From a virus, in the IMG/VR virus record IMGVR_UViG_3300046744_000381, positions 1-64,000 of that record: a DNA stretch of 64,000 nt. The stretch is one strand, 5' to 3'. The notes below the pieces were generated by a model. It was not told where the DNA came from. It saw nothing but the letters and a program-made list of their open reading frames with translations, and searched no databases. Of this stretch, positions 1-64,000 are shown in pieces (positions within the stretch are counted from its first letter, which is position 1; each line of letters opens with the position of its first letter). Both the position numbers and the translations under genes were made by a program.

Positions 1-1
1 A

Positions 2-970
2 GACGAAGGACTAGGAAGTAGAGCATTTGAAATACCAGACGGTGAGGAAGAAATAGCTTTAACTGACGAAGAACTTGATATTGTTAGAGATCTAGCAAGC
101 CAAAAAGAAGACATTATTTTAGCAGCAGTTGACCTTATATTCGAACAAAACAATCCAAGTAAATTATACATTGACACAATTTATCCTGGATTCAAACAAC
201 AGACAGGTGAATTTATTGAATTTGAACTTGGTGGAAAAGGCGACAATGCGTGGACAAACAAATTCTTTTCTGAAAACACAACTGATAGCAATCCGTTAAT
301 GGCAAAACTATTAACAAAATTTGCTGAGAGTAAAGGCAAAAGTCCGTTAGAGGTAATTGCTTTTGTTGCACCAAAAGGTGTTGCAGATGAATTCAAAAAG
401 GCATTAGATAGAACTACATTCTTAGGTGTGTTTAATAATGTCGACGAGGAGCACCTTAGAAGACTTGTAAAATCATTAGTTAGCAGAGAAGATTTTGATC
501 TAGTAGACAAATATTTTGATGGTGATCTACAACGTGTAATAGAAGAAAAAGATTGGTGGAGATCAGACGAAGACTCACTGGCGCTATTAGATAAAATAGG
601 CATTAATCCCAAAGAACAAGACGCAGAGGATAACAAAGAAGAGATAATTAATTCCGTAGATGAAATTAGTAGTGTGCTTGACGAATTACAAAATTTCAGA
701 GGTGATATTGCGGGCAGAGGTGAGCTTATATCCTCAATTAATTTATTAGCATTTATGAAAAAACTCGAAGAATTATACAAGTCTGTAGGATTAGACGACG
801 AATACGGGAATGACAATACTATAGAAGATGCATTAAGCATACTTGAACCTTATCTGTTTAAGTATAACGATACTAGTATGAATGCTAGACTTGATGCTGC
901 ATTTAAAGATATACCAGATTTTGAAGAAGCAAGAGAAATTTATATGACATTATGGGAAGAATTCAATTAA
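2..970 (+). CDS. acidic hypothetical protein, 5' truncated by the window edge
   Basis: The frame of ORF 299..970 stays open back to position 2 (DEGLGSRAFEIPDGEEE...). No motif recognised. Confidence 0.75.
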   Translation, partial: DEGLGSRAFEIPDGEEEIALTDEELDIVRDLASQKEDIILAAVDLIFEQNNPSKLYIDTIYPGFKQQTGEFIEFELGGKGDNAWTNKFFSENTTDSNPLMAKLLTKFAESKGKSPLEVIAFVAPKGVADEFKKALDRTTFLGVFNNVDEEHLRRLVKSLVSREDFDLVDKYFDGDLQRVIEEKDWWRSDEDSLALLDKIGINPKEQDAEDNKEEIINSVDEISSVLDELQNFRGDIAGRGELISSINLLAFMKKLEELYKSVGLDDEYGNDNTIEDALSILEPYLFKYNDTSMNARLDAAFKDIPDFEEAREIYMTLWEEFN

Positions 971-1650
971 AAAAAACTATTGATGTTTACGATTTAGAAG
1001 AACGAGAACTTTACAAAAAACTTCCACACTTACATAAGTGGTGGAACAAATTATACCTAGCCGAAACAATGGGCTACAGTTGTGGTCCAGGTGCTACAGA
1101 AATTCCAGCAACAAAAGAATATGTAATTAGACCAATATATAACTTAGGCGGAATGGGTATTTGTACGACAATAAAGGTTTTAGAAAAGGGTGATATTTCA
1201 AGTGTACCTCCAGGATATTTTTGGTGCGAGTATTTTGAAGGTAGACATTTTTCAACAACATATTATAAAGAAGACAATGAATGGAAATGTTTGCATAATT
1301 GGCAAGGCTGGAATGATAAATCAAATGTAATTAAGTTTACAAGATGGAAAAAAAGTGATAGTATACCTGTACTACCAGAACCGTTAGCAGCAATAGATAT
1401 ACCTATAATAAATGTAGAATACAAAGAAAATAATCCTATAGAATTACATTTTAGACCTAGCGGTAATCCAGATGGAACATCAGAAGATAGATGGAATGAA
1501 TATATACCTATATGGCAAGATACATCAACAAGTTATAAAGAATCGCTTGTAACCGAAGGATATCAATGGATAGATAATCCTTACGAAGATTGGTACGAAG
1601 ATATCGAGCCATATTTCAAAGAACAAAGATTAGGGTATTATGTACGGTAG
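952..1650 (+). CDS. hypothetical phage protein, possibly ATP-grasp-like
   Basis: 232 aa. YVIRPIYNLGGMG and YFWCEYFEGRHFS resemble ATP-grasp segments (inference). Confidence 0.5.
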   Translation: MGRIQLKKTIDVYDLEERELYKKLPHLHKWWNKLYLAETMGYSCGPGATEIPATKEYVIRPIYNLGGMGICTTIKVLEKGDISSVPPGYFWCEYFEGRHFSTTYYKEDNEWKCLHNWQGWNDKSNVIKFTRWKKSDSIPVLPEPLAAIDIPIINVEYKENNPIELHFRPSGNPDGTSEDRWNEYIPIWQDTSTSYKESLVTEGYQWIDNPYEDWYEDIEPYFKEQRLGYYVR

Positions 1651-2086
1651 AATAGATTTATCTAAAATAGACTATGAGTTAGATCCGGATATTGTATCTG
1701 TAAGACCTACACTAAAAGAAGCCTCAGAAGTATTTGTAACATATTGTAAACACAAAAATTTCGAAAGTGTACATCCTTTATATCAAGATGATATCGATCT
1801 TTATGCTTGGAATTGTTTGTATGAAAATAACAAACTTATTGCTTGGGAGCAGACACTGCTCTATCCAAATGATAAAGTAGGATTTAGTCAACAATTTGCT
1901 TGGAATTATGAACAACCTTGGAAGCGTATTGGTTGGCGTTTTAGTCACCACGTTCCTGCTTGGATGAAGTCACAAGGATATAAGTATCTTTACTTAGGTG
2001 ACCACCAAGAATATAAAGCAGAAATTGTAGGATATGAAATATTGGCGCATATAGATAAACACGTAGACGGGTCATTTAAAGCTTGA
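1640..2086 (+). CDS. GNAT-fold protein resembling the C-terminal domain of Arg-tRNA-protein transferase
   Basis: QFAWNYEQPWKRIG...WMKSQGYKYLYLG...YK resembles the ATE_C ending. Confidence 0.45.
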   Translation: MYGRIDLSKIDYELDPDIVSVRPTLKEASEVFVTYCKHKNFESVHPLYQDDIDLYAWNCLYENNKLIAWEQTLLYPNDKVGFSQQFAWNYEQPWKRIGWRFSHHVPAWMKSQGYKYLYLGDHQEYKAEIVGYEILAHIDKHVDGSFKA

Positions 2087-2111
2087 CATTTTGACAATAT
2101 TCTATTATTAT
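2083..2111 (+). promoter_or_regulatory. sigma70-type promoter
   Basis: TTGACA-17 nt-TATTAT upstream of an AAGGAG RBS and the ATG at 2137. Confidence 0.6.
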
Positions 2112-2136
2112 AAAACAAATAACTAAGGAGTACTAT

Positions 2137-2403
2137 ATGAGTGACCGTGTGTATGGCCCTGAAGAAAAGGCCAAGTTAGAACGCCTGGTAAAAGAAGGCG
2201 TAACTGTATTACAAGAAATTGAAGATCTGCAGGGCGGACTAAAAGAAACTGTTAAAGCAGTTGCAGAAGAACTAGATGTAAAGCCAAGTCTTATTAATAA
2301 AGCAATAAAAGTTGCACAAAAGCGTGACTGGAGTAGAGTATCAGATGAATTTGAAGATCTGGAAACAATCGTAGCTACTACAGGTTACGATAAAAATGAA
2401 TAA
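2137..2403 (+). CDS. small dsDNA-binding protein (T4 DsbA/GapR-like)
   Basis: 88 aa helical protein with EIEDLQGGLKETVKAVAEELDVKPSLINKAIK. Strong RBS. Confidence 0.6.
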   Translation: MSDRVYGPEEKAKLERLVKEGVTVLQEIEDLQGGLKETVKAVAEELDVKPSLINKAIKVAQKRDWSRVSDEFEDLETIVATTGYDKNE

Positions 2404-2674
2404 AATAATAAACTTCTTTAAAGAAAGCTATAGACTTTCTCCCGTTGCATTCTATTGCGAACTAGTTGAAACTATATTGCTAGTTTCTGCGAGTGCAATT
2501 CTTACAGTAACAGTATTAGATCCTGCAACAAAGATTTTTATTCCGTTGTATCTAGTAGGTAGCATACTTGGTGTGGTTAGTACAATAATTCGCAAAGCAG
2601 GATTTGCCATTGTATTATGTGCTTGGTTTGTTGTAATGAATTCGATTGCTCTTGTACAGCTCTTTGTGCTATAA
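2396..2674 (+). CDS. small membrane protein
   Basis: Three hydrophobic segments. Overlaps the upstream stop. Confidence 0.7.
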   Translation: MNKIINFFKESYRLSPVAFYCELVETILLVSASAILTVTVLDPATKIFIPLYLVGSILGVVSTIIRKAGFAIVLCAWFVVMNSIALVQLFVL

Positions 2675-2694
2675 TATAAAAAAAAGGAATATAA

Positions 2695-5376
2695 ATGCCA
2701 TATGTAGATGCATTTTTTGATAGAGACGCTGATATTATTCGTGCAGTAGAACGCAAAGACGGAAAGCGACTTTATAATGAATATCAAGCCAAATACACTT
2801 GGTACTATGAAGATCCACGTGGCAAATACAAAAGCATCTTCGGTGATCCGTTACAACGTGTAGTATGTAAAAACACAAAAGACTTTCGAAAAGAACTTGC
2901 TATTAATAAAGGCAAGAATATGTTTGAATCGGATGTAAATCCTATATTTCAATGTTTAAGTGAAAATTACTTGAACCAAGATGCACCAAAGTTGAATGTG
3001 GCGTTTTGGGATATTGAAACTGACTTTGATCCAGAACGTGGATTTGCTCCAGTTGAAGATCCATTTATGCCTATTACTGCTATTACAGTACATTTGCAAT
3101 GGTTAGATATGTTAATTACAGTTGCTATGCCTCCCAAAGGGTTGCCAATTGAAGAAGCAAGGGCAATGTGTAAAGAACGCTGGGGCGATACTTGTATATT
3201 ATATCCGAATAGCAAACAAGGTGAAGGAGATATGCTGGAAGCATTTCTTGACCTAATTGAGGATGCTGATATTCATAGTGGTTGGAACAGCGAAGGCTAT
3301 GACGTTCCATACACTGTTAATAGAATACAACGTGTATTAAGCAAAGATGATACCAGACGTTTCTGTTTATGGGGGCAGTTGCCTAAGCGTAGAGAATATG
3401 AAAAGTTTGGCAAGACAAGTGAAACGTATGATACTATCGGAAGAGTACATATGGACTATCTTAACTTGTATCGCAAGTACACATATGAAGAACGTCACAC
3501 ATATAGACTAGACGCTATTGGTGAAATGGAAGTAGGCGAGAACAAGACTGTGTATGAAGGCACACTTGATCAGCTTTACAACAACGACTTTGAAAAGTTT
3601 ATTGAATACAACAGACAAGACGTTGCACTGCTAGACAAACTTGATAAGAAACTACGTTTTATTGATCTTGCAAATGAAATTGCGCACGACAACACAGTGC
3701 TATTACAAACAACAGCAGGTGCAGTTGCAGTTACAGAGCAAGCTATTGTTAACGAAGCACACAGGCGTGGTATGCAGGTGCCTAACAGAATGAATCACGA
3801 AGGCAACACAGCAGCAGCAGGCGCTTATGTTGCATTTCCAAAAAAAGGCGTACACGAGTGGATTGGTTCAATGGACTTAAACAGTCTGTATCCAAGTATT
3901 ATTCGTGCATTGAATATGGCGCCGGAAACTATTGTAGGACAGATTCGTCCAGTATTAACAGATGAGTTTTTGCACAATGCAACTACACTAGAAAAGAAAA
4001 GTTTTGCAGGTGCTTGGGAAGGCAAGTTTGCTACGCTAGAATATGATGCTGTAATGGAACAACGCAAAGATGTATCGTTGCACTTGGACTTGGAAGATGG
4101 CACCAGTCACGTACTAAGTGGTGCAGAGATTTGGAAACTAATTTTTGACAGTAATCAACCTTGGATGCTTAGTGCTAATGGTACAATTTTTACTACAGAA
4201 GTTGAAGGTGTTGTTCCAGGGTTACTAAAACGTTGGTATGCTGAACGTAAAGAACTACAAGCAAAAATGCGCAAAGCCATTGATGCAAACAATAGCACAG
4301 AAATAGCGTTTTGGGATAAAAGACAACTTGTTAAAAAGATTAACTTGAACAGTTTGTATGGTGCTATTCTTAATCCAGGTTGTAGATTTTTTGATAAACG
4401 TATCGGACAGAGTACAACACTAACAGGTAGATGTATTGCAAAACATATGAGTGCAGAAGTGAATAAGATTATTACCGGTGAATATAATCACGTCGGTAAA
4501 GCTATTATATACGGCGATACAGATTCTGTTTATTTTAGTGCATATCCTGTATTAAAAGATGAAATTGCTACAGGTAGTATTCCGTGGGGCAAAGACAATG
4601 TTATTACGCTGTATGATCAATTATGCGAACAAGCAAACACAACTTTCCCAGACTTTATGCGTGAAGCCTTCCATTGTCCACGTCCACGCAGTGAAGTGAT
4701 TGCAGCAGCAAGAGAAGTTGTTGCAGACACAGGCTTGTTTATTACAAAGAAACGTTATGCAGTGCGTGTTTATGACTTAGAAGGCGATAGAAAAGACAAA
4801 GAAGGTAGTTTAGGTAAAGTTAAGGCAATGGGCTTGGACTTGAAACGCAGTGATACCCCTGTGTTTATGCAAGACTATTTGAAAACATTGCTTGATAGGG
4901 TATTAGGACTAGAAGATGAAAAAAATCTATTAGAAAGTATTAGTGAGTTTAGGCGTGAGTTTAAAGAACGTCCGGGTTTTGAAAAAGGTTCACCCAAACG
5001 TGCAAATAAGATTGGACACTATCAACGTCTTGAAGAAAAGCAAGGTAAAGCAAATATGCCTGGACACGTAAGAGCAAGTATCAATTGGAATACACTTAAA
5101 CGTATGAACGGCGACAAGTATTCACAAGAGATTGTAGATGGTATGAAAGTTATTGTTTGCAAACTAAAACAGAATCCACTGGGGTATACAAGTGTAGCAT
5201 ATCCAACAGACGAATTACGTATTCCAGAATGGTTCAAGGAACTGCCATTTGATGGCGATGCAATGGAAGAAGTTATTATTGACAACAAACTAGACAACTT
5301 GATTGGCGTGTTGAAATATGATTTAGAAAGCACAAAACAAAAAACAACATTTAATAATTTATTTGAATGGAATTAA
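2695..5376 (+). CDS. polB: family B DNA polymerase with 3'-5' exonuclease
   Basis: Exo motifs WDIETD, GWNSEGYD and YNRQDV. Pol motifs MDLNSLYPS, KINLNSLYG, YGDTDS and KKRY. Confidence 0.97.
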   Translation: MPYVDAFFDRDADIIRAVERKDGKRLYNEYQAKYTWYYEDPRGKYKSIFGDPLQRVVCKNTKDFRKELAINKGKNMFESDVNPIFQCLSENYLNQDAPKLNVAFWDIETDFDPERGFAPVEDPFMPITAITVHLQWLDMLITVAMPPKGLPIEEARAMCKERWGDTCILYPNSKQGEGDMLEAFLDLIEDADIHSGWNSEGYDVPYTVNRIQRVLSKDDTRRFCLWGQLPKRREYEKFGKTSETYDTIGRVHMDYLNLYRKYTYEERHTYRLDAIGEMEVGENKTVYEGTLDQLYNNDFEKFIEYNRQDVALLDKLDKKLRFIDLANEIAHDNTVLLQTTAGAVAVTEQAIVNEAHRRGMQVPNRMNHEGNTAAAGAYVAFPKKGVHEWIGSMDLNSLYPSIIRALNMAPETIVGQIRPVLTDEFLHNATTLEKKSFAGAWEGKFATLEYDAVMEQRKDVSLHLDLEDGTSHVLSGAEIWKLIFDSNQPWMLSANGTIFTTEVEGVVPGLLKRWYAERKELQAKMRKAIDANNSTEIAFWDKRQLVKKINLNSLYGAILNPGCRFFDKRIGQSTTLTGRCIAKHMSAEVNKIITGEYNHVGKAIIYGDTDSVYFSAYPVLKDEIATGSIPWGKDNVITLYDQLCEQANTTFPDFMREAFHCPRPRSEVIAAAREVVADTGLFITKKRYAVRVYDLEGDRKDKEGSLGKVKAMGLDLKRSDTPVFMQDYLKTLLDRVLGLEDEKNLLESISEFRREFKERPGFEKGSPKRANKIGHYQRLEEKQGKANMPGHVRASINWNTLKRMNGDKYSQEIVDGMKVIVCKLKQNPLGYTSVAYPTDELRIPEWFKELPFDGDAMEEVIIDNKLDNLIGVLKYDLESTKQKTTFNNLFEWN

Positions 5377-5756
5377 TACAAATGACTACAGAAGCTATCA
5401 ACAAACGACGATATAAGTCACGATTAAAAGCAGGTGATAATTTCCAAATTGCTGGCGACATTATTAAAGATGACAAAAGATATCGTGTAGTAGACAACAC
5501 TGAACTTACCAACTTAGTAGTAAGCACTACTAGGTTAAATGCAAAACAAAGTACAACAGGACATATGCACGCCGGCCAAGAAGAAGTATATATCTTTACA
5601 AAGGGTGAAGGCAAAATGTCACTTGATGGCGATGACATCAAAGTAAAAGCTGGCAGTACTGTATTAATACACGATAATGTATTTCATAGAGTACATAACA
5701 CAAGCGACACTGCATTAGAGTTTACGTGTGTATTTGACGGAAAGAGACACAAATGA
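5367..5756 (+). CDS. cupin domain protein (sugar isomerase-like)
   Basis: Cupin motifs GHMHAGQEEVYIFTKGEG and IHDNVFHRVHN. Confidence 0.8.
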   Translation: MELIQMTTEAINKRRYKSRLKAGDNFQIAGDIIKDDKRYRVVDNTELTNLVVSTTRLNAKQSTTGHMHAGQEEVYIFTKGEGKMSLDGDDIKVKAGSTVLIHDNVFHRVHNTSDTALEFTCVFDGKRHK

Positions 5757-6163
5757 AAGTAGGATTTACTTGTAGTACTTTTGATTTGTTACACGCAGGA
5801 CATATTGGTATGTTGCGTGAAGCAAAGGCAAATTGCGATTATCTTATTGTAGGACTGCAAAGTGATCCTACAATTGATAGACCTGATACAAAAAATAAGC
5901 CTGTACAAACAATGGTAGAACGTTATGCACAACTTAATGGACTTAAATTTGTAGATGAAATTGTTCCGTATCAAACAGAGGAAGACTTGATAGACATACT
6001 AGAACTGTTTCAAATAGATGTTAGATTCTTAGGCGAAGAATATAGAGAAAAAGAATTTACTGGTAGAGCTACTTGTGCCGCAAGAGGAATTGAAGTACAC
6101 TTTAATAGACGTGAACACCGTTTTAGCACAAGTGATTTAAGAAGAAGGGTATGTGACAGATGA
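5753..6163 (+). CDS. cytidylyltransferase family protein (TagD/RfaE-like)
   Basis: HxGH motif in TFDLLHAGH, plus LIVGLQSD and C-terminal FSTS. Confidence 0.88.
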   Translation: MKVGFTCSTFDLLHAGHIGMLREAKANCDYLIVGLQSDPTIDRPDTKNKPVQTMVERYAQLNGLKFVDEIVPYQTEEDLIDILELFQIDVRFLGEEYREKEFTGRATCAARGIEVHFNRREHRFSTSDLRRRVCDR

Positions 6164-6873
6164 ATAAATTTATATTCGATGTTGATGGCACACTTACACC
6201 AAGTAGACAAAAAATAGATCCAGAATTTAAAGAGTTTTTTAAATCATTTATGGCACACAACAAAGTTTGGCTAGTTACCGGAAGTGATTATGCAAAAACT
6301 GTAGAACAATTAGGAAAAGATATTACCGAGTCGGTAGTTACGTGTTACAATTGTAGTGGTAACGATGTATGGTTCAAGGGCAAACGTGTGAATAGTAAGA
6401 ATTTTTCAGCTCCTAAAGAATTATATAATCTTATGGAGGGATGGTTGCAGGCAAGTCCATTTCCTTTGCGTACTGGTAATCATATTGAAGAACGCACAGG
6501 AACTATTAATTTTAGTATAATAGGACGCAATTGTAATTTACAACAACGAAAACTATATATTAAACACGATTTAGCAAACAAAGAACGTGAAAGTATTTCA
6601 CTAGAAATTAATATGAAATTTCCAGATATTACTGCTACTGTTGGTGGGGAAACTGGAATAGACATTTACAATAAAGGCGCAGATAAAAGTCAAATACTTG
6701 ATGATTTTAACAACGATGATAAAATTTACTTCTTTGGTGATAAAGTATCTCCAGGAGGCAACGATTGGCCGCTTGCAGTAAAACTAGACAAAAATCGTTG
6801 TTTTAATGTAAAAGATTGGCGAGACACGTGGGAAAGATTAAGTTACTTTCAGGAGGCAAAGTTAGCAGGATGA
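6160..6873 (+). CDS. HAD-IIB phosphomannomutase-like enzyme
   Basis: FDVDGTLT, VTGSD, IEERTGTINFS, GGETGIDI and FFGDKVSPGGND match the eukaryote-type PMM signature. Confidence 0.88.
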   Translation: MNKFIFDVDGTLTPSRQKIDPEFKEFFKSFMAHNKVWLVTGSDYAKTVEQLGKDITESVVTCYNCSGNDVWFKGKRVNSKNFSAPKELYNLMEGWLQASPFPLRTGNHIEERTGTINFSIIGRNCNLQQRKLYIKHDLANKERESISLEINMKFPDITATVGGETGIDIYNKGADKSQILDDFNNDDKIYFFGDKVSPGGNDWPLAVKLDKNRCFNVKDWRDTWERLSYFQEAKLAG

Positions 6874-7631
6874 TTATAGCAGGGTATGGATTTGTAGGCA
6901 AAGCACACGAACTATTATTTACAGGTCATAGGCGAGAAATTTTAATATACGATCCTCCAAAAAATATGCACGCCGACTTAGAAAATACAAGTGCTGTTAT
7001 TATTTGTGTACCAACGCCGCCAGCAGATGATGGTACTTGCGATATGAGTGCAGTTTTTGATGTTGTATCTAAAATACCCGATTATACGCCAATAATGATT
7101 AAAAGCACAATAAGTTTAGACGGATGGCACAGTTTAAAGGAAAAATTTCCTAATCATAGATTATGTTTTAGTCCAGAGTTTTTACGGGCTGCAAACTTTA
7201 TGAACGATGTTAAACATCTCGACAGTGTTATTTTAAGTGGTGATACAGATTATTGGAGAGACCAATATAGTTACAATTGGTCTAAGATGCAGTTAGCTAT
7301 TGTTAAGCCAGAAGAAGCTATTGCAATAAAATATTTTCGTAATGCATTTTTAGCAACTAAAGTTAGTTTCTTTAACGAAATATACGATTTCTGTGAAGGA
7401 CATAATATAAACTTTAATCAAGTCCGAGCAGGAGTAGCATCAGATGATCGCATATCTGATAGTCATACCTATGTATATCCAGAAGATGGTATCAGAGGCT
7501 GGGGAGGCCATTGCTTTCCCAAAGACACAAGTGCGCTATTAAAAATGGCAGCAGAAAAAAATATTAATCTAAATACACTGTCAGCGGCAGTGTATTACAA
7601 CACAAAACTAAAACAATTACTTGACAACTAA
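6870..7631 (+). CDS. UDP-glucose/GDP-mannose dehydrogenase family, short form lacking the C-terminal domain
   Basis: GYGFVG, ICVPTP, IKST, FSPEFLR, KYFRNAFLATKVSFFNE and GWGGHCFPKD. Start moved to the ATG overlapping the upstream stop. Confidence 0.88.
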   Translation: MIIAGYGFVGKAHELLFTGHRREILIYDPPKNMHADLENTSAVIICVPTPPADDGTCDMSAVFDVVSKIPDYTPIMIKSTISLDGWHSLKEKFPNHRLCFSPEFLRAANFMNDVKHLDSVILSGDTDYWRDQYSYNWSKMQLAIVKPEEAIAIKYFRNAFLATKVSFFNEIYDFCEGHNINFNQVRAGVASDDRISDSHTYVYPEDGIRGWGGHCFPKDTSALLKMAAEKNINLNTLSAAVYYNTKLKQLLDN

Positions 7632-7649
7632 GGCAAAATTTAGTATAAT
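7621..7649 (+). promoter_or_regulatory. consensus sigma70 promoter
   Basis: TTGACA-17 nt-TATAAT upstream of AGGAG and the ATG at 7671. Confidence 0.85.
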
Positions 7650-7670
7650 ACAACGATACAGGAGAACACT

Positions 7671-8399
7671 ATGCAAGATATTCTACAAGACATTGTGAGT
7701 CATACACACAGATTAGGTTTTATTACTACATTGAAGGTTACAGCAGAAGACGATACTCAAATTGATAGTATGGCTGATGATCGTAGTGTAATTATGACTG
7801 CAACAACACATTCACCGGTTGGAGAATTTGTTGGTACATTTGGTATGCCAGATTTAGGCAAACTGGATTATCATTTAAAGAATCCAGAGTACAAAGATGA
7901 AGCAAAAATTGAAGTTGTGCAAGCCGAGCGCAACGGCGAAGTTATGCCAACACATATTCATTTTGAAAACAAAGCAGGCGATTTTGAAAATGATTATCGC
8001 TTTATGAACAAAGCAATCATTGAAGAAAAACTAAAAAGCGTTAAATTTAAAGTTAACACATATGACGTAGAGATTCAGCCTAATATGGCAGCAATTGAAC
8101 GTATGAAACTTATGTCTGGCGCACACAGCGAAGAAACAGTATTTCAAGTAAAAACAGAAGACGGTAATTTAAACTTTTACTTTGGAGACGAAGCTACACA
8201 CGCAGGTACATTTACTTTTGAATACGGCATTACAGGTTCATTAACACATACTTGGGCTTGGCCTGTGGCACAAACACTTGCTATTTTGAATTTAGATGGC
8301 GACAAAACAATGAGTATTACAGATCAAGGCGCTATGAAGATTAGCGTAGACAGCGGTATGGCAACATACGACTATATCCTTCCAGCACAACAAAAATAA
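7671..8399 (+). CDS. probable DNA polymerase sliding clamp (gp45/PCNA-like)
   Basis: 242 aa, acidic, beta-rich. Ends with a clamp-like YDYILPA. Replication context. Confidence 0.6.
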   Translation: MQDILQDIVSHTHRLGFITTLKVTAEDDTQIDSMADDRSVIMTATTHSPVGEFVGTFGMPDLGKLDYHLKNPEYKDEAKIEVVQAERNGEVMPTHIHFENKAGDFENDYRFMNKAIIEEKLKSVKFKVNTYDVEIQPNMAAIERMKLMSGAHSEETVFQVKTEDGNLNFYFGDEATHAGTFTFEYGITGSLTHTWAWPVAQTLAILNLDGDKTMSITDQGAMKISVDSGMATYDYILPAQQK

Positions 8400-9856
8400 T
8401 GAAAACAAATCTTACTGAAACACAAAATGATTATGCTGTATTTTTGCCTAGTATAAGTGGCTTTTATGCTACGTTTGTAGGCAAACAACGTTATGGCGAA
8501 TACGTTGATTACAATCGTGTTCCAGCTGGCTTAAATGGTGTAGAAGGTCTTAACTTTTTGAACTCTAAAGAAGGAGCGTTCCACTATAAATGGGCGCTCT
8601 ATTCTGCAGGACACGCAGACTTAGATGTAAATAAGCACGTTGAAAAAGAAGATATGTTGCGAAACCGAGATAGAGAAAATAGTTGGTTGTTAGGCGACTC
8701 TGGTGGTTTTCAAATTGCTAAAGGACTTTGGGAAGGCGACTGGACTAATCCAAATTGTCCAAAAGCTGCCAAAAAGCGTGAACTGGTTGTAAACTGGATG
8801 GAAGAGTATATGGACTACGGAATGATGTTGGATATTCCAACTTGGACATTCCAAGATCCTAAAGCAGCAAAAGCAGCAAACATTCACAGTTATCAAGATG
8901 CTGTAGATGCAACACACATTAATGCAAAATACTATATGGCTAATAGACGTGGCAACTTCAAAGTGCTAAACGTGTTGCAAGGCAGCAATCACGCTGATGC
9001 AGACAGTTGGTATGAAGAATTCAAAGACTATTGTGATCCTGCAAAATACCCAGAAACACACTTTGATGGATGGGCAATGGGTGGACAAAATATGTGCGAT
9101 GTTGATCTAATTTTGCGTAGACTTGTTCATCAAATACACGATGGATTATTAGAAGAAGGTGTACACGATGTAATGCACTTCTTGGGTACAAGTAAATTAG
9201 AATGGGCTGTGTTGCTAACAGATATTCAACGTGCAGTGCGTAAGTATCATAATAAAAACTTTATGATTACATATGACTGTGCAAGCCCTTTTTTAGCAAC
9301 TGCAAATGGACAAGTGTATCATACTATACGTATTGAAGATCGCGGTAAGTGGAGCTATATGATGGCGCCGGGTGCAGATGATAAAAAGTATGCCACAGAT
9401 AGTAGATTATTTAAAGATGTGGTAGAAACAGACGGAATACTAAAAGCGTTTGAAGATTCGCCTATTAGTAAACATTGCAAAGTAAGTGATATTTGTTATT
9501 ACAAACCAGGCGATGTAAATAAAATTGGAAAGGAAGGTAAAACTTCTTGGGACTCATTTAGTTATGCATTACAAATGGGCCACAATGTATGGACGCATAT
9601 AGAAAGTACACAACGAGCAAATGAACGTTATGATACAGGACAATATCCATATATGTTAATCGATGAGCGTTTTGAACGTATTGAATTTAAACAAGTTGTA
9701 GATGAAATTTTTAGTCTTAAAGATAGACAAAAAAGTTTAGATCTAATCACTAAATATTCAAAGTTCTGGATGCAAGTAATTGGTACAAGACTTAATGTTG
9801 GTAAGAAAACAGTAAATGCCAGCACTAAGTTTGGAGAACTATTTGAGGAGACTTAA
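8399..9856 (+). CDS. dpdA: tRNA-guanine transglycosylase-family protein, probable DNA 7-deazaguanine insertase (DpdA-like)
   Basis: TGT motifs LGDSGGFQ, MMLDIP, NVLQG, GWAMGG, HFLGT and TYDCASP. Linked to folE and queE. Confidence 0.75.
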   Translation: MKTNLTETQNDYAVFLPSISGFYATFVGKQRYGEYVDYNRVPAGLNGVEGLNFLNSKEGAFHYKWALYSAGHADLDVNKHVEKEDMLRNRDRENSWLLGDSGGFQIAKGLWEGDWTNPNCPKAAKKRELVVNWMEEYMDYGMMLDIPTWTFQDPKAAKAANIHSYQDAVDATHINAKYYMANRRGNFKVLNVLQGSNHADADSWYEEFKDYCDPAKYPETHFDGWAMGGQNMCDVDLILRRLVHQIHDGLLEEGVHDVMHFLGTSKLEWAVLLTDIQRAVRKYHNKNFMITYDCASPFLATANGQVYHTIRIEDRGKWSYMMAPGADDKKYATDSRLFKDVVETDGILKAFEDSPISKHCKVSDICYYKPGDVNKIGKEGKTSWDSFSYALQMGHNVWTHIESTQRANERYDTGQYPYMLIDERFERIEFKQVVDEIFSLKDRQKSLDLITKYSKFWMQVIGTRLNVGKKTVNASTKFGELFEET

Positions 9857-10066
9857 ATGTCAGATGTTGGAAAATTAAAAGCGCACTTAGACGAATTAAG
9901 AAAAAAACATAAAGAACTTGACATAGAAATACAAAAACTGTATACTCATCATATTACAGAAGAATTAAGAAGATTGAAAACTGAAAAACTTTGGTTAAAA
10001 GATGAGATTTATAGAATTGAAAAACAATTGGTAGAACAAGGTGTATATGTAAATGGATATCACTGA
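9857..10066 (+). CDS. small coiled-coil protein (DUF465-like)
   Basis: KKHKELDIEI...LKTEKLWLKDEI pattern. Confidence 0.65.
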   Translation: MSDVGKLKAHLDELRKKHKELDIEIQKLYTHHITEELRRLKTEKLWLKDEIYRIEKQLVEQGVYVNGYH

Positions 10067-10226
10067 AAAAGAACTGCGTATAACTACTTTAGAAATGGCG
10101 GTAGAAGATTTGGATAAAATTATTGCTAATATGAAAGAAAAAAATTATCCAGATGCAGAAATCAACGAATATGTAAAAAAACGTTGGAACACTTGGAATG
10201 AAATATATCAGGTAAAAAAACAATGA
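10053..10226 (+). CDS. 57 aa hypothetical protein (not in ORF track)
   Basis: MDITEKELRITTLEMAVEDLDK... fills the gap and overlaps both neighbours. Confidence 0.6.
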   Translation: MDITEKELRITTLEMAVEDLDKIIANMKEKNYPDAEINEYVKKRWNTWNEIYQVKKQ

Positions 10227-10747
10227 AAAGAGTATACGATCAAGGTGTAAAAGAAGATGTAACTATGTTTATAGGTACAGAAGTAGAACACACTCCGCAG
10301 TTTGGAAAGAAAACACTTTTTGTAGTAGGTGTAAAAAATATAGACGAAATTATGAGTACAGCAGATAAGTTTGGTTGTAAACATATATACTGTGGTGCTA
10401 ATATGAGTTTTGATGTCACAAGCAATACATTAAGCCAGTGGAAACCTTGGGAAGATATGATACTTCCTTTGTTAAGTCAAGGATATTGGGTTACATTAGA
10501 TATTGATGTTAAACAAGTCGAAGGATTACTTGAAAGCGGTTTTACTGAATACAATAGATTTATTCCAATGATTAGTGTAAAATTACCATACATTAGTCAA
10601 TTAGGATACAATGCTTGTCTAAAATTAGATGACAGAGATTTTGATAGCACTAATCCAGGTGTATGGGTGCATAGGATGCACGATCTAAAAGAGAAAGCCG
10701 TTTTTACTGATTGGTCTAAATACACTACAGACGAAATCATAGGTTGA
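10223..10747 (+). CDS. hypothetical protein of the 7-deazaguanine cluster
   Basis: 174 aa with FIGTEVEHTP and KLDDRDF...NPGVW. Lies between the dpdA-like and T-fold genes. Confidence 0.75.
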   Translation: MKRVYDQGVKEDVTMFIGTEVEHTPQFGKKTLFVVGVKNIDEIMSTADKFGCKHIYCGANMSFDVTSNTLSQWKPWEDMILPLLSQGYWVTLDIDVKQVEGLLESGFTEYNRFIPMISVKLPYISQLGYNACLKLDDRDFDSTNPGVWVHRMHDLKEKAVFTDWSKYTTDEIIG

Positions 10748-10772
10748 CATTATGGAACAAGAACGTTATTAT
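10744..10772 (+). promoter_or_regulatory. sigma70-type promoter; may give a leaderless start at 10779
   Basis: TTGACA-17-TATTAT, 6 nt before an in-frame ATG. Confidence 0.55.
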
Positions 10773-11210
10773 GAATATATGAAACGTCGAATGAGAGAAG
10801 AGGACGCTAAATTGAGTATTACAAATAGATTAGAAAATGCAAAAAGAAGTATTTGGGTAACCTTTACTAAAGAAGGTATTCACAAGTATCCAGCAGCACT
10901 TGACGATCCTGCGCTGGCAACAGGTGACGAATATGATGTAAGTTTCTTAGGATACCCACATCGTCATACATTTCATTTTAAAGTACAAATTCAAGTAACA
11001 CACAACGATAGAGACATTGAATTTATTCAATTCAAGCGTTGGTTAGAATCATTGTATGTAGGTGATATCCTACAACTAGACTACAAGAGCTGTGAGATGA
11101 TCGCAGATGACTTGTATCAAAAGATTAACGACAAATATCCCGGCCGGTTTGTTGTTATTGATGTCGCCGAAGATGGCGAAAACGGCTGTCAAATTGTATA
11201 CCCAGGATAA
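10752..11210 (+). CDS. dpdL: T-fold QueD paralogue, DpdL-like (putative CDG decarboxylase)
   Basis: LGYPHRHTF fits LxxxHRHxF and lacks the QueD Cys-x-HGH motif. DRDIEFI, SCEMIA and VAEDGENG are T-fold features. Confidence 0.65.
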   Translation: MEQERYYEYMKRRMREEDAKLSITNRLENAKRSIWVTFTKEGIHKYPAALDDPALATGDEYDVSFLGYPHRHTFHFKVQIQVTHNDRDIEFIQFKRWLESLYVGDILQLDYKSCEMIADDLYQKINDKYPGRFVVIDVAEDGENGCQIVYPG

Positions 11211-11223
11211 GGAATAAGGTACA

Positions 11224-11412
11224 ATGACTATCAAGAATCCGGTAGTAACTAAAATTTTTAACGACTTAGACGAGCTGCACGATTTTTGTCGTACAGAAGG
11301 CTATCCATTTAATGAAGCAGATTTATACAAAAAAGATGCTCGTGTATGGGGAGCTTTTACAAAGTATAAAAATTGGATCCGAGCTAAGAATCGGAATAAA
11401 GGACGTAATTAA
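11224..11412 (+). CDS. hypothetical protein
   Basis: 62 aa, RBS present, TAATG coupling to the next gene. Confidence 0.7.
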   Translation: MTIKNPVVTKIFNDLDELHDFCRTEGYPFNEADLYKKDARVWGAFTKYKNWIRAKNRNKGRN

Positions 11413-12575
11413 TGCGTAAACTGTTTTATATGGGCTTAGAGCCTTATGAAGGCAGGTACACACTACAGCTAGAAGAATGGAGTAGGCGTACTTTCCAGCG
11501 TCGAAACATTGACTGGGTAAGTGTACCTGGTACAACTATTGATAATACAAAAGCAATACAAGTAGGCCAGGTGTTAGATGCACACGGCCGTTCCTACTTT
11601 GCTATGTCGCAAATGATGAACTTGGTGCAAATGATGCGTAACGGCGAAGTGACAGGTGAAGATGTTATTTTCTTTGAAGATATGTTTCAGCCTGGTATGG
11701 AGTCGTTGCCTTACATTATGGATCAGATTCCAGCAGAACAACAGCCACAAGTTTGGATACGTTGTTTGGCACAGGCAGTAGACCCAGATGACTTTGTACA
11801 CGTTTGGGGTATGGGTAAATGGATGAGTTTGTATGAAGAAATGTGCAACGAGTTTGTTACTGGTGTATTAGCAAGTAATGAAGAAATGGTTGCACATATG
11901 AAAATAGCAAACTGGAAAGCACCTATTTACAACATTAGCGGACTTGCATTTGATAAAACAGAAGTGCAACTTAGAGTAGGCGAAATTAAGCCTTGGGATG
12001 AACGTGAGAATCGTGTTGTTTTTGCAGCACGTTTTGATCAAGAAAAACAGCCAGACTTTTTTATGGATATTGCTGAACAACTTAATGACGAAAACATTGA
12101 GTTTGCTATTCTACAAGGTGGTCCATTAAGAAGTAATAATCAAAAATATATTGATAGAGCAAGAGCTCTTGAAAAAGCAGGTTGCTTAAAAATTTATGAA
12201 AACTTAAAAAAGAATGATTACTATCATATTGTAAATCATAGTAAAGTTTTGTTTAATTGTGCATTGCAAGATTGGACAAGTAATACAGTAAGTGAAGCAG
12301 ATGCATTAGGTTGTAATGTATTGTTTCCTGCATATAGAAGTTTTCCTGAGATATTTGCAAACGATCATACAAGAATGTATGTGCCTTGGAGTGTTACAGA
12401 TGCAGTTAACAAACTACAGCCATTGCTAGATTCTCCGCACAAAGACTTAGGTGCAATCAGTAATTGGACTAGTGCAACTATTGATCGTTACATTGATATT
12501 ATGCAAGGCAACGGTGAAAAGTGGCGTAGAGACAGCAATCGTTATAGAGATCACGTAGCGGAGACAAAGTATTGA
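11412..12575 (+). CDS. GT-B glycosyltransferase
   Basis: VVFAARFDQEKQP and NCALQDWTSNTVSEADALGCNVLFP correspond to the GT-B nucleotide-sugar-binding domain. Confidence 0.8.
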   Translation: MRKLFYMGLEPYEGRYTLQLEEWSRRTFQRRNIDWVSVPGTTIDNTKAIQVGQVLDAHGRSYFAMSQMMNLVQMMRNGEVTGEDVIFFEDMFQPGMESLPYIMDQIPAEQQPQVWIRCLAQAVDPDDFVHVWGMGKWMSLYEEMCNEFVTGVLASNEEMVAHMKIANWKAPIYNISGLAFDKTEVQLRVGEIKPWDERENRVVFAARFDQEKQPDFFMDIAEQLNDENIEFAILQGGPLRSNNQKYIDRARALEKAGCLKIYENLKKNDYYHIVNHSKVLFNCALQDWTSNTVSEADALGCNVLFPAYRSFPEIFANDHTRMYVPWSVTDAVNKLQPLLDSPHKDLGAISNWTSATIDRYIDIMQGNGEKWRRDSNRYRDHVAETKY

Positions 12576-13447
12576 AAGTTTTAGTTACAGGTGCAACAGG
12601 ATACATAGGAAGTCACGTTTGTAAACTACTTAAACAACGTGGACACTTTGTAGTGGGCTGGGATATTAATATTCACGGCGAACACAATGATGTATCCGCA
12701 TACTGTAACGAATTTTCTAATGTTGATGTTACTGGGCAATATGTAGGCGGCATTTATGATGCTGTTGTGCATTTAGCAGGACGTAGTGTAGTACCAGATA
12801 GTATGAAGGAGCCAAGCGAATACTATAGAGTAAATGTAATGGGTACACTTAATCTTTTAAATAAAATAACTTGTCCACACATATTATTCGCTAGTACAAG
12901 TAGTGCTTGGGAAATGGAATCACCTTATGCAAGGAGTAAAGTGGCAGCAGAAGATGTAATCAAGGAGAAAGCAGATGGATACACTATCTTTAGATTTTTT
13001 AACGTATCTGGTACTGACGGCGTTCATCGTCAACTGGGTACTCCTACCCATCTTATTCGTGTCGCTGCTATGGTGGCTGCTGGCAAGATTCCAGACATTA
13101 AGATCTTTGGTACGGACTATGCTACTAGGGATGGCACTTGCATTCGCGATTATATTCATATTGTTGATTTGGCTTGTGCCATTGTCAACGGAATCGAACG
13201 TGGTCCCGCAAATACGCCATATGAATGTCTTGGTAGTAACGTAGGATATAGTGTACGTGAGGTAATCAGCACTATGGAACAAGTTACTAATAAAAAGTTA
13301 AATATAATCGAAGCTGATCGTAGAGTTGGTGATGCAGTTTCTAGTGTAGTTGATAATTTAAGTGATTTGGTTATATTAGAAAAAAATATAGAAGATATGT
13401 GTTTAGATCAATATAAATTAGAAAGGAGCAAAAATGCATTCGAGTGA
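12572..13447 (+). CDS. galE: UDP-glucose 4-epimerase
   Basis: TGATGYIGSH, YARSK, RFFNVSG and DGTCIRDYIHIVDLA. Confidence 0.92.
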   Translation: MKVLVTGATGYIGSHVCKLLKQRGHFVVGWDINIHGEHNDVSAYCNEFSNVDVTGQYVGGIYDAVVHLAGRSVVPDSMKEPSEYYRVNVMGTLNLLNKITCPHILFASTSSAWEMESPYARSKVAAEDVIKEKADGYTIFRFFNVSGTDGVHRQLGTPTHLIRVAAMVAAGKIPDIKIFGTDYATRDGTCIRDYIHIVDLACAIVNGIERGPANTPYECLGSNVGYSVREVISTMEQVTNKKLNIIEADRRVGDAVSSVVDNLSDLVILEKNIEDMCLDQYKLERSKNAFE

Positions 13448-13709
13448 ATTAGAAGGAACTGATAATTTATATTATTGGGTATTACGTGCTATTGAATTTT
13501 TAGATGATGGAGAATTTTTAGAAGGAATTATGTGGTTTGAAGAACAAGCAAAACATATTTTAGATAATATTCAAGAATGGCCAGAAAATCCTCAATTACT
13601 ACAAGATTGTAAAGATGCTCGTGAAATGATTCAAAACGAAGATTGGCCCGGTGTATTAGAAGCAATTGAAAATCTTAGAATGCATATGGAAAATATGGAG
13701 TACTTATAA
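13434..13709 (+). CDS. acidic hypothetical protein
   Basis: AAGGAG RBS, coupled to neighbours. Confidence 0.7.
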   Translation: MHSSELEGTDNLYYWVLRAIEFLDDGEFLEGIMWFEEQAKHILDNIQEWPENPQLLQDCKDAREMIQNEDWPGVLEAIENLRMHMENMEYL

Positions 13710-14065
13710 TGCGTGATCACGCAGAAAATACAATAACAATTACTTTGGATGATTGTGACGAATCCGGAATGTCAGTAACTAATGTTACTACTAGTCCACT
13801 TACAGGCAATGATTATACATTTTCCTTAACCGATAGTATTAGTACCATTGATACAAGTGGAATTGAAGATTTAATTGATATGGATTCTGGAATTACAATT
13901 GATATTAATACTCCTGTAATTTTTGAAGATTATATGCCCGAAGTATCAAAAGTAGAAGATATGTGTAATGAGTATCCTGCACTACAAAAAGTATATGAAA
14001 ACTTTAAAAGCATATATCATATGGTACATCAGGATTATGTTGGCAATAAAAAAAATGCAACATAG
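13709..14065 (+). CDS. hypothetical protein
   Basis: Low-complexity T/S/D N-terminus. C-terminal MCNEYPALQKVYENFKSIY. Confidence 0.7.
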   Translation: MRDHAENTITITLDDCDESGMSVTNVTTSPLTGNDYTFSLTDSISTIDTSGIEDLIDMDSGITIDINTPVIFEDYMPEVSKVEDMCNEYPALQKVYENFKSIYHMVHQDYVGNKKNAT

Positions 14066-14276
14066 CTTAGAACAATGGATAGAACGCATTAATACAATGA
14101 AAGATTTGTGTATCCAAGCACATAGAGTACGCAACGAATTTGCTGAAATTAGTTATAAAGAATATGACAAAGAAACTTGTAAACATTTATTAGAACAAGT
14201 TCAGTCTATGGCAAGAGGCATTGCAAATGAACAAATTACTGAAATAAAAACAGAGATGGACGAATGGAAAAAATAA
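14055..14276 (+). CDS. hypothetical protein
   Basis: MQHSLEQWIERIN...; start trimmed from ORF 13968. Confidence 0.65.
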   Translation: MQHSLEQWIERINTMKDLCIQAHRVRNEFAEISYKEYDKETCKHLLEQVQSMARGIANEQITEIKTEMDEWKK

Positions 14277-14788
14277 GCAGAAAGTATTACTCTTGGGAAG
14301 ATGTACAAAAATGTGCTCATAAACTTGCATTAATGATGTACAAAAGCGGGTTTCGTCCTGACTATATTGTAGGGCTAAACAGAGGTGGACTGCCACTGAG
14401 TGTTATGTTAAGTCATTTACTCGATTGTAACCATTATGCTCTTGATGTAAGATTACGTGACAATGCTACACAAGAATCTAATTGCTGGATGGCTGAAGAT
14501 GCATTCGGTTATCTTGATGGTAAATGCAAACCTAAAATGCGAAAGCAAATACTAATAGTAGATGACATCAACGACACAGGCGCTACATTTGAATGGATTA
14601 AGAAAGATTGGCAAGCAGGTTGTTTACCAAATAGTGAAGGGTGGGACGAAGTTTGGGACGAAAATGTACGTTTTGCTACAATGTGTGAAAAGACACACAC
14701 CAAGTTTGATGGTGTAAATTATGTTTGGGAAGAAATAGATACCAGCGAAAAAGACACTTGGATAGTTTTTCCTTGGGAATATGATTAA
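14264..14788 (+). CDS. type I phosphoribosyltransferase (xanthine/guanine PRT-like)
   Basis: IVGLNRGGL, the PRPP-binding ILIVDDINDTGAT, and WIVFPWE. Confidence 0.9.
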   Translation: MEKISRKYYSWEDVQKCAHKLALMMYKSGFRPDYIVGLNRGGLPLSVMLSHLLDCNHYALDVRLRDNATQESNCWMAEDAFGYLDGKCKPKMRKQILIVDDINDTGATFEWIKKDWQAGCLPNSEGWDEVWDENVRFATMCEKTHTKFDGVNYVWEEIDTSEKDTWIVFPWEYD

Positions 14789-14797
14789 GGAGACAAT

Positions 14798-14929
14798 ATG
14801 AGTTGCGGTTGTGGAAGATCGCCAACAGGTAGATGTATCGGTTGGCATAGTTTGACAGAAGACGAATATCGTGTTAAACTAGACGAGTATAACAAAAGAC
14901 AGGCATTAAAGGAGAAAAAAGATGCGTGA
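14798..14929 (+). CDS. 43 aa Cys/His microprotein, CDGSH-like (not in ORF track)
   Basis: AAGGAG RBS then MSCGCGRSPTGRCIGWHSLTEDEYRVKL... Confidence 0.7.
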   Translation: MSCGCGRSPTGRCIGWHSLTEDEYRVKLDEYNKRQALKEKKDA

Positions 14930-15122
14930 ACAACTAGTAAAGGCTGCAAGAATGCACGCCGAAGGTGAGCTTGAAAGAGCAAAAACAAACATCTTGGTGT
15001 ATATGCATCAAGCAGTAGGTATTGGTGAACATAGCGATATTGTTGAAGCTATTCAAGAAGAACTTGATAAAATGGCTGCGGCAACAGACCGTATCGAAAT
15101 GTTAAATGAACATTTTAGTTGA
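14922..15122 (+). CDS. small hypothetical phage protein
   Basis: AAGGAG RBS and an AVGIGEHSDIVE motif. Confidence 0.75.
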   Translation: MREQLVKAARMHAEGELERAKTNILVYMHQAVGIGEHSDIVEAIQEELDKMAAATDRIEMLNEHFS

Positions 15123-15147
15123 CAAAAGATCTAAATAGTGTTACTAT
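15119..15147 (+). promoter_or_regulatory. sigma70 promoter of folE
   Basis: TTGACA-17-TACTAT with an extended TG. Confidence 0.75.
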
Positions 15148-15185
15148 AAACAATAGACATCCTCGTCTATAACTCGGAGAATTAA

Positions 15186-15893
15186 ATGACAGAAGAAGTA
15201 AAAGTAAGTCAAGTTGTACGTGAAAGACTTAAAAAAAATAACGTGCGTTTCTATGCAAATGATAATATCAGCGAACACGTAAGCGAGTGGGAACTTGAAG
15301 AGATCAAGAACGAACTTGCTTATAAGTTTGAAGATGTTTTAAAAACACTTATTATTGATACTGAAAACGATCCTAACAGTATTGATACTGGTAGACGTAT
15401 GGCAAAAATGTATGTCAATGAGATTATGTCTGGTAGATATAATCCAATGCCAGCGCCTAATGCTTTTCCTAATTATGTAAATGAAGGTGAAGGTTATGAA
15501 GGTATGTTGGTTGTGCGAAGTGAACTTACAAGTTTATGTTCGCATCATCACCAAACAGTAAAAGGTGTAGCATACATTGGTATTATTGCTGGTCCTAAGT
15601 TGCTAGGTTTGAGTAAATACACACGTATTGCTCAATGGTGTGCTATGCGTGGAACACTACAAGAAGAACTAAATGTTATGATTGCTGATGAAATTCAGAA
15701 ACATACAGGCAGTGAAAATGTTGGTGTTTATGTACAAGCCACACACGGTTGTTGTGAAAATAGAGGCATCAAAGCACATAGTAGTTTAACACAAACTACA
15801 GTGTTACGTGGTGCATTTAAAAATGATCCAGCAACTAAAAAAGAGTTTATCGATAATGTGAAACTCCAACAGCAATTTGCACAGGGGTCATAA
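15186..15893 (+). CDS. folE: GTP cyclohydrolase I
   Basis: SLCSHH, GLSKYTR, LQEEL, ATHGCCENRG and TTVLRGAF. Confidence 0.95.
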   Translation: MTEEVKVSQVVRERLKKNNVRFYANDNISEHVSEWELEEIKNELAYKFEDVLKTLIIDTENDPNSIDTGRRMAKMYVNEIMSGRYNPMPAPNAFPNYVNEGEGYEGMLVVRSELTSLCSHHHQTVKGVAYIGIIAGPKLLGLSKYTRIAQWCAMRGTLQEELNVMIADEIQKHTGSENVGVYVQATHGCCENRGIKAHSSLTQTTVLRGAFKNDPATKKEFIDNVKLQQQFAQGS

Positions 15894-16057
15894 TGACAGA
15901 ACCAGTAGATGTAAGTAAAAAGCACTTTTACATTAGTTTAATAAAAAGTGCTGTACGTATCGCAGGATGCGGTGTGTGTTTATATACAGGCAGTGTAGTT
16001 TGGTTAGCAAGTGGTTTTCTTGTTGCTGAACTGCTCGGCATTGCGGAGGAACTATAA
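15893..16057 (+). CDS. 54 aa membrane protein (not in ORF track)
   Basis: MTEPVDVSKKHFYISLIKSAVRIAG...AELLGIAEEL, with TAATG coupling at both ends. Confidence 0.7.
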   Translation: MTEPVDVSKKHFYISLIKSAVRIAGCGVCLYTGSVVWLASGFLVAELLGIAEEL

Positions 16058-16950
16058 TGAAGTTACGCTATAGCGAAGCATTTTATAGTGTACAAGGAGA
16101 AGGTAAGTTCGTAGGAGTACCAAGTGTATTCCTACGTACCTTCGGTTGTAACTTCCGTTGTATGAATTTTGGTTTAAAGAATGAGCCTATGCGTGATATA
16201 AAACAAAAAGCAGGCATTATCCACAATGCCGAAGTGCAAGGATTGCTTGATGCTGGCGTACACGAGACTACCAAAGAGTTTAATGACTTACCTATTATAC
16301 ACACAGGTTGTGATACATACGCAAGTATCTATCCAGAGTTTAAACACTTTAATAGACAAGCAACTGTAGACGAAGTCGTAGAACATTTGCTTTCACTTAC
16401 TCCCAACGGTAAGTGGGTACAGGATAATGGTCAAGATGTACACTTGATTATGACAGGCGGTGAACCGTTGTTAGCGTGGCAACGGCTTTACGTAGAGCTG
16501 TTTGAACATCCACGTATGCAGGATTTAAGGAACATCACATTTGAAACAAACACTACACAACATTTACACGACGATCTCTACAACTATCTCAACGACAGCG
16601 ACAGACTTACAGTCACTTGGAGTTGTTCCCCAAAACTTAGTGTCTCAGGAGAACCTTGGGAAACTGCTATTAAGCCTGATGTTGCTCGTGAGTATACTAG
16701 GGTTGACGGTAGCGAACTTTATCTTAAGTTTGTTGTGGCTACTGAAGACGATTTTATGGAAGTCAAAAGAGCTGTTAGTGCTTACCAAGATGCCGGGCTA
16801 CAATGTCCAGTATATCTTATGCCAATGGGCGGGCGCAGTGAAGAATACTCCCTCAACGTTAAAGACGTGGCTGAAGCGTGTATGGCAGAAGGATGGCGAT
16901 TTACCCCCAGACTCCATATTAGCTTATTCGGAAATGCCTGGGGAACTTAG
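16057..16950 (+). CDS. queE: 7-carboxy-7-deazaguanine synthase (radical SAM) with an expanded Cys motif
   Basis: EAFYSVQGEG, VFLRTFGCNFRC...GCDT, TGGEP, ETN, CSPKL and RLH. Confidence 0.9.
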   Translation: MKLRYSEAFYSVQGEGKFVGVPSVFLRTFGCNFRCMNFGLKNEPMRDIKQKAGIIHNAEVQGLLDAGVHETTKEFNDLPIIHTGCDTYASIYPEFKHFNRQATVDEVVEHLLSLTPNGKWVQDNGQDVHLIMTGGEPLLAWQRLYVELFEHPRMQDLRNITFETNTTQHLHDDLYNYLNDSDRLTVTWSCSPKLSVSGEPWETAIKPDVAREYTRVDGSELYLKFVVATEDDFMEVKRAVSAYQDAGLQCPVYLMPMGGRSEEYSLNVKDVAEACMAEGWRFTPRLHISLFGNAWGT

Positions 16951-17029
16951 GAAGTATAAAAACGCACAGCACGAAAAGGCTATGAAAGCGCCTATCGATC
17001 AAGATGCACTTAGAAAGGCAGGTTTATAA
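16934..17029 (+). CDS. possible 31 aa peptide
   Basis: MPGELRKYKNAQHEKAMKAPIDQDALRKAGL fills the gap after queE. Its stop overlaps the next ATG. Confidence 0.4.
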   Translation: MPGELRKYKNAQHEKAMKAPIDQDALRKAGL

Positions 17030-17436
17030 TGAAGAAATTGCTTAAAAAAATTACAGGTATTACTGCTAAAGAACAAGCCCTTGCGGCAGAGGAAGCACGT
17101 ATCAAAGAAGAAGAAATGAAACTTCTTAAAAAGAAGGACCCTAAAGCATACTATACAAAGAAAAAAGAGGCTTGGGTAAATGTTCTTGATATGAAAATTA
17201 ACAAAGATAATATTCGAAACGGGTTCTTTGAGCTCGATTGGAATGAATACTTTATTAAAGAACTAATGCAAAATGGATATGGTTTTGAAAATGATCCAGA
17301 AGAAGAAATTGTAGATCGCTGGTTTAAAGAAATTGTATATAATATGTTAGCAGAAGAAGGCATTGATTCAACTGATAGAGGTGCAGGTTATATTAATGTT
17401 GTGCCTATTGACAAAGGTACCAGTGAAGTTAGTTAA
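17029..17436 (+). CDS. hypothetical phage protein
   Basis: NGFFELDWNEYFI...EEIVDRWF. Confidence 0.75.
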   Translation: MKKLLKKITGITAKEQALAAEEARIKEEEMKLLKKKDPKAYYTKKKEAWVNVLDMKINKDNIRNGFFELDWNEYFIKELMQNGYGFENDPEEEIVDRWFKEIVYNMLAEEGIDSTDRGAGYINVVPIDKGTSEVS

Positions 17437-17576
17437 TGGCTAAGAAATCAAAGCAAGCTAAATTGTTCAAAGAATGGAAAAATCATCTTAGCAATAGTAA
17501 ATTAACAACTGAAGAAATTATACGTAGAGCAAAAAGTTTAACAAAAAAAGGTATGCAGGTAAAAAATGATGCGTGA
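17436..17576 (+). CDS. 46 aa basic hypothetical protein (not in ORF track)
   Basis: MAKKSKQAKLFKEWKNHL..., TAATG-coupled. Confidence 0.55.
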   Translation: MAKKSKQAKLFKEWKNHLSNSKLTTEEIIRRAKSLTKKGMQVKNDA

Positions 17577-17973
17577 TGATTTAATGGTACAGCAGCAAGT
17601 AGATAACGTTTGGCAGCATATGGTAGGTGTAATTTGTCTTAATTGTACAAATAGGAAACAAGTTAAACGTGTTTTGCCACCATTATTTGCAACTGCTCCA
17701 ACTCCGATACATTTCCTAAATACCCCAGAAAATACAATAAAAACCATAATCGAAAGTCTGGGTATGGTAAATGTAAGATATAAGCGTTTGAAAAGAATGA
17801 GTAAAGAGTTCTTGACTTGGGACGGAAAGGATGCTACAATATTGTATGGAATAGGCAAATACGGCAGCGATAGTTATCGTCTATTTTATAAGAGAGAGGT
17901 TCCCGACAATGTTGGTGATCACGAATTGAAACGCTATGTAGAAGAAGAGTTTTATGACTTACATACTAATTGA
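17566..17973 (+). CDS. HhH-GPD DNA glycosylase, MBD4-like
   Basis: WQHMVGVICLNCT and LYGIGKYGSDSYRLF match the MBD4 catalytic-domain pattern. Confidence 0.8.
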   Translation: MMRDDLMVQQQVDNVWQHMVGVICLNCTNRKQVKRVLPPLFATAPTPIHFLNTPENTIKTIIESLGMVNVRYKRLKRMSKEFLTWDGKDATILYGIGKYGSDSYRLFYKREVPDNVGDHELKRYVEEEFYDLHTN

Positions 17974-18940
17974 TACAGCTAATACTTTCTTTAGAGCTCG
18001 TCACGTTGTCCGTGGTGATATCGATACTAAAGTAGGTATGGCTATGCACATTACACTTAACAGCATTAAAAAAGCGTGGCAAGACTTTAACGGGTCGCAC
18101 GTTGTGTTTTGCTTAGAAGGACGCAGTTGGCGTAAGGACTATTATGAGCCTTACAAGCGCAATCGTAAAGAACACCGTGATGCTATGAGTCCTCGTGAAG
18201 CAGAAGAAGATAAAGTGTTTTGGGAAATCTTTGACGAGTTTAAAGACTTTGTTGGCACTAAGACTAATTGTACAGTGTTACAAGATCCTAGACTAGAAGC
18301 AGACGACCTTATTGCTGGCTGGGTACAAAAACATACAGATGACGATCACGTTATTGTTAGCACCGATGGTGACTTTGCACAACTAATTGCACCCAATGTA
18401 CGCCAGTATAACGGTGTAAGTAATACAACAATTACACACGAAGGCTACTTTACAGACAAAGGTGATCGTGTAATTGATAAGAAAACTAAAGAGGCAAAGC
18501 CTGCACCTGAGCCTGACTTTATGTTATTTGAGAAGTGTATGCGTGGCGACACTAGTGACAACGTGTTTAGTGCTTACCCTGGTGTACGTAAGAAAGGTAC
18601 TAAGAACAAAGTAGGTCTTATTGAAGCGTATGCTGACAAGACTACAAAAGGTTACAACTGGAATAATATGATGCTACAGCGTTGGACCGACCACGAAGGT
18701 ATAGAGCACCGTGTACTAGATGATTATACACGCAATGTAACATTGTGTGATTTGACTGCACAACCTGCAGATATTAGAGATATTATAAACAGTAACATAG
18801 ATGAAGCTATGGAAAATCCTAAAAACGTATCGCAAGTAGGTATGAGGCTAATGAAGTTTTGTGCAAAGTGGGATTTACAACGTATTGCAGACAATGCTGC
18901 ACAATATTCACAACCGTTACAAGCAAGGTATAACGTATGA
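17954..18940 (+). CDS. rnh: 5'-3' exonuclease / RNase H (T4 Rnh, FEN family)
   Basis: LIDTAN, SWRKDYYEPYKRNR, EADDLI, STDGDFAQL and GDTSDNV. Confidence 0.9.
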   Translation: MTYILIDTANTFFRARHVVRGDIDTKVGMAMHITLNSIKKAWQDFNGSHVVFCLEGRSWRKDYYEPYKRNRKEHRDAMSPREAEEDKVFWEIFDEFKDFVGTKTNCTVLQDPRLEADDLIAGWVQKHTDDDHVIVSTDGDFAQLIAPNVRQYNGVSNTTITHEGYFTDKGDRVIDKKTKEAKPAPEPDFMLFEKCMRGDTSDNVFSAYPGVRKKGTKNKVGLIEAYADKTTKGYNWNNMMLQRWTDHEGIEHRVLDDYTRNVTLCDLTAQPADIRDIINSNIDEAMENPKNVSQVGMRLMKFCAKWDLQRIADNAAQYSQPLQARYNV

Positions 18941-19416
18941 CAGTAAAAGCTAAACCCATATTAGATGGTAAATTTTGGATTGTAGAAGATGCAGGTGTAC
19001 GTGTAGGTACATTAGCAAAAGAAGATGAAGGCTTTGTTGTAAGTGCAAAAGGTAAAATAGATTTTTACAAAAGCGAAAATGCACTAAAAAGAAAACTAGG
19101 CAAAGATCTTTTTGTTGCTAAGATTCCAACAGAAAGTCCAACTGACAAAGACGTACACGGATATACAACAAGATCTTTACCCTTCAATAGTATGTACGAT
19201 TTACAAAGCAAACTACCATTGTTTACAAAAAGTCCAAAGTCTAAAAGTTTATATTGTGCAGGATATTATCTAGTTAAATTTAATGTAAATTGGTTAAAAA
19301 GTTTTTGTCCTAAACTAATTACTTTGCAAAGGAATGAATATATGGGTCCATTTAAAACTGAAATAGAAATGAAAGCAGCATTGAGTAATGTCAATAGAGC
19401 CATTAAACACCAGTAG
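18937..19416 (+). CDS. hypothetical phage protein
   Basis: 159 aa, coupled start. Confidence 0.75.
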   Translation: MTVKAKPILDGKFWIVEDAGVRVGTLAKEDEGFVVSAKGKIDFYKSENALKRKLGKDLFVAKIPTESPTDKDVHGYTTRSLPFNSMYDLQSKLPLFTKSPKSKSLYCAGYYLVKFNVNWLKSFCPKLITLQRNEYMGPFKTEIEMKAALSNVNRAIKHQ

Positions 19417-19630
19417 TATACAACAATTTATTCAACAAGTAAAGTCTGCAGAAACAAGTAGAGCAAGAGAACTTAGATTAGACATAGTGCAAGCTAAAAA
19501 TCTTGCTTTTACCTTAGGAATTGTAATGGCAAGATTAAACGGTGACTTGGAAAAATTTGTAAAAGAAAATGCCGGCGGTGACATCGGCGATATAGAAGTA
19601 GTTTTTGATGGCAATTCTGACTGGAAATAG
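19388..19630 (+). CDS. hypothetical protein
   Basis: 80 aa, in operon. Confidence 0.7.
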   Translation: MSIEPLNTSSIQQFIQQVKSAETSRARELRLDIVQAKNLAFTLGIVMARLNGDLEKFVKENAGGDIGDIEVVFDGNSDWK

Positions 19631-19688
19631 TTAAAGTACAGGTTTAAAAAGATAAATATATGCGTATATAACTTAAAGGATTACGCAT

Positions 19689-19973
19689 ATGAGCAGACCT
19701 AAGCCAAATGTATTATTAGAATTCACAAATAGTATTACATACAAGTGCGAACAAGTTTTAGAAGCGGATGCAATCTGGGCTGTGTTTTACAAAAATAAAC
19801 CATTTAATTTAAAAAGTAGTAACTCTTTAACAAATTACCCTGGACCAAAATACAAAAAAACTAGTTTTTCAAATCCAGGACACGCATTTAATCTTTCTAA
19901 AAAATTAAATGAAATGTTCAAAACAGACGAATTTACAGTAGTTAAATTAGTCGAAGGTGAACAAATTGACTAA
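19689..19973 (+). CDS. hypothetical phage protein
   Basis: PGPKYKKTSFSNPGHA. Preceded by GATAAATA and AAGGA. Confidence 0.75.
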   Translation: MSRPKPNVLLEFTNSITYKCEQVLEADAIWAVFYKNKPFNLKSSNSLTNYPGPKYKKTSFSNPGHAFNLSKKLNEMFKTDEFTVVKLVEGEQID

Positions 19974-20356
19974 TGTCTAATAAAATTACATACACAAAAA
20001 TTTTCCTAAAAGAATTAGGCAAAACTTATAATGATATTTCAGTACAAGAATACTTACATATTTGGTGGTATAATACTAGAAATAAAGAAGTAGGCGGACT
20101 ACGTTTAACAGATCAAGGCTATGAAGCAATACAAGAATTAGGACTAACAACATACGATATTCCATATCCACGTGAAATGCCTTTAACAACACAAATTATA
20201 ATATTTTTAGATAAGTTTATAGATTGCCCTTATTATTTGACAAATAGAAGCATAACGGTTACAAATGAAAAGAAAGCAGTTGAATTAACATTGTTTAGTG
20301 GTGATTTGCGTAAGTACGGCCTAACAAAAGCAATGAAAAGACAAAATGAGGATTGA
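19973..20356 (+). CDS. hypothetical phage protein
   Basis: GGLRLTDQG and FIDCPYYL. Confidence 0.75.
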   Translation: MSNKITYTKIFLKELGKTYNDISVQEYLHIWWYNTRNKEVGGLRLTDQGYEAIQELGLTTYDIPYPREMPLTTQIIIFLDKFIDCPYYLTNRSITVTNEKKAVELTLFSGDLRKYGLTKAMKRQNED

Positions 20357-20576
20357 TTTACACGGATGCCATATACACGAAGGTTGGGCAAGATTTAAAA
20401 GAGAAGTTGATCGAGCATACTATCTTGGACATAAGCAATGTAGTGTAATTACTGGGCAAGGTGCAATGATGGTAGAGTTTCCTACCTGGGCAAATAATCA
20501 CCCACTAGTTAGAGAATGTAACCAACAAAGATATAATCCAGGAAGTTTTTTAATTAGGTTAAAGAAAAAAGGTTGA
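20346..20576 (+). CDS. stand-alone Smr domain protein
   Basis: IDLHG, VITGQG and NPGSF. Confidence 0.8.
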   Translation: MRIDLHGCHIHEGWARFKREVDRAYYLGHKQCSVITGQGAMMVEFPTWANNHPLVRECNQQRYNPGSFLIRLKKKG

Positions 20577-20600
20577 CAATCTTTTATAATAATGTATACT
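20573..20600 (+). promoter_or_regulatory. sigma70-type promoter
   Basis: TTGACA-16-TATACT. Confidence 0.65.
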
Positions 20601-20653
20601 GTTATTATTGCTTAGAAATTAATTTCTAAGGTAACTTAAAAACGGAGGCCTAA

Positions 20654-20899
20654 ATGGCATTTACAACAATTAAAACTAACCAAAAAACTTTCCTCGAAAC
20701 ATATCTTCGTGGAACAGGTAAAACTTTGACTGCAAAAGATGCAAGAGCAAGGTTTGGAATTCAGCAACTTCCAGCTCGAATGAGTGAGTTAAAAGCGGCT
20801 GGTCTAGTAGTTAAGACTGACATTGCTACTACTGGTGCAACACGATACAGTATTGTTTCTCGTGATGTAAACGGTTCAAGAGCGAAAATCTTCGCATAA
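20654..20899 (+). CDS. winged helix-turn-helix DNA-binding protein
   Basis: LTAKDARARFGIQQLPARMSELKAAGL. GGAGG RBS. Confidence 0.75.
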   Translation: MAFTTIKTNQKTFLETYLRGTGKTLTAKDARARFGIQQLPARMSELKAAGLVVKTDIATTGATRYSIVSRDVNGSRAKIFA

Positions 20900-20916
20900 T
20901 AACTAATATTTTTATT

Positions 20917-20947
20917 AAAATAGGTCCTTATGGGGCCTATTTTTTTT
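20917..20947 (+). terminator. rho-independent terminator
   Basis: ATAGGTCC-TTATG-GGGCCTAT stem followed by a T run. Confidence 0.8.
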
Positions 20948-20956
20948 GAAAAGAGG

Positions 20957-20985
20957 TTGACATAGATCTAAAGTTATGTTATATT
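20957..20985 (+). promoter_or_regulatory. sigma70-type promoter
   Basis: TTGACA-17-TATATT with an extended TG. Confidence 0.75.
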
Positions 20986-21019
20986 AAGTGTATAGGGCAA
21001 AAACACAAAGGGCAATACA

Positions 21020-21418
21020 ATGTTTACATATAGCAATGATATTATTTCAGATTTACACAAAGATGTGTATGGTTATCGTCCACGTGAGGCCTTTTGGGCC
21101 GATTGGGACAATTGTACTCCTGCTGAAAAGCAGAAGACTTGGGACGAGTATTGCAATGCTTTAGAAGCTAATTCAATACAAGAAGCAGTACAAGAGGCAG
21201 CAGATGTTGCCAAGTTCGAAGACCGTGTGCAAGATGTTATTGCAATCGGCGCTGGCAACCGCACTACTGCACTTGAGTGGATTGTAGGGCAGGAAACTTT
21301 CTACCACATCCAAGATGTTGAACATTTTGTTTGGCAGCAAGGTATCTTGTTTACAGATTATGGCAAAAAACTTATCAAAGAAATTGCCGCTATTGTAACA
21401 TACAAAGATGCATATTGA
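21020..21418 (+). CDS. hypothetical phage protein
   Basis: ISDLHKDVYGYRPR motif. Confidence 0.75.
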   Translation: MFTYSNDIISDLHKDVYGYRPREAFWADWDNCTPAEKQKTWDEYCNALEANSIQEAVQEAADVAKFEDRVQDVIAIGAGNRTTALEWIVGQETFYHIQDVEHFVWQQGILFTDYGKKLIKEIAAIVTYKDAY

Positions 21419-21420
21419 GG

Positions 21421-21449
21421 TTGACCTCTATAAGATTTAATGTTATAAT
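21421..21449 (+). promoter_or_regulatory. sigma70-type promoter
   Basis: TTGACC-17-TATAAT with an extended TG. Confidence 0.75.
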
Positions 21450-21487
21450 AACGTATACGCACTGATACAAATATAAGGAAATACAAA

Positions 21488-22576
21488 ATGGACACTACAG
21501 TTAGAACAGTTAGCCCTAACCGTGCAAAGAAAAGCATTAACCGGGCATTTAAAAAGAAACGCCCTGTATTTTTATGGGGACCTCCAGGCATTGGTAAGTC
21601 AGATATTATTAGGCAAATTACTGACAGTATGCCAAATAGTCACTTGATTGATATCCGACTATCACTTTGGGAACCTACAGATATCAAAGGCATTCCGTAC
21701 TTTGATGCTAATCAAGGTAAAATGGTTTGGGGTGCGCCTAGCGAACTTCCAGACGAAGAATTTGCGAAAGCATATGATAATATTGTTGTTTTCTTTGATG
21801 AAATGAATTCATCTGCTCCGGCTGTACAAGCGGCTGCATACCAGTTAATTCTTAATCGTAGAGTAGGACAATATAAATTACCAGACAACGTTATTATTGT
21901 TGCCGCTGGTAACCGCGAAGCAGACAAAGGCGTTACATATCGTATGCCTGCTCCGCTTGCAAATCGTTTCGTTCACTTAGAGCTTGCAGTTAATTTTGAT
22001 GACTGGTTTGAGTGGGCAGTAGATAACACACAACATTCAGATGTGGTAGGCTACTTACAATTTGCTAAACAGGATCTTTATGATTTTGATCCTAAATCGC
22101 CTAGTCGTAGTTTTGCTACACCACGTTCGTGGAGTTTTGTTAGCGAATTATTAGACGAAGAAGATACAGACGAATCTACTACTACAGATCTTGTTGCAGG
22201 CTCGGTAGGCGAAGGTTTGGCTGTAAAATTTATGGCTCATCGCAAAATTGCGGGAAGTATGCCGAACCCAACAGATATTTTAGCGGGTAAGGTTAAAGAG
22301 ATAAAAACACAGGAAATCAGTGCAATGTATTCCTTAACTGTGTCTCTTTGCTACGAGCTTAAAGAAGCAAGTGATGCAAACGACAAAAAGTTTGACAATA
22401 AGGTTAATAACTTTTTAAGGTTTGCAATGGATAATTTTGAGACTGAATTGGTTGTAATGGGTATAAAACTTGCTCTTACACAATACAATCTTCCAATCGA
22501 TCCAGACGAAGTTGCTTGTTTTGATGAGTTCCATTCTCGTTACGGCAAGTACATCAAGGCTGCTCAAAACGCTTGA
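21488..22576 (+). CDS. MoxR-like AAA+ ATPase
   Basis: Walker A GPPGIGKS, Walker B FFDEMN, plus AAGN and LANRF. Confidence 0.9.
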   Translation: MDTTVRTVSPNRAKKSINRAFKKKRPVFLWGPPGIGKSDIIRQITDSMPNSHLIDIRLSLWEPTDIKGIPYFDANQGKMVWGAPSELPDEEFAKAYDNIVVFFDEMNSSAPAVQAAAYQLILNRRVGQYKLPDNVIIVAAGNREADKGVTYRMPAPLANRFVHLELAVNFDDWFEWAVDNTQHSDVVGYLQFAKQDLYDFDPKSPSRSFATPRSWSFVSELLDEEDTDESTTTDLVAGSVGEGLAVKFMAHRKIAGSMPNPTDILAGKVKEIKTQEISAMYSLTVSLCYELKEASDANDKKFDNKVNNFLRFAMDNFETELVVMGIKLALTQYNLPIDPDEVACFDEFHSRYGKYIKAAQNA

Positions 22577-22585
22577 GTCAAGGAA

Positions 22586-22613
22586 AAGTGGGCAGTATTC
22601 GTACTGTCCACTT
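22586..22613 (+). terminator. strong hairpin, terminator or processing signal
   Basis: AAGTGGGCAGTA-TTCG-TACTGTCCACTT, a 12 bp stem right after the stop. Confidence 0.7.
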
Positions 22614-22627
22614 ATTCTATTTAAAGG

Positions 22628-22656
22628 TTGACAAAAACATTAAATAATGCTATAAG
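22628..22656 (+). promoter_or_regulatory. sigma70-type promoter
   Basis: TTGACA-17-TATAAG with an extended TG. Confidence 0.6.
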
Positions 22657-22685
22657 TAATAAGCACTGATAAATGAGGATCAATT

Positions 22686-24008
22686 ATGTTAGATTTTATG
22701 CCGCAATATGTAGTTATGAAAATGTCTACAGAAAAAACAGCTAGTAAGCTTAAAAATTGGGAACCAGATCCTAATATTACACCAGAAGCATTAGAAGAAA
22801 TGCAAAAGGTAGTATTAGATCGTATTATCACTGCCCGTGTTGGTTTACTTCTTAGACATCCATTTTTTGGTAATATGGCAACACGTTTACGTATTGTGGC
22901 AGCAGATGATATTATTCCTACCGCGGCTGTAGATGGACGCAATCTTTATTATAATACACAGTTCTTTAATGCTATGGATAATAAAGAAATTGAATTTGTT
23001 ATTGCACACGAAATTCTACATATGGTATTTGATCATTTAACACGTAGAGGCGAACGTAATCCATATCTTTATAATGTTGCGTGTGATTATATCGTTAACA
23101 ATATGCTTGTAAGAGACAGAATCGGAGTGAAGCCAAAGTTAGTTGAATGTTTCCAAGACTTTAAATATGAAGGATGGACTTCAGAAGAGGTATACGATCA
23201 ATTGTATCAAGATGCAGAAAAAATTGATATTGACCAACTAGGCGAAATGTTAGATGAACACTTTGAATGGGGCGAAGGTCCGGCAAGCAATGGTGATGGT
23301 AACGATGATGGTAAAGGCAAAGGCAAAGGTCAGACATTATCTGAAAGCGAAAAGCAAAAAATTAAAGACGAAATAAAAGAAGCTGTAATGGCAGCGGCAC
23401 AAGCCGCAGGTGCAGGTAATACACCGGCTGAAGTTCAGCGTATGATTAAAGAACTAACTGAGCCTAAAATGAATTGGCGACAGTTGCTACGTCAACAAAT
23501 TCAAAGTACAATTAAAAGTGATTTTACATTTAGTAGACCTAACCGTAAAGGTTGGCAAAGTGGTGCTATATTACCTGGTATGAACTTCGACGAAACAATT
23601 GACCTTTGTGTAAGCATTGATATGAGCGGATCAATTGGTGATGATCAAGCCAAAGACTTTTTAAGTGAAGTAAAAGGTATTATGGAAGAATACAAAGACT
23701 ATAAGATTACTGTATGGTGCTTTGACACTAAGGTGTATAACGAACAAGAATTTACAGCAGATGGTGGTGAAGATATTTCAGAATATAATGTTATTGGCGG
23801 CGGCGGCACTGACTTTATGGTGAACTGGAAGTATATGAAAGATAATGGTATTGAACCAAAGAAATTTATTATGTTTACAGACGGCTATGCTTGGGATAGC
23901 TGGGGAGATCCAGATTATTGCGATACATTATTTGTAATTCATAGTAATCACGACAAAAACTTAGAAGGGCCTTTTGGATTTACAGCTCACTATGAGGAGG
24001 CTGCGTGA
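22686..24008 (+). CDS. HEXXH metallopeptidase-like plus VWA domain protein (MoxR partner)
   Basis: AHEILH, MIDAS-like DMSGS, GGGGTDF and FTDGY. Confidence 0.88.
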   Translation: MLDFMPQYVVMKMSTEKTASKLKNWEPDPNITPEALEEMQKVVLDRIITARVGLLLRHPFFGNMATRLRIVAADDIIPTAAVDGRNLYYNTQFFNAMDNKEIEFVIAHEILHMVFDHLTRRGERNPYLYNVACDYIVNNMLVRDRIGVKPKLVECFQDFKYEGWTSEEVYDQLYQDAEKIDIDQLGEMLDEHFEWGEGPASNGDGNDDGKGKGKGQTLSESEKQKIKDEIKEAVMAAAQAAGAGNTPAEVQRMIKELTEPKMNWRQLLRQQIQSTIKSDFTFSRPNRKGWQSGAILPGMNFDETIDLCVSIDMSGSIGDDQAKDFLSEVKGIMEEYKDYKITVWCFDTKVYNEQEFTADGGEDISEYNVIGGGGTDFMVNWKYMKDNGIEPKKFIMFTDGYAWDSWGDPDYCDTLFVIHSNHDKNLEGPFGFTAHYEEAA

Positions 24009-24280
24009 AGTTAAAAACAAATCCATTAGATGTTTTAGGTATAAGAAGGGTAAATTTTTGCCCTTCTACCTTCGAAACTATTGACTTAGAAAAAACCTAT
24101 AACATCGAAGCTGTACTTTCTGATTGGATAGAAGATAACCTATCAGGAAGATATTTTTTAGGAGAAAATGTCTCATTAAAAAATGAAAGTATTTCAAGTG
24201 TTACAACAGTTGGTTTTGAATTAACCAAAGAGATGAGTTTCTTTATGTTAGCTTGTCCACATTTGAAGTATACTAGATAG
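24005..24280 (+). CDS. hypothetical protein
   Basis: GTG start after GAGGAGG. Confidence 0.65.
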   Translation: MKLKTNPLDVLGIRRVNFCPSTFETIDLEKTYNIEAVLSDWIEDNLSGRYFLGENVSLKNESISSVTTVGFELTKEMSFFMLACPHLKYTR

Positions 24281-24317
24281 TCACGAAAATATATATTATA
24301 CAAGGAGTAAAAGAGTA

Positions 24318-24578
24318 ATGACTGAACAAACACAACCGGATCCAAATGAACTAAACATTCAAGATCTAGCACTAGCAAGAGCTGTAATTGAACTTGCTAC
24401 CGAAAGAGGAACATTCAAAGCAAATGAGCTCGCAAATGTCGGTGCTCTTTATAACAAGCTTGATGGTTTTCTAAAATCTGTCGAAGAGCAGGCAAAACAA
24501 GCAAAAGAAGCAGCAGAATCTGCCGAAGCAGCGGCTGAGCCTGTGCCAACACCTAAGGAGACAAACGATGGCTCTTAA
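24318..24578 (+). CDS. hypothetical protein
   Basis: LNIQDL...ATERGTFKANEL..VG.LYNKL. AAGGAG RBS. Confidence 0.75.
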   Translation: MTEQTQPDPNELNIQDLALARAVIELATERGTFKANELANVGALYNKLDGFLKSVEEQAKQAKEAAESAEAAAEPVPTPKETNDGS

Positions 24579-25185
24579 ACACATAGGTAGAATTAAAACA
24601 AATAAAAGAAAAATTGTAGTAGCTTACAGAGTAGTTCCTGGAGAATCGGATCAATGTCTTATTGTACAGACTGAGAATCTAAGTGCCGATGAACACGATA
24701 GTTTAATCAAAGCAGTTGAATCTGCGGCTGGCCAACAGGCATACGAATTCGGCGAAGCAATGGCTCGTAATACGTTGCCAGATGGCAGAAATATGTTAGC
24801 AGGATTTCATACAACAGGTAAGATACGTAAAGTAAAAACAACTGAAGTAGAAATGACACCAACAAATAGTGATGTAATTAGTTTAGACGAATTAAATAAA
24901 ATTATTGCTGATCAGCAAGGTGTCACAGTAGCAGACTTAGCACTTAAAGGTCCAGACGGTGAAACTGTTAAAGCAAAAACCGAAACAGTTGATCCAGCAA
25001 GTGTATATACAGACGAAGCAACTACTGAAGTACAAGACGGTATAGTTACTGATGAAGTTTTGGCAGCACAATATCGATCACAGGCTGATGCTATGTTTAA
25101 AGAAGCTAAAGCACTTAGAGAGCAAGCAGAAGAACTTGTTCCTACAAAACGTAAAGCCGCAAAGAAAACAGAAAGTGCCGAATAA
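24568..25185 (+). CDS. hypothetical phage protein
   Basis: 205 aa, AAGGAG RBS. Confidence 0.75.
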   Translation: MALKHIGRIKTNKRKIVVAYRVVPGESDQCLIVQTENLSADEHDSLIKAVESAAGQQAYEFGEAMARNTLPDGRNMLAGFHTTGKIRKVKTTEVEMTPTNSDVISLDELNKIIADQQGVTVADLALKGPDGETVKAKTETVDPASVYTDEATTEVQDGIVTDEVLAAQYRSQADAMFKEAKALREQAEELVPTKRKAAKKTESAE

Positions 25186-25477
25186 AGATAATAATGTTGT
25201 AACAGACGACGAATGGAATGAAATTTTAGATGAAGTCAATTACGATTATATTCCAATTGAATATGTAAGTACAGTTATTGTAACATTTTTAGATGAAAAA
25301 GTTTGGGAAATCGACGTTCAAAACAAAAAGAACGGCGATGACCCTGCAGACGTTATAGGCGAATTTTTAGAAGAATACGACGACACAATAGATACAGTTG
25401 ATTTTAGACTTGATACAAAACGTCTCAAAAAAGATATAAACAAACGTACAAAGAGATTTTTAAAGCTTAACAAATAA
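25175..25477 (+). CDS. acidic hypothetical protein
   Basis: Probable GTG start within ORF 25052..25477. Confidence 0.6.
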   Translation: MPNKDNNVVTDDEWNEILDEVNYDYIPIEYVSTVIVTFLDEKVWEIDVQNKKNGDDPADVIGEFLEEYDDTIDTVDFRLDTKRLKKDINKRTKRFLKLNK

Positions 25478-25525
25478 TCCTATATGAGATAAATACTTTA
25501 AATAATACTGTAGGAGAAGTTTCAT

Positions 25526-27595
25526 ATGGCTTTGAGAATAAAAAGAGGCACTAATGCTGAGCGTTTGTCTTATACCCCAGAATTAGGTGAATTAATTTAC
25601 GTAACTGACTATTCGAGCGCAGGCGTAGGTCCGCTTTGGGTAGGTGACGGATCAACTGCTGGCGGCAACGAAGCATCAGGGTCAGGCGGCGGCGGCGGCG
25701 GTATTACTGACATTGTCGGTGATACAACTCCACAACTAGGCGGCAATTTAGATTTAAATAGCTATGATATAACTGGAACGGGCGATATTGATACTACAGG
25801 CAATATTAACGCAACCGGTAGCATAGATGTAAACCTAAATATTGATGCAGGTGGTTACGTAAACGCTACTTCAATGGCAGCGAATTTGTTTAATGGTAGT
25901 TTTGATGGCGATTTATCTGGTAGTGTATTCGGTGACGATTCAACTGTAATAGTAGATGGTAATAACAATACTATTAATGCATCATCGGCAACAATTGGTA
26001 ATTTATCTTTCGATAGTACAGGAAACATTACAAACTCCGGTGACACAGTATATAACGTGTTACAAGGCTTTGATTTAAATGCCACAAATCCTAACAGTAA
26101 TTTCAACTTAAAAGTAAAGGGCAATAATGATGTTTCTAAGGTATTTCTTATTAAAACAGCAACCTCAGATATCAGTGCTACTTATTACGAATCGGCAATA
26201 TTTGGCGGACGTGATGATACAAATGGCGAATATTTTCATAACTCTATTGCTTTTGGTACTGACAAAACATTAATTTGCACAAGTTCAAATGGTAATTTTG
26301 ATATAGAATCCGAATATCTAACACACACTAATACTGGTCGTTTAGGTATTGGTACATACACTCCAGCAGCAACTTTAGATGTTGCAGGTGGTGGGCTATT
26401 TTCCGGACAAGTACAAGCAACAGCATTTAAAGGTACATTTGTAGCTGATGATTCAACTATACTAGTAGATGGCGTAGCAGGTAAAGTTAACCTAGCACCA
26501 AACGATATTACAGATTTAGGTAACGTTACTATTGCAACTCCACAAGCAGGACAAGTATTAAAATACAACGGTAGTGCGTGGGTAAATGATGTAGATGTTG
26601 CTGGTTCCGGCGGTGGCGGCGGTATAGGTAACATTGGTGTTGGTGCCGACGATAGTACTGTAAGATTAATAAACAGCGGAGAAAGTTTCTTAATTAAAGG
26701 CGCTGGTACAATAACAACTGCAAGTGACGCAGAAGGTAATATTACTGTTACAGGTACTACAGAAGTTTCATCTGATACTACTCCAGTGCTTGGCGGTAAT
26801 ATGGATTCAGGAGGTTTTAATCTCAAATTTGGTGATTCAGGTATTCCAGGCACAGACGACACTTTAGTATTTGGTGCAGGTGACGATTTACAAATTTACC
26901 ATACAGGAACAGCAAGTGTAATTAGTGACAACGGCGACGGCGGAATACAAATTTTAACTAATTTATTAGAAGTTAAAAATGCAGCAAATAACGAAATACA
27001 AATCGATGCCACAGAAGACGCCGGTGTCAGACTATATTACAATGGTAGTTCAAAACTGCAAACAACAACAAACGGTATAACTATTACTGGTGCAATTACA
27101 GGAAATCTTACAGGAGATGTAACTGGTAATGTAAGTGGTACAGCAGGAGGAGTTGCTTGGAGCGGTGTTACATCTACTCCAACTACACTATCAGGATACG
27201 GTATTACAGATGATGTTGTTATTGGAACTGAATTAGGAAACTTTACTTTTACAGCAAGTGTGCTAGACTCAAATGATTCAGGTGCTATTACAGTAACACC
27301 ATCTACAGTGTTTAGTAGCGATGTTACAGTTGAAAACGATTTAATTGTAACAAATAAAGTAGTAGCAGACAGATTTGAGAGCACTAGTACTGGTACGCCA
27401 GAAATTACAGCGGCAACAAACCTTAACTTGACTGCAGGTAATGCAGTTGTTATAACACAATCGCCAGTTAGATTTGCAACGTTTACAACAGCAGAACGTG
27501 ATGCACTGGCTTCCCAAAACGGTGATATGTTATACAATACAACTACTAATAAATTCCAAGGATATGCAAACGGTGCTTGGGTAGACTTACACTAA
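25526..27595 (+). CDS. virion fibre / tail-associated structural protein
   Basis: N-terminal IKRGT...PELGELIYVTD. G/T/S/D-rich. Repeated DTTPxLGGNxD, DDST and GNLTGDVTGNV. Preceded by ATAAATA. Confidence 0.75.
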   Translation: MALRIKRGTNAERLSYTPELGELIYVTDYSSAGVGPLWVGDGSTAGGNEASGSGGGGGGITDIVGDTTPQLGGNLDLNSYDITGTGDIDTTGNINATGSIDVNLNIDAGGYVNATSMAANLFNGSFDGDLSGSVFGDDSTVIVDGNNNTINASSATIGNLSFDSTGNITNSGDTVYNVLQGFDLNATNPNSNFNLKVKGNNDVSKVFLIKTATSDISATYYESAIFGGRDDTNGEYFHNSIAFGTDKTLICTSSNGNFDIESEYLTHTNTGRLGIGTYTPAATLDVAGGGLFSGQVQATAFKGTFVADDSTILVDGVAGKVNLAPNDITDLGNVTIATPQAGQVLKYNGSAWVNDVDVAGSGGGGGIGNIGVGADDSTVRLINSGESFLIKGAGTITTASDAEGNITVTGTTEVSSDTTPVLGGNMDSGGFNLKFGDSGIPGTDDTLVFGAGDDLQIYHTGTASVISDNGDGGIQILTNLLEVKNAANNEIQIDATEDAGVRLYYNGSSKLQTTTNGITITGAITGNLTGDVTGNVSGTAGGVAWSGVTSTPTTLSGYGITDDVVIGTELGNFTFTASVLDSNDSGAITVTPSTVFSSDVTVENDLIVTNKVVADRFESTSTGTPEITAATNLNLTAGNAVVITQSPVRFATFTTAERDALASQNGDMLYNTTTNKFQGYANGAWVDLH

Positions 27596-27604
27596 GGAGC
27601 CTCA

Positions 27605-29539
27605 ATGAGCGAGAAAGAGTATATTGTAACACTAAAATCGGGTGTAGATTATGCTGCATTCAATACAGAAATGGTTGCCAATACCGGATCAGGTGATATA
27701 CCAAACAGGACAGTAGATGTTGCAAATGCAAGACCGGGTAGCCAAAGAAATACACATTACGCATTAACAGATGCAGAAGCAACAACACTACGTAGTGATA
27801 ATAGAGTTGTTGATGTGCAAATTCCTCCCCAAGATAGAGACGATATTGATATAGGATTAAATGCAGTACAAAATAGTACTAATTGGACCAAAAGCACAAG
27901 TTCAGGTGCGTCAGCAGACTTGAATTGGGGCCTTATTAGATGTGCAAACCCAACTGATATCTTTAATCAAACAGGTACTATTACCGGTGATTTTAAATAT
28001 ACATTAACAGGAAAAGGTGTAGATGTTGTAATACAAGACAGCGGCTTACAAGTTGACCATCCCGAGTTTACTGACAGTGCAGGTTTAAGCAGAGTAAACC
28101 AAATTAATTGGTACACAGAAAGCGGACTTGCTGGCACTCAAAATGCAAATTTTAACAGAGATTATGACGGTCACGGTTCGCATTGTGGCGGAACAGTCGC
28201 AGGACGCACACAAGGATGGGCAAGAGATGCTCAAATTTATTCTATGAAAGTTAACGGATTAGAAGGCACAGGCGACAGCGGAACTGGAATTAGTGTAAGT
28301 GATTGTTTTGATACCATTAAGTTATGGCATAGAAATAAACCAATCGACCCGAAGACTGGATATAAGCGTCCAACAATTGTGAATGCAAGTTGGGGGTATG
28401 GCGGAAATAGATCTAGTACCCCGACAGGCGGTGTGTATTTAGGTAACAGCTGGAGTTGGGCAGACTATGGTAGCAGTAGTAACAATGCCTGGGCTAACGT
28501 TGGTGTTGTTCCTGTACTAGGGTTAACAAGACGTATAAATGTACGGGTTGCTAGTGTAGATGCAGATATACAAGAATGTATAGATGAAGGCATAGTTTTT
28601 TGTGTAGCATCAGGAAACAGTTACTATTACATTGATATTGCTACTGGTCCACATTATGATGATACTTGTGACTTTGGTAGCGGTCAAGAAGCAATATTTA
28701 GAGGTAGTTCTCCATTTAGCGAAGACGCATTTATAGTAGGCAATATGGATGTTACATATACTAATAACTTAGAGCAAAAAGCAGAATCTAGTTGTGCAGG
28801 ACCTGGCGTCAACATATATGCTCCAGGTACAGAAATAATTAGTATAGGTTCAACGGATAACGGTGGTACAAGTGCAAAATATAGTACATATGGCGGACCA
28901 GATTCACCATTAGATAGCAATTACAAATTAATGAAAATATCAGGTACAAGTATGGCAGCTCCTCAAGTAGCAGGTATGATTGCCTGTCTAGCAGAAGCTA
29001 ATCCCGGAATGACTCCTGCACAATTTAAATCATATATAGAAGCAAACGCTAAACAAGATTTAATTAACACTGATAAAACTACTATTGCTTCTTATGCAAT
29101 CACTGCTACAAACAGTGGAGCAAGTGCATATGTGATGAGTGGAACAGATAGAAATGGTAGTGTATCAGGTAATAATGATAGTATAGCAATACAGGTAGGC
29201 GATACATTGACTATAACTAATAATGCCGGTGTTTCACATCCATTATACATAAAAGACGCTGCAACTACAGGCACAGGCGATCAAGTTAGTACGCCAGCTG
29301 CAACAGGTCAAGGATCTTATGGCGGTAATGGTGTACAATGGACACCGACATTACCAGGAACTTATTATTATATTTGTGGCAGCCATAGTTCTATGCAAGG
29401 AACTATCACTGTTGCTCCAGAAATAAATTTTGATAATCAAGATAGCATTTGGGATGGCCCAAGTAGAGTTTTACATAGTCCGCTTTGGAATGACGGTAAG
29501 CCTTTTACAAGTAATATTTCAGGAAACTTTGGTATATAG
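27605..29539 (+). CDS. S8 subtilisin-like protease with a C-terminal cupredoxin-like domain
   Basis: Catalytic triad in VVIQDSG, GHGSHCGG and SGTSMAAP. Copper-site pattern SHP...GTYYYICGSHSSMQGTITV. Confidence 0.9.
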   Translation: MSEKEYIVTLKSGVDYAAFNTEMVANTGSGDIPNRTVDVANARPGSQRNTHYALTDAEATTLRSDNRVVDVQIPPQDRDDIDIGLNAVQNSTNWTKSTSSGASADLNWGLIRCANPTDIFNQTGTITGDFKYTLTGKGVDVVIQDSGLQVDHPEFTDSAGLSRVNQINWYTESGLAGTQNANFNRDYDGHGSHCGGTVAGRTQGWARDAQIYSMKVNGLEGTGDSGTGISVSDCFDTIKLWHRNKPIDPKTGYKRPTIVNASWGYGGNRSSTPTGGVYLGNSWSWADYGSSSNNAWANVGVVPVLGLTRRINVRVASVDADIQECIDEGIVFCVASGNSYYYIDIATGPHYDDTCDFGSGQEAIFRGSSPFSEDAFIVGNMDVTYTNNLEQKAESSCAGPGVNIYAPGTEIISIGSTDNGGTSAKYSTYGGPDSPLDSNYKLMKISGTSMAAPQVAGMIACLAEANPGMTPAQFKSYIEANAKQDLINTDKTTIASYAITATNSGASAYVMSGTDRNGSVSGNNDSIAIQVGDTLTITNNAGVSHPLYIKDAATTGTGDQVSTPAATGQGSYGGNGVQWTPTLPGTYYYICGSHSSMQGTITVAPEINFDNQDSIWDGPSRVLHSPLWNDGKPFTSNISGNFGI

Positions 29540-29568
29540 TTGACATATAACTAAAATAGTGTTATAAT
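29540..29568 (+). promoter_or_regulatory. consensus sigma70 promoter, leaderless
   Basis: TTGACA-17-TATAAT, with the ATG 5 nt downstream. Confidence 0.8.
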
Positions 29569-29573
29569 TTATT

Positions 29574-30191
29574 ATGGTCTTTATTTACGGATATATATGG
29601 TATTTGTTTGCGGCGTTAGTAGGAATAAGTATAGGATATCATAGATACTTTACACACAATACATTTAAAACAAATAGTATTGTAGAAATAATAATGTTAG
29701 TTTTAGGATTAATCTGCGGCGGTCGTAGTGCATTAACTTGGGCTGCTGTTCATCGAATGCATCACGCAAAATCAGATACTTTGCTAGATCCGCATAGCCC
29801 AAAATATCAAGGTGCTTGGAAAGTTTTGACTAGTAATTGGAAAGTAGAATATATACCTCGTAAATATATTACTAATTTATTAAAAAATCCACGTATAGTT
29901 TGGTTTCATAAAAACGGAAAATATTTACACTTATTAATTACACTTATTACAATTATTATAAGTGTAAAATTATTTTTTGTAATTGTTTTTGTTCCGTTTG
30001 TTTTATCTTGGCTGGGCTTCGGAATGTTGAATTATTTTGCCCACAAAGACGGAGAACCGCAAAATATTCCTGTGCTTAATTTAATTGCACCAGGCGAAGG
30101 ATGGCATTTAAACCATCATAAGCAACCGAAATCATATAAATTACACAAATACGATATAGCAGGAGTAGTTATTGAAAGATTTTTTACTTAA
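29574..30191 (+). CDS. membrane fatty acid desaturase (delta-9 type)
   Basis: His boxes GYHRYFTH, HRMHH and GEGWHLNHH, with transmembrane segments. Confidence 0.9.
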   Translation: MVFIYGYIWYLFAALVGISIGYHRYFTHNTFKTNSIVEIIMLVLGLICGGRSALTWAAVHRMHHAKSDTLLDPHSPKYQGAWKVLTSNWKVEYIPRKYITNLLKNPRIVWFHKNGKYLHLLITLITIIISVKLFFVIVFVPFVLSWLGFGMLNYFAHKDGEPQNIPVLNLIAPGEGWHLNHHKQPKSYKLHKYDIAGVVIERFFT

Positions 30192-30927
30192 ACAAAGTTT
30201 AGCAATTAGAACTCCAGTCCTGCCAGAAGTAGAAAAAGTTGTGAATTCTGTTACTTTGGATTTACACAGTATCTCTCCTTACAAAACAGATATAATCAAA
30301 TGGTTACGTCCCATTATAAATTTAGAAGGATATAGTGTATATCCTATGAACGGATGTACAGAAGGACTGAACTGGTGGTATAATCAGGAGTACAGAGGTG
30401 TACATATGGAACAAGGTGATTATCAGTGGATTAAACCGACCGATCGATATGGCAAGATAGTATACTTGAGCGTCCCTAGTGCAATTAACGGAAATTATAG
30501 AGAATTACCAATTGATGTTCCAATAGCACTAGATATAGCGTATGTTGGAAGCACTAAGATACAACATATACGCAAATTAGACAATGTTGAGTATGTTTTC
30601 TTTAGTTTGTCAAAAGCGTTCGGTTTACGCAATGTCCGAACAGGTTGGATATTTACAAAAACTCCGGATGAAAGATTAGAATCATTAACACACAGTGCAA
30701 AATATTATAATTATTATGCGCACAATATAGCAGAAAATGTAATAAGTAATTTTGATATTGACTATATACATAGTAAGTTATATAATAAACAAAAAGCAAT
30801 TTGTGAAGAATTAGATTTTGTACCAAGCGATAGTGTGTGGCTTGCTACAACTAAAAATAAAGAATACGCAAAATTTATGCGTGATGGAAAAACAGCAAGA
30901 ATATGCCTTGCAGAAAGTATAAAATGA
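30172..30927 (+). CDS. minimal PLP-dependent aminotransferase-like enzyme
   Basis: LDIAY and FFSLSKAFGLRNVRTG form a fold-I PLP lysine motif. Confidence 0.7.
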   Translation: MKDFLLKQSLAIRTPVLPEVEKVVNSVTLDLHSISPYKTDIIKWLRPIINLEGYSVYPMNGCTEGLNWWYNQEYRGVHMEQGDYQWIKPTDRYGKIVYLSVPSAINGNYRELPIDVPIALDIAYVGSTKIQHIRKLDNVEYVFFSLSKAFGLRNVRTGWIFTKTPDERLESLTHSAKYYNYYAHNIAENVISNFDIDYIHSKLYNKQKAICEELDFVPSDSVWLATTKNKEYAKFMRDGKTARICLAESIK

Positions 30928-31535
30928 AGAAACACGATTTACCGACAATTGCCAATTTAGGTTTGGATATTGATTTGCCGAGATTGCAAATGGAATGTGA
31001 TAACCTTGCAGAAAAGTTTATTGATGTAAGAAGTGCTAACCCTATGCTTTGTATGAATCACGAAGAATTAGTTAAAGATGTTTATGACAACTTTGAACAA
31101 ATTAATCTTACAGAACCAAGTGAAATACTGCCGTATGAACCTAGTATTAAAAAGCGTTTACAGCGTAGAGAAGAACACTTGTACAATGTACCAACAGATG
31201 CTTACAATGACAGTTATATCCAAACTATTGTAGAACAATGTAAAGCGCCTGCAAGCCGTGTACGCATCACTAAACTTGCTCCGGGTAAAGAGATACCTTT
31301 TCACGTAGACTACGATGTAGGGTACGCTGTGCGCTGCATATGCCCCATTTATAGTGATAATATGGTAATTAATAAATTTAAACGTAATGGCGAAGTAGAA
31401 GAATACGTGTTAGAAGCAGGTAATGCATACTTTTTAAACATTGGTTATCCTCACGCTGTTTACAATAACAGCGATAAGCCTCGTATTGCATTAATGTTTA
31501 GTTTAGACGGAACTGGCGATTTAGAACATTTATGA
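30924..31535 (+). CDS. 2OG-Fe(II) oxygenase, AspH-like
   Basis: RVRITKLAPG, FHVD, PHAVYN and PRIAL. Confidence 0.8.
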   Translation: MKKHDLPTIANLGLDIDLPRLQMECDNLAEKFIDVRSANPMLCMNHEELVKDVYDNFEQINLTEPSEILPYEPSIKKRLQRREEHLYNVPTDAYNDSYIQTIVEQCKAPASRVRITKLAPGKEIPFHVDYDVGYAVRCICPIYSDNMVINKFKRNGEVEEYVLEAGNAYFLNIGYPHAVYNNSDKPRIALMFSLDGTGDLEHL

Positions 31536-32170
31536 TAATTGGACTTGTGCCTGTTGGCGGTGATGCAACTAGATTAAACATTCCTTACAGTAAAGCAATG
31601 CTTCCACAAAAAGGGTTTGATTACTACAATCCTGTGATAAATCATTGTGTCCAAAATTTAATCAATACTGGTGTAGATAAAATTATTTTTGGACACGGTT
31701 GTGTCTTTAAACAAGATATACTTGCATATTATCAAAATAATATTTTTTGTCATTTATTAGAACAAAAAGGTCCTAGTGACGGCGGTAATAGATTTATTAA
31801 TAATGTATTTGAAAATTTTCCTGCCAAAGATTTTATTTTTTGCTTACCTGATACTATTACCACCGCTACACATTATAAAGATTTACTAATAAAAGATATT
31901 GTGGTTTGCGGAATGTATGACATTCCAAACTTTACAAAGGCCGACCGTCTTTTGAATAACGGAGAGTTTGATGTTAAAGCTTTAAAAAAGCAAACAAATA
32001 GTAATACAGGTTGGGGTACAATTAAATTTACCAAAACATCTTTACAAAATAAAATAACAAAAGAAATAGGTTGTTGGCTAAATGAACAAAAGTTTCAAAC
32101 AGTAACTAAAGGAAAAATGATAGATATAGGCACGTGGAAAGGCTACAATTATTATTTAAATAAATTTTAA
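31532..32170 (+). CDS. sugar nucleotidyltransferase-like protein
   Basis: LVPVGGDATRL...KAMLP, LPD and DIGT. Confidence 0.75.
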   Translation: MIIGLVPVGGDATRLNIPYSKAMLPQKGFDYYNPVINHCVQNLINTGVDKIIFGHGCVFKQDILAYYQNNIFCHLLEQKGPSDGGNRFINNVFENFPAKDFIFCLPDTITTATHYKDLLIKDIVVCGMYDIPNFTKADRLLNNGEFDVKALKKQTNSNTGWGTIKFTKTSLQNKITKEIGCWLNEQKFQTVTKGKMIDIGTWKGYNYYLNKF

Positions 32171-33217
32171 AGGCTCTATCCATTTGTATAGTGATTTTTT
32201 AGATAGTAAGTATTCTTTATTATATCTCAATGTATCTACATCCAACTCTATCCAATTATTTTGTTTCATCCTTTCGCAAGCACTTGTTATTTCTTTTAGT
32301 AGTAATTGTAATCTTACACTGTGATCTTTTTCAATGTCAAATTGCAAATCAAAATATTTGTCATACAATTTAAATCCCATTTCTTTTAAGTAGTGATTAA
32401 CACCAGGCTGCCCCCAAATTATTATAGGACGTTCATATAACATACTTTTCCATACTTTTTCTGTAATATAAAAACCAAAATCATCAATGCTAGTATCTTG
32501 TACTAAAATAAATTTATATTCAGACAAAAAATTACTAGAACTTTCTGTCCATTTTATTGCTTGGCTATGATTTGTAAAATCTTTTCTATCCATTACAAAA
32601 TCTTTGTTTAACACATTATGTGTATAATCTATTTTGTATTTTTTACATTGTTCTTGCATAGTTATATCGTCAATTTTAGATTGACTTAAATCTACAGGAA
32701 GTTGCCTAGAAACTAATTCGTAATTCATAACATTACGATACTCTCTTGGAAACCTACTAAAAGTAGCAAATTTATCATACTTAATTTTTGATACAACAAC
32801 ACTGCTATTGATAGATTGCGCCATTTGTATAAAAACAGGAAATGGATAAGTTTTAATTTTGTTTTTATACAAGTTACGGTTAAACCAATTAGTATAATTT
32901 TCGTATTCTTTATTTAGATTTGCCGTTAAAAGTATAACATTTAATTCAGGCACCTCATACTTTATACAGTCGTTATGAATTATTTCATATAGTTTTTCTA
33001 TGCCAAAACTTATCCAACTACAATCTAAAATTAATTTAGTTTCTTTGGCTCTTTTTAATTCATCTGATGTTAATTCACAAAACATATCACCATCGTGTTC
33101 CCAAAAATCATTAAGAGATTTACAAACATATTTTTTTAAAAACTGTAAACTGTCTAACCAATCTCGGTTATAACTCAAACCATCTGCTAATATGGTATCA
33201 GGAATAGGATAATTCAT
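32156..33217 (-). CDS. putative glycosyltransferase (GT10-like C-terminus)
   Basis: FYITEKVWKSM...PIIIWG...LKEMGFKLY. Paralogue of 58878..59957. Confidence 0.55.
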   Translation of the reverse strand: MNYPIPDTILADGLSYNRDWLDSLQFLKKYVCKSLNDFWEHDGDMFCELTSDELKRAKETKLILDCSWISFGIEKLYEIIHNDCIKYEVPELNVILLTANLNKEYENYTNWFNRNLYKNKIKTYPFPVFIQMAQSINSSVVVSKIKYDKFATFSRFPREYRNVMNYELVSRQLPVDLSQSKIDDITMQEQCKKYKIDYTHNVLNKDFVMDRKDFTNHSQAIKWTESSSNFLSEYKFILVQDTSIDDFGFYITEKVWKSMLYERPIIIWGQPGVNHYLKEMGFKLYDKYFDLQFDIEKDHSVRLQLLLKEITSACERMKQNNWIELDVDTLRYNKEYLLSKKSLYKWIEPLKFI

Positions 33218-33228
33218 AAAATATTTAG

Positions 33229-33257
33229 TTGACGTTTGGTTAAATATATGTTATTAT
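33229..33257 (+). promoter_or_regulatory. sigma70-type promoter, leaderless
   Basis: TTGACG-17-TATTAT, ATG at 33263. Confidence 0.6.
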
Positions 33258-33262
33258 GGCAT

Positions 33263-33922
33263 ATGTCAAATGTAGAAACAGATGTAAATTTGGAAATAAA
33301 AGTGTACGAAAACATAAACGTTAGAGAATACAATCCATCTGATAGAGATATAATTGAAAAATTTAGGATGTTAGCTAAACGTGACGGCAATGAAGCACTT
33401 GCCGGCGACAAATACGACCCTGACACAGTAAATGGACAAACTTGGATGACATTTGTAGAGGACGAGCTTGCAAGTGTAAGTGTCGTCGAACGTAGTCATT
33501 ACACAGGAGATCCAAAAATTGCAGGACGTATTTGTAGATATCATATTTTAAAAAAGTTTAGGCATAGTAATGCTGGGTTTCGTATGTTGCCAAATCAAGT
33601 ACAATGGGCAAAGGACAATGGACTAAAAGTATTATACTGGACACACGATGTAAACAACAAAGCATTAAATGCAATGTATCAAGGTAAAAAACGTATGGGT
33701 ATGCGAGGCGAATCTGTTCCGTATTTTATGACCGATACTTACCGTGCATTTAAATTACAACCTGATATGATTTTTAAAGTAAGTGAAAAATCTAACTTTT
33801 TACAATATGTATATGCAAACATATTAGATGAAAATTATGTATGGCGACCAGATTACAAAACTATTTTGTACTGTATGCATAATGGCACTATAGACGATTC
33901 AGTAAAAGCTGCTGTTCTATAG
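33263..33922 (+). CDS. GNAT-like acyltransferase
   Basis: CRYHILKKFRHSNAG...WAKDNGLKVLYW. Start trimmed from 33236. Confidence 0.55.
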   Translation: MSNVETDVNLEIKVYENINVREYNPSDRDIIEKFRMLAKRDGNEALAGDKYDPDTVNGQTWMTFVEDELASVSVVERSHYTGDPKIAGRICRYHILKKFRHSNAGFRMLPNQVQWAKDNGLKVLYWTHDVNNKALNAMYQGKKRMGMRGESVPYFMTDTYRAFKLQPDMIFKVSEKSNFLQYVYANILDENYVWRPDYKTILYCMHNGTIDDSVKAAVL

Positions 33923-34724
33923 AATCCTTAATGTAATCTGTTATACAAATTTTTTCACCTACGCTATTAAATGCCCACATCCAAATATCAGCAGGTATTA
34001 AATTGTTATCATTACAATATTTTTCTTGTAAGGGTTTTGCTATTTCTGTAATGTATGTTGCACGAAACTTAGGAAGTATAGTTTTTACAACTTCTGATGC
34101 TGTTGTATTAAAATAATTGTAACTATAGTATTGCCCTATTGGTAAAGTTAGAGTTTGTGGAAGGCTATCGGAAAATACAATACCTGCTCTAAAACCGGCC
34201 ATTAAGAAATTTTTACTTAAACTAAATGCAACTGCATCAAACACATCTAAACTAGTATCTAAAGTATCAAGTGTGCATCCATAAAAAGCACAATCTAAAA
34301 ATATTTTACAATTATTAGTTATACAATGATTTATTAAATTACTAAACCAATTAGTAATACCGCCTTCGTGATTAGGCTGACTTACTAATATGTAACTATT
34401 TGGCAAGATATTATCTATATCAGTTGGAGATATACAATAGTTTTTATATGGATCTAGTATACTGTAATAAAATTTATAATCTGTATCAAAATAATAAAAT
34501 TGATCATATTTACTGTGTATGTGAGCACATTGATGAGTTAGTGCCTCGTGTATACCATTACACATTGCCCACTCTTTTTTATTTTCGCAGCCACTAAAAT
34601 TTTTTATCCAGTCCATCCAATGTTTTTTATATAAAGAAACGTCTGTACCAGAACCTTTATTAACAAGATTAATTTTTTTTAATTCGTCTTTTATTGGTTT
34701 AGGACAAAAACTGTACACCGTCAT
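33888..34724 (-). CDS. minimal PLP-dependent aminotransferase-like enzyme
   Basis: SQPN, FLDCAFY and FSLSKNFLMAGFRAG. Confidence 0.7.
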   Translation of the reverse strand: MTVYSFCPKPIKDELKKINLVNKGSGTDVSLYKKHWMDWIKNFSGCENKKEWAMCNGIHEALTHQCAHIHSKYDQFYYFDTDYKFYYSILDPYKNYCISPTDIDNILPNSYILVSQPNHEGGITNWFSNLINHCITNNCKIFLDCAFYGCTLDTLDTSLDVFDAVAFSLSKNFLMAGFRAGIVFSDSLPQTLTLPIGQYYSYNYFNTTASEVVKTILPKFRATYITEIAKPLQEKYCNDNNLIPADIWMWAFNSVGEKICITDYIKDSIEQQLLLNRL

Positions 34725-35404
34725 ATTATATACTTTCTTTTTGGCAAATCAGGATTAACAAACATAGACAAATCTATATCAAATTTATTATATTCTATAT
34801 AATTATCCAATATGTTGTACATAATTTTATGGTTTGAATTTGTAAAGTGTCCTTTTCTTAGATCTAGTTTTCCTATATTATAATCTGTTTTCCAATATTT
34901 TTGTTCTTTGTCAAAAACATCACACAAGCAAAAATTGTTATCAAAACTGTCTTTAAAACCCGGAATATACAAAATATCTTTACGTAAGTTTTTTATGTAG
35001 TTGAGATATGAAATGTGTTGGAAATTTGAATATTCTGTGTTTTCAATATACTTGTAATAATATAAAGCAGCATCTAATATATCATTCCATCCTTGTTTTG
35101 CAGCATCTTCTTTCCAAAATGTGCTATACTCATAGTTTACAAAGTGTCTAGTCTTATTAGTATCTTTAATTGTTATTCTTCTAGGATGCGTGACTAAAAA
35201 AATAATTTTATCAAATCTCTCGTGTGTTTTTGTAAACTGTTCTGCAGAAAATAAAAGACTAGCACTCCATTCACAAAAGTTTGTTATGTCATATTTTTCA
35301 GAAAGTAATTCCCACCAACTTTGCTTTACAAAAGGATATTGTGAATAGTCTTTTACACCTATAGGGTTTGCACCAAAACTATCACCGTAAATTGCAATTT
35401 TCAT
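34721..35404 (-). CDS. SGNH/GDSL hydrolase-like protein
   Basis: IAIYGDSF and a C-terminal GHFTNSNH. Confidence 0.55.
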   Translation of the reverse strand: MKIAIYGDSFGANPIGVKDYSQYPFVKQSWWELLSEKYDITNFCEWSASLLFSAEQFTKTHERFDKIIFLVTHPRRITIKDTNKTRHFVNYEYSTFWKEDAAKQGWNDILDAALYYYKYIENTEYSNFQHISYLNYIKNLRKDILYIPGFKDSFDNNFCLCDVFDKEQKYWKTDYNIGKLDLRKGHFTNSNHKIMYNILDNYIEYNKFDIDLSMFVNPDLPKRKYII

Positions 35405-36140
35405 TTATAACCTCTGCTGCATTTTTGTGTGTTAACTTTCCAAAATGTAAAAAATCTCTTGCATCATCTAATTTAGGAAAAAAATCACACTTTAAAAGAT
35501 TTGCAGTTTCTTCAAAATAACTTGCTTGATAATAATTTGTTTTAGAACTCCAAAAGTGTTCACAAGCTAATGCTTCAAATTTAAAAAATTGTTGAGAATG
35601 AACAAGATTTTTATTCCATATTTTATACAAAACTTTCATATCATTGTTGTAATTATCCCAATGACTGCCAGACCAAGGTCCTATACGATTAATTTTATCA
35701 TCGGCGTAATATAATAATCTACCATAATCTGTCCATAATTGTATCACAGTATGCGGAATTCCAAAATTTTCAAAAAATTTAAGACTATTATGCCAACTAA
35801 AAATTGTGCTGGTGCCGCTTTGTCCAAGATTTATTACAGGTCTTTTTACAATATCACTCAATTGCTGGCAAATAGTTTCTTCAATAGCTAAAGCTTCTCC
35901 AAAGACTTGACTACAACCAAAAATCACAATAGAGTCTTCCCAATTTATGTCATTCCATTCGGCATCTCTATAAAAGTTAGAATTTAACTTGTAAGAAACT
36001 TCTTTATCATAATAATTCCATTGTGATCCTAATTGTGTTTTATTTTTCTCATAATCAGTTCTTTCTTGAATACTAAGATAATCAGGAAGTAAATTTCTAT
36101 TATAATTTTCAGCAAGAGGACCGTTAAGTAATTTATACAA
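35382..36140 (-). CDS. SGNH-like protein
   Basis: FGCSQVFG, INLGQSGTS and ARDFLHFG. Confidence 0.55.
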   Translation of the reverse strand: MYKLLNGPLAENYNRNLLPDYLSIQERTDYEKNKTQLGSQWNYYDKEVSYKLNSNFYRDAEWNDINWEDSIVIFGCSQVFGEALAIEETICQQLSDIVKRPVINLGQSGTSTIFSWHNSLKFFENFGIPHTVIQLWTDYGRLLYYADDKINRIGPWSGSHWDNYNNDMKVLYKIWNKNLVHSQQFFKFEALACEHFWSSKTNYYQASYFEETANLLKCDFFPKLDDARDFLHFGKLTHKNAAEVINENCNLR

Positions 36141-36675
36141 TTAAATTTCCTTTATCATACAAATCTTTTACTACGTCAAAAGTGTAAGGAGGCATAAAAC
36201 ACACACTAAAATTTATTCTAGGATGTTTGCTTTTTGTATTATCCACCCCGTGAGGAATATTTTTAAAAAGAATAGGATCTTTGTACATTACACTTTCAAT
36301 AATAGAACCATTGTGTTTTTGTTTCCAGTCTTGCCAGTCACCTTCAGATCCTTTCCAATCTGGCATATGATAAAAATCCAGTGTATTGTTTTTATAACTT
36401 TCGCTGCAAGGAATTAAAATTGCACAGGTTCTGCCATTGTCAACGTGAGGTGGCAAATACTCTCCTGCTCTACAGGCAACTAATAATCCCATATAACTCC
36501 AGATTGGCAATAATTGATCTTTTAACCATTGAGGTTCATATTGCTTGTAATACTGTACATATCCTCTATTTTCTTCTTCTGGTGCTATTTCTACCCATCC
36601 TGACTTGTCATCAACCACGGCTTTAATCTCATCATAGTCCACATATAGTTCTTTTAAGAAAACATAATTACTCAT
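36133..36675 (-). CDS. 2OG-Fe(II) oxygenase-like
   Basis: PHVD...PHGVDN...PR. Confidence 0.65.
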   Translation of the reverse strand: MSNYVFLKELYVDYDEIKAVVDDKSGWVEIAPEEENRGYVQYYKQYEPQWLKDQLLPIWSYMGLLVACRAGEYLPPHVDNGRTCAILIPCSESYKNNTLDFYHMPDWKGSEGDWQDWKQKHNGSIIESVMYKDPILFKNIPHGVDNTKSKHPRINFSVCFMPPYTFDVVKDLYDKGNLIV

Positions 36676-37433
36676 TTTCCTAATACCATTTTTTTAATAT
36701 TACACGTACTATCTAAAATATATTTTATTGCGTTTACAATATCTTTATCGTTGACATTTTGTTTCAAGTCAATACAGGTGTAATTTTCATTATTGCCAAT
36801 AAAGATTATAAATTTATCTCTATGCAAATCAGCAATGTGATTTTTGTCTGTAATAATTATAGTAGCATCGTCTAAATTATCGTGTGTGTCAAAAAACTTT
36901 TGCACCATATCATTATTATAATCTTGTCCAATATTATAATCTTGTTTCCACTTTGATATCAAATCATCGTTGCTAATTATATCTATCATATCGCTATAAG
37001 TCCTGTCAATATGAAACAACAAATTGTACCTAGGTTGATCGGTATAATTTACACCGTTGTGTATACTGTCTGCATTTGTGATAACCGGTGTACTATAATA
37101 ATAATCTACTTCTTTCTCGTCAATTTTAAATTTAATCAAGTGCGGATTAGGATCTATTGGTAAGATTAATGTGGCGCCCCTAGTAAAATCACTGTGCCAT
37201 CCTGTTTCGTGCCCCGGTGGTATATAACTAAAGCTGTATGTGCTTGTGTGTAATAATTTATTTTTTATTTTTATTGCTTCTACATTTAAAGGAAATACTA
37301 TATCTTTGTGTTCACTGAATAAAGTTTTACCTCTATCATTTGAGTATAAAGGCCAGTGGGTTATGCTTTGACAACATTCGTGCAAATATTCTTTGTTATA
37401 TTCAATATCAACTGTGACAATGTAATCATCCAT
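36672..37433 (-). CDS. 2OG-Fe(II) oxygenase-like with a C-terminal extension
   Basis: WHSD...IHNGVN...PRYN. Confidence 0.6.
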   Translation of the reverse strand: MDDYIVTVDIEYNKEYLHECCQSITHWPLYSNDRGKTLFSEHKDIVFPLNVEAIKIKNKLLHTSTYSFSYIPPGHETGWHSDFTRGATLILPIDPNPHLIKFKIDEKEVDYYYSTPVITNADSIHNGVNYTDQPRYNLLFHIDRTYSDMIDIISNDDLISKWKQDYNIGQDYNNDMVQKFFDTHDNLDDATIIITDKNHIADLHRDKFIIFIGNNENYTCIDLKQNVNDKDIVNAIKYILDSTCNIKKMVLGK

Positions 37434-37989
37434 TAGTTTTATCCTTTGTTAAAGTAATACTTTCTATACATTCTGGTGCATCAATAATCCATTGTATAAC
37501 ATCGGCAACATATTCTGTATTTAATTTAACTTCGTCAGGATGATATCTATCTACTAAAGGAGTATGCATATGTCCTAAACTGATATATGTACATTTTACA
37601 TTAGGAGTGATATCTTCTCTATTGTGATTAATTGTTTCACATAATCTTTGTAATGCTAATTTTTCAGCACCATAACTAATATATTTTAACCAAGGTTGCT
37701 CTTTATTAATGTGATCACTTATACTACCTATACAAATTAAATGCACAGTCTTTTTATTAGCTTCAAATAATTCATACAACATATGTAATAATCTAACTTG
37801 ACTATAATTATTCATTTTTTCTGTGTAACAATTTAGTATTATCACATCATAGTGAATTGCAACGTGACAAAATTTTATCATTCCTTCATCAGTTGATAAA
37901 TCGTAATTATTAGTTCTACTTGCATAACTGGTATTTTTTATAGCACTTGCTAATCCATATTCGGCATTTCCTGTGGTTAAAATTTTCAT
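37426..37989 (-). CDS. short SDR-like oxidoreductase
   Basis: TTGNAEYGLA, CIGS and YGAEK (YxxxK). Confidence 0.7.
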   Translation of the reverse strand: MKILTTGNAEYGLASAIKNTSYASRTNNYDLSTDEGMIKFCHVAIHYDVIILNCYTEKMNNYSQVRLLHMLYELFEANKKTVHLICIGSISDHINKEQPWLKYISYGAEKLALQRLCETINHNREDITPNVKCTYISLGHMHTPLVDRYHPDEVKLNTEYVADVIQWIIDAPECIESITLTKDKTNG

Positions 37990-38453
37990 TGTTTTGCTGC
38001 CTGTATTGTTAGACTTAATCTATGAGATTCAATTTCACTAATATCGTGCGGTACATCAACTTGAAGACGATGCCAAGTGGATATTGGTGCTGTAATTTCA
38101 TATATAATATTTTCCATATTGTCGTCATACCATCTTGTTTTGACATCCGGTCCTCCAGATAAAAGTGTGTAATTATAGCAAAACGTTCTGCCTTGATCAA
38201 TATGGGGAGTAAGTTGCCTGCCTGAAAGTTGGTAATATACTTCTACAGGATAATTAAAATAAGGTTGTAAAAAATCTTGTAATTCATTATCTACTTTGGT
38301 TGAAAAATACCACCAATCCCATTCACCGCTATCATCGAAAGCATTAGGTCTTTTATACAACTCCTCTATATCTGTAATTACTAAATTTTTAGGAATTGAT
38401 GGTATAAAATTAGATAATTCAAATAACTTCATCGGATTTCCTTTTTTGTGCAT
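37986..38453 (-). CDS. 2OG-Fe(II) oxygenase-like
   Basis: PHID...VPHDI...HR. Confidence 0.6.
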   Translation of the reverse strand: MHKKGNPMKLFELSNFIPSIPKNLVITDIEELYKRPNAFDDSGEWDWWYFSTKVDNELQDFLQPYFNYPVEVYYQLSGRQLTPHIDQGRTFCYNYTLLSGGPDVKTRWYDDNMENIIYEITAPISTWHRLQVDVPHDISEIESHRLSLTIQAAKQ

Positions 38454-38910
38454 ACCAACTCAATGGCAATTTTAAAAATTTGTAATCTTCGCCTGTTACT
38501 TTTCCTCGGCAGTTACTACTACCGCATTTACATTCAGGAATATAATCTTTCTTAGTAAGCATAAATGTACCATAATCAACTGTTACAAATTCTCCTTGCT
38601 CTATATTTCTCAAAGCTCTAAAAACCACTTGACCGTCAATATACAAATTTGGATCACAACTGTGATTTATATATGCTTCGTACTCATTTCCTTGTGGTAA
38701 ATCAATAACAAGATCTTTATCTATTAGCAATCCTTTATACCATCCTTGCTCGCTAGGACGTCTAGCCATACCTCCTATTACAAAGATAATATCTCCTTTT
38801 TCAATTTGGTTTGTAGCATAACGACACAACCCGTGGACAGGACTTTCTTTTACTGCTGTATCACTATTAAAATAACAAAACCCAGTGTGCTGTTTATTCG
38901 AATCTATCAC
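38419..38910 (-). CDS. SET domain methyltransferase with post-SET Cys
   Basis: INHSCDPN, ALRNIEQGEFVTVDYG and CKCGSSNCRG. Confidence 0.92.
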   Translation of the reverse strand: MIDSNKQHTGFCYFNSDTAVKESPVHGLCRYATNQIEKGDIIFVIGGMARRPSEQGWYKGLLIDKDLVIDLPQGNEYEAYINHSCDPNLYIDGQVVFRALRNIEQGEFVTVDYGTFMLTKKDYIPECKCGSSNCRGKVTGEDYKFLKLPLSWYAQKRKSDEVI

Positions 38911-39442
38911 CGTGTAATTCCTTCAAATACGGATTACTATAATTTTCTCTTTCGTTAGCATTGTTAAAAATAAGATGTATTCGTGGTTCGTGATCGCCAT
39001 TTACAAAATTGTGCAATTGGTGAGTATCTGTCCAATATATTTTTCCTTTGGGCATATAGGCAACAAATGGAATGTCAGGAAAAACCATAAACGATAATTT
39101 AGAATTATTTATTATAGGAATATGATATCTAGTGTACAAATCAACGTGTGTGCTGTAACAACTTCGTTCGTGTAGAAACATAAGTCTTGCACTTGCTACA
39201 GTAAAGTCTAAAGTTGTTAAGACCTGTTTTAAATAGGTACCTTCTAAGTGAGGGTGAAAATTAATACATTTGTGTTCTATTCTAGTTTTGCCATATGCAT
39301 CTACATCGTCGTGCCAAGATATTTTAGAAGAATATTGTAAACAAATTTGACAATTATTCCATCCTACTAGGTCAATAATATTATTGCATTCTTTTGCTAT
39401 TAATTTATGATTAATTTCTTTTATTTCTTTAAAAGCCTGCAT
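38894..39442 (-). CDS. 2OG-Fe(II) oxygenase, AspH-like
   Basis: ARLM, THVD, RYHIPI, HNFVN and PRIHL. Confidence 0.75.
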   Translation of the reverse strand: MQAFKEIKEINHKLIAKECNNIIDLVGWNNCQICLQYSSKISWHDDVDAYGKTRIEHKCINFHPHLEGTYLKQVLTTLDFTVASARLMFLHERSCYSTHVDLYTRYHIPIINNSKLSFMVFPDIPFVAYMPKGKIYWTDTHQLHNFVNGDHEPRIHLIFNNANERENYSNPYLKELHGDRFE

Positions 39443-40101
39443 TATTGGTTTACCTTTCCTTTAAATCTTAAAGATAAACCAATTTTATATTTTGCTAACA
39501 TTTTTCCTGTAGCGTGTATATACTTACTATTAAAAATTAATAAGTTTCCAGGTTTATAATTTAAGGCTTGACCAGTTAATCCAAAAAACAATTCCTTTGG
39601 ACGAAAATTATTTTCTAAAGACGTGCAATACAAATTATCGTCTATTTCACAATTGGTACATCCTTGTACAGTAATGTCATCGTTTATTGATGTTTTTATA
39701 CTTTTGTTTTTATGAAACTCTGTATCGGTATCATTTAGCATCCAAGTTCTAGCTTGTTTGTCACTGCACCATTGATCAAAAACTACAAAAGGTTGATAGT
39801 TATCGCCTTCTACAAATAACGGTATTAGAACATTTATTGTATCGTGAATTCTATCTGCATCAGTATGAGGAAAATATGCATACGAATGCTTGTAAATATT
39901 ATCACCTAAGTTATAAGAAGTGTCTATGTTAAATTCAGTTAATATACTTTCAAGTTGTCGCACTACTTCAAATTCCCACGGATTGTTTATCTTTTCCATA
40001 TAATTAGAATTTACAACAAGATTTTGGTTTTCGTAAAAAAAATTTAAAATTTCTTTTCTTATTCCAAGAGGTATAACATCTTCGTATTCTTTATAGTGCA
40101 T
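39442..40101 (-). CDS. 2OG-Fe(II) oxygenase-like
   Basis: GDNIYKH, FPHTD and PGNLLIFNSKYIHATG. Paralogue of 42617..43327. Confidence 0.65.
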   Translation of the reverse strand: MHYKEYEDVIPLGIRKEILNFFYENQNLVVNSNYMEKINNPWEFEVVRQLESILTEFNIDTSYNLGDNIYKHSYAYFPHTDADRIHDTINVLIPLFVEGDNYQPFVVFDQWCSDKQARTWMLNDTDTEFHKNKSIKTSINDDITVQGCTNCEIDDNLYCTSLENNFRPKELFFGLTGQALNYKPGNLLIFNSKYIHATGKMLAKYKIGLSLRFKGKVNQ

Positions 40102-40104
40102 ATA

Positions 40105-40755
40105 TTATTTTATGACATCAACTTCTATATCCTGCTTGATTTTGGAAGGAAACATAAATCCAGTTTGATGATGTTCTCTTCTATTTTTTGTGCTGTCTTT
40201 AAATCCAATACCCATCATTAATGCAATAGGATTTTCATTTTTTACAATTTTAGAAACTTCTGTGTCGTCAAAACACGCACAACACCCAGTACCATAACCT
40301 AACATACTTGCTAATAAATTAAGATATCCCGCAGCAATGCCAATTGCCATATTTTCATCTCTTTTTAGTACATTTTTAGAAGCAGTAATATCTTTGTTAT
40401 TTTCAATATTATACAACTCGTCATTTGCATATTCATTAGGATTAGTTTTTGTTGCTGGATCAACTGATTCAAAAACTACTAAAAGATTTGCTAGTGTTTG
40501 ACTATTTGTTTCTTCAACACCGTCTTCTGGGCGTTTGAATCCTGCTGTATGTTTGTGTATATTTTCGATAATGCTTCTATTTGTTACAAAGTGTACTTTG
40601 TAAAAAGCAACGTTTTGTTTGCTAGGACAGTTCTTAACTGCGTGTACAAACAATTCTATATCTTCGTCAGGAATAGTTTGCTCTAAATCCCAGTTACGTT
40701 GACAATGCTGACTACGAATAATAGTCTTTTTAATATCTTTGTGTTCTAATTGCAT
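40105..40755 (-). CDS. nitroreductase-family flavoprotein
   Basis: RSQHCQRNWD, CPSKQN, GIAAGYLNLLASMLGYGTGCCACF and MMGIG. Confidence 0.8.
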   Translation of the reverse strand: MQLEHKDIKKTIIRSQHCQRNWDLEQTIPDEDIELFVHAVKNCPSKQNVAFYKVHFVTNRSIIENIHKHTAGFKRPEDGVEETNSQTLANLLVVFESVDPATKTNPNEYANDELYNIENNKDITASKNVLKRDENMAIGIAAGYLNLLASMLGYGTGCCACFDDTEVSKIVKNENPIALMMGIGFKDSTKNRREHHQTGFMFPSKIKQDIEVDVIK

Positions 40756-40766
40756 AATACATCTCC

Positions 40767-41525
40767 TTAAATATATTTATGCAATTTAGGATCATTAAAA
40801 TTAACTAGAGCTAAAATATGATATCTGTCGTCACCGTTTTTATTATTTACTGCGTGATTGTGTTGTGTATTGATTATCCAGGCTTCATTAAAACCATAGT
40901 GTTGCTCGTGTATTTCTCCGTCTAAATATACTAACATACTAGTAGCATCCTTATTTGTGATTAAAGGAATATGCACATATGCGTGAGTGTATTCTGTTTC
41001 ATAATAATTATGACTGTGCCAATTTATTCTTTGTTTATTATCTATTTTCGATATCATTATACGATCGCACATAGTCCAAGTAAACATTTCTTCAATGATA
41101 CTTTTAATATAAGGAATAGTGTCACATAAAGTTGTGTCAACTAGATGCTCAGGAGGAACCCTGCCATTTTCAATTAAGTGCTGCTTACCTAATATTTCCA
41201 TAAAGTCTAATGTTTCTCCAAATCCAAAATCTGGATCATTGCTGAAATTTCTTAAAAACTTTGCACTCCAATAATTACTAATACCTGCGCCTCGTATGCT
41301 TTTTACATCGTTGTTGTAACCTTGCCAATTTTCTAATGCAGATATTTCTTGACTTATCTTGTTTTGATTTAACTCTAAATCGCATAATTTAAAATGTGGC
41401 ACATATAATAATTTTTTAGCCAGTGAATTTTTTGCTCTATTGCTTTCACATCTAGGATGACAGGATTTATCAAAAGCCGGAGCAGATTCTGCATCTACTA
41501 ATTTATGATGTAAATCAACTATCAA
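40767..41525 (-). CDS. 2OG-Fe(II) oxygenase, AspH-like
   Basis: RIMIS, WHSH, VHIPLITN, HAVNN and DRYHI. Confidence 0.7.
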   Translation of the reverse strand: MIVDLHHKLVDAESAPAFDKSCHPRCESNRAKNSLAKKLLYVPHFKLCDLELNQNKISQEISALENWQGYNNDVKSIRGAGISNYWSAKFLRNFSNDPDFGFGETLDFMEILGKQHLIENGRVPPEHLVDTTLCDTIPYIKSIIEEMFTWTMCDRIMISKIDNKQRINWHSHNYYETEYTHAYVHIPLITNKDATSMLVYLDGEIHEQHYGFNEAWIINTQHNHAVNNKNGDDRYHILALVNFNDPKLHKYI

Positions 41526-42084
41526 GGATACAGCCTACTAAGTGTATTCTATTTTCTTTACTGGCATTCATAGCAGTATGCTCGTATCTTGTATCTGTAT
41601 GATACCATTTATTTTTTTCTAAATGTTTTACTTCGTCTCCAATAATCATAAAACAGCCATCTTGTGTTTTCATTGGATAATGTATCCTAGTTGTATTATC
41701 ATTATGCCAGGTTAAACAAGTCTTTGGCTGACTATTCATTATTCTTACTCTGCCAACATTGAATTTTTTTGTAAGAGCATTGTAAACTTCTTCAAACAAT
41801 GTGCCTTTAAATGCTGTGCAAAGTGTAGTAAACTGTTGTTCACGTAACGGTGGTTTACGTAAAGGAGTAATTATTTTACCATCTTCTTCGTATGATTTAT
41901 CCCAATCATACCACAAACTTGCCCTGCCTAATAAAAAATTATCTGGATCTTTTTTGGTGCTGTTCAAACAAATTTGATCCTGACAATCGTCTCGAAACCA
42001 ATGTATGGTTCCGTTATCCATTAACTTATTAAATTCATCATATAATTCAAGAATAGGTAAATCTAATTCTGTATAATAACTCAT
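41515..42084 (-). CDS. 2OG-Fe(II) oxygenase, AspH-like
   Basis: GRVRIM, WHND, RIHYP, HTAMN and NRIHL. Confidence 0.75.
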   Translation of the reverse strand: MSYYTELDLPILELYDEFNKLMDNGTIHWFRDDCQDQICLNSTKKDPDNFLLGRASLWYDWDKSYEEDGKIITPLRKPPLREQQFTTLCTAFKGTLFEEVYNALTKKFNVGRVRIMNSQPKTCLTWHNDNTTRIHYPMKTQDGCFMIIGDEVKHLEKNKWYHTDTRYEHTAMNASKENRIHLVGCILDS

Positions 42085-42620
42085 TGCTCTCTCGGTAAAA
42101 TTGTCATTGTTTTTACATTATATTTATTAGCCAACTCTGATGCCTGAAAAATAATTTGTGCTGCTTCTTGGCAGGGAATATAGTATTGTGGTTGTAAAAA
42201 TTTAAGTATTTTTTCAGATCCTACATACCCAAATTTTAGTAACACAGTGGAACAGTGGCACTTGATACTACTTAATTGTAAACTTGCTGCTTCTAAGCTT
42301 GCTTTGTGAGCTGTATACGGATGCGGAAAGTCTTTCATACCGTCAGTGGTATTGCTACCTAAATTAACAATTACTTTTGTTTTATTTTTCCACTTTCGAT
42401 GTAATTCATACAGCATATCAGTTTGATAATAAAGATTATATGCATTGTTGATAAACACATCGCACTCTTCGCTGTCTTTTATAATACGTCTGCGGTCCTC
42501 TGCTAATTTTATATTATAACCTGTGGTCCTACTAAACCCTATAAAATTATCTTTTACTTCGGGCAATTCACTAAAAGCTTTGCCTATACCTGACGTATGT
42601 CCTGTGATTGCATATTTCAT
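42081..42620 (-). CDS. short SDR-like oxidoreductase
   Basis: ITGHTSGIG, FINNA, NLGS and YTAHK. Confidence 0.8.
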   Translation of the reverse strand: MKYAITGHTSGIGKAFSELPEVKDNFIGFSRTTGYNIKLAEDRRRIIKDSEECDVFINNAYNLYYQTDMLYELHRKWKNKTKVIVNLGSNTTDGMKDFPHPYTAHKASLEAASLQLSSIKCHCSTVLLKFGYVGSEKILKFLQPQYYIPCQEAAQIIFQASELANKYNVKTMTILPREQ

Positions 42621-43327
42621 TTTACTTCCTTGTCAAACTCGCCTTTAAATCTTAGACTCAAGCCCATTTTCCAATCACAATCCATTCTACCAGTACAATG
42701 AATATGTTTGCTATCAAAAATTATTAAACTACCAGGAGTAAAATCAACAGCAATACCTGATAAATTTTTAAACAATAATCTATCTCGACCACGTGCTTCC
42801 AAACACCTAGTAAACATTTCTTCATCTATATCAACATCAGTTTTATTTTCTACTATGCTATCTTTAAACGGAAATCTACGTTTTTTATTATGTTCAAACT
42901 CTGATGCAGCAGCATACCATTTGCCCATCCAAGTTGCACCACTGCTAAAATCATTTATATATTGATCAAATATACAAAACTTTTGTTCTAAATCATTGTG
43001 TACTTTTAAAGGAATAAGAACATTAAAACAAGGATAATCTATACTTGTATCACAATGTGGAAAATATGGATCATTGTGTTTGTAAATATTATCGCCTATA
43101 TTCTCTAAATTGGTATTGAAGTAATTTGATAAAACAGGTTTTATATTCTCTTGTACAATAGATAAATTCCAAGGATCTTCAATTTTGTACATTCCATTTG
43201 TTAAATGTGTATCTGCAAATCTATTATTGTAAAATTCAACTATAGTATCTATTCTAGTTTGATCAAAAACATCTTCGTAAATCTTATAATGCATCTGATT
43301 TTCTTTTAGGAATTTTGCTATCTGCAC
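42617..43327 (-). CDS. 2OG-Fe(II) oxygenase-like
   Basis: GDNIYKH, FPHCD and PGSLIIFDSKHIHCTG. Real start probably 43294. Confidence 0.65.
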   Translation of the reverse strand: MQIAKFLKENQMHYKIYEDVFDQTRIDTIVEFYNNRFADTHLTNGMYKIEDPWNLSIVQENIKPVLSNYFNTNLENIGDNIYKHNDPYFPHCDTSIDYPCFNVLIPLKVHNDLEQKFCIFDQYINDFSSGATWMGKWYAAASEFEHNKKRRFPFKDSIVENKTDVDIDEEMFTRCLEARGRDRLLFKNLSGIAVDFTPGSLIIFDSKHIHCTGRMDCDWKMGLSLRFKGEFDKEVK

Positions 43328-44405
43328 TACTTACACAACTTTCTGTCATACAAGGCATTGGTTTATCAAATAACTTAAATCCTGTTTCTATGTTGCCAAG
43401 CGGAACATCGTGGCAAGAGTAACTACGTTTAACACTGCCATCTGGTTCACGTATGATTATACCTTGGTATCCAGCATTGCAACTCCAGCCTTTAAATTTG
43501 TTGAAGTTGAAAGCATTAAAACGTTCAGCTTGATCCATATACCAAGCTTGTCCTTTTGAATCTCTAAATTCTACTTGCATATGCCAAGGCACACTAGCAT
43601 CGGGCTTATACATACTATCCTTAGGTATTTCAAATTTGGGCTTAGGTCTGTCTACAAATTTTCTTTTAGATTCTGTGTAGGCTCGCTGTGGCATTCCGTT
43701 CCACAAACGTTTTAGGTCTTTTTCTTTGTATCCTTCAACCACCTTGCTCGCAGTAGGATCGGATTGCGGTTTAAGGGTAACGTTGATTCCTTGGTTGTGA
43801 AAGAAGAGAGCATTCTCCCAATCACGTTCAAACCATTCTGGTACCATAACTTGATTAATTGTAACTTGTACATCGTGCTCCTGACAAAAAATTAACTTGT
43901 CTGCAAATTCTTGCATCTTCTCTTTGCTATTAACGTGTTCTGTGTGCAGACTTGCTGTTATACTTGCTCTGTGAAAAGCTTTAGCATATTCAACATATGT
44001 TTCAAACCACTTCATTGGACGTGAACAGTTACTTGTCATATGTACACTGGTGTAGTTTGTGTTGTCTACGTCATCAGCCAGATGTTGTAAAATGTCCAAG
44101 TAGCCAGGGTGAAAAGTAGGCTCACCACCACTAAGACTAAAATGATAACTATTAAATCCGTTTTCACGTGCTTGCCTCTTTATCTCATCTATGGTCCGTA
44201 AGCATAGTTCTGTAGGACGGTGGTCTTTACGGTCACTGCGGGCATAAGGCCAACAATAACTACATCTGTAGTTGCAGAATCTTCCGAGGAGCCAACTAAC
44301 AGTGAATATGTCACGATACAACAGGGTACGCTGACCGACACTAACAATGTCGTCAAAAGGTATCTTAGTAAAATCATAGTTACTCCACTTTAAGTCTTCA
44401 GTCAT
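43284..44405 (-). CDS. radical SAM protein with C-terminal Cys cluster
   Basis: CNYRCSYC, SGGEP and WSCNAG...SC...PC...C. Confidence 0.9.
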   Translation of the reverse strand: MTEDLKWSNYDFTKIPFDDIVSVGQRTLLYRDIFTVSWLLGRFCNYRCSYCWPYARSDRKDHRPTELCLRTIDEIKRQARENGFNSYHFSLSGGEPTFHPGYLDILQHLADDVDNTNYTSVHMTSNCSRPMKWFETYVEYAKAFHRASITASLHTEHVNSKEKMQEFADKLIFCQEHDVQVTINQVMVPEWFERDWENALFFHNQGINVTLKPQSDPTASKVVEGYKEKDLKRLWNGMPQRAYTESKRKFVDRPKPKFEIPKDSMYKPDASVPWHMQVEFRDSKGQAWYMDQAERFNAFNFNKFKGWSCNAGYQGIIIREPDGSVKRSYSCHDVPLGNIETGFKLFDKPMPCMTESCVSSADSKIPKRKSDAL

Positions 44406-44410
44406 AACTT

Positions 44411-44439
44411 ATTATAACACTCCTTAATTTATTTGTCAA
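44411..44439 (-). promoter_or_regulatory. consensus sigma70 promoter, leaderless
   Basis: Minus strand reads TTGACA-17-TATAAT-5 nt-ATG. Confidence 0.8.
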
Positions 44440-45757
44440 ATATTTTACTGTATTGTGGTGCAACATCAAGTATATTTTGATTTCTTGCTTTATCAAGATA
44501 GTTAGTAAAATTTACAAATTCTTGTAAGTAATCTTTAGCATAATCTTCTTTGTTGGCAAATTTTAAAATACTATCTAAAATATTTACTGCTTTTTCTTTT
44601 ACTAAAGGATCAATTTCGTTGTCTTTTATAATTTTATCTTCCCATAATTTATAATGGAGAAATAATTCTTGCTTTAGTTCTGTACTTAGCAATTTTATAT
44701 TTGTTCTTTTTGGTCCGTGTGCAACGTGGTGTGTAATTATTGGACGTTTTTTTGAACTATTAATTTTTTTAAATCCGCTTTCTTTAAGCTTCCACCACAT
44801 AAATTCTGGTATATGAAAAACATTGTATGCAGTAACAGTGCAAGCAAGCCAAGCAAATATATTTTTATTTTCAATGCATAATTCATCTAACTTTTGTAAA
44901 TTTTTATATGCTTGACTCCATTTTAAAGGCCAACGCTGGTATTCTACCATATCGCCAAAACCATCAATACTTGCGCCTATTCTAACTTGTCCAAAATGTT
45001 CCCACATTTTTAAGACACGAGGAGGCAAACTTGTCATATTTGTATTATATTCTATAATAATTTTTTTTGAATAACCGCTATCGATACATTTTTGTAAAAA
45101 TTCGTAATGCCTTTCGATCATCATTGGTTCACCGCCGGCCATATAAACGTGTTTGATGTTAGGAATATTTTTTTCAATACTATTCCAAAATACATCACTG
45201 CCGTGCCAATCATAATCATTAGTAAATAGTCTTCCTTTTGAATTACGTTCTAATGTTACAGTACCGTGTGTATCAATATAATCATTTGTTTTATGATAAT
45301 CTACCCATTGTTCAAACCAAGTATGGCTATCAGTTGGACCACACATTCTACAAGCAAGATTGCATAAATTACCAAAACGTAAATCATAATATGTTACAGG
45401 TATTTCACTTATTGAACCATCTTCGTCAGTAGCATCTCTTGCTTTATCTATTGTAAAAGTAGGCCAGTTTTGTTGTTCGTATTGACGCCTGCTGTTTAAT
45501 CCTGCTTCTTCTTCTTGTTGACATCTTCCACATTCTTTGCTCCATACGCCATTGAGCATATTCTTTCTTACAGTTTTCATAAGGTCTGCATTACGTGCAT
45601 CTTCTAAAGAATCACGTTGTGCATTATAAGGAGTTCCGTTGCTGTGTCTAATTACTCCCTGATTTTCTGTTACGTTTGCTTGACAACATATACGAATATC
45701 GCCATTGTTTCTTACAGCTTGAAAATTCCAAGGAATTGGACAGAAGGTGTCTTTCAT
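44429..45757 (-). CDS. radical SAM protein with N-terminal twitch/SPASM-like domain
   Basis: FCPIPW...ICC...CGRC, then CNLACRMC, AGGEP and YNTN. Confidence 0.9.
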   Translation of the reverse strand: MKDTFCPIPWNFQAVRNNGDIRICCQANVTENQGVIRHSNGTPYNAQRDSLEDARNADLMKTVRKNMLNGVWSKECGRCQQEEEAGLNSRRQYEQQNWPTFTIDKARDATDEDGSISEIPVTYYDLRFGNLCNLACRMCGPTDSHTWFEQWVDYHKTNDYIDTHGTVTLERNSKGRLFTNDYDWHGSDVFWNSIEKNIPNIKHVYMAGGEPMMIERHYEFLQKCIDSGYSKKIIIEYNTNMTSLPPRVLKMWEHFGQVRIGASIDGFGDMVEYQRWPLKWSQAYKNLQKLDELCIENKNIFAWLACTVTAYNVFHIPEFMWWKLKESGFKKINSSKKRPIITHHVAHGPKRTNIKLLSTELKQELFLHYKLWEDKIIKDNEIDPLVKEKAVNILDSILKFANKEDYAKDYLQEFVNFTNYLDKARNQNILDVAPQYSKIFDK

Positions 45758-45776
45758 CTATTATTTAATAGAAATA

Positions 45777-46427
45777 TTAGTAATGCTTTTTAACTTTGAT
45801 CTTTTGTTTTGGCTTTGTTGGAAACATAAAACCAGTTTCGTGATGCTCTCTTCTATTACGAGTTACATCTTTGTAACCTATTCCCATCATAAGCAAAACA
45901 GGACCATTTAACTCTAAAAGTTTTTCAATAGCATCGCCATCGAAACAAGCACAACAACCAGTACCATAGCCCATCATAGCACTAGTAACATTTGCGTATC
46001 CTGCTGCAATACCTACAGCCATTTGCTGATCTCTTTTAAATGTTTCTTTCTCTGATTCGGAAAGTTCTTTTCCTAAATCCATCTTTAATATTTCGTCATT
46101 TCTAAATACACTCTTATCTCTATTTAGATGCCCGTTATATGCCTCAAAGACAATTAACAAATTAGCTAAAGTTTGGCTGTTTGTTTCACCTTCCATTGTT
46201 ACAAAGTTGGTTGTGAAACCTTCTGTCTTACTGTGGATTGCTTCAATTAAGTTTCTATCGGTAATCATATGTGCTTTGTAAAATGCAACATTTTGTTTGC
46301 TAGGACATTGTGTTATAGCGTGTTGAATAAGATCTAAATCTTCTTGCGGTATTTGCTTTGATAAATCCCAGTTACGCTGACAGTGTTGGCTTCTAATGAC
46401 TGCTTTTTCAATTTGTTTATGATCCAT
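45777..46427 (-). CDS. nitroreductase-family flavoprotein
   Basis: Close paralogue of 40105..40755 (RSQHCQRNWD, CPSKQN, GTGCCACFD). Confidence 0.8.
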   Translation of the reverse strand: MDHKQIEKAVIRSQHCQRNWDLSKQIPQEDLDLIQHAITQCPSKQNVAFYKAHMITDRNLIEAIHSKTEGFTTNFVTMEGETNSQTLANLLIVFEAYNGHLNRDKSVFRNDEILKMDLGKELSESEKETFKRDQQMAVGIAAGYANVTSAMMGYGTGCCACFDGDAIEKLLELNGPVLLMMGIGYKDVTRNRREHHETGFMFPTKPKQKIKVKKHY

Positions 46428-46456
46428 TGTAGTCTCCTGTATACAAACGTATTTAT

Positions 46457-47053
46457 TTAATTTTTATTAATTCTTATTTCCTGATACCATTCTTTTACTT
46501 CTTCAATATTTTCGTACATTAAACTTAATTGTTGAGTATTTTGCTTGTAGGTTTTTTTGGTAGGATTATATTTTCCATTTACAAAAGATATTTTATCAAG
46601 GTCTTGTAAAGTATATCTTTCTTTGTAATTAATAAGATGTTTAGTACTTTCAAACTTTTGTATAGAATATTTTAACATATCAAAAAATTCTCTTTTATAA
46701 ATTATATATTGATCGAGTTGCTTTGAAATATTAAAACTATGATAATTTGTTGTTTTAGCTGCTATACCCCAGCTTATAACTTGTCGCCAGCGATCGTTTG
46801 TTTCTGTAACTATTAATGGATTAGAAAATAACCAATCGTAAAAAGTATCTGTGTAATAGCCATATGATAAATCTGGATGAATTATTATTACAGAGTTTTC
46901 CGGAATAGATTTTATTTTATCCTCAATATTTACTTGTGCATTAGGTATTGGAGTTTTAAAATATTCTCCCAAAAATAACATATTATTTTTATTAGCAATA
47001 TGCCTTGCTAAAAAATGAGAACCTGTCCTCGGTTCTCCATATACGATTTGCAA
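46457..47053 (-). CDS. sulfotransferase-like P-loop protein
   Basis: GEPRTGSHFLA resembles a PAPS-binding loop. Also GEYF and RQVISW. Confidence 0.55.
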   Translation of the reverse strand: MQIVYGEPRTGSHFLARHIANKNNMLFLGEYFKTPIPNAQVNIEDKIKSIPENSVIIIHPDLSYGYYTDTFYDWLFSNPLIVTETNDRWRQVISWGIAAKTTNYHSFNISKQLDQYIIYKREFFDMLKYSIQKFESTKHLINYKERYTLQDLDKISFVNGKYNPTKKTYKQNTQQLSLMYENIEEVKEWYQEIRINKN

Positions 47054-47054
47054 A

Positions 47055-47549
47055 TTATGACAACCTTTCGGTAACTATACTAATAGACTCGCTCACTCCA
47101 TAGACTAAAAAACAAAACTTTATGTTAGATTCATTAACCCAACGTCTATATAAAGAATTATCAAACACTAATGTAGAATTTAATGCACAATTAGTGTTGG
47201 CAAAATGTAATATTTTTTGTTCTCTTGAATAATCAAACAACGGTATGAAAATAGTTGTATTAGAGCCGTTAACTTTATTTGCCGTTTTAAATGAGTTTCT
47301 TTTTGTATTTCCTTCAATTCTATTTGACCCTAGTATGGTAATGTTTAAATCTTTTTCTTTCAGATAATTTGTAATAGGTCTAAGTAAATTTGTATAAGGT
47401 TTCCATCTATGACTTTGATTCTTAGGGTTGTGTGGCAAATACGAGATTCCCTTATCAAAAAGATGATTTTCTGTTGTGACAAATTTTCTTACAGCATCCA
47501 AAGAATCTTTACTCAACATTTTGTAGTTTATGTTTTTTGTGTAGAACAT
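47055..47549 (-). CDS. hypothetical protein, possibly a degenerate double-stranded beta-helix fold
   Basis: TTIFIPL...LVFDNS, without recognisable metal ligands. Confidence 0.55.
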   Translation of the reverse strand: MFYTKNINYKMLSKDSLDAVRKFVTTENHLFDKGISYLPHNPKNQSHRWKPYTNLLRPITNYLKEKDLNITILGSNRIEGNTKRNSFKTANKVNGSNTTIFIPLFDYSREQKILHFANTNCALNSTLVFDNSLYRRWVNESNIKFCFLVYGVSESISIVTERLS

Positions 47550-47576
47550 TTTATCCTCAATAGTTTTATATATTTA

Positions 47577-48797
47577 TCAGAGGTTACGTAAGTAATCTAG
47601 TTGTCCAGGTTCTAGTTGTGTATCTTCAAAGTATGGCTGAATTTCATTGAACAACCAAGGGTTATGTTCTTTCCAATGTTCATTACGTATAATATTCATA
47701 CGAGTATCATTGCGTAAAAACATTCCAAAATCGCCATCTTGCTCTAATTCTTTAATTAACAGCTCATAGTGAGATTTTGCATCGTATAAGTATGACAAAT
47801 GTTTAGGCATTTTAACATTAGCAATTTTAACTTTTAGCAAATCAATTAATTTGAGCTTTACATCAAAAGGTAAGTTACGTGGCATCATCCAATTAGGACC
47901 ATCAACAATAGCATTTTTTTGATAAAACTGTTCTTTGATGCAAAAGTCAATTAGTTGATAGCACAGATTTACATTATATATAGATGTAACACTATGCACA
48001 GTAGTTGTGTGTTTACCATAATGTTCTTTCATTGTAATCATATTACTTAATGTAGTATTCCATTCGCTTCCTTTACGTAAAAAATCATTAAATTTACCAA
48101 ACTGATCAACGCTTGCTGTCAGGTAAACGCCTTCACATTCTTTTAACAATTGATGCAATATTTCATTTGGTAATAAAGTTCCATTTGTAGTAATATGCAC
48201 AACTAATTTTTCTCTATTACACTTTTGTAATAGCTGTATCATTTTTTCCTGTTCCATCAAAGGTTCGCCGCCTAGGAACTTAATAAATGTTAAATCACTC
48301 ACGTCAGCTGTTTCGATCCATTTGTTTTCGGCAATAATACCACGCTTTTCAAATGGATATCCCATCTTCTTTGCATCACTGTACCATTGTGTGCTTAATT
48401 CAGGTCCACACATTCTACATTTATTATTACAAACATTACTAAATGTTACATCAATGTTTGTAAGTTTAGCAACTTTACCTCTTGTATCATCTGTAGGTAA
48501 ATTTAAAAAATTATATGGAGAGTTATAAATGTCTGTACGCATACTATTACCAGATGTTTTTTCATCTTCGTAACATTTACTGCATCCAGGAATCATTTCA
48601 TCATTTAAAACACTTTCTCTATTTTGTTGCATAAAAGGATGGTTAAAAGGATCCTCTAAAGATAAATTTAAATCTGTTGGAACGTGTTCGTGTCTAAAAT
48701 AACAACAGGGCATAACACGACCGTCTGGACGAATGGCCATATGGTGCATAGGAAGTTGACACGCATACTTTGGCAAATCCGACATTAGCTTTTCCAA
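47577..48797 (-). CDS. radical SAM protein with N-terminal twitch/SPASM-like domain
   Basis: ACQLPM...PCC...CSKC, then CNNKCRMC, LGGEP and TTNGT. Confidence 0.9.
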   Translation of the reverse strand: MEKLMSDLPKYACQLPMHHMAIRPDGRVMPCCYFRHEHVPTDLNLSLEDPFNHPFMQQNRESVLNDEMIPGCSKCYEDEKTSGNSMRTDIYNSPYNFLNLPTDDTRGKVAKLTNIDVTFSNVCNNKCRMCGPELSTQWYSDAKKMGYPFEKRGIIAENKWIETADVSDLTFIKFLGGEPLMEQEKMIQLLQKCNREKLVVHITTNGTLLPNEILHQLLKECEGVYLTASVDQFGKFNDFLRKGSEWNTTLSNMITMKEHYGKHTTTVHSVTSIYNVNLCYQLIDFCIKEQFYQKNAIVDGPNWMMPRNLPFDVKLKLIDLLKVKIANVKMPKHLSYLYDAKSHYELLIKELEQDGDFGMFLRNDTRMNIIRNEHWKEHNPWLFNEIQPYFEDTQLEPGQLDYLRNL

Positions 48798-49339
48798 TGA
48801 TCCGGTTGCATTGGGTCTATACTAATTTCATTAATACATAACTGTTTAGGCTGATCAATAACCCATTTAATATATTTTGTAGCTTCGTCAATGTCTATAA
48901 CAGTCCTGTTAGGATGCTTTTCTTGATTATTACTCAATGTTCCAAAACTTATATAACTAATTTTAGGTCCACTGTGCCAAACACCATTTAATCCTAAAGT
49001 GTTTGAATAATCTCTTAATGCTTTCTTTTCTGCATTGTATAACCAGCTGCCGCCTTTTTTTACTCTGTCAGTTGTACTACCAACATTAATAATGTGACAC
49101 CAATGCTTTTCCAACATACATTTATGATAAACGATATTCAATAAAGTGGTTTGATGAAACTTAAATAACGCACTGCAATTTATAAAAACATCGTGTTCAC
49201 ATACACGTTCTGCTAATCTTTCTTGATCTAGTTTACGTGCTAAATCATATCCTGTGGTTTGGCTGCAAAATTCTGCATCCGGATACAATTTGTGTAAGGC
49301 TTGAGAAATGCCTGTTTCTTTGTTACCCGTTATAATCAT
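48785..49339 (-). CDS. short SDR-like oxidoreductase
   Basis: ITGNKETGIS, FINCS, NVGS and YNAEK. Confidence 0.75.
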   Translation of the reverse strand: MIITGNKETGISQALHKLYPDAEFCSQTTGYDLARKLDQERLAERVCEHDVFINCSALFKFHQTTLLNIVYHKCMLEKHWCHIINVGSTTDRVKKGGSWLYNAEKKALRDYSNTLGLNGVWHSGPKISYISFGTLSNNQEKHPNRTVIDIDEATKYIKWVIDQPKQLCINEISIDPMQPDHWKS

Positions 49340-50501
49340 CTAGTACCTCTGTTTGTAAATGGTTACCAAGAACTTCTAAATATCTATCTTTATGCATACT
49401 CTTAGGAGCACACAATCCGCAACCGCAAGTCATTTTAGGACAAATAATAGTTGGCATAGTGTTAGTTTTCATTTTTTGTTTTAAATCTTCAATAATTTTT
49501 TTGCCTTCACTAAGTTTTCCAATACGCCCACGTTTACCGTGTTCAAATTTTGCTTGGCAAGTTTGATGATGATAAACACTATCAGTTTGTTGTTCGATAT
49601 GTAAGAAAAACCAATTAACACTACAACTCCAGCCTTTAAACTCTCTAAAGTCTACAAAATTACTTTTGCGACTTTTTGCACCTGCGTGTAACAACATATC
49701 TCTGCTGCCGCAACAAGGACGTCCAATACTGTTGCCAAGTTTTTTCTTTTCATTTTTCTTTTCACCGGCTGCACTCAAAACTTTGCTTATTTCTTTTTCA
49801 TCATTTTTCTTTTCATTTTTTACACGCCAATAATCTTTAAACCAAGCAAGTTGTTCATCATTATACTTGTGTGCAAAACTAGGACGACTATCCGGTTCTT
49901 CGCCGATCACTCTCGGAACATAGTCAACTTGGTGCTGTTCCAAGAAATTACATAATTCTTTACACTCGTCAAAGTATTCAGCGTGGAACATTACGTTTAC
50001 ACTTACAGTAAAATTATGATTTTGACCTTGATAATGAAATTGTAATATTCTATCCTTAACTTGTTGTTTAAGTTTTTGGTCGCTTTCACTATGATAACTA
50101 ACAGTGGCGTGATCAAAGTTTTGCATAACCGCAACACCCATTTTTTCGCCCATTGCACCGTTGGTTGTTAGAGCAAATCCACATTCCCATTTATCTTTAT
50201 ATTTTGTATCATATTCTGTTCTAAGATATTGAGCAAATGGAATAAAATTAGGATTTACTGTCGGTTCTCCTCCTGTAAATCCAATATTTGCTATTTTACT
50301 TTTTCTGTATTCAAGATGTATATCGATATATTCGTATAAAAAATCTACATTATTTTTTAATTCTTCAAGTGTTGCGTGTGCTGAAAAATTATCGTGCCTA
50401 TGTACTGGACAATAGCTACAATCATAATTGCATCTGCGTCCAGTATCCCAAGTAACCTGAAAGACGTGACCTGTAAGTAGGTCTATAGTATCAAAACTCA
50501 T
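49323..50501 (-). CDS. radical SAM protein with C-terminal Cys cluster
   Basis: CNYDCSYC, TGGEP, TTNG and WSC...TC...CPKMTCGCGLC. Confidence 0.9.
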   Translation of the reverse strand: MSFDTIDLLTGHVFQVTWDTGRRCNYDCSYCPVHRHDNFSAHATLEELKNNVDFLYEYIDIHLEYRKSKIANIGFTGGEPTVNPNFIPFAQYLRTEYDTKYKDKWECGFALTTNGAMGEKMGVAVMQNFDHATVSYHSESDQKLKQQVKDRILQFHYQGQNHNFTVSVNVMFHAEYFDECKELCNFLEQHQVDYVPRVIGEEPDSRPSFAHKYNDEQLAWFKDYWRVKNEKKNDEKEISKVLSAAGEKKNEKKKLGNSIGRPCCGSRDMLLHAGAKSRKSNFVDFREFKGWSCSVNWFFLHIEQQTDSVYHHQTCQAKFEHGKRGRIGKLSEGKKIIEDLKQKMKTNTMPTIICPKMTCGCGLCAPKSMHKDRYLEVLGNHLQTEVLDDYNG

Positions 50502-51315
50502 TAATTTCCTTTATCATTTCAGGCACTCTTTGTTCTGCCCACTGTCTTTCGTCACACCACCAGCATTCATTGCATATAGGTACATCCATACCAGGTGTGT
50601 ACTTGGTAAAATCCTTGACAACATCTGATACAACGTGATTATGATTAATATCTCCTTCACAGCTACGTGTAGTATAATATAAATCCTCCACATTGTAAAG
50701 ATAATATTGTGCAACAATCCAATCTTTTTTTACATATCTAAAAGGATGACAAAAATGTGCCTTTAATTTTGGGCTATAATAAAGAACATCTATTAATTTA
50801 GCATCTTCGGCATTTCCGTCTCTGTTTTTCATACGGTCTTCACGTGAATCGTCTGGATTCTTACTTGTAGCATTGAATACAGCATCTAAATTATATTCCC
50901 AACTTGCAAATTTGTTAAAATCTCCAACAATAATTTGATCTCCGCTTCTGCCATTTATTATAGGACCACTTACTCCGTGTTCTAATGCAGGAGGAATAAA
51001 TGTTGTATGCCTATTTTCAATAATTTCTGGATAAAGACTTTTTAATTTATTGAAAACTTGTATACTCCACCATCCTTGCCACGGTCTTGTTTCCCAACAA
51101 CGCTGATATGTAATAACATCTATTTTACAATCTAATTGATTATCTGTTATAATCTTGCCTAGCAAGTAACATAACAATGCGCTGTCTGCACCTCCACTTA
51201 AATTTACACCAATACGTTTCCACTTTTTACTAAACAGTATATCTAAATGGTTTACTTTTGTTATTATAAATTCGTCACTTAGTTTTTCATACAATTTGTT
51301 GCTTGCTTCAAACAT
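50491..51315 (-). CDS. PP-loop ATP pyrophosphatase, QueC-like
   Basis: NLSGGADSALL and TRSCE...CNECWWC.ER. Start trimmed from 51393. Confidence 0.7.
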   Translation of the reverse strand: MFEASNKLYEKLSDEFIITKVNHLDILFSKKWKRIGVNLSGGADSALLCYLLGKIITDNQLDCKIDVITYQRCWETRPWQGWWSIQVFNKLKSLYPEIIENRHTTFIPPALEHGVSGPIINGRSGDQIIVGDFNKFASWEYNLDAVFNATSKNPDDSREDRMKNRDGNAEDAKLIDVLYYSPKLKAHFCHPFRYVKKDWIVAQYYLYNVEDLYYTTRSCEGDINHNHVVSDVVKDFTKYTPGMDVPICNECWWCDERQWAEQRVPEMIKEINEF

Positions 51316-52573
51316 TTCTATAAATCCTATTTGTGTTTTTATCAAATTGATAATTTGTAAAATGGTCGTTAAATTCTTGTTTCCATATAACATCAGTTTT
51401 TTTAATATATTCTTTAAATGCTGTCCAATGTTTTTCTTCTACTTTATGATTATGAATATATTCCCAGATGTTTTTAATGCCTTGATATGCAATAAAACAA
51501 TCACTTCTATCTTTTGATGTAAATTTTGTTAGGTATGCAATAGCACTATTAAGTTCTCTTTCGGTTTCGTCTTTGAAATGCAACATCATAAGAGCAGGAT
51601 TTAGGTAGTCAGGTGTGTATATAATACTAATGTTAATAAAATCACATTCTAATTCTATAAACCCTTTAATAATATCTTTAAACTGCATAAGCTGATATAC
51701 ACCAGTTGTACATATTAGTGCAATTTTTGTTTTTTTACTTCGTACAGATTTAAAAGTTGCAATATTTTTTGCTAATGTATCCCAATCGCCGCCTCTAAAA
51801 TATTGATACATTCCTGGGCTACAATCAATACTTATTTTGACTTCACTGCTACCAAACTTATCTAAACAATCACTAAGAGCTATTGGATCAAAAGGTGCAT
51901 TAAAATTTGTATGAAACATCACAAACATATTTTTTGCATTTGGATGTTCTGCAAGTCTTTTCAGTGTTGGTAAGAATGGCTTTTGATATAATACTTCGCC
52001 GCCTGCAAAGTCTACTCTTTCTAGATTTGGAAAGTTTTCGATAAGATCATCAACTACTTCTAGTGCCATTTCGGTATTTAACTCGATGCGTAGATCTTCG
52101 TCAATGTGTTCTCTATGCATATCTTGTGTAAGTTGTAGTAAATTATGTTCACGATCAATTTCATCAGGCTGATAACGTTTTAGTTTTGTCATCCATCCAC
52201 TACTAAAAGCTGCACTACAATGTAGACAAGCCATATTACAAGCATTACTAAAACGTATTTCGATAGTTTTAAGGCCTTCAAATTTAGTAGCACCTGTGCC
52301 ATAATCAGTGTAGCTTGTATCAGGCGGAGATTCCTGTCTCATACTAATACCGGCATTTTGTTCTTCAACGACTTGACACATATCACAGCCTCTAGGCCAG
52401 TTACCTTGGAGTAAATCTAGTCTGTGTTTTTTAAATGCGTCATTGTTAAAATACTGACTAGGTAAATGTCCTTTTGCTAACCATTGTAATCTGTCAGATT
52501 GCTGTGGACAACTTGTAGCAAATTGTTGTTTCAAATTTAAACCACCTAATGCATAATAACAAGGCTTACTCAT
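51308..52573 (-). CDS. radical SAM protein with N-terminal twitch-like domain
   Basis: PCYY...SC...CDMC, then CNMACLHC, AGGE and HTN. Confidence 0.88.
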   Translation of the reverse strand: MSKPCYYALGGLNLKQQFATSCPQQSDRLQWLAKGHLPSQYFNNDAFKKHRLDLLQGNWPRGCDMCQVVEEQNAGISMRQESPPDTSYTDYGTGATKFEGLKTIEIRFSNACNMACLHCSAAFSSGWMTKLKRYQPDEIDREHNLLQLTQDMHREHIDEDLRIELNTEMALEVVDDLIENFPNLERVDFAGGEVLYQKPFLPTLKRLAEHPNAKNMFVMFHTNFNAPFDPIALSDCLDKFGSSEVKISIDCSPGMYQYFRGGDWDTLAKNIATFKSVRSKKTKIALICTTGVYQLMQFKDIIKGFIELECDFINISIIYTPDYLNPALMMLHFKDETERELNSAIAYLTKFTSKDRSDCFIAYQGIKNIWEYIHNHKVEEKHWTAFKEYIKKTDVIWKQEFNDHFTNYQFDKNTNRIYRNV

Positions 52574-53972
52574 TAAATATATCCTTCATTTCTGGAAATG
52601 TTTCTTCAAATGTTATTCCACGTTGTCGATCACACAAGGATAAAAATTCTTTCATTTCGGGTAGTCGTCTACTCCAATCTTCACTTTCCATAAAATTTAC
52701 CATACCTTGTAAACGTTTGATACCATATCCTGCATCTCGCCATTGATCGTATGTGACAGCTTTTTTACCGTGCTTGTACCATATAGGTACTCCCTTTTCC
52801 CAATTATCTTCCCACCAAGGATAAAACTCTTCATATTTTTTGCGTACTTCTGCCTTAAACCATTTAGGCAAAACTTTTACATTTAAATGAGGAGGGTGAT
52901 ATACAAAATGATAATTTATTCCTCCTGCACCAAATGGCCACATATTTACTTTTTGAAATCCTTGTTCTAACTTCCATTTTATAAAGTCAGGCAAGTAATA
53001 AATGTTTAATGCTTGAACTGCACAAGCAACTGTAATTTCAACATTTACACTTGTTTGTTTATCTAATATATGAAATACTTCTTCTGTGCGCTTCCATTTG
53101 CTAGGATAGCGTATATAATCATTCATTTCGTGAATACTATCAACACTATAATGAAAACGTACTAGCTTGAACTGTTTCCACAAGTCAAATAAATCTTCGC
53201 GCCACTCTACACCATTTGAATTATAGCGTAGTTCTAAATCCTTTGCGATACCCTGTCGTATTGCTTCTTCAAGAATCTCATAATGTTCTTCAATTATTAA
53301 ACTTTCGCCACCTGCAAAGTAAATTTGTTGCATATTAGGCATCTGGTCATAAAACTGTTTCCAAAACACAGGATTTTGTTTATGCCAATTATAACTACTG
53401 CCGTTTGTACTGCCCTTATCCTGCCATTGCATTGTTTCTTTAAGGCTTTTGTTTTGTACAGCAGGAAATATTTTTTTATAATCTTTAATCCACCCTGAAC
53501 TATCGTGTGGTGAACACATTACACAAGCAAGTTGACATTTAGTACCAAAACGTAAATCAATGTATGCCAACTGTGGAGGTACTTCTCCATCTTCAGTAGT
53601 ATTAGCAATTAGTTCATCTACATTAGTGCGTTGACTCCAATATTCAGTTTCCCACATACGCTTACTATTGTGTCCTGCTGCTTCTTCTCTATAACACTTC
53701 AAACAACTAGGTGGCTTTTCGCCATTCATCATTTGCTTACGCACATTTTTCATATACTCGCTATTCCAAGCAGTTTGAAAATCTGTTACGTTAAGATTAT
53801 TAGGTTTGCCGTCATCGGTTTTAAGAATACCAACTTGTCCACCGTGCTCTTTATCATTTGTAGGACCAACCGAACTTGCATTTGCTGTGCAACAAACTCT
53901 CATACTACCGTCTGGTCTTGTGCTAAGATGTACCCAAGGAAGGATACAAAACGTGTCACTTACTTTATTCAT
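52566..53972 (-). CDS. radical SAM protein with N-terminal twitch/SPASM-like domain
   Basis: FCILPW...VCC...CLKC, then CQLACVMC, AGGES and YNSNG. Confidence 0.9.
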   Translation of the reverse strand: MNKVSDTFCILPWVHLSTRPDGSMRVCCTANASSVGPTNDKEHGGQVGILKTDDGKPNNLNVTDFQTAWNSEYMKNVRKQMMNGEKPPSCLKCYREEAAGHNSKRMWETEYWSQRTNVDELIANTTEDGEVPPQLAYIDLRFGTKCQLACVMCSPHDSSGWIKDYKKIFPAVQNKSLKETMQWQDKGSTNGSSYNWHKQNPVFWKQFYDQMPNMQQIYFAGGESLIIEEHYEILEEAIRQGIAKDLELRYNSNGVEWREDLFDLWKQFKLVRFHYSVDSIHEMNDYIRYPSKWKRTEEVFHILDKQTSVNVEITVACAVQALNIYYLPDFIKWKLEQGFQKVNMWPFGAGGINYHFVYHPPHLNVKVLPKWFKAEVRKKYEEFYPWWEDNWEKGVPIWYKHGKKAVTYDQWRDAGYGIKRLQGMVNFMESEDWSRRLPEMKEFLSLCDRQRGITFEETFPEMKDIFNE

Positions 53973-55063
53973 ACTGTACTTATGTTATTATCTATGTAGT
54001 TTATTTCATTATGATATGCTTTGTTTTTTGCACAAGTTCTAATACATCTACTTAAATGCATTTCGTGTTCCGGATCCCAACTTGCATACAATAACTTTTT
54101 ATACCAAGTGTGTTCTAAAATTTCTTCTTTACTATGGTGCCGTAAACTATTCCAATTTGGTTCAAATTTATTTAACTTATCTAGTATGCCTTCCTTATTT
54201 TTGAAAGCACTATCCCAAAGAAAACAACAAGGCCATAATGTTAAATCGCTTGCAATAAATATTTCACCTTCGTGAATGTATTTGCACACAACTGTTTTTA
54301 AAATTTCTTGTTTTTTTGTTTCAAAATCTTTATTTTGTTTTTTTGCTTTGTATTGGGCAATAAATTTATCTAAATCTTTTACATCTTTTTTCTTACTATG
54401 TTCCTTAGACCCTGTAGTAGTAATTTTCTTTTCTTCAACTACAACTTTTTTAATTTCCTTGTCTTTTTTAGAAATTTTTGCTATCCAGTCGTGATAGCTG
54501 TTACGCATACCGGTTCTTGTAGCAAAAGTAAATCCTAAACTTTCAGCGTGTATTTTTGCTTTATCAACTTCGTGTTCATTATGGTCAAATATAATATAAA
54601 TCCAACTTGCACTTCCTGTAGGAGCATAAAAACTATATGCTTGCATATTACGTGATACAATATTAAATTTTGTGTTTACTCTATATATGTGATTAGTTTG
54701 CTCGTGGCCGTCTACGCAAAAATGTATAAACACTAGTCCAGGTCTTTCGGCTGCGATTTTACCTAGCCTTGCCCACCATTCAGCTTTTTGTATTCCTCCG
54801 TTGGTACTAAGTTCGCAGTATCCTCCCATACTTGATAGGTAATCAACCATATCAACACATTCGATATGCAGTGCAGGATCTCCTAGTACACCGCAAAACT
54901 TAAATTCTACTCCAGTATAATCATCAGGTGGAAATATACGTTTTATATCCTCAAATGTAAAACTTTGTATAGTCAATAGATCTTTGTTAAGTGTTCTAGC
55001 ACACCCCGGACAGGCTGCATTACAATCACTTGTGATTTCTAATTCTACTTTTTTAATTTTCAT
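53969..55063 (-). CDS. radical SAM protein with C-terminal twitch-like domain
   Basis: CNAACPGC, CGVLGDP, STNG and VC...PCC...CIRTC. Confidence 0.9.
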   Translation of the reverse strand: MKIKKVELEITSDCNAACPGCARTLNKDLLTIQSFTFEDIKRIFPPDDYTGVEFKFCGVLGDPALHIECVDMVDYLSSMGGYCELSTNGGIQKAEWWARLGKIAAERPGLVFIHFCVDGHEQTNHIYRVNTKFNIVSRNMQAYSFYAPTGSASWIYIIFDHNEHEVDKAKIHAESLGFTFATRTGMRNSYHDWIAKISKKDKEIKKVVVEEKKITTTGSKEHSKKKDVKDLDKFIAQYKAKKQNKDFETKKQEILKTVVCKYIHEGEIFIASDLTLWPCCFLWDSAFKNKEGILDKLNKFEPNWNSLRHHSKEEILEHTWYKKLLYASWDPEHEMHLSRCIRTCAKNKAYHNEINYIDNNISTV

Positions 55064-55084
55064 AATATGCGCACTTTACTTAGC

Positions 55085-55096
55085 TAAATATATTTA
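55085..55096. promoter_or_regulatory. palindromic TAAATATATTTA, putative bidirectional late promoter
   Basis: TAAATA on both strands between two divergent radical SAM genes. Confidence 0.5.
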
Positions 55097-56301
55097 TGAA
55101 TAACAAATTGTGTGCTGCACCTTTTATATCTTTTTATACAGGCTCTAATCATAAAGTGACTAGCTGCTGTGCTATGTATGACCCGATAGGTAATAGCAAT
55201 AAAGACACATTTGAAAACATTATGAATTCAACCACTGCAAAACGTGTGCGTAAAACGTTAATGAACAACGAATTTCCGCCTGAATGTTCTGCTTGTGCAG
55301 ATGTTGAAAAACAAACAGGAGATATTGCAAGTGTAAGGAAATTTAGTAATCGCTTAGTAGACAATACAGATTTTTTAAATAATACTGCATCAGACGGAAC
55401 TTTAATAAAACAAACTCCTGTGTTTTTAGATTTACTGTTCAGTAATAAATGTAATTTTGCTTGTATGGGGTGTGATCCTACACTTAGCAGTACTATTGCA
55501 GACAAATACACAGACGCATATGATCTAGTTTTTGATAAATCCTATGAAAGAAAAAATTGGCACAATAAATCAGATATTGTAGATTATATATTAAAATATA
55601 AAGATAGTATTAGGCTTATACATTTCAACGGTGGTGAACCATTTATGCAGACAGAAGTTCACGAAATCTTAGACGTGCTAAAAAAACATAATTTACAAAA
55701 ACAAATAAAAATATGGTCACATACAAACGGAAGTGTAAAAAAATATAAAGGCGTTGATGTTATAGAAGACTACTTACAATATTGGGGAGAAAATTGCGAA
55801 ATTAGTTTAAGCCACGATTTACATTATGCCAAAGGCGAATATGTTAGATACGGACTTGTAACTAAAAAATGGGAAGAAAATTTTCAACGTATTACAGATG
55901 CAAACATAATGATTAATATACATACAAGTTACAATATTTTTAATTGTTTACATTTGTGCGATTTATTTGATTACTATACAAAACATTTAAATCATAAAGG
56001 CGATTTAAGTTTATGTCCCTGGTATAATCCTAAGCCGTTTACTGCTCCACTAGCACAAGTTAACAGTGATATACTTTACAAAGCAAATGACCAACTTAAC
56101 GAAATGCAAATGATATTAGCCAAAGGTGGTAAAAATATTGCGTGGAATACTAGAGAACTTAGAAACTTTTTAAACATCAAATGGGAAGATATAGAAGAAC
56201 AACATAATAGATTTAAAAAATCAATAACTAAATTTGACTTACTTAGAAATACTAATTTTGTAGAAACATTTCCAGAGCTGCGTTGTCTTTATGAAAATTG
56301 A
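55096..56301 (+). CDS. radical SAM protein with N-terminal twitch/SPASM-like domain
   Basis: LCAAPF...SCC...CSAC, then CNFACMGC, NGGEP and HTNGS. Confidence 0.9.
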   Translation: MNNKLCAAPFISFYTGSNHKVTSCCAMYDPIGNSNKDTFENIMNSTTAKRVRKTLMNNEFPPECSACADVEKQTGDIASVRKFSNRLVDNTDFLNNTASDGTLIKQTPVFLDLLFSNKCNFACMGCDPTLSSTIADKYTDAYDLVFDKSYERKNWHNKSDIVDYILKYKDSIRLIHFNGGEPFMQTEVHEILDVLKKHNLQKQIKIWSHTNGSVKKYKGVDVIEDYLQYWGENCEISLSHDLHYAKGEYVRYGLVTKKWEENFQRITDANIMINIHTSYNIFNCLHLCDLFDYYTKHLNHKGDLSLCPWYNPKPFTAPLAQVNSDILYKANDQLNEMQMILAKGGKNIAWNTRELRNFLNIKWEDIEEQHNRFKKSITKFDLLRNTNFVETFPELRCLYEN

Positions 56302-57374
56302 GCTGCAAATGGATCAAATTTTGCTCCGCATTTTTCACTACAAACTCCTAATTTACCTTCTTTAATTGATTGTGCATTCCAACTATCTTCGATGCTTTTT
56401 AACAAAGGTCCGTCCATTACTTTTTTCATATCATTCATTATTACATTGATGCCGCCTTTGCCGCCTGCTTTATCAATATGATCCCATATTTGTTCTACTT
56501 TAGGATCTTTATGCCACCATTTATACATACGTCCAGCAGTCCAACAACAAGGCATTAGTAACCCTTCTGCTGTAATAAAAATATTTCCAGCGTCTTTGAC
56601 TTTGCATTTTATTTTAGCTACGTTGTAATAATCCATCATAGTGCCGTATTGTTTAGCAATCGTTTCTTGTTTTGCAAGTTCTTTATTTGCAAACTTTACT
56701 TCATTTGGCTTTGATAATGTTTGTGTTTTTTCGCCTTTACGATTTATAGCTTGATGTTTTTCTTTACCAGTCATTTTCTTAGTACTGTAGAAACGTCCTG
56801 TTTTTTTCTTTATAAACTTTTCACAACCCCATTCGTTTGCAAGACGTTCTGCTTCTTCTACTTGATGCTCGTTGTGTTGGAATATAATATAATCCCAACG
56901 TGCTCTACCGCCTGCTGCAATAAAAGCCTTCATATTTGTTTCAACTTTATCCCATTGTACATTTTGTCTATATAAATGATTTGTATCCTCTAGTCCGTCA
57001 ACACTAAAAATTACAGCACCGTTGCGGCCAAAAACTTGTGCAAGTTCCATCCACCAAGGCATATCTCTAGCGCCAGCATTGGTATTCATACTAAGCCACA
57101 TTGTAGGATTATGTTCTCTAAAATATTTGAATATTTCTAATGTATCTTTTGCAACTATAGGATCACCTAAGTTTCCACACATATACATAGTTTTTAATTG
57201 TTTAATAAAATCAGGTTTAAAAATTTTTTTTGCTTTTTGCAAAGTTATTTCAGCATTTGTTAAATGAGGATTGTCGTCACCACCATTCATATTCCTATCG
57301 CACATAGGACAGGCTGCTTGACATTTTTGTGTTATTTCTAAATGTACTTCTTTTACATCTTCATACTTATACAT
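56289..57374 (-). CDS. radical SAM protein with C-terminal twitch-like domain
   Basis: CQAACPMC, CGNLGDP and KC...PCCW...CSEKC. Confidence 0.9.
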   Translation of the reverse strand: MYKYEDVKEVHLEITQKCQAACPMCDRNMNGGDDNPHLTNAEITLQKAKKIFKPDFIKQLKTMYMCGNLGDPIVAKDTLEIFKYFREHNPTMWLSMNTNAGARDMPWWMELAQVFGRNGAVIFSVDGLEDTNHLYRQNVQWDKVETNMKAFIAAGGRARWDYIIFQHNEHQVEEAERLANEWGCEKFIKKKTGRFYSTKKMTGKEKHQAINRKGEKTQTLSKPNEVKFANKELAKQETIAKQYGTMMDYYNVAKIKCKVKDAGNIFITAEGLLMPCCWTAGRMYKWWHKDPKVEQIWDHIDKAGGKGGINVIMNDMKKVMDGPLLKSIEDSWNAQSIKEGKLGVCSEKCGAKFDPFAAQFS

Positions 57375-57796
57375 TCAATTTCCTCAAAACCACCTGCTGG
57401 TGTAAAATAATAGTTATCAAACTTTTTCATCTCTCTATGAAAAGATTGCATTTTATCTGCAGGGAATACAATACTTAAATTATTAACTATTCCTACTGAT
57501 TTGTCAAGAACTTTTTTTGCTTTATTATGAATACATCGTCCAAAATGAAATCCTCCTAACAATATTTTTTTATGTTTCAAATCCTGTAAATCACAGGAAT
57601 TAATTCCTTGAAACCAATCGGATATTTCTCTGCCACTACCATCAACAAAAATATCAGCATATCTTTCTAATTCCGGAATCATTGATTTTAAGTAATGAGA
57701 AAATGCAAAACATTGACTAAGAAGATCAGGAAACTGTTTTACATCTTCATCTTCACAATATTTCCAAGGATCTATTATTACAAACGCTGTTTTCAT
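57353..57796 (-). CDS. isochorismatase/cysteine hydrolase-like protein
   Basis: FVIIDPW and LLGGFHFGRCI. Confidence 0.5.
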   Translation of the reverse strand: MKTAFVIIDPWKYCEDEDVKQFPDLLSQCFAFSHYLKSMIPELERYADIFVDGSGREISDWFQGINSCDLQDLKHKKILLGGFHFGRCIHNKAKKVLDKSVGIVNNLSIVFPADKMQSFHREMKKFDNYYFTPAGGFEEIECISMKM

Positions 57797-58878
57797 TTAT
57801 TATTTCCATAATCTAGCCAAGGATTAAAATTATAGGCTTTTTCTATAGGAGGATCATCTGGATGAACCAATACATAAACACTAGGATTTTCATCTACTAT
57901 CCAGCCTCCGTGTTTTTTTACATAATACTGTACTAACAAACTATAACTTCCGTCAGTTAAATCTGTGTTTGATTTATAAGAATTACTACTAAATTTAATC
58001 TTGTTGCCGTACCGTAAAATATGCACCGCCATATTTTCGGCTTGCTTTTCTCTTGCTAGTGCTATGCCACCAAATAAATCATAACCTAAATTTAAATCTT
58101 CAGATAATTTACGCAATGCTATATTATCTCTCGGATGACAAGGACCACCGTCTCCCATACCGGCCTTCATATAAGCATTACTCATAATTCTTTTAGTGCT
58201 GTTTGCTAGTGCATCTGTTACTACATCCACATTAATGTTTCCTTTTTTTACAGCCACATCCTGTATCATATTAACAATACCGAGTTTTGTGCTTATAAAG
58301 GTGTTATAAAATACTTTAATACATTCGCATTCGTCCCAAGTACCGGTAACTATACTACAATCGTTTTCTGTAATACTTTGGTAGAATTCTTCAAGCAACA
58401 CATCCGGCTCGCCATTTTCTGTGCCAATCATAATCATTTCTGGATTCAACATATCATTTGCGACTGTTCCCATAGCAATTAAATAAGGATTATAACTTAA
58501 ATTGGTATTTGTTACTAAAGGTGAAATTTGTTCACGCATAACACCAGGAAGCACTGTACTAATAACAACTAATCTTTGATTACGATTCATATGTTTATTG
58601 CATTCAATTACTGCTTCTTTAAGTTGAGTGTAATCAAAATCTTTTGCTGGCAGATGTGTAATAGGCAGACTGCCGTCATATTCGGATTGATGAGGTGTAG
58701 CAACTGAAATAAAAACTATTTCTGCGCCGGAAACAGCTCCTTGTATATTAGGCCATAGCGTTATATGCTTGCTATGTTTTTTTATTTTATCGTATCCGTT
58801 AATACAATGACCTTTTTGAGCTGCTGCTTCTGCGCAAGGCATTCCTAACTTTCCTAATCCTATAAAACTAACGTTCAT
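57793..58878 (-). CDS. UDP-glucose/GDP-mannose dehydrogenase family
   Basis: GLGKLG, SVATP, STVLPG, KVFYNTFISTK and GDGGPCHPRD. Confidence 0.9.
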   Translation of the reverse strand: MNVSFIGLGKLGMPCAEAAAQKGHCINGYDKIKKHSKHITLWPNIQGAVSGAEIVFISVATPHQSEYDGSLPITHLPAKDFDYTQLKEAVIECNKHMNRNQRLVVISTVLPGVMREQISPLVTNTNLSYNPYLIAMGTVANDMLNPEMIMIGTENGEPDVLLEEFYQSITENDCSIVTGTWDECECIKVFYNTFISTKLGIVNMIQDVAVKKGNINVDVVTDALANSTKRIMSNAYMKAGMGDGGPCHPRDNIALRKLSEDLNLGYDLFGGIALAREKQAENMAVHILRYGNKIKFSSNSYKSNTDLTDGSYSLLVQYYVKKHGGWIVDENPSVYVLVHPDDPPIEKAYNFNPWLDYGNNK

Positions 58879-59957
58879 TAAACTGCTCCATTGGTAATTA
58901 AATTAAAATTATCGTACGTGGCATTTTTATTGTAAAGAACATTATATAACTCGAAATTATGTTTTACACGTTCAGCCATTTGATTTCTAATTTTAATTAA
59001 ATGTTTTTCGTCGTATGTAGAAAATCTTTTTAAATTATCAACTATAATTTGTATCCTTGTTTGTAACGGCAAATCAAAATCATACGACTCGTCAATCCAA
59101 GGAGCAAATGTATAGTAACCTAAATCTCGCATCCTATCCAGTGTTCCAGGGCATCCTAAATTGATAAAGGGCATTCCTATTGCAGGAGCTTTAAAAGATT
59201 TTTCTGTAAGAAACATTTTATTATTATCAACCCAAGTTTCTGTATTTAGAAATAAAAAACTATATTTGCATTGTTTTGGAAATTTATAAACAGGATTCAC
59301 ATTTTTTAGATCCGGTTCATCTAAAATGTCGAATTTAAAATTTTTAAAATTTGTTTCAGGATGTTGTTCATAATATTGATACATTTGTTCATAAGCATCA
59401 GCAAAAGTAGTATATCCATATTTTGCTAGATTGTTTTCAAAAATCTTTTCTATAAGTGATGCTCTATGATATCTATAGGCTCTATTTAAATTCATATATA
59501 TTTTTTTTGGTTTATACTTTACTACATTTTTTACTGGCTCTAAAAATTTATAAAATATAGGATTAGTAATATGAATTATGTTCGGGTCGTTTGTTTTACA
59601 TTTTTCTGGGGAAACAATATAAATTTTTGATTGAATAAATTTGCTTATGCGTTTTACAGTTTCAATTAATGTTTTATTTGATTCTAGTAAATCGCATATT
59701 ACAATTTTATTTTTTTCTTTCTCTAAAAAATCTTTATGTCTATTTAAAAATCCAATGATTTCAAATTCCCATTTATCAATGTATATCTGGTCTTCGCTGT
59801 TTATATAAAAAATAGGAATAATTTTTGGATAATCATCATCACGTTTTGTATAAACGATTTCTGTATTAGCTTCCTTCAAGTAATCATCTGTAAAATCTAG
59901 TTGAGCATATCTTGTTTGGTCTTCGTCAAACAATAAAATAATATTTTTATCTTTCAT
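58878..59957 (-). CDS. putative glycosyltransferase (GT10-like C-terminus)
   Basis: LNRAYRYHR and ET...FLTEKSFK...PFINLG...LGYYTF..WIDESYD. Confidence 0.55.
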   Translation of the reverse strand: MKDKNIILLFDEDQTRYAQLDFTDDYLKEANTEIVYTKRDDDYPKIIPIFYINSEDQIYIDKWEFEIIGFLNRHKDFLEKEKNKIVICDLLESNKTLIETVKRISKFIQSKIYIVSPEKCKTNDPNIIHITNPIFYKFLEPVKNVVKYKPKKIYMNLNRAYRYHRASLIEKIFENNLAKYGYTTFADAYEQMYQYYEQHPETNFKNFKFDILDEPDLKNVNPVYKFPKQCKYSFLFLNTETWVDNNKMFLTEKSFKAPAIGMPFINLGCPGTLDRMRDLGYYTFAPWIDESYDFDLPLQTRIQIIVDNLKRFSTYDEKHLIKIRNQMAERVKHNFELYNVLYNKNATYDNFNLITNGAV

Positions 59958-60171
59958 AAATTAATTTTATATCCTTACCGGGGCCAACTTTACTTGGTAA
60001 ATCTCCATATTGTTCAATATACCATTCTATTACAGCTATGTACCATTTTTGACTATTGTGATGCGCTTTTTTATTAAACTGCCAAATATTATCATTTGTT
60101 GCTTGCATAGTACTCAAAGCTCTAGCACTTTCTTTCTGCATTTCTCTTAATGTCAAATTACTTAAATCCAA
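59947..60171 (-). CDS. hypothetical protein
   Basis: 74 aa, coupled to neighbours. Confidence 0.7.
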   Translation of the reverse strand: MDLSNLTLREMQKESARALSTMQATNDNIWQFNKKAHHNSQKWYIAVIEWYIEQYGDLPSKVGPGKDIKLIYER

Positions 60172-61204
60172 TTTTCATAAACCTTTTGTACTTTGGCAAT
60201 TCTAATTCGCCTTCATATAACACAGTTGTCATTGGTAACTTATCACTAAACTCTTTTAAATCCTTGCTGCAATTGACGTGTTCTTCAATCTCAAAATAAT
60301 CGTTTCCTTGTACAACAATTAATTTGCCATCTGGTATTCTATTGTACCATTCTGTAAAATTATGTATATGTTCGGAACTTGTATTGATTATAGTATCCGG
60401 CGTGTCCCATAATAATTCTTCTTCACCGTTTGATTTATAAACACGATAAACGTGATCGTCATTGAAGTTTATATCGTGTATATCTTGAACACTTGCTTTA
60501 AATTTCCAATCATCCACTACCCATTTTTTATTAAATATTTCTGCAATAGTAGGACAACTATTATCAACATCAAAACTTCTAATTTTTATAACATCTAAAT
60601 TGTTTTCAAACATCATTGTTGCAAGTGTTCCATACCAGCCTGCACACAAAAAAACTGTTCCTAAACTCATACTTGTTTTTTTAAGTTCGTCTATTAACCA
60701 TAACTTACTTTCAAGTTGTCCTCTACTAAAGCAATCTTCGTCAAACTTAATTTCTTTTTCCAGCAATGTTTTAAAAGCATATACAAACTGACTATTAGTA
60801 TAGTGTTCTAATAATCTCCATAAATCATAATAGTTGTCATTTAACACTAATCCTTTTAAATCTTTGCTTTTTAAAATCCTAAATATACTGTGTATATTTT
60901 TGTCAAGTACAGCTTTACGTAAATCTTCAGTGCCAGGTAATAATCTAAATAAGCTATGCAAGTTTTCTTCAAGTACCGCTTTACGTAAATCTTCAGTTTC
61001 TCCAATTATGCGTTTATTATCAATTACACGAAATATACTATGCCAATTTTCTTCCATTACAGCTTTGCGCAAATCTTCATTACAATCCGATAATTTAAAT
61101 ATGCTTGTTAAATCTTGATCAATATATGCTCTGCGGAGATCTGAAAGACGCTCATCGTGTTTGTACAATAGCTCAAATCTGTCTAGTAACTTATAAATTT
61201 CCAT
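60158..61204 (-). CDS. class I SAM-dependent methyltransferase-like protein with N-terminal helical repeats
   Basis: LCAGWYG, SFDVD, INTSSEH and QGNDY. EDLRKAV repeats. Confidence 0.65.
   Translation of the reverse strand: MEIYKLLDRFELLYKHDERLSDLRRAYIDQDLTSIFKLSDCNEDLRKAVMEENWHSIFRVIDNKRIIGETEDLRKAVLEENLHSLFRLLPGTEDLRKAVLDKNIHSIFRILKSKDLKGLVLNDNYYDLWRLLEHYTNSQFVYAFKTLLEKEIKFDEDCFSRGQLESKLWLIDELKKTSMSLGTVFLCAGWYGTLATMMFENNLDVIKIRSFDVDNSCPTIAEIFNKKWVVDDWKFKASVQDIHDINFNDDHVYRVYKSNGEEELLWDTPDTIINTSSEHIHNFTEWYNRIPDGKLIVVQGNDYFEIEEHVNCSKDLKEFSDKLPMTTVLYEGELELPKYKRFMKIGFK
60904..61080 (-). repeat. three intragenic repeats encoding EDLRKAV...HSxFR
   Basis: Near-identical caagtac-gctttacgtaaatcttcagt at 60904 and 60970, with a third copy near 61061. 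Confidence 0.85.
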
Positions 61205-62831
61205 TAAACTTTTCTCTTAACCAGTCAAAGTCGTTTATCATTTTCAGTAATTCAATATTTCCTTTGTTAGCACTTCCGTACATTGTACCTTCTTTTGCAC
61301 CTTTTATTGCAAAATCTCCAAATGGTTTATCACGCCCAATTGATGACCAAATTTTAAGACGTCTATCAGTTTCAACATCTTTTTGTCTATCAATTACTTT
61401 ACTACTTAGCTTACAACATTCTCTAAAGGCACTTTTCCAAGTTTCGAATTCTCCTGTATTAAACGCAGTAATATTAGATACTTGTTGTATTGCTCTAAAT
61501 TTAGAACTAATGCTTGTTGTCATATCTGGCTTACTAGTATCCATATCAATTGTTGCTTGCCTTGGGAATAATTTTACTCCGCCGTATCCATACACTAGCC
61601 CGTTAATGGGATTTCTACTACGCCAAACGTGAACGTGATCCCATTGCCAAACAGGAACTTGATAATTAAAATCAAAATCTTCAATTATATTAGCATCACC
61701 GTCTACGATATAAAACATTGATGTTGTACACTGCTTTGCAGCTTCTATGTGTGCTTGGTGTATGCCTTTGACACCGTGTACACGCTTTGCATTAGGAACC
61801 TTTTCTTTGAGAAGACTATAATTTTCATCAGCATTTGGTTCTTGATAACTTATGAATACAACGTCATACGGCTTAGGATTACTAATTACTTTATTATGTT
61901 CTTTTTTATTTGCTATGAACATAAATTGCCATTCTCTTTGACTAATTTTACAATGTTTACTACATAATACAACACCGTCGTGATATTCACCATTAAGATA
62001 TACGTGATTAATTTTCCTATCATATTCATTATCAAATGTAAAATATTCATCAAAAGTATAATCATCAACTAATTCAATATGGGCAGGAACTACATAAAAC
62101 AGTTCTGTTTCTGATTTTTCTAATGCTTGTAAATAATCTTCATAACTGTCAACAAAATAAATTTCATATTTTGCAGGACCTGAACCTGTTTGGCTCCATT
62201 CTTTACGTGCTACAGGAAATCTGTAATCAACTTCTTTTTTTGTTAAAGGCCGATTTTTACTACATAAAAATAAACCATTATATAATTTTTTGTCGTTTAC
62301 TTGATGCACAAATGCGTGATTCTGTTGTCGTAAATCTGACTTATGATGTGTTATGTAAAAGTCTTTAACTAGATTAGTGGCTTGTATATTTTTACTACTC
62401 ATCCAAAACATTTGTGTTTTAGACTTTTCTAATGCAACACTATATTCTTCATAACTATCTATTTCAAAATAATCAAATGACTTTGGTGTACTTGCAGTAA
62501 TTTCAACAAATTTTTTATTAATAAAAAATCTATAATCAATTTCTTTTTGTGAAATTTTTGATGTTTTTGGTACAAGACTTATGCCATCGTAATCATCGCC
62601 GTTTAAAAACATATGCACATATTTTTGACTCCATTCGTCAGGTTCATAATCAAAATGAAAGTCATCATTTATAACCAAGTCAGGATACACTATCCAAAAG
62701 AAGTTAGTAATACAACTTGCCTGTGCTTGTTCTATTGTTTCAGCACATTTAAGGGTCGGTATCTTAGATTTTAGAGCTTTTAACTCAGCTTGATACAAAT
62801 TTTTGTTTGCAATTAGATAAACATCGTACAT
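61191..62831 (-). CDS. GT-A glycosyltransferase-like protein with tandem degenerate domains
   Basis: C-terminal YDVVFISY...GVKGIHQAH...FYIVDGDA, preceded by three related upstream units. Confidence 0.65.
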   Translation of the reverse strand: MYDVYLIANKNLYQAELKALKSKIPTLKCAETIEQAQASCITNFFWIVYPDLVINDDFHFDYEPDEWSQKYVHMFLNGDDYDGISLVPKTSKISQKEIDYRFFINKKFVEITASTPKSFDYFEIDSYEEYSVALEKSKTQMFWMSSKNIQATNLVKDFYITHHKSDLRQQNHAFVHQVNDKKLYNGLFLCSKNRPLTKKEVDYRFPVARKEWSQTGSGPAKYEIYFVDSYEDYLQALEKSETELFYVVPAHIELVDDYTFDEYFTFDNEYDRKINHVYLNGEYHDGVVLCSKHCKISQREWQFMFIANKKEHNKVISNPKPYDVVFISYQEPNADENYSLLKEKVPNAKRVHGVKGIHQAHIEAAKQCTTSMFYIVDGDANIIEDFDFNYQVPVWQWDHVHVWRSRNPINGLVYGYGGVKLFPRQATIDMDTSKPDMTTSISSKFRAIQQVSNITAFNTGEFETWKSAFRECCKLSSKVIDRQKDVETDRRLKIWSSIGRDKPFGDFAIKGAKEGTMYGSANKGNIELLKMINDFDWLREKFNGNL

Positions 62832-62837
62832 ACATTA

Positions 62838-62866
62838 ATTATACTAAGAAAAACTAATCTTGTCAA
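62838..62866 (-). promoter_or_regulatory. consensus sigma70 promoter, leaderless
   Basis: Minus strand reads TTGACA-17-TATAAT-6 nt-ATG. Confidence 0.8.
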
Positions 62867-62897
62867 CATTAGAATAAATACATTGTAGGAGAAAAGT

Positions 62898-64000
62898 ATG
62901 ACTGATTTTATACCCGGAGATTCGTATCGAATTGATATTGTAGGTGCTGATAGCACATTAATTATTGATAGCTGGCTAAGCCAAATTAAAGCAAATGTTG
63001 TTAACAGAGATGGCGTTATTCAAGTTGATACAACATTTGGTAAGCTATACGGTCCTATGGTAGGAAATGTTGAGAATGAAGAAGGTGATGTACTAGTAAA
63101 TGCTAGTAGTCGTACAGTTCATATGGATGTTGTCGGTAATTTAAAAGATTCTAACAATAACGTTGTAGTAGATGTACAACGGAGTTTGTTAAAAGGAAAT
63201 TTTGAAGGTAATTTAGTTAACACTAACGGCGATATGATTTACGATGCGTCAACAAATACGTTGGTTGTAGATAGAATAGTAGGAGATTTATATGGAACTC
63301 ATCACGGAGAAGTTGAGTTAGTAGGATCTATTAGCGGAACAGTTAATGGCAATCTAATCGGATCAAGTAATGGTACACACTCGGGCGAAGTAATGGGTAA
63401 TGTAACAGGTGATCTACGTGGTGATGTAGTTGACGGCGAAGGCAACATTATGCTTAATGGCTCCAACGGTACTTTAAATGGAAATTTAAAAGGTGGTATA
63501 TTAACTCCAGACACAGATGAACACGTATTAACGTGGAATTCTACACTAAGACATCACGTTATTAGAGCAGGATTAGAACATCCTGATTCGCACAAATCTG
63601 TTTTAAAATTAGGCAATACTGACAGAGAAACTATGTATACAGGAAACATAAATTGGTATGATGATTCTCCTGTACTTACATTGCTAGATTATGATGGTAC
63701 AGATAAACCAAGTATACTTGCAGAATTTAATGGTTGTGTAATGGGCCAAGTAATTGATGAAAATAGAGCACCAGTGCTGACTGTAAATGAAGGACAAGTT
63801 AGACTCGAAGGCGGTTCGACAGGTGAAATCAATATTGGTTACAACAGCACAGAAACAATACAAGTATATGCTGACAATATAAGTTATAAACTTCAATCAA
63901 ACCCGGTTAACACTTCTAATTTAGGACAAGTAAATTATTTTGCTTTCAACGGTGACCACGAAAATATGCTTCCACTTAATCCTGGAGATCATTTGATGGT
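62898..64000 (+). CDS. fibre-like virion protein, 3' truncated (not in ORF track)
   Basis: ATAAATA, then AGGAG, then MTDFIPGDSYRIDIVGADSTLIIDS... with GNVTGDLRGDV-type repeats. Appears to stay open to the window end. Confidence 0.7.
   Translation, partial: MTDFIPGDSYRIDIVGADSTLIIDSWLSQIKANVVNRDGVIQVDTTFGKLYGPMVGNVENEEGDVLVNASSRTVHMDVVGNLKDSNNNVVVDVQRSLLKGNFEGNLVNTNGDMIYDASTNTLVVDRIVGDLYGTHHGEVELVGSISGTVNGNLIGSSNGTHSGEVMGNVTGDLRGDVVDGEGNIMLNGSNGTLNGNLKGGILTPDTDEHVLTWNSTLRHHVIRAGLEHPDSHKSVLKLGNTDRETMYTGNINWYDDSPVLTLLDYDGTDKPSILAEFNGCVMGQVIDENRAPVLTVNEGQVRLEGGSTGEINIGYNSTETIQVYADNISYKLQSNPVNTSNLGQVNYFAFNGDHENMLPLNPGDHLM

Follow-up and report, generated by a model that had tools for sequence, protein, structure and literature searches.

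The stretch of DNA analysed here (the window) comprises the first 64,000 bases of a viral contig of 136,876 bases (G000), which CheckV estimates to be about 38% of its genome. The contig comes from a marine giant phage of T4-like type, uncultured and probably non-temperate, for which records of relatives run to 335-357 kb, and its window contains no copy of the tetranucleotide CATG (Table 1). No tyrosine integrase (PF00589) was found in G000, in the related record G001 or in the complete relative G009. Megablast returned no cultured phage as nearest relative, and the best tblastn match to the family B DNA polymerase (PolB) was that of Sinorhizobium phage Phosso, at 50%. Relatives were found and placed by PolB, with 593 in viral_contigs.

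The PolB gene of G000 has no CATG, while those of CATG-normal relatives have 5-13 (5 in L001, 8 in L002, 6 in L003, 13 in L005 and 6 in L008). Downstream lies a 485-aa protein for which Pfam, PHROGs, NCBIfam and PDB sequences gave no sequence match, the TGT profile PF01702 likewise returning nothing. Its AlphaFold model (27 homologues; pLDDT 78.2, pTM 0.82) was matched by Foldseek to tRNA-guanine or archaeosine transglycosylases in all 50 of the PDB matches listed (best E 2.5e-6, TM 0.34-0.51), and the homologues share an invariant GDSGGFQ stretch, which we take to resemble the TGT active-site motif. The modelled structure has a guanine-transglycosylase (TGT) fold, and the gene belongs to the core of the clade: all 41 of the 41 related loci extending that far have it, which leaves none without it for a comparison of CATG content. 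The Pfam profile GTP_cyclohydroI matched one ORF of the set (2.3e-36), and a 152-aa neighbour of the FolE and QueE-like genes matched only an unnamed PHROG. No tRNA genes were found in the window or in the relative L109.

An HhH-GPD protein occupies a variable slot, and is found in both of the CATG-free records (G000 and G001) and in one of the nine CATG-containing records searched (G011, 72% identity). As a CATG-directed base-excision enzyme this protein was considered and rejected, since G011 is normal for CATG (56 observed, 66 expected; 17 and 11 around the gene itself) and has no methylase adjacent to it.

Table 1. Features of the 64,000-base window.
Feature	Position	Strand	Basis or remark
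CATG-free stretch	1..64000	.	0 vs 200-263 expected; absence runs on to contig end
Family B DNA polymerase (T4-type)	2695..5376	+	Pfam DNA_pol_B and its exonuclease domain
TGT-fold (DpdA-like) protein, 485 aa, predicted	8399..9856	+	AlphaFold and Foldseek
CGCG sites left in window	9341, 13145, 21914, 22922, 53198 (span 9341..53201)	.	Five in all
GTP cyclohydrolase I (FolE), first step of 7-deazaguanine synthesis	15186..15893	+	PHROG 2197, 1.8e-42
QueE-like radical SAM enzyme	16057..16950	+	PHROG 2076, 1e-50
HhH-GPD base-excision protein, 135 aa, variable slot	17566..17973	+	Pfam HhH-GPD 1.1e-6, above cut-off
Accessory tailoring-enzyme island	29574..62831	.	No CATG; ~100 expected by share of window expectation

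Absence of CATG and its codon-level make-up

A first-pass annotation, made from the letters alone, had described CATG as apparently absent where well over a hundred sites were expected, and GATC, GTAC, AGCT, TGCA, CCGG and GGCC as common, and counting bore out both points. On both strands of the window CATG occurs 0 times, against 201 expected from composition, 261 from a first-order and 200 from a second-order Markov model; in 100 dinucleotide-preserving shuffles the mean was 262.9 (sd 17.0), and the word was never absent. The other six words occur 158, 216, 124, 382, 59 and 40 times, respectively. Across the whole contig CATG is again absent (437.5 expected from composition, 373.2 from the second-order model), and under every expectation used a zero count has a Poisson probability below 1e-86. 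Similar depletion does not extend to many unrelated 4-mers: the next lowest ratios of observed to expected in the window are those of CGCG (5/34, 0.15) and GGCC (40/71, 0.56), the remainder being at least 0.57, and in the contig the only other strongly depleted words are CGCG (12 vs 74-122 expected) and GTGCAC (1 vs 27). CGCG is scarce in most relatives too, and its loss is a second, clade-wide depletion.

When synonymous codons were resampled in the 138 called ORFs, coding CATG numbered 295.1 +/- 13.5, with a minimum of 264 among 100 resamples; the observed number is 0. All three reading-frame routes to the word are shut by synonymous choice alone. Genome-wide over the called ORFs, histidine ahead of a G-starting codon is encoded by CAC in 181 of 181 cases (ahead of A, C or T, by CAT 430 times and CAC 188 times), and NCA ahead of TGN occurs in 0 of 194 cases, compared with 54% elsewhere, which extends to all called genes what had been noted by eye for His and for Thr, Ala and Pro before Trp or Cys. 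C-ending codons ahead of ATG number 0 of 755 (12.4% ahead of other codons), and the base preceding the 108 ATG start codons is never C. The substitutes for CATG-making codons are varied (NNT, NCT, CAC), CACG is not in excess (214 vs 213), and the one-mismatch neighbours of CATG stand at 1.01-1.46 of expectation. At the end of the contig the ORF set has 13 small ORFs in place of one 3'-open ORF, at least 2,420 aa long, that it missed, which shifts the codon tallies slightly and leaves the CATG zero unaffected. Because 920 single synonymous changes could create CATG and none is present, selection against the word would appear to be still acting.

The avoidance also covers the accessory island, as the first reading had it. 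The further suggestion that the island is long-resident is consistent with its lack of CATG and with its sharing with G001, in which much of the window from 41.5 to 54.3 kb recurs at 74-99.5% amino-acid identity, although genes acquired from another CATG-free genome would look alike.

Other words purged in related lineages

The nearest relative, L001, has a PolB that is 96% identical in amino acids and 88.9% in nucleotides (101 of 308 fourfold sites differ), and retains CATG at 58 of 63 expected while having no AGCT where 63 are expected. In other relatives the purged word is GTAC, AATT, GCGC or CTAG. A 4-mer at 10% of expectation or less was found in 39 of 81 sequences, and those words are almost all palindromes (CATG, GTAC, AGCT, AATT, GCGC, CGCG); the same threshold was reached in 8 of 46 further loci, including one with CTAG at 0 of 50 expected. 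Among whole records, G001 (67 kb) has 3 CATG where 226 are expected and G002 (43.7 kb) no GTAC where 129 are expected. Partly purged intermediates also occur, as in L009 (CATG 21 of 52 expected) and G003 (256.6 kb; AGCT 104 of 610, evenly spread). Two of the three CATG remaining in G001 sit in a gene without homologue in G000, G002 or G003, as would be expected of recent imports awaiting purge. CATG depletion follows lineage and is not a whole-clade bias.

Of the positions at which both L001 and one or more outgroups have CATG, G000 has lost all 23, compared with 112 of 221 such positions kept for six other palindromes (Fisher p=4e-7); the alignment used is a rough one, with 12,940 of its 20,042 columns free of gaps and 73-82% identity. 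The PolB codon alignment is cleaner and gives the same answer from fewer sites: CATG sites found in at least half of nine clade members are kept in G000 in 0 of 6 cases, and those of other palindromes in 63 of 89 (Fisher p=0.001). These alignments indicate that G000 has lost CATG at ancestral sites. The PolB tree (SH-aLRT 99 for G000 with L001) requires three or more changes to account for the CATG-free state, and a single clade holding the five CATG-free rows is rejected by the AU test (p=7.5e-55). Independent origins in G000 and in L011-L013 are suggested by the tree, less securely given that the AU test does not reject their grouping (p=0.13) and that the genomes of the clade are mosaic.

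Proposed host restriction and competing explanations

CATG reads the same on both strands and belongs with the short palindromes that Type II enzymes recognise; it is cut by enzymes such as NlaIII, FatI and CviAII. CATG methylation also occurs in nature (PMC10273834, PMC9516812). We read the purge as classical restriction-site avoidance driven by candidate Type II enzymes of the host that differ between host strains, and put the probability of this reading at roughly three in four. Host strains would carry an orthodox Type II enzyme cutting unmethylated CATG, and the lineage would have been selected to lose every copy. The loss of any single CATG would help because each site adds an independent chance of cutting, and all sites could be purged in parallel by silent substitutions, with newly arisen ones removed. 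In related lineages the host strains encountered would have other 4-base cutters, and the word purged would be AGCT, GTAC, AATT, GCGC or CTAG instead; CGCG and GTGCAC would be avoided across the clade. Of the three causes that the first-pass annotation had put forward, host restriction of CATG is the best supported, in that the word is a palindrome, its removal is synonymous and lineage-specific, relatives have purged other palindromes and intermediates exist; neither a host nor an enzyme was found.

Two pieces of background count against host restriction: a 7-deazaguanine-type system ought to keep sites that contain G from being cut (PMC10516641), and for hypermodified (hydroxymethylcytosine) phages the cited portion of a survey reports no site avoidance (PMC6286503). 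A conserved modification system and a purge occur together here, and the host-restriction reading therefore needs an extra assumption; the conserved 7-deazaguanine system would leave these sites unshielded. The purge beside that system does suggest that modification leaves some sites exposed. That the clade's system fails to protect these 4-base sites in particular, so that the purges would record a host strain and its 4-base cutter for each lineage, we offer tentatively, as a proposition more doubtful than not and more likely than a CATG cutter borne by the phage.

A host modification-dependent nuclease (Type IV or IIM-like) that cuts modified guanine within CATG, leading the phage to drop that context, would fit with the conservation of the TGT-fold, FolE and QueE set in the clade and with the presence of G in five of the six words that relatives have lost wholly or almost wholly. 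We consider it improbable, given that AATT, which has neither G nor C, is purged in L008 (18 of 204 expected), L034 (3 of 65) and L028 (23 of 142), that the purged words are exactly short palindromes, and that such enzymes are reported with weak or no avoidance in the portion of the survey cited (PMC6286503).

The purge might instead be the sole self-protection of a phage that carries its own CATG nuclease, without a methylase, aimed at host or rival DNA; on that view, freedom from the site would license a weapon and not act as a shield. Such a cutter could be encoded in the other 62% of the genome or in the several ORFs without family match that are common only to the two CATG-free records, restriction nucleases being often unrecognisable by sequence. 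The relative G003 carries a Type II-like methylase cassette (MTase_II 2.2e-77) in a variable slot, and such genes therefore move through the clade. The earlier proposal of a phage nuclease cutting host CATG found no backing in the searches, which recognised no DNA methyltransferase or restriction endonuclease in the 136.9 kb (about 38% of the genome) of G000. PADLOC reported no REase_II or MTase_II at E<=0.001 in its 123 ORFs and none in the nine ORFs specific to G001, HNH (PF01844) was found in neither record, and the methylase profiles D12 (PF02086), N6_N4 (PF01555) and C5 (PF00145) found nothing in G000. The single nuclease-like gene linked to the lineage, that for HhH-GPD, is shared with G011, whose CATG is normal. 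A gradual purge, as seen in L009 and G003, would be hard to select under methylase protection, and without a methylase the nuclease would be lethal until the purge was complete. We rate this reading as quite improbable.

Chemical or enzymatic incompatibility of CATG with the phage base-modification machinery, the third of the original proposals, is very unlikely. Only the co-occurrence of a TGT-like gene and a purge in G000 speaks for it, together with the report that DpdA can be context-specific, acting on GA and GGC in phage CAjan (PMC7544227). It is rejected because the TGT-fold gene belongs to the clade core, whichever word is purged, and because L001, with a copy 95.7% identical, has normal CATG.

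Least credible of all, to the point of being negligible, is an explanation by faulty assembly or base calling at CATG, or by biased mutation or codon usage: base calling is ruled out because the replacements are varied as well as synonymous and CACG is not in excess, the same sequence recurs in three runs, the one-mismatch neighbours are not depleted, the sister lineage L001 is normal for CATG, and the Poisson probability of zero is vanishingly small.

The recurrence was seen in contigs of three seawater runs from three studies, with 0-1 differences per piece in pieces of up to 9.4 kb, any of which runs may be the source of G000. Each of 20 runs of 17 studies contains 97-99% of the sampled G000 words. 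None of the 40 population variants listed creates CATG, a check that is uninformative because only ~0.8 would be expected to (1.9% of possible single changes create the word). Raw reads of run X22 scarcely covered the stretch (26 reads, all partial).

Comparison with known systems and implications

The mechanism itself is textbook, and G000 is an unusually clean natural experiment in it. In the survey of orthodox Type II avoidance in non-temperate dsDNA phages (Rusinov et al., 2018, PMC6286503), as here, a large dsDNA phage of lytic type has lost a short palindrome (in the 136.9 kb of G000 no methylase of its own was recognised), and complete elimination is reported for about one-tenth of viral genomes. 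G000 differs from the cases in the cited portion in that a 4-base word expected ~400 times in 137 kb is gone completely, in that the host enzyme would be known only by inference, in that the word purged varies from one close relative to the next, and in that the purge stands beside a hypermodification gene set, whereas the hydroxymethylcytosine phages there are without avoidance.

A 4-base palindrome is likewise nearly lost in Helicobacter and Campylobacter genomes, in which the scarcity of GTAC, a word also purged in relatives of G000, is linked to PabI family restriction glycosylases and attributed to long exposure to one enzyme family (PMC10273834); there the cellular genomes encode the enzyme, whereas here the purged genome is that of a phage, and no such enzyme was seen in G000. 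The replication block resembles phage DpdA 7-deazaguanine systems in having a TGT-fold enzyme adjoining FolE and QueE (Cui et al., 2023, PMC10516641; Kot et al., 2020, PMC7544227), which these sources describe as an anti-restriction device. In contrast to those systems, the TGT-fold protein of G000 matches no TGT sequence model, the modification is predicted from genes alone, and site loss would be a second anti-restriction strategy beside the modification gene set. A literature search (supplements not covered) found no paper on the word purges of this clade. Staphylococcus phage K, a large lytic phage, has zero GATC and a known host enzyme (Sau3AI type). G000 is like it in having zero copies of a 4-base restriction site, and differs in that its host enzyme is a proposed one.

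In phages with 96% identical polymerases, hundreds of kilobases have been cleared of a 4-base word that differs from phage to phage, and the speed of the purge is bounded by the divergence between G000 and L001, at about a third of fourfold sites. The missing word would be a testable barcode for the host, in which methylation and cutting of CATG are to be expected, with those of CGCG and GTGCAC probable as well, and long-read marine metagenomes could be searched for matching methylation motifs. In the cited part of one study, methylation of CGCG ranks with the commonest motifs of marine metagenome-assembled genomes (MAGs) (PMC8919816).

Two MAG bins hold relatives of the phage (Neomarinimicrobiota and Crocinitomicaceae), and these are weak host links. 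In 268 kb of the Neomarinimicrobiota MAG, CGCG and GTGCAC are not depleted and CATG is so only mildly (0.80), and this word bias gives no support either way on the host; the two bins, as weak links with no matching word bias in those 268 kb, count against the host-restriction reading.

As a by-product, a CATG-cutting enzyme should spare this ~350-kb genome while cutting other DNA, and could serve as an aid to its enrichment.

CATG loss and its synonymous basis

The first-pass annotation held that CATG appears to be missing from the window, and a count over both strands of its 64,000 bases found none, against 262.9 ± 17.0 in 100 dinucleotide-preserving shuffles, 201 expected from composition and 200 under a second-order Markov model. 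The window makes up the initial 64 kb of a virus record of 136,876 bases (G000), and the zero extends over that full record (437.5 expected from composition, 373.2 under the Markov model), including three giant ORFs beyond the window (see table). Beside CATG, only CGCG (12 in G000 versus 74–122 expected) and GTGCAC (1 versus 27) stand out, and every remaining 4-mer, in window and record alike, is at 0.56 or more of expectation; the Markov count thus revealed no depletion of many unrelated 4-mers. GATC, GTAC, AGCT, TGCA, CCGG and GGCC are frequent in the window, as that reading had it.

For codon tallies we used 138 ORFs called in G000, covering 93% of the contig; the 3'-open ORF at the contig end was missed and 13 small ORFs were called instead, which slightly shifts the tallies. 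Resampling synonymous codons with the record's own usage gave 295.1 ± 13.5 coding CATG sites (minimum 264 in 100 resamples), where none is observed. Each of the three reading-frame routes to CATG is shut by synonymous codon choice: His preceding a G-starting codon is CAC in 181 of 181 cases (CAT 430 and CAC 188 in other contexts), ATG is never preceded by a C-ending codon (0/755; 12.4% C-ending elsewhere), and NCA never precedes TGN (0/194; 54% elsewhere). The first and third tallies bear out, across all these ORFs, earlier remarks on CAC ahead of G and on avoidance of NCA ahead of Trp or Cys. The base before ATG start codons is C in 0 of 108 cases. The substitutes for CATG are diverse (NNT, NCT, CAC), and its one-mismatch neighbours occur at 1.01–1.46 of expectation. 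Systematic misreading of CATG is ruled out, as it would alter Met, Cys or Trp codons, whereas the changes are synonymous and CACG is as frequent as expected (214 versus 213).

The sequence also recurs elsewhere: 20 runs of seawater or marine origin, belonging to 17 studies, contain 97–99% of the words sampled from window positions 2695–12575. As all 20 runs are flagged as possible sources, at most 16 of the studies are independent. Contigs from three of these runs (three studies) match positions 1–20000 in pieces as long as 9.4 kb, with 0–1 differences in each.

G000 is an uncultured, probably lytic, marine giant phage. The top match of its family B DNA polymerase (PolB) among cultured phages is at 50%, a megablast search with G000 found no similar phage record, and a search for tyrosine integrase in G000, a second CATG-free record (G001) and the complete relative found none. 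CheckV rates G000 as 38% complete; given this figure and the largest relatives, of 357,559 bases (L155, IMG/VR, rated 100% complete) and 335,231 bases (L082), the full genome of this genotype is expected to be about 350 kb.

Features of G000 and of the corresponding slot in the related record G003 (positions are those of the record named)
Feature	Position	Strand	Remark
Family B DNA polymerase	G000:2695-5376		phage gene
Portal	G000		T4-type, 2.1e-111
Major capsid protein	G000		T4-type, 1.1e-99
Prohead protease; baseplate proteins	G000		phage genes
Radical SAM proteins	G000		eight
TGT-like ORF, 485 aa	G000:8399-9856		
135-aa ORF	G000:17029-17436		borders variable slot
Variable slot	G000:17434-17953		135-aa HhH-GPD base-excision protein in G000, G001, G011
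5'-3' exonuclease	G000:17954-18940		borders variable slot
Same slot in G003	G003:202166-206233		radical SAM/SPASM protein, 185-aa, 350-aa and 74-aa ORFs, putative DNA methylase
76-aa ORF	G000:20346-20573		Smr domain (nicking-nuclease domain, 2.8e-8)
Subtilase fusion	G000:27605-29539		Peptidase_S8 (1.6e-28) fused with plastocyanin/azurin-like copper-binding domain (2.6e-6)
198-aa ORF	G000:46460-47053	-	no known family
Giant ORF, 4,592 aa	G000:78281-92056	-	0 CATG
Giant ORF, 2,830 aa	G000:121017-129506	+	0 CATG
Giant ORF, at least 2,420 aa	G000:129617-136876	+	runs off contig end; 0 CATG

Purged words among relatives and their history

Scanning viral_contigs with PolB gave 593 relatives. The 80 best matches (75–96% identity) were used and a second query added 46 loci, giving 126 related loci in which words were counted over 4–23 kb each. 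Some 4-mer falls to 10% of expectation or less in 39 of 81 sequences of the first set and in 8 of 46 of the second. The nearest relatives have normal CATG (observed/expected 58/63 in L001, 50/69 in L002), and among the best 80 of 593 it is missing only in L011 (1/54), L012 (0/69), L013 (0/32) and L045 (0/24). Other loci have lost other words: GTAC is absent from L004–L007, L018, L022, L033, L035 and L149 and low in L064 (2/20); AGCT is absent from L001 (0/63), L025 (0/39), L078 (0/48) and L080 (0/31) and partially depleted in L050–L055 and L135; AATT is low in L008 (18/204), L034 (3/65) and L028 (23/142); GCGC is absent from L046, L072, L075, L138 and L173, and CTAG from L174 (0/50). The few depleted words that are not palindromes (AGGG, GGGA, CCCG, AGCG) have low counts and reflect composition. 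Whole related records show CATG at 3/226 (G001, 67 kb), GTAC at 0/129 (G002, 43.7 kb) and AGCT at 104/610, evenly distributed (G003, 256.6 kb); GTGCAC is depleted in all three, and CGCG is scarce in almost all relatives. Nearly all relatives, L054 and L066 among them, have at least the expected number of GATC sites (42/24 in L019, 53/28 in L020), and none of the 126 loci has purged this word.

On the PolB protein tree L001 is the sister of G000 (SH-aLRT 99), and the two fall within a 12-row clade (support 100) that mixes GTAC-free, AATT-poor, AGCT-free, CATG-free and unpurged rows. The CATG-free state requires at least three changes on this tree. Forcing all five CATG-free rows into one clade is rejected by the AU test (P = 7.5e-55), whereas placing G000 with L011–L013 is not (P = 0.13), so that at least two origins can be taken as established and the evidence for a third is no more than suggestive. 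These are mosaic genomes: for PolB and the TGT-like gene the closest match of G000 is L001, for glycosyltransferase, epimerase and clamp it is G001, and several genes are common to G000 and G001 alone, among them unnamed ORFs at window positions 952–1647 and 1640–2083. The 198-aa ORF is 99.5% identical between these two records, where most shared proteins are at 80–96%, which may reflect a recent transfer between their CATG-free lineages. The 76-aa Smr ORF has an 83% identical copy in G001 and was not found in G003.

Between G000 and L001, PolB diverges at 11% of its nucleotides, with 101 of 308 fourfold sites substituted. In a four-way alignment, all 23 CATG sites common to L001 and an outgroup are lost in G000, versus 112 of 221 such positions kept for six other palindromes (P = 4e-7); the PolB codon alignment, which is cleaner, gives 0/6 kept versus 63/89 (P = 0.001). 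As many as 920 single synonymous changes could create CATG in G000, and from its zero count at such divergence we infer that removal is ongoing. Two of the three CATG sites remaining in G001 lie within a gene without homologue in the other records, as would be expected for a recent import.

Candidate causes of the purge

The CATG purge is best read as restriction-site avoidance, a known phenomenon, and a host Type II enzyme is its simplest proposed cause because it accounts for the restriction to palindromes, the different words in each lineage, the partial intermediates and the synonymous-only change. Of the three causes first proposed, host CATG restriction is the probable one; CATG is cut by enzymes of the NlaIII, FatI and CviAII type. 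Every CATG site would add a separate cleavage risk, making stepwise selection possible. The purge in G000 matches a pattern described for non-temperate dsDNA phages (PMC6286503), and CGCG methylation is reported as common among marine MAGs (PMC8919816). One relative, L082 (PBPT01000016.1; polymerase 76% identical, TGT-like gene present), was binned with a Neomarinimicrobiota MAG and probably represents an entire phage genome rather than host DNA; a further relative is binned in a Crocinitomicaceae MAG. Such binning is weak evidence of host, and the 268 kb sampled from the Neomarinimicrobiota MAG is without the clade's CGCG and GTGCAC bias. The system is of value for its clean contrasts of sister lineages, for missing words that could serve as a host barcode, and for a site purge that coexists with a predicted modification system.

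The second proposal, a phage-encoded nuclease that cuts CATG, is unsupported in the 38% of the genome that G000 covers: searches of G000 for D12, N6_N4 and C5 methylases found none, PADLOC restriction and methylase models matched none of 123 G000 ORFs and none of 9 G001-specific ORFs, and HNH was found in neither record. The third, a base modification incompatible with CATG, fails, as all 41 loci that extend to its position carry the TGT-like gene, regardless of purged word, and L001 encodes a 95.7% identical protein yet has normal CATG.

The 485-aa TGT-like ORF has no match among sequence models (Pfam, PHROGs, NCBIfam) or PDB sequences. Its predicted structure (pLDDT 78.2) has a tRNA-guanine transglycosylase fold, and 50 of 50 listed PDB structure matches to the model are TGT-type (best E 2.5e-6). 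The protein is strongly conserved, with many invariant columns among 27 homologues, including a GDSGGFQ stretch, and FolE and a QueE-like gene lie nearby. According to published work, deazaguanine systems modify DNA once it has been replicated and act against restriction; certain DpdA types substitute every guanine (PMC10516641), and another is confined to GA and GGC contexts (PMC7544227). That G-containing words are purged despite these genes suggests that the clade's modification leaves such sites exposed to cutting; sequence context, timing, or enzymes indifferent to position 7 could be the source.

In G003 the variable slot holds a cassette that may be a restriction-modification system carried by the phage and might bear on that record's AGCT depletion. 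The HhH-GPD protein of the variable slot, carried by both CATG-free records, was considered as a CATG-directed enzyme and rejected, since it also occurs in the CATG-normal record G011. The methylase occupying this slot in G003 is a Type II-like N6/N4 enzyme (PADLOC MTase_II, 2.2e-77).

Follow-up and report, generated by a model that had tools for sequence, protein, structure and literature searches.

We propose, at a probability of about one in two, that a gene module of an uncultured giant phage constitutes a QueC-less, DpdL-type 7-deazaguanine DNA-modification set which is located among genes for replication in a T4-like jumbo phage and is extended by a dedicated glycosylation step, and that a glycosylated 7-deazaguanine in DNA is its best reading, the chemistry being predicted only. 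The proposal draws on protein folds, gene families, synteny, the co-variation of glycosyltransferase (GT) type with a neighbouring sugar gene, and the mimicry of a DNA polymerase tail. The DNA analysed, here called 'the window', is a stretch of 64,000 nucleotides from a contig of 136,876 bases (137-kb), which represents 38% of the genome; elsewhere in the window lies a large sugar- and peptide-modifying island.

Gene content of the module

The preliminary description had delimited a co-oriented block of nine genes at 7671..16950, all of which are indeed present, on the + strand and tightly packed, but its upstream edge lies at 5367, with four additional sugar-nucleotide genes in 5367-7631. The features are:

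2695..5376, + strand, family B DNA polymerase (polB; context; Pfam DNA_pol_B, E 3.8e-34)
5367..5756, + strand, cupin, mannose-6-phosphate-isomerase-like (Pfam Cupin_2, E 3.7e-14; MannoseP_isomer, E 8e-5)
5753..6163, + strand, sugar-1-phosphate nucleotidyltransferase, RfaE domain II / cytidylyltransferase-like (Pfam CTP_transf_like, E 3.3e-13)
6160..6873, + strand, eukaryotic-type phosphomannomutase, HAD-IIB (Pfam PMM, E 1.5e-29)
6816..7631, + strand, NDP-sugar dehydrogenase-like (Pfam UDPG_MGDP_dh, E 1.3e-24; UDPG_MGDP_dh_N, E 1e-9)
7671..8399, + strand, probable gp45/PCNA-like sliding clamp (position after polB; protein-atlas features)
8399..9856, + strand, DpdA-like guanine transglycosylase, TGT fold, 485 aa (AF2 model, Foldseek, hhalign)
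10223..10747, + strand, conserved 174-aa protein, frequent module member (loci counts)
10752..11210, + strand, DpdL, QueD paralogue of T-fold type, predicted CDG decarboxylase yielding 7-deazaguanine (LxxxHRHxF signature; tblastn)
11224..11412, + strand, small conserved ORF, 62 aa, just 5' of the GT (tblastn match in 42/80 related loci)
11412..12575, + strand, GT4-like GT-B glycosyltransferase (Pfam Glycos_transf_1, AF2, Foldseek)
12572..13447, + strand, GalE-like NDP-sugar 4-epimerase, SDR (Pfam Epimerase, E 6.6e-34)
14264..14788, + strand, xanthine/guanine-type phosphoribosyltransferase, PRTase (Pfam Pribosyltran, E 5.7e-9)
15186..15893, + strand, GTP cyclohydrolase I, FolE (Pfam GTP_cyclohydroI, E 2.3e-36)
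16057..16950, + strand, QueE-like radical SAM CDG synthase (phrog_2076 QueE-like, E 1e-50)

The purine PRTase, FolE and QueE named earlier are thus present by Pfam or PHROG profile matches; NCBIfam adds matches below its cut-offs, namely partial QueE matches (E 6e-11 and weaker) and, for the PRTase, NF006613 xanthine PRT (E 4.9e-10). The PRTase gene recurs in 50/80 loci with the GT type of the window and in 44/80 with the alternative type found in phage Phosso, as well as in the clusters of PA5oct and BUCT-ZZ01. No QueD is encoded on the contig; in relatives it is found inside the module (5/5), and QueC is absent from all five, one of them a complete 328-kb genome.

The T-fold protein with the LxxxHRHxF motif was correctly recognised by gene and motif, but it is DpdL and not QueD: LxxxHRHxF is described as the signature of DpdL, a predicted 7-carboxy-7-deazaguanine (CDG) decarboxylase, as opposed to CxxxHGH of QueD (PMC10516641), a motif that the protein lacks. 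L66-x3-H70-x-H72-x-F74 is invariant in 15/15 sequences, tblastn relates the protein to DpdL of phiST (34%, E 6e-10), ACP17 (54%) and Phosso (71%), and no systematic difference in DpdL was seen between GT-plus and GT-minus phages. The neighbouring 174-aa protein, though without match in PDB, Pfam or PHROG, is encoded in 71/80 loci with the window-type GT and 65/80 with the Phosso type, and has a homologue in ACP17 (E 9.6e-27). The 62-aa ORF has no protein-family match among Pfam and PHROG profiles.

For the TGT/DpdA-like enzyme, which has no Pfam match, the assignment is borne out by its fold: the AF2 model (pLDDT 88, pTM 0.88) retrieves tRNA-guanine transglycosylase in 50/50 of the Foldseek PDB matches listed (E ~1e-7), hhalign against ACP17 DpdA gives 86.7% (E 4e-6), and D100-S-G-G-x-Q, D145 and D293 are invariant. 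Its C-terminal tail, STKFGELFEET, resembles that of the same phage's polB, TTFNNLFEWN. DpdA copies the C-terminal tail of its own polB in five lineages (the window, ACP17, X1, Vibrio 2.275.O and BUCT-ZZ01), such a motif ends just 3/138 ORFs of the contig, and the PA5oct protein does not carry it. The tail may well be a clamp-docking peptide, and since a TGT-fold enzyme here ends in a copy of a polymerase tail, the sequence argues for DNA rather than tRNA as substrate.

The clamp itself is likely encoded at 7671..8399. This earlier claim is supported by position, 3' of polB in the window, PA5oct, Phosso (where the counterpart is annotated as sliding clamp) and Vibrio phage 2.275.O, and by protein-atlas features, a lead only, which score 0.98 for PCNA-like clusters and 0.94 for a gp45 'Sliding clamp' cluster, but not by any sequence match in Pfam, NCBIfam or PDB.

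A glycosyltransferase family tied to deazaguanine genes

Pfam Glycos_transf_1 matches the GT above its cut-off (E 1.6e-8; 34.7 vs 26.4 bits) and the AF2 model is of GT-B type (pLDDT 75), in keeping with the preliminary assignment. Foldseek retrieves BshA, GlgM and PglA (E ~1e-9), and VIA gives Z 19.9 for GT4/GT5 enzymes and Z 18.3 for T4 alpha-glucosyltransferase; many of the nearest solved folds are small-molecule GT4 enzymes. R207, E211, K212 and E295 are invariant across six lineages, and the GT of the window has its own N-terminal signature, E-P-x-E-x-R-Y-T. Mean column identity is 74% for the GT vs 51% for DpdA. Judged from sequence and model, the enzyme looks catalytically intact. Its pI of 5.1 is uninformative either way, because most proteins of the block are likewise acidic. 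The family GT of the window has no polymerase-like tail; BUCT-ZZ01 encodes a second GT which does.

The GalE proposed earlier is found as a GalE-like SDR, whose gene shares its first 4 bases with the end of the GT gene and whose TIGR01179 galE match (E 2.2e-58) lies below cut-off. Likewise below cut-off are the matches of the upstream nucleotidyltransferase to TIGR02199 (E 5.9e-24) and of the dehydrogenase-like protein to TIGR03026 (E 4.6e-42); in the latter the N-terminal and central domains are matched and the C-terminal domain has no Pfam match. Cupin, nucleotidyltransferase and phosphomannomutase genes occur in 12/80, 39/80 and 20/80 related loci with the window-type GT, respectively. Sugar-nucleotide genes are not universal in GT-plus lineages, and the ACP17 cluster has none.

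Among 50,697 phage records there are 18 full-length matches to the GT family, all 18 of them in DpdL-positive phages and no more than a few genes away from DpdL or DpdA. The family spans seven lineages with otherwise different genomes, every one DpdL-positive; a search of 185,579 species genomes returned only 3 matches, all on MAG contigs. In IMG/VR, the GT is present in 49/49 of the DpdA loci that extend 3.5 kb or more downstream, and loci of the second GT clade flanked on either side by 3 kb or more encode DpdL in 50/50 and a DpdA-like protein in 47/50, counts which come from two samples comprising many related, and hence not independent, phages. The GT thus belongs to a family confined to phages and associated with DpdL/DpdA clusters. 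Partial matches outside such clusters are to other phages' GTs; in the one neighbourhood examined, that of PhiXhv-12, the match lies beside GlmS and a deacetylase and in no deazaguanine cluster. The association is not reciprocal: 10/28 DpdL-positive records, phiST included, have no GT.

Two GT types, ~22% identical, share one slot in phages whose polB proteins are ~66% identical, and an SDR gene starts within 900 nt 3' of the GT in 67/72 loci of the window type vs 0/65 of the other. Synteny with dpdA and the T-fold gene is strongly positive, the GT looks intact, and the sugar enzyme next to it changes with the GT type. It is therefore well supported that a sugar step is tied to the deazaguanine pathway.

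Proposed pathway and alternatives

In the pathway we envisage, FolE, QueD (off this contig, in-module in relatives) and QueE would convert GTP to CDG, and DpdL would remove the CDG carboxyl to give 7-deazaguanine, a step predicted in the literature. The DpdA-like transglycosylase, putatively docked on the sliding clamp via its polymerase-like tail, would exchange guanine for 7-deazaguanine in newly made DNA. The GT4-like enzyme would then place a hexose-type sugar on the deazaguanine, most likely on DNA. As donor it would use an NDP-sugar, which the adjacent GalE-like enzyme and the products of the isomerase, mutase, nucleotidyltransferase and dehydrogenase-like genes further upstream would supply or epimerise. 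The PRTase may return excised guanine to GMP, which feeds CDG synthesis from GTP.

The sugar-decorated deazaguanine of the preliminary description thus holds as far as the link between GT and pathway is concerned, but its chemistry is less straightforward. With the T-fold gene being DpdL, the expected base is plain 7-deazaguanine, whose C7 bears no hydroxyl, amine or carboxyl (exocyclic O, N, COOH) and offers no obvious sugar acceptor; moreover, GT-less DpdL systems exist. Attachment would therefore have to be C-glycosidic, at C7 or C8, or else involve N2 or O6. We found no nucleoside chemistry for GT-bearing phages in the literature; in support of the reading, DNA of the cultured phage PA5oct is described as resisting five restriction enzymes with G-containing sites (PMC12191111).

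It is conceivable, though unlikely, that the GT acts on a free 7-deazapurine base or nucleotide, with DpdA inserting the sugar-base or the product remaining soluble as in huimycin and dapiramicin. HuiG indeed glycosylates a 7-deazapurine base with UDP-GlcNAc, according to bioRxiv 10.64898/2026.04.15.718813. The PRTase, in the cluster here as in PA5oct and BUCT-ZZ01, could make the nucleotide form, the top Foldseek matches include the small-molecule GT4 enzymes BshA, MshA, LmbT and GlgM, a pterin glucosyltransferase scores Z 18.6 against the GT model, and the family GT does not share the tail of DpdA. However, the DNA-modifying T4 alpha-glucosyltransferase scores nearly equally, the second GT of BUCT-ZZ01 does have a polymerase-like tail, and the module lies among replication genes, always with a DNA transglycosylase. 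Known TGT enzymes recognise the 2-amino group of the base, and an N2-glycosylated base would thus be a poor substrate.

Less probable still is a final base that is plain 7-deaza-2'-deoxyguanosine (dDG), the GT being accessory, be it through a transient glycosyl intermediate, CDG activation or in a structural role alongside the longer forms of DpdA (416-540 aa in GT-bearing phages vs 259 aa in GT-less phiST). As reported in PMC10516641, dpdL and dpdA of ACP17 gave no dDG in E. coli, and it was suggested that additional unknown enzymes may be required; in the ACP17 cluster the GT gene is located between these two. Reconstitution, however, likewise failed for phiST, which has no GT. An accessory role would also leave unexplained why each of the two GT types is accompanied by a sugar-modifying gene of its own, why four extra sugar-nucleotide genes are present, and why the donor-binding residues are invariant.

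As the preliminary description had stated for hydroxymethylases, no thymidylate-synthase homologue is encoded on the contig, nor in the complete 328-kb GT-carrying relative, which makes other acceptor bases less likely; a hydroxymethylase may be encoded elsewhere in this phage, since the contig covers only 38% of its genome. That the GT and sugar genes serve a pyrimidine modified by the product of an off-contig gene, a protein of phage or host, or a glycan of the cell envelope, their proximity reflecting shared early/middle expression, appears quite improbable: the incomplete genome, a thymidylate-synthase family gene in 2/5 larger relatives and the modifying island of the window would allow for it, but the complete relative has the GT without such a gene, and the family is confined to DpdL-positive phages, always close to DpdL/DpdA, its partial matches elsewhere being GTs of other phages.

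Relation to known systems

The proposed glycosylated-deazaguanine module resembles the DpdL/DpdA3 system of Cellulophaga phage phiST, whose DNA is reported to contain plain, unglycosylated dDG as full replacement (Cui, Hutinet et al., NAR 2023, PMC10516641): both comprise FolE, QueE, an LxxxHRHxF DpdL and a divergent TGT-fold transglycosylase, lack QueC, and adjoin DNA polymerase genes. Unlike in the window, no gene of the GT family occurs anywhere in the phiST record, its DpdA3 is shorter than the 485-aa protein (hhalign probability only 17%), and it has a MazG-like gene but, in the stretch examined, neither PRTase nor sugar-nucleotide genes.

Jumbo phage PA5oct of Pseudomonas (Wroclawvirus; EST35_0314-0322) shares the gene order of the window: polB, clamp, DpdA-like (35% identity), GT-family, DpdL (59.5%), SDR fragment, PRTase, QueE and exonuclease. 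Its GT, however, is of the Phosso type, 20% identical to that of the window, and cupin, phosphomannomutase and nucleotidyltransferase genes are absent from the stretch examined. We found no identification of its base in the text consulted.

Glucosylation of 5-hydroxymethylcytosine by the T4 alpha- and beta-glucosyltransferases likewise involves a phage GT-B enzyme adding sugar to a non-canonical base after replication, and T4 alpha-glucosyltransferase aligns with the GT model over 313 residues (rmsd 4.4 A). Related T-even phages carry alternative GT types, as does the family described here. In contrast, the sugar in T-even phages is accepted by a hydroxymethyl pyrimidine that a thymidylate-synthase homologue produces, and the enzymes share no sequence similarity with the GT of the window. 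In eukaryotic tRNA, queuosine is galactosylated or mannosylated on the cyclopentenediol hydroxyl, which also places sugar on a 7-deazaguanine derivative already in nucleic acid; the system of the window, however, is without the queuosine side chain, and its target would be DNA. Huimycin and dapiramicin, too, bear a sugar on a 7-deazapurine from the FolE, QueD, QueE route (bioRxiv 10.64898/2026.04.15.718813), but their gene clusters belong to bacterial secondary metabolism, use preQ0 as starting compound and lack DpdA.

Hence, if the proposed reading is correct, a sugar-bearing purine, of which we found no published description in the literature, would be a constituent of DNA.

The gene block and its contig

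The source contig, of which the window constitutes the first 64 kb, comprises 136,876 bases (CheckV completeness 38%), and on the rest of it the structural genes are of T4 type (gp20 portal, gp23 capsid, gp25 and prohead protease), which together point to a jumbo phage related to T4, with a genome near 350 kb. No close cultured relative was revealed when the gene block was compared by megablast with 50,697 phage records. The preliminary description had placed a candidate glycosylated 7-deazaguanine DNA hypermodification system at 7671-16950, and the gene block was confirmed with corrections: it represents a single tightly packed, co-oriented stretch of the + strand spanning 2695-18940, and four sugar genes at 5367-7631, outside the coordinates first assigned, belong to the same story.

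Gene order of the block (2695-18940, + strand)
First gene, +: polB
5367-7631, +: cupin, sugar-1-phosphate nucleotidyltransferase, phosphomannomutase, NDP-sugar dehydrogenase-like protein
Third group, +: presumed clamp, then TGT-like (DpdA-like) protein
Fourth group, +: two small ORFs, 174-aa protein, T-fold protein, 62-aa ORF
Fifth group, +: GT4-like GT-B glycosyltransferase (GT), GalE-like SDR, then small ORFs
Sixth group, +: PRTase, FolE, QueE
Last group, +: EndoIII-like fragment, then 5'-3' exonuclease

The clamp is presumed from a feature search of the protein atlas (PCNA-like clusters 0.98, gp45 cluster 0.94); neither Pfam nor a profile search of the PDB gave a sequence match. For the 174-aa protein the atlas yielded sub-threshold hints only (PHP, amidohydrolase and radical-SAM-like barrels), and a profile search of the PDB gave no usable match. 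The NDP-sugar dehydrogenase-like gene (6816-7631, +; 271 aa) matches in its N-terminal and central domains and has no match in the C-terminal nucleotide-sugar-binding domain, and is nonetheless kept in 37 of 80 related loci. Just downstream of QueE (17566-17973, +) lies a 135-aa HhH-GPD/endonuclease III-like fragment (Pfam E 1.1e-6), present in only 3 of 80 related loci; it may act as a glycosylase, or else as a decoy for those host enzymes that sense modified bases.

Elsewhere on the contig, a subtilase with a plastocyanin/azurin-like copper-binding domain (27605-29539, +) precedes a protein resembling fatty-acid desaturases (29574-30191, +). The stretch 30903-62831, mostly on the - strand, forms an extensive island of tailoring enzymes and encodes (i) eight radical SAM proteins, of which several bear an N-terminal SPASM domain, (ii) five Asp/Asn beta-hydroxylase-like cupins, (iii) two nitroreductases, (iv) a SET-domain protein, a GNAT and an aminotransferase-like protein, and (v) another NDP-sugar dehydrogenase, more complete than the first (57793-58878); the island has the appearance of a factory for modifying peptides or sugars. 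The structural genes beyond the window include two giant ORFs, one of 4,592 aa (G000:C1:78278-92056, -) with a CBM_5_12 carbohydrate-binding match and one of 2,830 aa (121017-129509, +).

DpdL and a putative transglycosylase with a polymerase-like tail

The T-fold gene, for which the preliminary description implied a QueD identity, was rejected as QueD, as Leu replaces the Cys of CxxxHGH and no Pfam PTPS match is obtained. Its LxxxHRHxF motif is the signature by which Cui et al. set DpdL apart from QueD (PMC10516641). By this signature the T-fold protein is assigned to DpdL, a predicted decarboxylase of 7-carboxy-7-deazaguanine (CDG), and residues L66, H70, H72 and F74 are invariant in 15/15 aligned DpdL sequences, that of phage phiST included. 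In tblastn searches the window protein exhibits 34% identity with phiST CGPG_00067 (E 6e-10), 54% with its ACP17, 59.5% with its PA5oct and 71% with its Phosso counterpart, and retrieves phiST and 27 other phage records, that is, 28 DpdL-positive records. In two of these, both lacking the GT, DpdL is the C-terminal half of a fusion in which the preceding segment has no assigned identity (Bakedbeans, L178:8221-9372, 383 aa; MA9V-3, L182:8431-9312, 293 aa). Comparison of DpdL sequences from phages with and without the GT revealed no consistent difference between the two groups.

In the window DpdL is accompanied by FolE, QueE and a DpdA. No QueD/PTPS match was found on the whole contig, even at E up to 1; one copy of QueD is present in each of five larger relatives, inside the module in both loci where its position was determined. 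QueC is absent from all five, one of which is a complete genome of 328 kb bearing terminal repeats. The presence of DpdL and the absence of QueC suggest that the pathway should end in CDG and, via DpdL, in 7-deazaguanine.

The 485-aa DpdA-like protein has no Pfam (including TGT, PF01702) or NCBIfam match, and phmmer and profile searches of the PDB were empty. Its AF2 model (pLDDT 88, pTM 0.88) adopts a TGT-type (beta/alpha)8 barrel, and all 50 Foldseek matches listed from the PDB are to Z. mobilis TGT (E 1e-7 to 6e-7, TM 0.36-0.56). The motifs D-S-G-G-x-Q, L-D-I-P and Y-D-C are unchanged across 16 relatives, with D100, S101, G102, G103, Q105, D145 and D293 (in Y-D-C-A-S-P) invariant in 16/16 sequences; we take the first and last motif to be the catalytic motifs of TGT (D-S-G-G-F-Q-like and F-D-C-like). 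On fold and motifs only, the protein is thus classified as a putative member of the TGT/DpdA superfamily. It aligns with ACP17 DpdA at the same motifs (hhalign probability 86.7%, E 4e-6); the alignment with phiST DpdA3 (CGPG_00065) covers only 89 columns (17%, E 0.0015), and we make no assignment to the DpdA3 subfamily of phiST/Campylobacter type. Its nearest homologues from cultured phages belong to Pseudomonas jumbo phages of the PA5oct kind (35% identity), to Vibrio phage 2.275.O and to Sinorhizobium phage Phosso.

In the DpdA-like protein the C-terminus is disordered and ends in STKFGELFEET, resembling the end of polB (TTFNNLFEWN), and F-x-x-[LIM]-F occurs within the last 12 residues of only 3 of the 138 ORFs of the contig. 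The motif is kept in 8/16 DpdA-like relatives, the remaining eight having acidic tails, and in four further lineages the DpdA tail tracks that of the phage's own polB; the DpdA proteins of PA5oct and BCSR5 are without a polymerase-like tail.

C-terminal tails (DpdA / polB)
ACP17: SLDDLFE / TLDELFE
X1: SLESLFG / SLEELFG
Vibrio 2.275.O: NNTDLFDW / NNNDLFGW
BUCT-ZZ01: TLDDFFS / SLDSFFD

By analogy with T4-type polymerases, such tails presumably dock on the sliding clamp. If so, they represent good indirect evidence that the DpdA-like enzyme acts on DNA at the replisome and not on tRNA. Exchange of guanine for a 7-deazaguanine in DNA is a predicted activity, to which the tail and the linkage with FolE, QueE and DpdL point indirectly, and the tail suggests a route by which complete base replacement could couple to replication. 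Vibrio phage 2.275.O (L008, 11908-18934) carries the long DpdA type with a polymerase-like tail beside QueF and a YhhQ-like transporter, together with a 'queuosine biosynthesis protein', a glutamine-amidotransferase-like protein and an amidoligase-like gene, without a GT; here the arrangement next to the polymerase is retained in a preQ1-type version.

An essentially phage-specific glycosyltransferase linked to the deazaguanine module

Residues 193-343 of the GT match Pfam Glycos_transf_1 (34.7 bits, cut-off 26.4), and its AF2 model (pLDDT 75, pTM 0.77) comprises the two Rossmann-like domains of a GT-B fold. Foldseek matches include BshA, GlgM, PglA and WaaG (E 3e-9 to 2e-7), and the top VIA rows have Z-scores of 19.9-19.1 with 305-328 residues aligned, so that the modelled protein appears closest to retaining GT4-type enzymes (BshA, GlgM, PglA, PimA, WaaG). 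A profile search of the PDB gave as best match an unrelated oxidoreductase (E 0.01). The N-terminal signature E-P-x-E-x-R-Y-T is common to the family in six lineages, and R207, E211, K212 and E295 are invariant in the window clade, BUCT-ZZ01, Phosso, PA5oct, X1 and ACP17. We take these four to be putative donor-binding residues by analogy, with R207/K212 and E211/E295 presumably corresponding to the donor-binding Arg/Lys and Glu motifs in the C-terminal domain of GT4 enzymes. Within the window clade, the GT varies far less than the genes beside it (mean column identity 74% vs 51% for DpdA). It is acidic in 10/10 lineage representatives (pI 4.9-6.2), which carries no signal given that polB and DpdA are acidic too. 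The family comprises at least 7,996 protein clusters at 90% identity (7,996 of 8,000 scored candidates at E 0.001, all unnamed), which places its genes among the commonest in aquatic phage metagenomes; 185,579 species genomes gave three matches, all on MAG contigs, so that the family is essentially phage-only.

A full-length GT was found in 18 phage records (Phosso, 11 PA5oct-like phages, two of ACP17, BUCT-ZZ01, X1, BUDD and BCSR5). All 18 fall within the 28 DpdL-positive records, and in every cultured lineage the GT sits a few genes from DpdL or the DpdA-like gene. Among the ten DpdL-positive records without a GT, its absence was established by whole-record profile search for RHph_I1_18, Bakedbeans, Ahp1_CNU-2021, phiST, D479 and MA9V-3, and by tblastn only for four other Cellulophaga records. 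The GT is also absent from 2.275.O, where a DpdA of the window's type occurs together with QueF and QueC; with all GT-bearing records DpdL-positive, the GT thus follows DpdL and not the DpdA type. The preQ0-type cluster examined is likewise without the GT family. Partial matches in PhiXhv-12, -15, -16, Ep026 and Ep032 (residues 83-340 only) were excluded, as the N-terminal part is missing; the one neighbourhood read among these five, that of PhiXhv-12, is a GlmS/deacetylase context.

The same linkage is evident in IMG/VR, where the misses among the best 80 GT loci are at contig ends.

Genes at the best 80 IMG/VR GT loci
DpdA: 74/80
DpdL: 74/80
SDR: 74/80
174-aa protein: 71/80
FolE: 63/80
PRTase: 50/80
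QueE: 37/80

Conversely, among the best 80 DpdA loci the GT is present in 49/49 with at least 3.5 kb downstream. Since these loci are from related phages, the counts are not independent events, and the seven lineages provide the better measure. The synteny that the preliminary description proposed to test holds, both in the 18/18 records and at the 49/49 DpdA loci, and a functional link of the GT with the deazaguanine genes is strongly supported and probable.

A scan seeded with the Phosso-type GT, which occupies the same slot, detected at least 584 further relatives. Where at least 3 kb are available on both sides (n=50), this type is accompanied by DpdL in 50/50, a DpdA-like gene in 47/50 and FolE or QueE in 48/50 loci. 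Phages with the Phosso type are close kin of the window phage (median identity 67% for polB, 69% for DpdL and 69% for the exonuclease), yet their same-slot GT is only about 23% identical to the window GT; for a single pair of phages the values are 66% for polB and 22% for the GT. In the first GT sample, by contrast, phages whose polB is 56-64% identical retain a GT of 70-73% identity. An SDR starts no more than 900 nt downstream of the GT in 67/72 loci of the window type vs 0/65 of the Phosso type, which has a dehydrogenase-like gene in 10/65 loci. The sugar genes vary further among relatives, one having a dehydratase-like SDR with an aminotransferase fragment and another a mannose-6-phosphate isomerase. 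In locus L192, a 271-aa homologue of the window's NDP-sugar dehydrogenase-like protein follows a Phosso-type GT. Such joint variation of the GT type and the adjacent sugar-modifying gene would be expected if the GT truly transfers a sugar from a specific donor and diversifying selection acts on this step.

Acceptor, rival roles and implications

The interpretation first offered stands in part: the tie between GT and deazaguanine genes is borne out by synteny, and the reading favoured over any other, with a probability of about 0.5, is that virion DNA contains a deazaguanine carrying a sugar. According to this reading, (i) CDG would be synthesized, (ii) DpdL, by its predicted activity, would decarboxylate it, (iii) a clamp-tethered DpdA would exchange the base in DNA, (iv) the sugar would be moved onto the deazaguanine, and (v) the PRTase would recycle the released guanine.

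The weak point of this mechanism is the acceptor, 7-deazaguanine being without an exocyclic group at C7. T4-type DNA glucosyltransferases differ in that their acceptor base comes from a hydroxymethylase of the thymidylate-synthase family; a homologue (PF00303) was found neither on the window contig nor in the 328-kb relative with a complete genome and a single GT, and two incomplete relatives show a strong match. A Pfam Tet_JBP search of five relatives gave no match, with the control silent as well, and is thus uninformative. The exclusive pairing of the GT with the decarboxylase DpdL suggests that the acceptor may be an electron-rich pyrrole carbon (C7 or C8), yielding a C-glycoside for which we know of no DNA precedent. 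Possible acceptors are also O6 and the 2-amino group, N2 being the site of the sugar in certain 7-deazapurine natural products. Such GT-decorated natural products are on record (bioRxiv 10.64898/2026.04.15.718813). In the complete relative (L090:14116-18582) the module also holds a Bmp/PnrA-like nucleoside-binding protein, a 2OG-Fe(II) oxygenase, a HIT protein, QueD and ClpP; in this lineage a hydroxyl group to accept the sugar could be introduced by the oxygenase.

Alternatively, the sugar may go onto the free base, before insertion into DNA. In VIA, a pterin glucosyltransferase (Z 18.6) and T4 alpha-glucosyltransferase (1y6f, Z 18.3, about 1.6 below the best scores, which does not set it apart from GT-B enzymes at large) score similarly, so that the fold alone cannot tell DNA from a small acceptor; T4 beta-glucosyltransferase is not among the Foldseek and VIA matches listed, which says nothing on unlikeness. 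A second GT of BUCT-ZZ01 (447 aa) bears the polymerase tail SLEDFFND, which argues that at least that GT is placed on DNA. The GT may also be a helper in making plain 7-deaza-2'-deoxyguanosine (dDG). In the work of Cui et al., heterologous expression yielded no dDG and decarboxylation by DpdL stays a prediction; 7-deazaguanine fully replaces guanine in the DNA of phiST (PMC10516641), one of the phages devoid of the GT.

Among these roles, the GT as the enzyme that decorates deazaguanine in DNA remains our preferred reading. To our knowledge, every known sugar-bearing DNA base is a pyrimidine. With a confidence slightly below that given to the reading as a whole, we propose that dDG in these phages may bear a sugar, perhaps as a C7/C8 C-glycoside, with the GT types giving rise to glycoforms; this would be the first DNA purine known to be glycosylated. 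Cui et al. list eight 7-deazaguanine derivatives for phage DNA, none of them sugar-bearing, and 'glycosyl' is absent as a word from their main text (PMC10516641). Glycosylated 7-deazaguanine in DNA is unreported in the full-text literature searched. According to the END-nuclease preprint (PMC12191111), DNA of PA5oct resists five G-containing enzymes; in its available part the preprint mentions QueE and a gene resembling QueD, and neither a GT nor a nucleoside mass for PA5oct.

A glycosylated deazaguanine, if true, would constitute a new chemical class of DNA modification, explaining the as yet uncharacterized G modification in PA5oct, a phage considered for therapy, and the failure to rebuild dDG from ACP17 dpdL and dpdA alone, and showing what some broad-range modification-dependent nucleases and glycosylases must cope with. 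With six GT-bearing lineages in culture, the question is directly testable. Interchangeable GT types with their own sugar-modifying neighbours would then give differing glycoforms in closely related phages, in parallel to the glucosylation variants of T-even phages and driven by modification-dependent host nucleases.

Follow-up and report, generated by a model that had tools for sequence, protein, structure and literature searches.

A viral record of 137 kb carries, in its first 64 kb (64,000 nucleotides, hereafter the window), an enzyme-dense island that is native to an uncultured marine giant phage. The island does not form one 33-kb pathway, as an initial annotation had proposed; instead, a conserved core (43284 to at least 67215, past the earlier island end) is joined to a separate hypervariable hotspot (29574-43327). 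A sugar-pathway core accompanied by such a hotspot is the best explanation of the whole, with a probability of roughly 0.5, and the same even odds apply to a soluble sugar-tailoring pathway with its acceptor in the virion fibres or the host envelope.

Phage origin, layout and promoters

The island is a real part of a phage, as indicated by its synteny in related phage records and by an avoidance of CATG common to the whole 64-kb window (0 occurrences observed, 263 expected), which also points to long residence of the island genes in phage genomes. Since the record is only 38% complete, the whole genome is probably jumbo-sized; the nearest relatives of its DNA polymerase are jumbo myophages.

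Between 29574 and 62831 we counted 40 ORFs of at least 147 aa and one conserved 74-aa ORF, with overlaps at 31 of the 41 gene junctions. These had been described as about 39 consecutive ORFs, nearly all enzymes; profile or fold support backs 25 of the 40. The reported lack of a scaffold synthase or transporter was borne out by four Pfam scans, which detected no NRPS/PKS or transporter domain. TM-like segments occur in the desaturase alone among the island proteins, so the pathway would be cytoplasmic.

Fibre-like sequence lies to the left, where tail-fibre PHROGs match the C-terminus of 27605-29539, in agreement with the earlier placing of the island between fibre genes. The right boundary had to be moved. 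A fibre-like repeat protein on the plus strand (62898-64346, in the window up to 64000) is inserted in the module, which resumes outside the window with a sixth N-terminal-twitch radical SAM gene (64919-66292) and a GT-A paralogue (66292-67215). The family of this fibre-like gene was found in 35 of 80 loci, and the motif ATAAATA, present upstream of it here, precedes it in 24 loci.

With regard to the late-type motifs initially noted, ATAAATA is depleted (10 copies versus 46 expected) and 8 of the 10 copies lie 17-36 nt ahead of a start codon. The canonical T4 late box TATAAATA is absent (0 occurrences versus 14 expected), and perfect sigma-70 consensus promoters (TTGACA-N17-TATAAT; 4 matches in the window versus 0.15 expected) stand at all three transcription-unit starts: 29540-29568 on the plus strand, ahead of the plus-strand unit 29574-32170; 44411-44439 on the minus strand, ahead of 43284-44405 and the variable block; and 62838-62866, heading the minus-strand core unit. 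Such promoters suggest early expression, a point counted against the sugar reading below: host-directed functions would suit it no less than decoration of the virion.

The conserved core

Core gene order is retained across 80 related viral loci, whose maps give the fixed succession GT-A protein, methyltransferase, 74-aa ORF, two type C radical SAM genes, N-terminal-twitch gene, PP-loop gene and, further on, the type B1 radical SAM gene (43284-44405; PF04055, 55 bits), the final core gene before the variable genes. Two core enzymes are better conserved than DNA polymerase: the product of 52566-53972 is 84% identical in the relative G002 and 83% in G001, and that of 43284-44405 84% and 71%, versus about 75-77% and 56-60% for the polymerase. 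The proposed diversification by paralogue shuffling thus fails for the core. A comparison of related genomes had been suggested as a check for hypervariability and a conserved core; the former was found for 29574-43327, the latter from 43284 on.

Within the window the core genes lie on the minus strand, apart from 55096-56301. All nine radical SAM proteins claimed for the island were confirmed. Five are full members of NF033640, with N-terminal twitch domains: 44429-45757 (366.5 bits, cut-off 170), 47577-48797 (240 bits), 51308-52573 (209.2 bits), 52566-53972 (424.4 bits) and 55096-56301 (250.4 bits). The fourth is the most conserved protein of the region (81-94% identity in 80 viral loci; 2194 homologues). 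Type B2 (49323-50501; PF04055, 43.4 bits) is a paralogue of type B1. The two type C proteins, 53969-55063 (16.8 bits; ATAAATA upstream at 55091) and 56289-57374 (27.7 bits; 63% identity in G002, 54% in G001), fall below the PF04055 cut-off of 29.5 bits, which the other seven exceed, and are backed by NCBIfam matches (W_rSAM_matur, E 6e-9, for the former) and by their 33% identity to each other.

Among the remaining core proteins, the short SDR-like protein (48785-49339; adh_short, E 0.001) has a median identity of 73% in 37 loci and homologues in 10 bacterial loci. The PP-loop ATP-pyrophosphatase (50491-51393) was called correctly: SGGxDS and a QueC-like four-Cys site (C245/C274/C277/C280) are invariant in the alignment, and its AF2 model (pLDDT 80.6) has NcsA/TtuA (E 7e-6) and QueC (TMt 0.64-0.70) as top Foldseek matches, with no match to PF06508. 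The segment 57353-59957 encodes a 147-aa protein without family, a dehydrogenase of the UDP-glucose/GDP-mannose family (57793-58878; PF03721 and PF00984) and a 359-aa protein (58878-59957) paralogous to 32156. The conserved 74-aa protein (59947-60171) contains no Cys, has no Pfam match at E up to 5 and is specific to the phage lineage; the only two contigs bearing it among bacterial-collection loci both resemble this lineage. The methyltransferase-like protein (60158-61204), with short N-terminal repeats, was assigned from an Atlas lead (0.93, Methyltransf_31) and 26% identity to an annotated methyltransferase of phage Mosig (E 3e-10); it is present in 65 of the 80 loci by family clustering and in 71 by tblastn.

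The multi-domain protein 61191-62831 retains an intact DxD in its C-terminal domain, and three degenerate N-terminal copies were recognised by eye. Its GT-A fold is predicted from the model of its paralogue 66292-67215 (pLDDT 82), which Foldseek matched to SunS/ThuS and the PBCV-1 capsid glycosyltransferase (E 6e-4; TM 0.26-0.37) and VIA to GT-A/nucleotidyltransferase folds with Z 8-9, where a Z near 8 can reflect a common arrangement. The D..D motif is invariant in the GT-A alignment (A4), and no Pfam GT family was matched. Of three genes initially called GT-like, this one stands, and 32156 and 58878 lack profile support.

The core is interrupted by a strain-specific minus-strand insert (45777-47549) encoding a nitroreductase (45777-46427; PF00881) and two proteins without family. 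Close copies (96-99%) occur in just one of the 80 loci. ATAAATA motifs at 46450 and 47571 lie ahead of two of the three insert genes, those whose start codons are at 46427 and 47549, respectively.

The hypervariable hotspot

Gene content of the hotspot differs even in the nearest relative (G006), which has just three of its genes in common. Homologues of the variable block were absent from the fetched parts of G001 and G002, and 236 of 366 protein families were confined to one record by family clustering. The plus-strand unit encodes a membrane FA_desaturase-family protein (29574-30191; PF00487, 43.1 bits; four TM-like segments) with 39-42% identity to an FA_desaturase-domain protein of Pelagibacter phage Mosig, a PLP-like protein (30172-30927) paralogous to 33888 by BLAST, an Asp/Arg-hydroxylase-type cupin (30903-31535; PF05118, 29.5 bits) and a nucleotidyltransferase-like protein (31532-32170; NTP_transferase, E 0.03). 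It is followed by a block of 17 minus-strand genes (32156-43327) with one plus-strand gene (33236-33922). Pfam identified PF05118 cupins (36672, 38894, 40767, 41515), a SET protein (38419-38910) and a nitroreductase (40105-40755) in this block, together with two SDR-like paralogues, a weak aminotransferase-like protein, a weak GNAT and eight genes without family.

Several initial calls were upheld by profiles, namely SET, desaturase, NDP-sugar dehydrogenase and both nitroreductases (55% identical to each other). Others are weaker: GNAT (22.1 bits, cut-off 20.7), the two PLP proteins (20.0 versus 19.7 for one, BLAST paralogy for the other), three SDR-like paralogues (adh_short, E 0.001 and 0.04), the nucleotidyltransferase and the methyltransferase. 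Of about nine supposed 2OG-Fe(II) oxygenases, five match PF05118, four of them over the cut-off; five further candidates (36133, 37986, 39442, 42617 and 47055) show an HxD...H motif by eye, and an iterated cupin HMM failed to pick them up (hhalign probability below 2%). The two SGNH calls and the sulfotransferase-like one obtained no profile support.

This turnover raises the strongest competing explanation, which we regard as unlikely though worth serious weight: no single pathway would exist, and at least the variable part would be a hyperplastic region gathering independent, early-expressed, host-directed auxiliary genes, for example for lipid or lipid-A remodelling (desaturase, LpxO/OlsC-type hydroxylases) or redox chemistry. 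In its favour, the GC content of the block (28.5-31.7%) is below the 35-38% found upstream, its units are headed by perfect sigma-70 promoters, and the 72 proteins of the relatives' variable regions include FA_desaturase (4), FA_hydroxylase, P450, TauD (3) and Asp_Arg_Hydrox (8). The 'host recognition cluster' of pelagimyophages, a comparable island, is read as serving host surface alteration and co-infection avoidance in the accessible text of its description (PMC7029224). Against this explanation stand the tight gene coupling, the recurrence of the same few families, the long phage residence that CATG avoidance implies and the highly conserved core, which it leaves unexplained.

The sugar-tailoring reading and its alternatives

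In the sugar-tailoring reading, the core comprises soluble enzymes: six N-terminal-twitch and two further types of radical SAM protein (two genes each), a QueC/TtuA-like PP-loop enzyme, a short SDR, a methyltransferase, GT-A-fold transferases and a UDP-sugar dehydrogenase. An NDP-sugar would first be made and oxidised in the cytoplasm, and radical chemistry would then alter it by epimerisation, dehydration, oxidation or C-methylation; the PP-loop enzyme may amidate or thiolate an acid group, and after methylation the GT-A proteins would transfer the sugar. The hotspot and the insert 45777-47549 would represent exchangeable cassettes, whose Fe/2OG-type hydroxylases, flavin nitroreductases, SDRs, SET protein and desaturase may vary the product or have different targets in host or virion. 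As acceptor, virion fibre proteins are possible though doubtful, a host envelope glycan or lipid is slightly less probable still, and something else takes the remaining odds.

The dehydrogenase, the GT-A-fold protein with its invariant DxD, whose best structural matches are peptide- (SunS/ThuS) and capsid-glycosylating (PBCV-1) transferases, and the bacterial sugar neighbours make the glycan pathway, already proposed initially, the best-supported reading. N-terminal-twitch genes were found at 74 loci in a prokaryote genome collection, three of which resemble misbinned contigs of this phage lineage. Co-located with them are type B (31) and type C (43) radical SAM, PP-loop (9), SDR (10), PLP-like (16-17), methyltransferase (11), GT-A (10) and dehydrogenase (3) genes. 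The core families cluster in Bdellovibrionota chromosomes, adjoining GT2 and sugar-nucleotide genes. GT2 is the top other neighbour (7 of 140 representatives), followed by B12-radical SAM, carbamoyltransferase, epimerase/GDP-mannose dehydratase, CMP-sugar-type cytidylyltransferase and DegT aminotransferase. Counted against the sugar reading are the minority of GT2 and sugar genes among these neighbours (7, 2, 2 and 2 of 140; 188 families matched), the modest GT-A scores, the island's lack of an initiating transferase, flippase or exporter, and a literature search that found no paper on NF033640. Peptides, moreover, are frequent substrates of SPASM/twitch enzymes, and the classical targets of SET and Asp/Asn-hydroxylase families are proteins or lipids.

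These last points lead to a second alternative, which we consider rather improbable, in which radical SAM enzymes, cupin hydroxylases and SET act directly on side chains of fibre proteins or peptides (RiPP-like cross-links, hydroxylation, methylation) around no central sugar. The SPASM-type N-terminal domain, the TPR fusions of two family members, the classically protein-modifying PF05118 and SET families and the fibre-like genes interleaved with the module are in line with it. So are the NCBIfam secondary matches of the radical SAM genes, mostly to peptide maturases and all far below cut-offs. SunS/ThuS, the best structural matches of the GT-A protein, likewise modify peptides. However, no precursor-like peptide was seen (the sole conserved small ORF is Cys-free and evenly conserved), no PqqD/RRE match was obtained at E up to 5, and leader peptidase and exporter are lacking. 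The top 25 bacterial neighbour families contain GT2 and sugar-nucleotide genes, not RiPP hallmarks, and a UDP-sugar dehydrogenase accompanies N-terminal-twitch genes in phage and Bdellovibrio alike, the product of 57793-58878 scoring 340 bits against such a neighbour in Bdellovibrio sp. HCB2-146.

Nearest PP-loop folds act on nucleobases or tRNA, and a deazaguanine module upstream lacks QueC (QueE-like gene at 16057-16950; no PF06508 in the 137-kb record), both counted against the sugar reading. PP-loop and radical SAM enzymes might elaborate a 7-deazapurine or another base, a nucleobase or DNA hypermodification complementing that module, as the QueC-like fold and four-Cys site, the conservation of two core enzymes above DNA polymerase and the accessible text on phage CP220, with 11 radical SAM genes and fully ADG-substituted DNA (PMC2853527, PMC10516641), would allow; this is the least probable alternative, since a QueC role needs one PP-loop copy whereas two to three are present in other loci and none in the fetched part of G002, the bacterial homologues adjoin GT2 and sugar genes, the deazaguanine module lies 35 kb off under its own promoter, and the type C and methyltransferase genes are common to phage Mosig.

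In Mosig, a cultured SAR11 phage, homologues of the desaturase, cupins, nitroreductases, type C radical SAM (a 'MoaA-like' gene, 26% identical to 56289-57374) and methyltransferase adjoin the tail genes, in the company of genes for an ArnB-like aminotransferase, carbamoyltransferase and epimerase. The earlier statement that no phage system of this kind is characterised holds only as far as characterisation goes: islands of this type are in print, in the consulted parts of PMC7029224 and PMC2853527, which describe the pelagimyophage host recognition cluster and, for Campylobacter phages CP220/CPt10, 11-12 radical SAM genes.

Enzyme content and limits of the island

CATG was absent from both strands of the entire 64-kb window (0 copies versus 263 expected). 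Since the island at 29574-62831 shares this genome-wide absence, it is not a misassembled cellular fragment, and the claim that it is real and phage-borne holds. The accompanying list of enzymes was partly mis-described. About 39 ORFs had been announced, and we found 40 ORFs of at least 147 aa together with a conserved 74-aa ORF (59947-60171); 31 of the 41 gene junctions overlap, and 25 of the 40 ORFs have profile or fold support. Pfam and NCBIfam agreed with the initial annotation on nine radical SAM genes, seven of which passed the PF04055 cut-off (29.5 bits). The other two, which like all genes below are named by their start, are 56289 (27.7 bits) and 53969 (16.8 bits); both carry a CxxxCxxC motif near the N-terminus, as seen by eye, along with NCBIfam radical SAM matches. 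The two nitroreductases were backed by the same databases, which also matched the SET protein, the fatty-acid desaturase and the UDP-glucose/GDP-mannose dehydrogenase. Matches were weak or indirect for the two PLP proteins (an aminotransferase-like protein and its paralogue), for three SDR-like paralogues, and for the GNAT, nucleotidyltransferase and methyltransferase assignments. About nine 2OG oxygenases had been counted: five cupins match the Asp/Arg-hydroxylase family (PF05118, cut-off 22.6 bits), with 30903, 38894, 40767 and 41515 above the cut-off and 36672 at 21-22 bits, and five further candidates failed in iterated HMM and hhalign comparisons and were rejected as cupins at the profile level. 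Neither Pfam nor PHROGs profiles supported the two 'SGNH' proteins, the 'sulfotransferase-like' protein or two of the three 'GT-like' proteins. Ten unknown island proteins had no PHROGs family, and the extra hints given by Pfam at E up to 5 were all weak. Only the desaturase carries membrane-type (TM-like) segments, so that the enzyme set is cytoplasmic and without an exporter of its own.

All-against-all BLAST sorted the nine radical SAM genes into three types: N-terminal-twitch (N-twitch; five in the window, 44429, 47577, 51308, 52566 and 55096), type B (43284 and 49323) and type C (53969 and 56289). The five N-twitch proteins are full-length members of NF033640 (366.5, 240, 209.2, 424.4 and 250.4 bits, respectively; cut-off 170), as is the product of 64919-66292, beyond the window (300.7 bits against the same cut-off); this full-length membership is what they have in common with the catalogue entry, N_Twi_rSAM. 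In the N-twitch alignment, C146/C150/C153 of the CxxxCxxC motif and C28/C90/C93 are invariant, and PF13186 (SPASM) matched the N-terminus of 47577, 52566 and 55096. The N-twitch genes thus encode an N-terminal Cys-rich, twitch/SPASM-like domain ahead of CxxxCxxC, whose cluster sites are predicted from the sequence. NF033640 is an uncharted family with no known reaction, matching 5893 clusters (50% identity) at E up to 1e-30. A full-text phrase search, as far as titles and abstracts go, gave no paper on the family, and a look-up of N-twitch cluster members gave no informative names. When compared with the PDB, the family profile returned generic radical SAM matches only (8vpo, viperin, BlsE and SkfB), and the fusion partners of 10 long members were either TPR repeats or a second radical SAM copy. 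Head-to-tail double enzymes were common among representatives of about 800 aa, and P0132 and P0133 are among the TPR-fused or double members. The three radical SAM genes of Vibrio phage K566 lie amid hypothetical proteins, an uninformative setting.

Among the other proteins, the product of 66292-67215, a paralogue of the C-terminal domain of 61191 (61191-62831), gave a GT-A/nucleotidyltransferase-type model (pLDDT 82.4), and the DxD aspartates D65 and D67 are invariant in 13 sequences. At the head of the Foldseek ranking were the SunS/ThuS glycocin S-glycosyltransferases together with the capsid glycosyltransferase of PBCV-1 (E 6e-4; probability 0.99-1.0, TM 0.26-0.37), the PBCV-1 structures 2p6w, 2p72 and 2p73 being among the top matches. 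VIA gave Z scores of 8-9, a range graded middling by the tool. At E up to 0.01, neither 61191-62831 nor 66292-67215 matched any Pfam family, GT families included, and the Atlas lead towards GT2 reached just 0.86. These data constitute moderate evidence that both proteins have a predicted GT-A fold. The PP-loop ATP-pyrophosphatase model (pLDDT 80.6) resembles the tRNA thiolases NcsA/TtuA and QueC, and SGGxDS and four cysteines (C...CxxCxxC) are invariant in this protein. It matched neither the QueC profile nor, by phmmer, any PDB entry, and a profile search of the PDB recovered the P-loop motif only (E ~0.04). The QueC-like fold and putative metal site are therefore to be taken as a resemblance, NcsA/TtuA scoring equally well. 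The product of 60158-61204 is methyltransferase-like in sequence; three to four repeats of about 20 residues (EDLRKAV..N.HS.FR) were seen by eye at its N-terminus.

The right boundary at 62831 proved to be wrong. Past a fibre-like gene (62898-64346) come the N-twitch gene 64919-66292 and the GT-A paralogue 66292-67215. Ten proteins further downstream (64-78 kb) gave Pfam hints of E1_FCCH and Peptidase_G2 only. The weak matches to E1_FCCH and the Peptidase_G2 autoproteolytic domain are located just past the island, at 70916-72097 and 72119-73624 (L092 8916-10097 and 10119-11624), and three paralogous proteins at 72119-77653 have common N-termini, as in exchangeable fibres or spikes. On the left side, tail-fibre PHROGs match residues 480-605 of the 644-aa product of 27605-29539, most of whose length is covered by protease PHROGs and by a phage family without known function. 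This candidate protease-bearing fibre shows 82% identity to its counterpart in the nearest relative.

A conserved core beside a hypervariable block

The window covers the opening 64 kb of an IMG/VR virus record of 136,876 bp. Because this record is rated 38% complete (CheckV), the whole genome is probably jumbo-sized. The family-B DNA polymerase (2695-5376) is closest to those of jumbo myophages (Sinorhizobium phage Phosso 50%, Agrobacterium Atu_ph07 44%, Vibrio 2.275.O 43% and E. coli 121Q-like 41% identity), and megablast with window segments of 8 kb and 24 kb found no isolate phage at the DNA level. In this jumbo lineage the island is located between a replication/DNA-modification module and a fibre module. 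The lineage is present in many marine metagenomes, and the key enzyme 52566 (52566-53972) has 2194 homologues, on contigs of up to 354 kb. Three contigs with the gene order of the lineage (L123, L138 and L141: GT-A, methyltransferase, 74-aa ORF, type C, type B and N-twitch, with fibre genes) were found in MAGs named Neisseriaceae, Crocinitomicaceae and Gammaproteobacteria MED685. Most likely phage DNA was misbinned here, so that they give no host evidence; host labels taken from these mutually discordant names were rejected.

An IMG/VR scan with 52566 recovered 172 relatives, and the best 80 of the 172 loci, in which this protein is 81-94% identical, were compared. The single 33-kb island described initially split into a conserved core, from 43284 to at least 67215, and a hypervariable remainder (29574-43327 plus an insert at 45777-47549). 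Gene order in the core was fixed in the maps, which covered 23 of the 80 loci. From the fibre genes inwards it runs GT-A, N-twitch, a small gene and a fibre-like gene, GT-A, methyltransferase, 74-aa ORF, two type-C genes, N-twitch, PP-loop, N-twitch, PP-loop, the second type-B gene, SDR, N-twitch and, further on, the first type-B gene (rB1, 43284-44405), which is followed by variable genes and the replication module. The 80 loci contained 297 N-twitch and 179 type-C genes; the family sizes of 302 and 181 include the window's own five and two. Two large records, G001 (246 kb) and G002 (106 kb), belong to the same lineage (DNA polymerase 60% and 77% identical to that of the window). By BLASTP against these two, identities were 56/75% for the polymerase, 83/84% for 52566 and 71/84% for 43284. 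Both core enzymes are thus better conserved than the DNA polymerase. This tighter constraint on two radical SAM enzymes indicates that the core product is probably central to infection.

Other genes gave a very different picture. For 30172-43327, 45777-47549, 57353 and 58878, the retrieved portions of G001 and G002 contained no convincing homologue. In G006, the nearest relative traceable into the variable block (rB1 92% and 52566 94% identical), only the three genes adjacent to rB1 are shared (88%, 75% and 93%), about nine others being unrelated or distant; none of six in G008 was orthologous, and in locus L067 three unassigned ORFs after rB1 lead to replication-module genes. Overall, 236 of the 366 protein families occurred in a single record, and the GC content of the variable block is 28.5-31.7%, against 35-38% upstream. 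Such figures are what one would expect if the variable part were an unconnected collection of auxiliary genes. Set beside them is the content of the relatives' variable regions, which reuse the same kinds of enzymes as the block in the window: Pfam assigned, among 72 proteins, Asp_Arg_Hydrox (8), radical SAM (7), B12-binding (4), FA_desaturase (4) and TauD (3), with one each of P450, FA_hydroxylase, nitroreductase, GNAT and sulfotransferase, the B12-binding and radical SAM domains most likely lying on the same proteins. We consider an unconnected collection to be somewhat unlikely.

Four perfect TTGACA-N16-18-TATAAT promoters are present in the window (0.15 expected), at 29540 on the plus strand before 29574, at 62838 on the minus strand before the core, at 44411 on the minus strand before rB1 and the variable block, and at 7621-7649 before the gene 7671-8399. 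The T4 late box TATAAATA was found 0 times in the window versus 14 expected. ATAAATA is depleted five-fold (10 copies versus 46 expected in the window), and eight of its 10 copies (19652, 25489, 40774, 42121, 46450, 47571, 55091 and 62874) are located 17-36 nt upstream of start codons, including those of both fibre-like genes and five island genes. This motif is likely to be the late-promoter core of the lineage. Across the 80 loci compared, GT-A is preceded by a perfect sigma-70 box in nine and rB1 in six, and the fibre-like gene by ATAAATA in 24. Because perfect sigma-70 promoters head its units, the island looks readable by unmodified host polymerase, with additional internal late-type starts. 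Marine RNA-seq libraries from two studies, some of them oligo-dT libraries, contain short contigs identical to core genes (49323-59667). These contigs were not retained as evidence of expression, the shares being small (0.05-0.12) and DNA carry-over possible.

Related phage islands

The initial annotation knew of no characterised phage system of this kind. Islands of this type are already in print as uncharacterised systems. Pelagi- and cyanomyophages have a hypervariable host recognition cluster (HRC; Zaragoza-Solas et al. 2020, PMC7029224), which averages 44.6 kb in pelagimyophages. Tail fibres and glycosyltransferases are encoded there alongside UDP-glucose dehydrogenase and radical SAM cassettes, and the authors interpreted the cluster as a means of host O-chain modification. 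The likeness lies in a large hypervariable island tied to tail-fibre genes, which combines glycosyltransferases with LPS-type sugar genes, UDP-glucose dehydrogenase among them, and with radical SAM cassettes varying among close relatives; Asp/Asn beta-hydroxylase is frequent. Tail-fibre genes, glycosyltransferases, LPS-type sugar genes and radical SAM cassettes were all found here, and 29574-43327 and 45777-47549 are hypervariable in the same manner. In contrast, a large share of the present island is a strongly conserved core. The published HRC is also placed differently, with VrlC on one side and gp14 on the other, in T4-like (Kyanoviridae-type) phages whose genomes measure about 140-200 kb; the present island does not occupy this position, the polymerase being nearest to those of jumbo phages Phosso, Atu_ph07 and 121Q (41-50%). 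No protein of the record matched the VrlC region of Pelagibacter phage Mosig by tblastn.

When four island genes were searched against isolate phages, Mosig EXVC030M (MT647606) was the only match for three of them and, for the fourth, the top-scoring of four records matched. Its island, at about 59.7-73.4 kb, is annotated with FA_desaturase, Asp_Arg_Hydrox, two nitroreductases, three 'MoaA-like' radical SAM proteins, an ArnB-like aminotransferase, a carbamoyltransferase, a methyltransferase and an epimerase, directly followed by tail/baseplate genes. The two islands resemble each other in the desaturase (39-42%), cupins (37-42%), nitroreductases (26-27%), type-C radical SAM (26%) and methyltransferase domain (26%). 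They differ in that, at the thresholds applied, Mosig yielded no homologue of the N-twitch, type-B or PP-loop genes, and that it adds the ArnB-like aminotransferase and carbamoyltransferase. The Mosig genome announcement (PMC7892664) leaves the region undiscussed.

Campylobacter phages CP220 and CPt10 carry 11-12 radical SAM genes in a large T4-like genome (Timms et al. 2010, PMC2853527), and a central module that is interchangeable contains five of these genes. They belong to another phage lineage with another host, and the authors proposed metabolic help at low oxygen; the accessible text describes no GT-A, methyltransferase or PP-loop partners (PMC2853527). A weak type-C homologue (23% identity) was detected in these phages. 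Finally, virion proteins of chlorovirus PBCV-1, with its A64R protein, and of mycobacteriophages are glycosylated in the cytoplasm by virus-encoded enzymes, and in such systems soluble GT-A enzymes are encoded beside structural genes. The present island shows the same arrangement for its predicted GT-A proteins. To our knowledge these virion-glycosylation systems contain no radical SAM enzymes. What merits further work in this island is its conserved core, along with the N-twitch family, still uncharted, and the link to Bdellovibrionota.

A candidate sugar pathway and its bacterial relatives

We propose, with a probability of about 0.5, that the core encodes a cytoplasmic NDP-sugar pathway. 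The NDP-sugar would be oxidised by the dehydrogenase and SDR proteins and edited by radical SAM chemistry; an activated carboxylate would then be amidated or thiolated by the PP-loop enzyme, and the sugar methylated and finally transferred by the GT-A proteins. Oxidation of aminoglycoside sugars is an established activity of twitch-type radical SAM enzymes such as BtrN. The main reason for favouring a sugar substrate is the recurrence of sugar genes beside the same enzyme set in bacteria. A search with the N-twitch family alignment, using one genome per prokaryote species, gave 236 relatives, of which 74 loci were kept. About 60 of these are titled Bdellovibrionota (a count of record titles), some on contigs of up to 3.04 Mb. 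NF033640 passed its cut-off in 19 of the 101 sampled genomes of the Bdellovibrionota phylum, with up to 11 copies, and in three of the 201 genomes in the phylum of Poseidonocella, each count including the centre genome, picked as a carrier; none of 14 control genomes was positive. The N-twitch genes of the 74 loci were accompanied by type B (31), type C (43), PP-loop (9), SDR (10), PLP-like (16-17), methyltransferase (11), GT-A (10) and dehydrogenase (3) families, totals in which the phage-lineage contigs L123, L138 and L141 are counted. These contigs were left out of the neighbour census, in which 140 representatives of 246 other neighbours were assigned by Pfam. GT2 was the commonest family (7 of 140), and B12-binding radical SAM, carbamoyltransferase, epimerase/GDP-mannose dehydratase, CTP_transf_3, DegT aminotransferase, methyltransferases and Asp_Arg_Hydrox were found twice each. 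Sugar genes are a minority of the neighbours, which are suggestive of a sugar substrate and not decisive. The Bdellovibrionota clusters are variable and multi-paralogue, like the phage island, and share with it N-twitch, types B and C, PP-loop, SDR, PLP-like, GT-A, methyltransferase and UDP-sugar dehydrogenase genes; the phage dehydrogenase matched that of Bdellovibrio sp. HCB2-146 with 340 bits. They differ in being chromosomal, in adjoining GT2, B12-radical SAM and sugar-nucleotide genes, and in having neither the 74-aa protein nor fibre genes.

Candidate acceptors of such a sugar are virion fibres and the host envelope. Fibre genes adjoin and interleave with the core, and its constraint exceeds that of the polymerase, both of which point to virion fibres. 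The sigma-70 promoters, the desaturase and LpxO/OlsC-type hydroxylases, together with the published interpretation of the HRC, point to the host envelope. If a radically edited glycan were present on virions or infected cells, it would represent both a new layer of phage-host recognition and new carbohydrate radical enzymology.

Instead of a sugar, the enzymes might modify a protein directly. The 74-aa ORF, which encodes no Cys and is 64-82% identical over its full length, is the sole conserved small ORF in a survey for RiPP precursors that was systematic from 50 aa upwards. Pfam found no RRE/PqqD, leader peptidase or exporter in the 40 ORFs or in the 74-aa ORF (E up to 5), and none of the top 25 neighbour families in bacteria is a RiPP hallmark. 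Direct protein modification is considered unlikely. A nucleobase or DNA role, linked to the QueC-less deazaguanine module upstream, is improbable. In its favour, a QueE-like gene is located at 16057-16950, and the QueC profile (PF06508), which passed its cut-off in 12 of 14 control genomes, matched nothing in the 137-kb record at E up to 1.

Extending the NDP-sugar pathway further is quite speculative. The N-twitch set could be an unrecognised radical sugar-editing system shared by two groups that prey on Gram-negative cells, marine jumbo phages of cosmopolitan distribution and Bdellovibrionota. Each paralogue would make a different C-H-level change (epimer, deoxy, keto or C-methyl) to a glycan on the predator's attack surface, here the phage fibres, and the hydroxylase and reductase cassettes would diversify it into a combinatorial coat for recognition or evasion. 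The Bdellovibrio enzyme set could make this chemistry testable without the uncultured phage, one carrier being titled as a strain and not as a MAG. In this genome of 3.9 Mb (Bdellovibrio sp. HCB2-146, G009, which holds locus L140), seven N-twitch genes over the cut-off and further radical SAM matches are grouped within about 37 kb (G009:C1:1858482-1894914).
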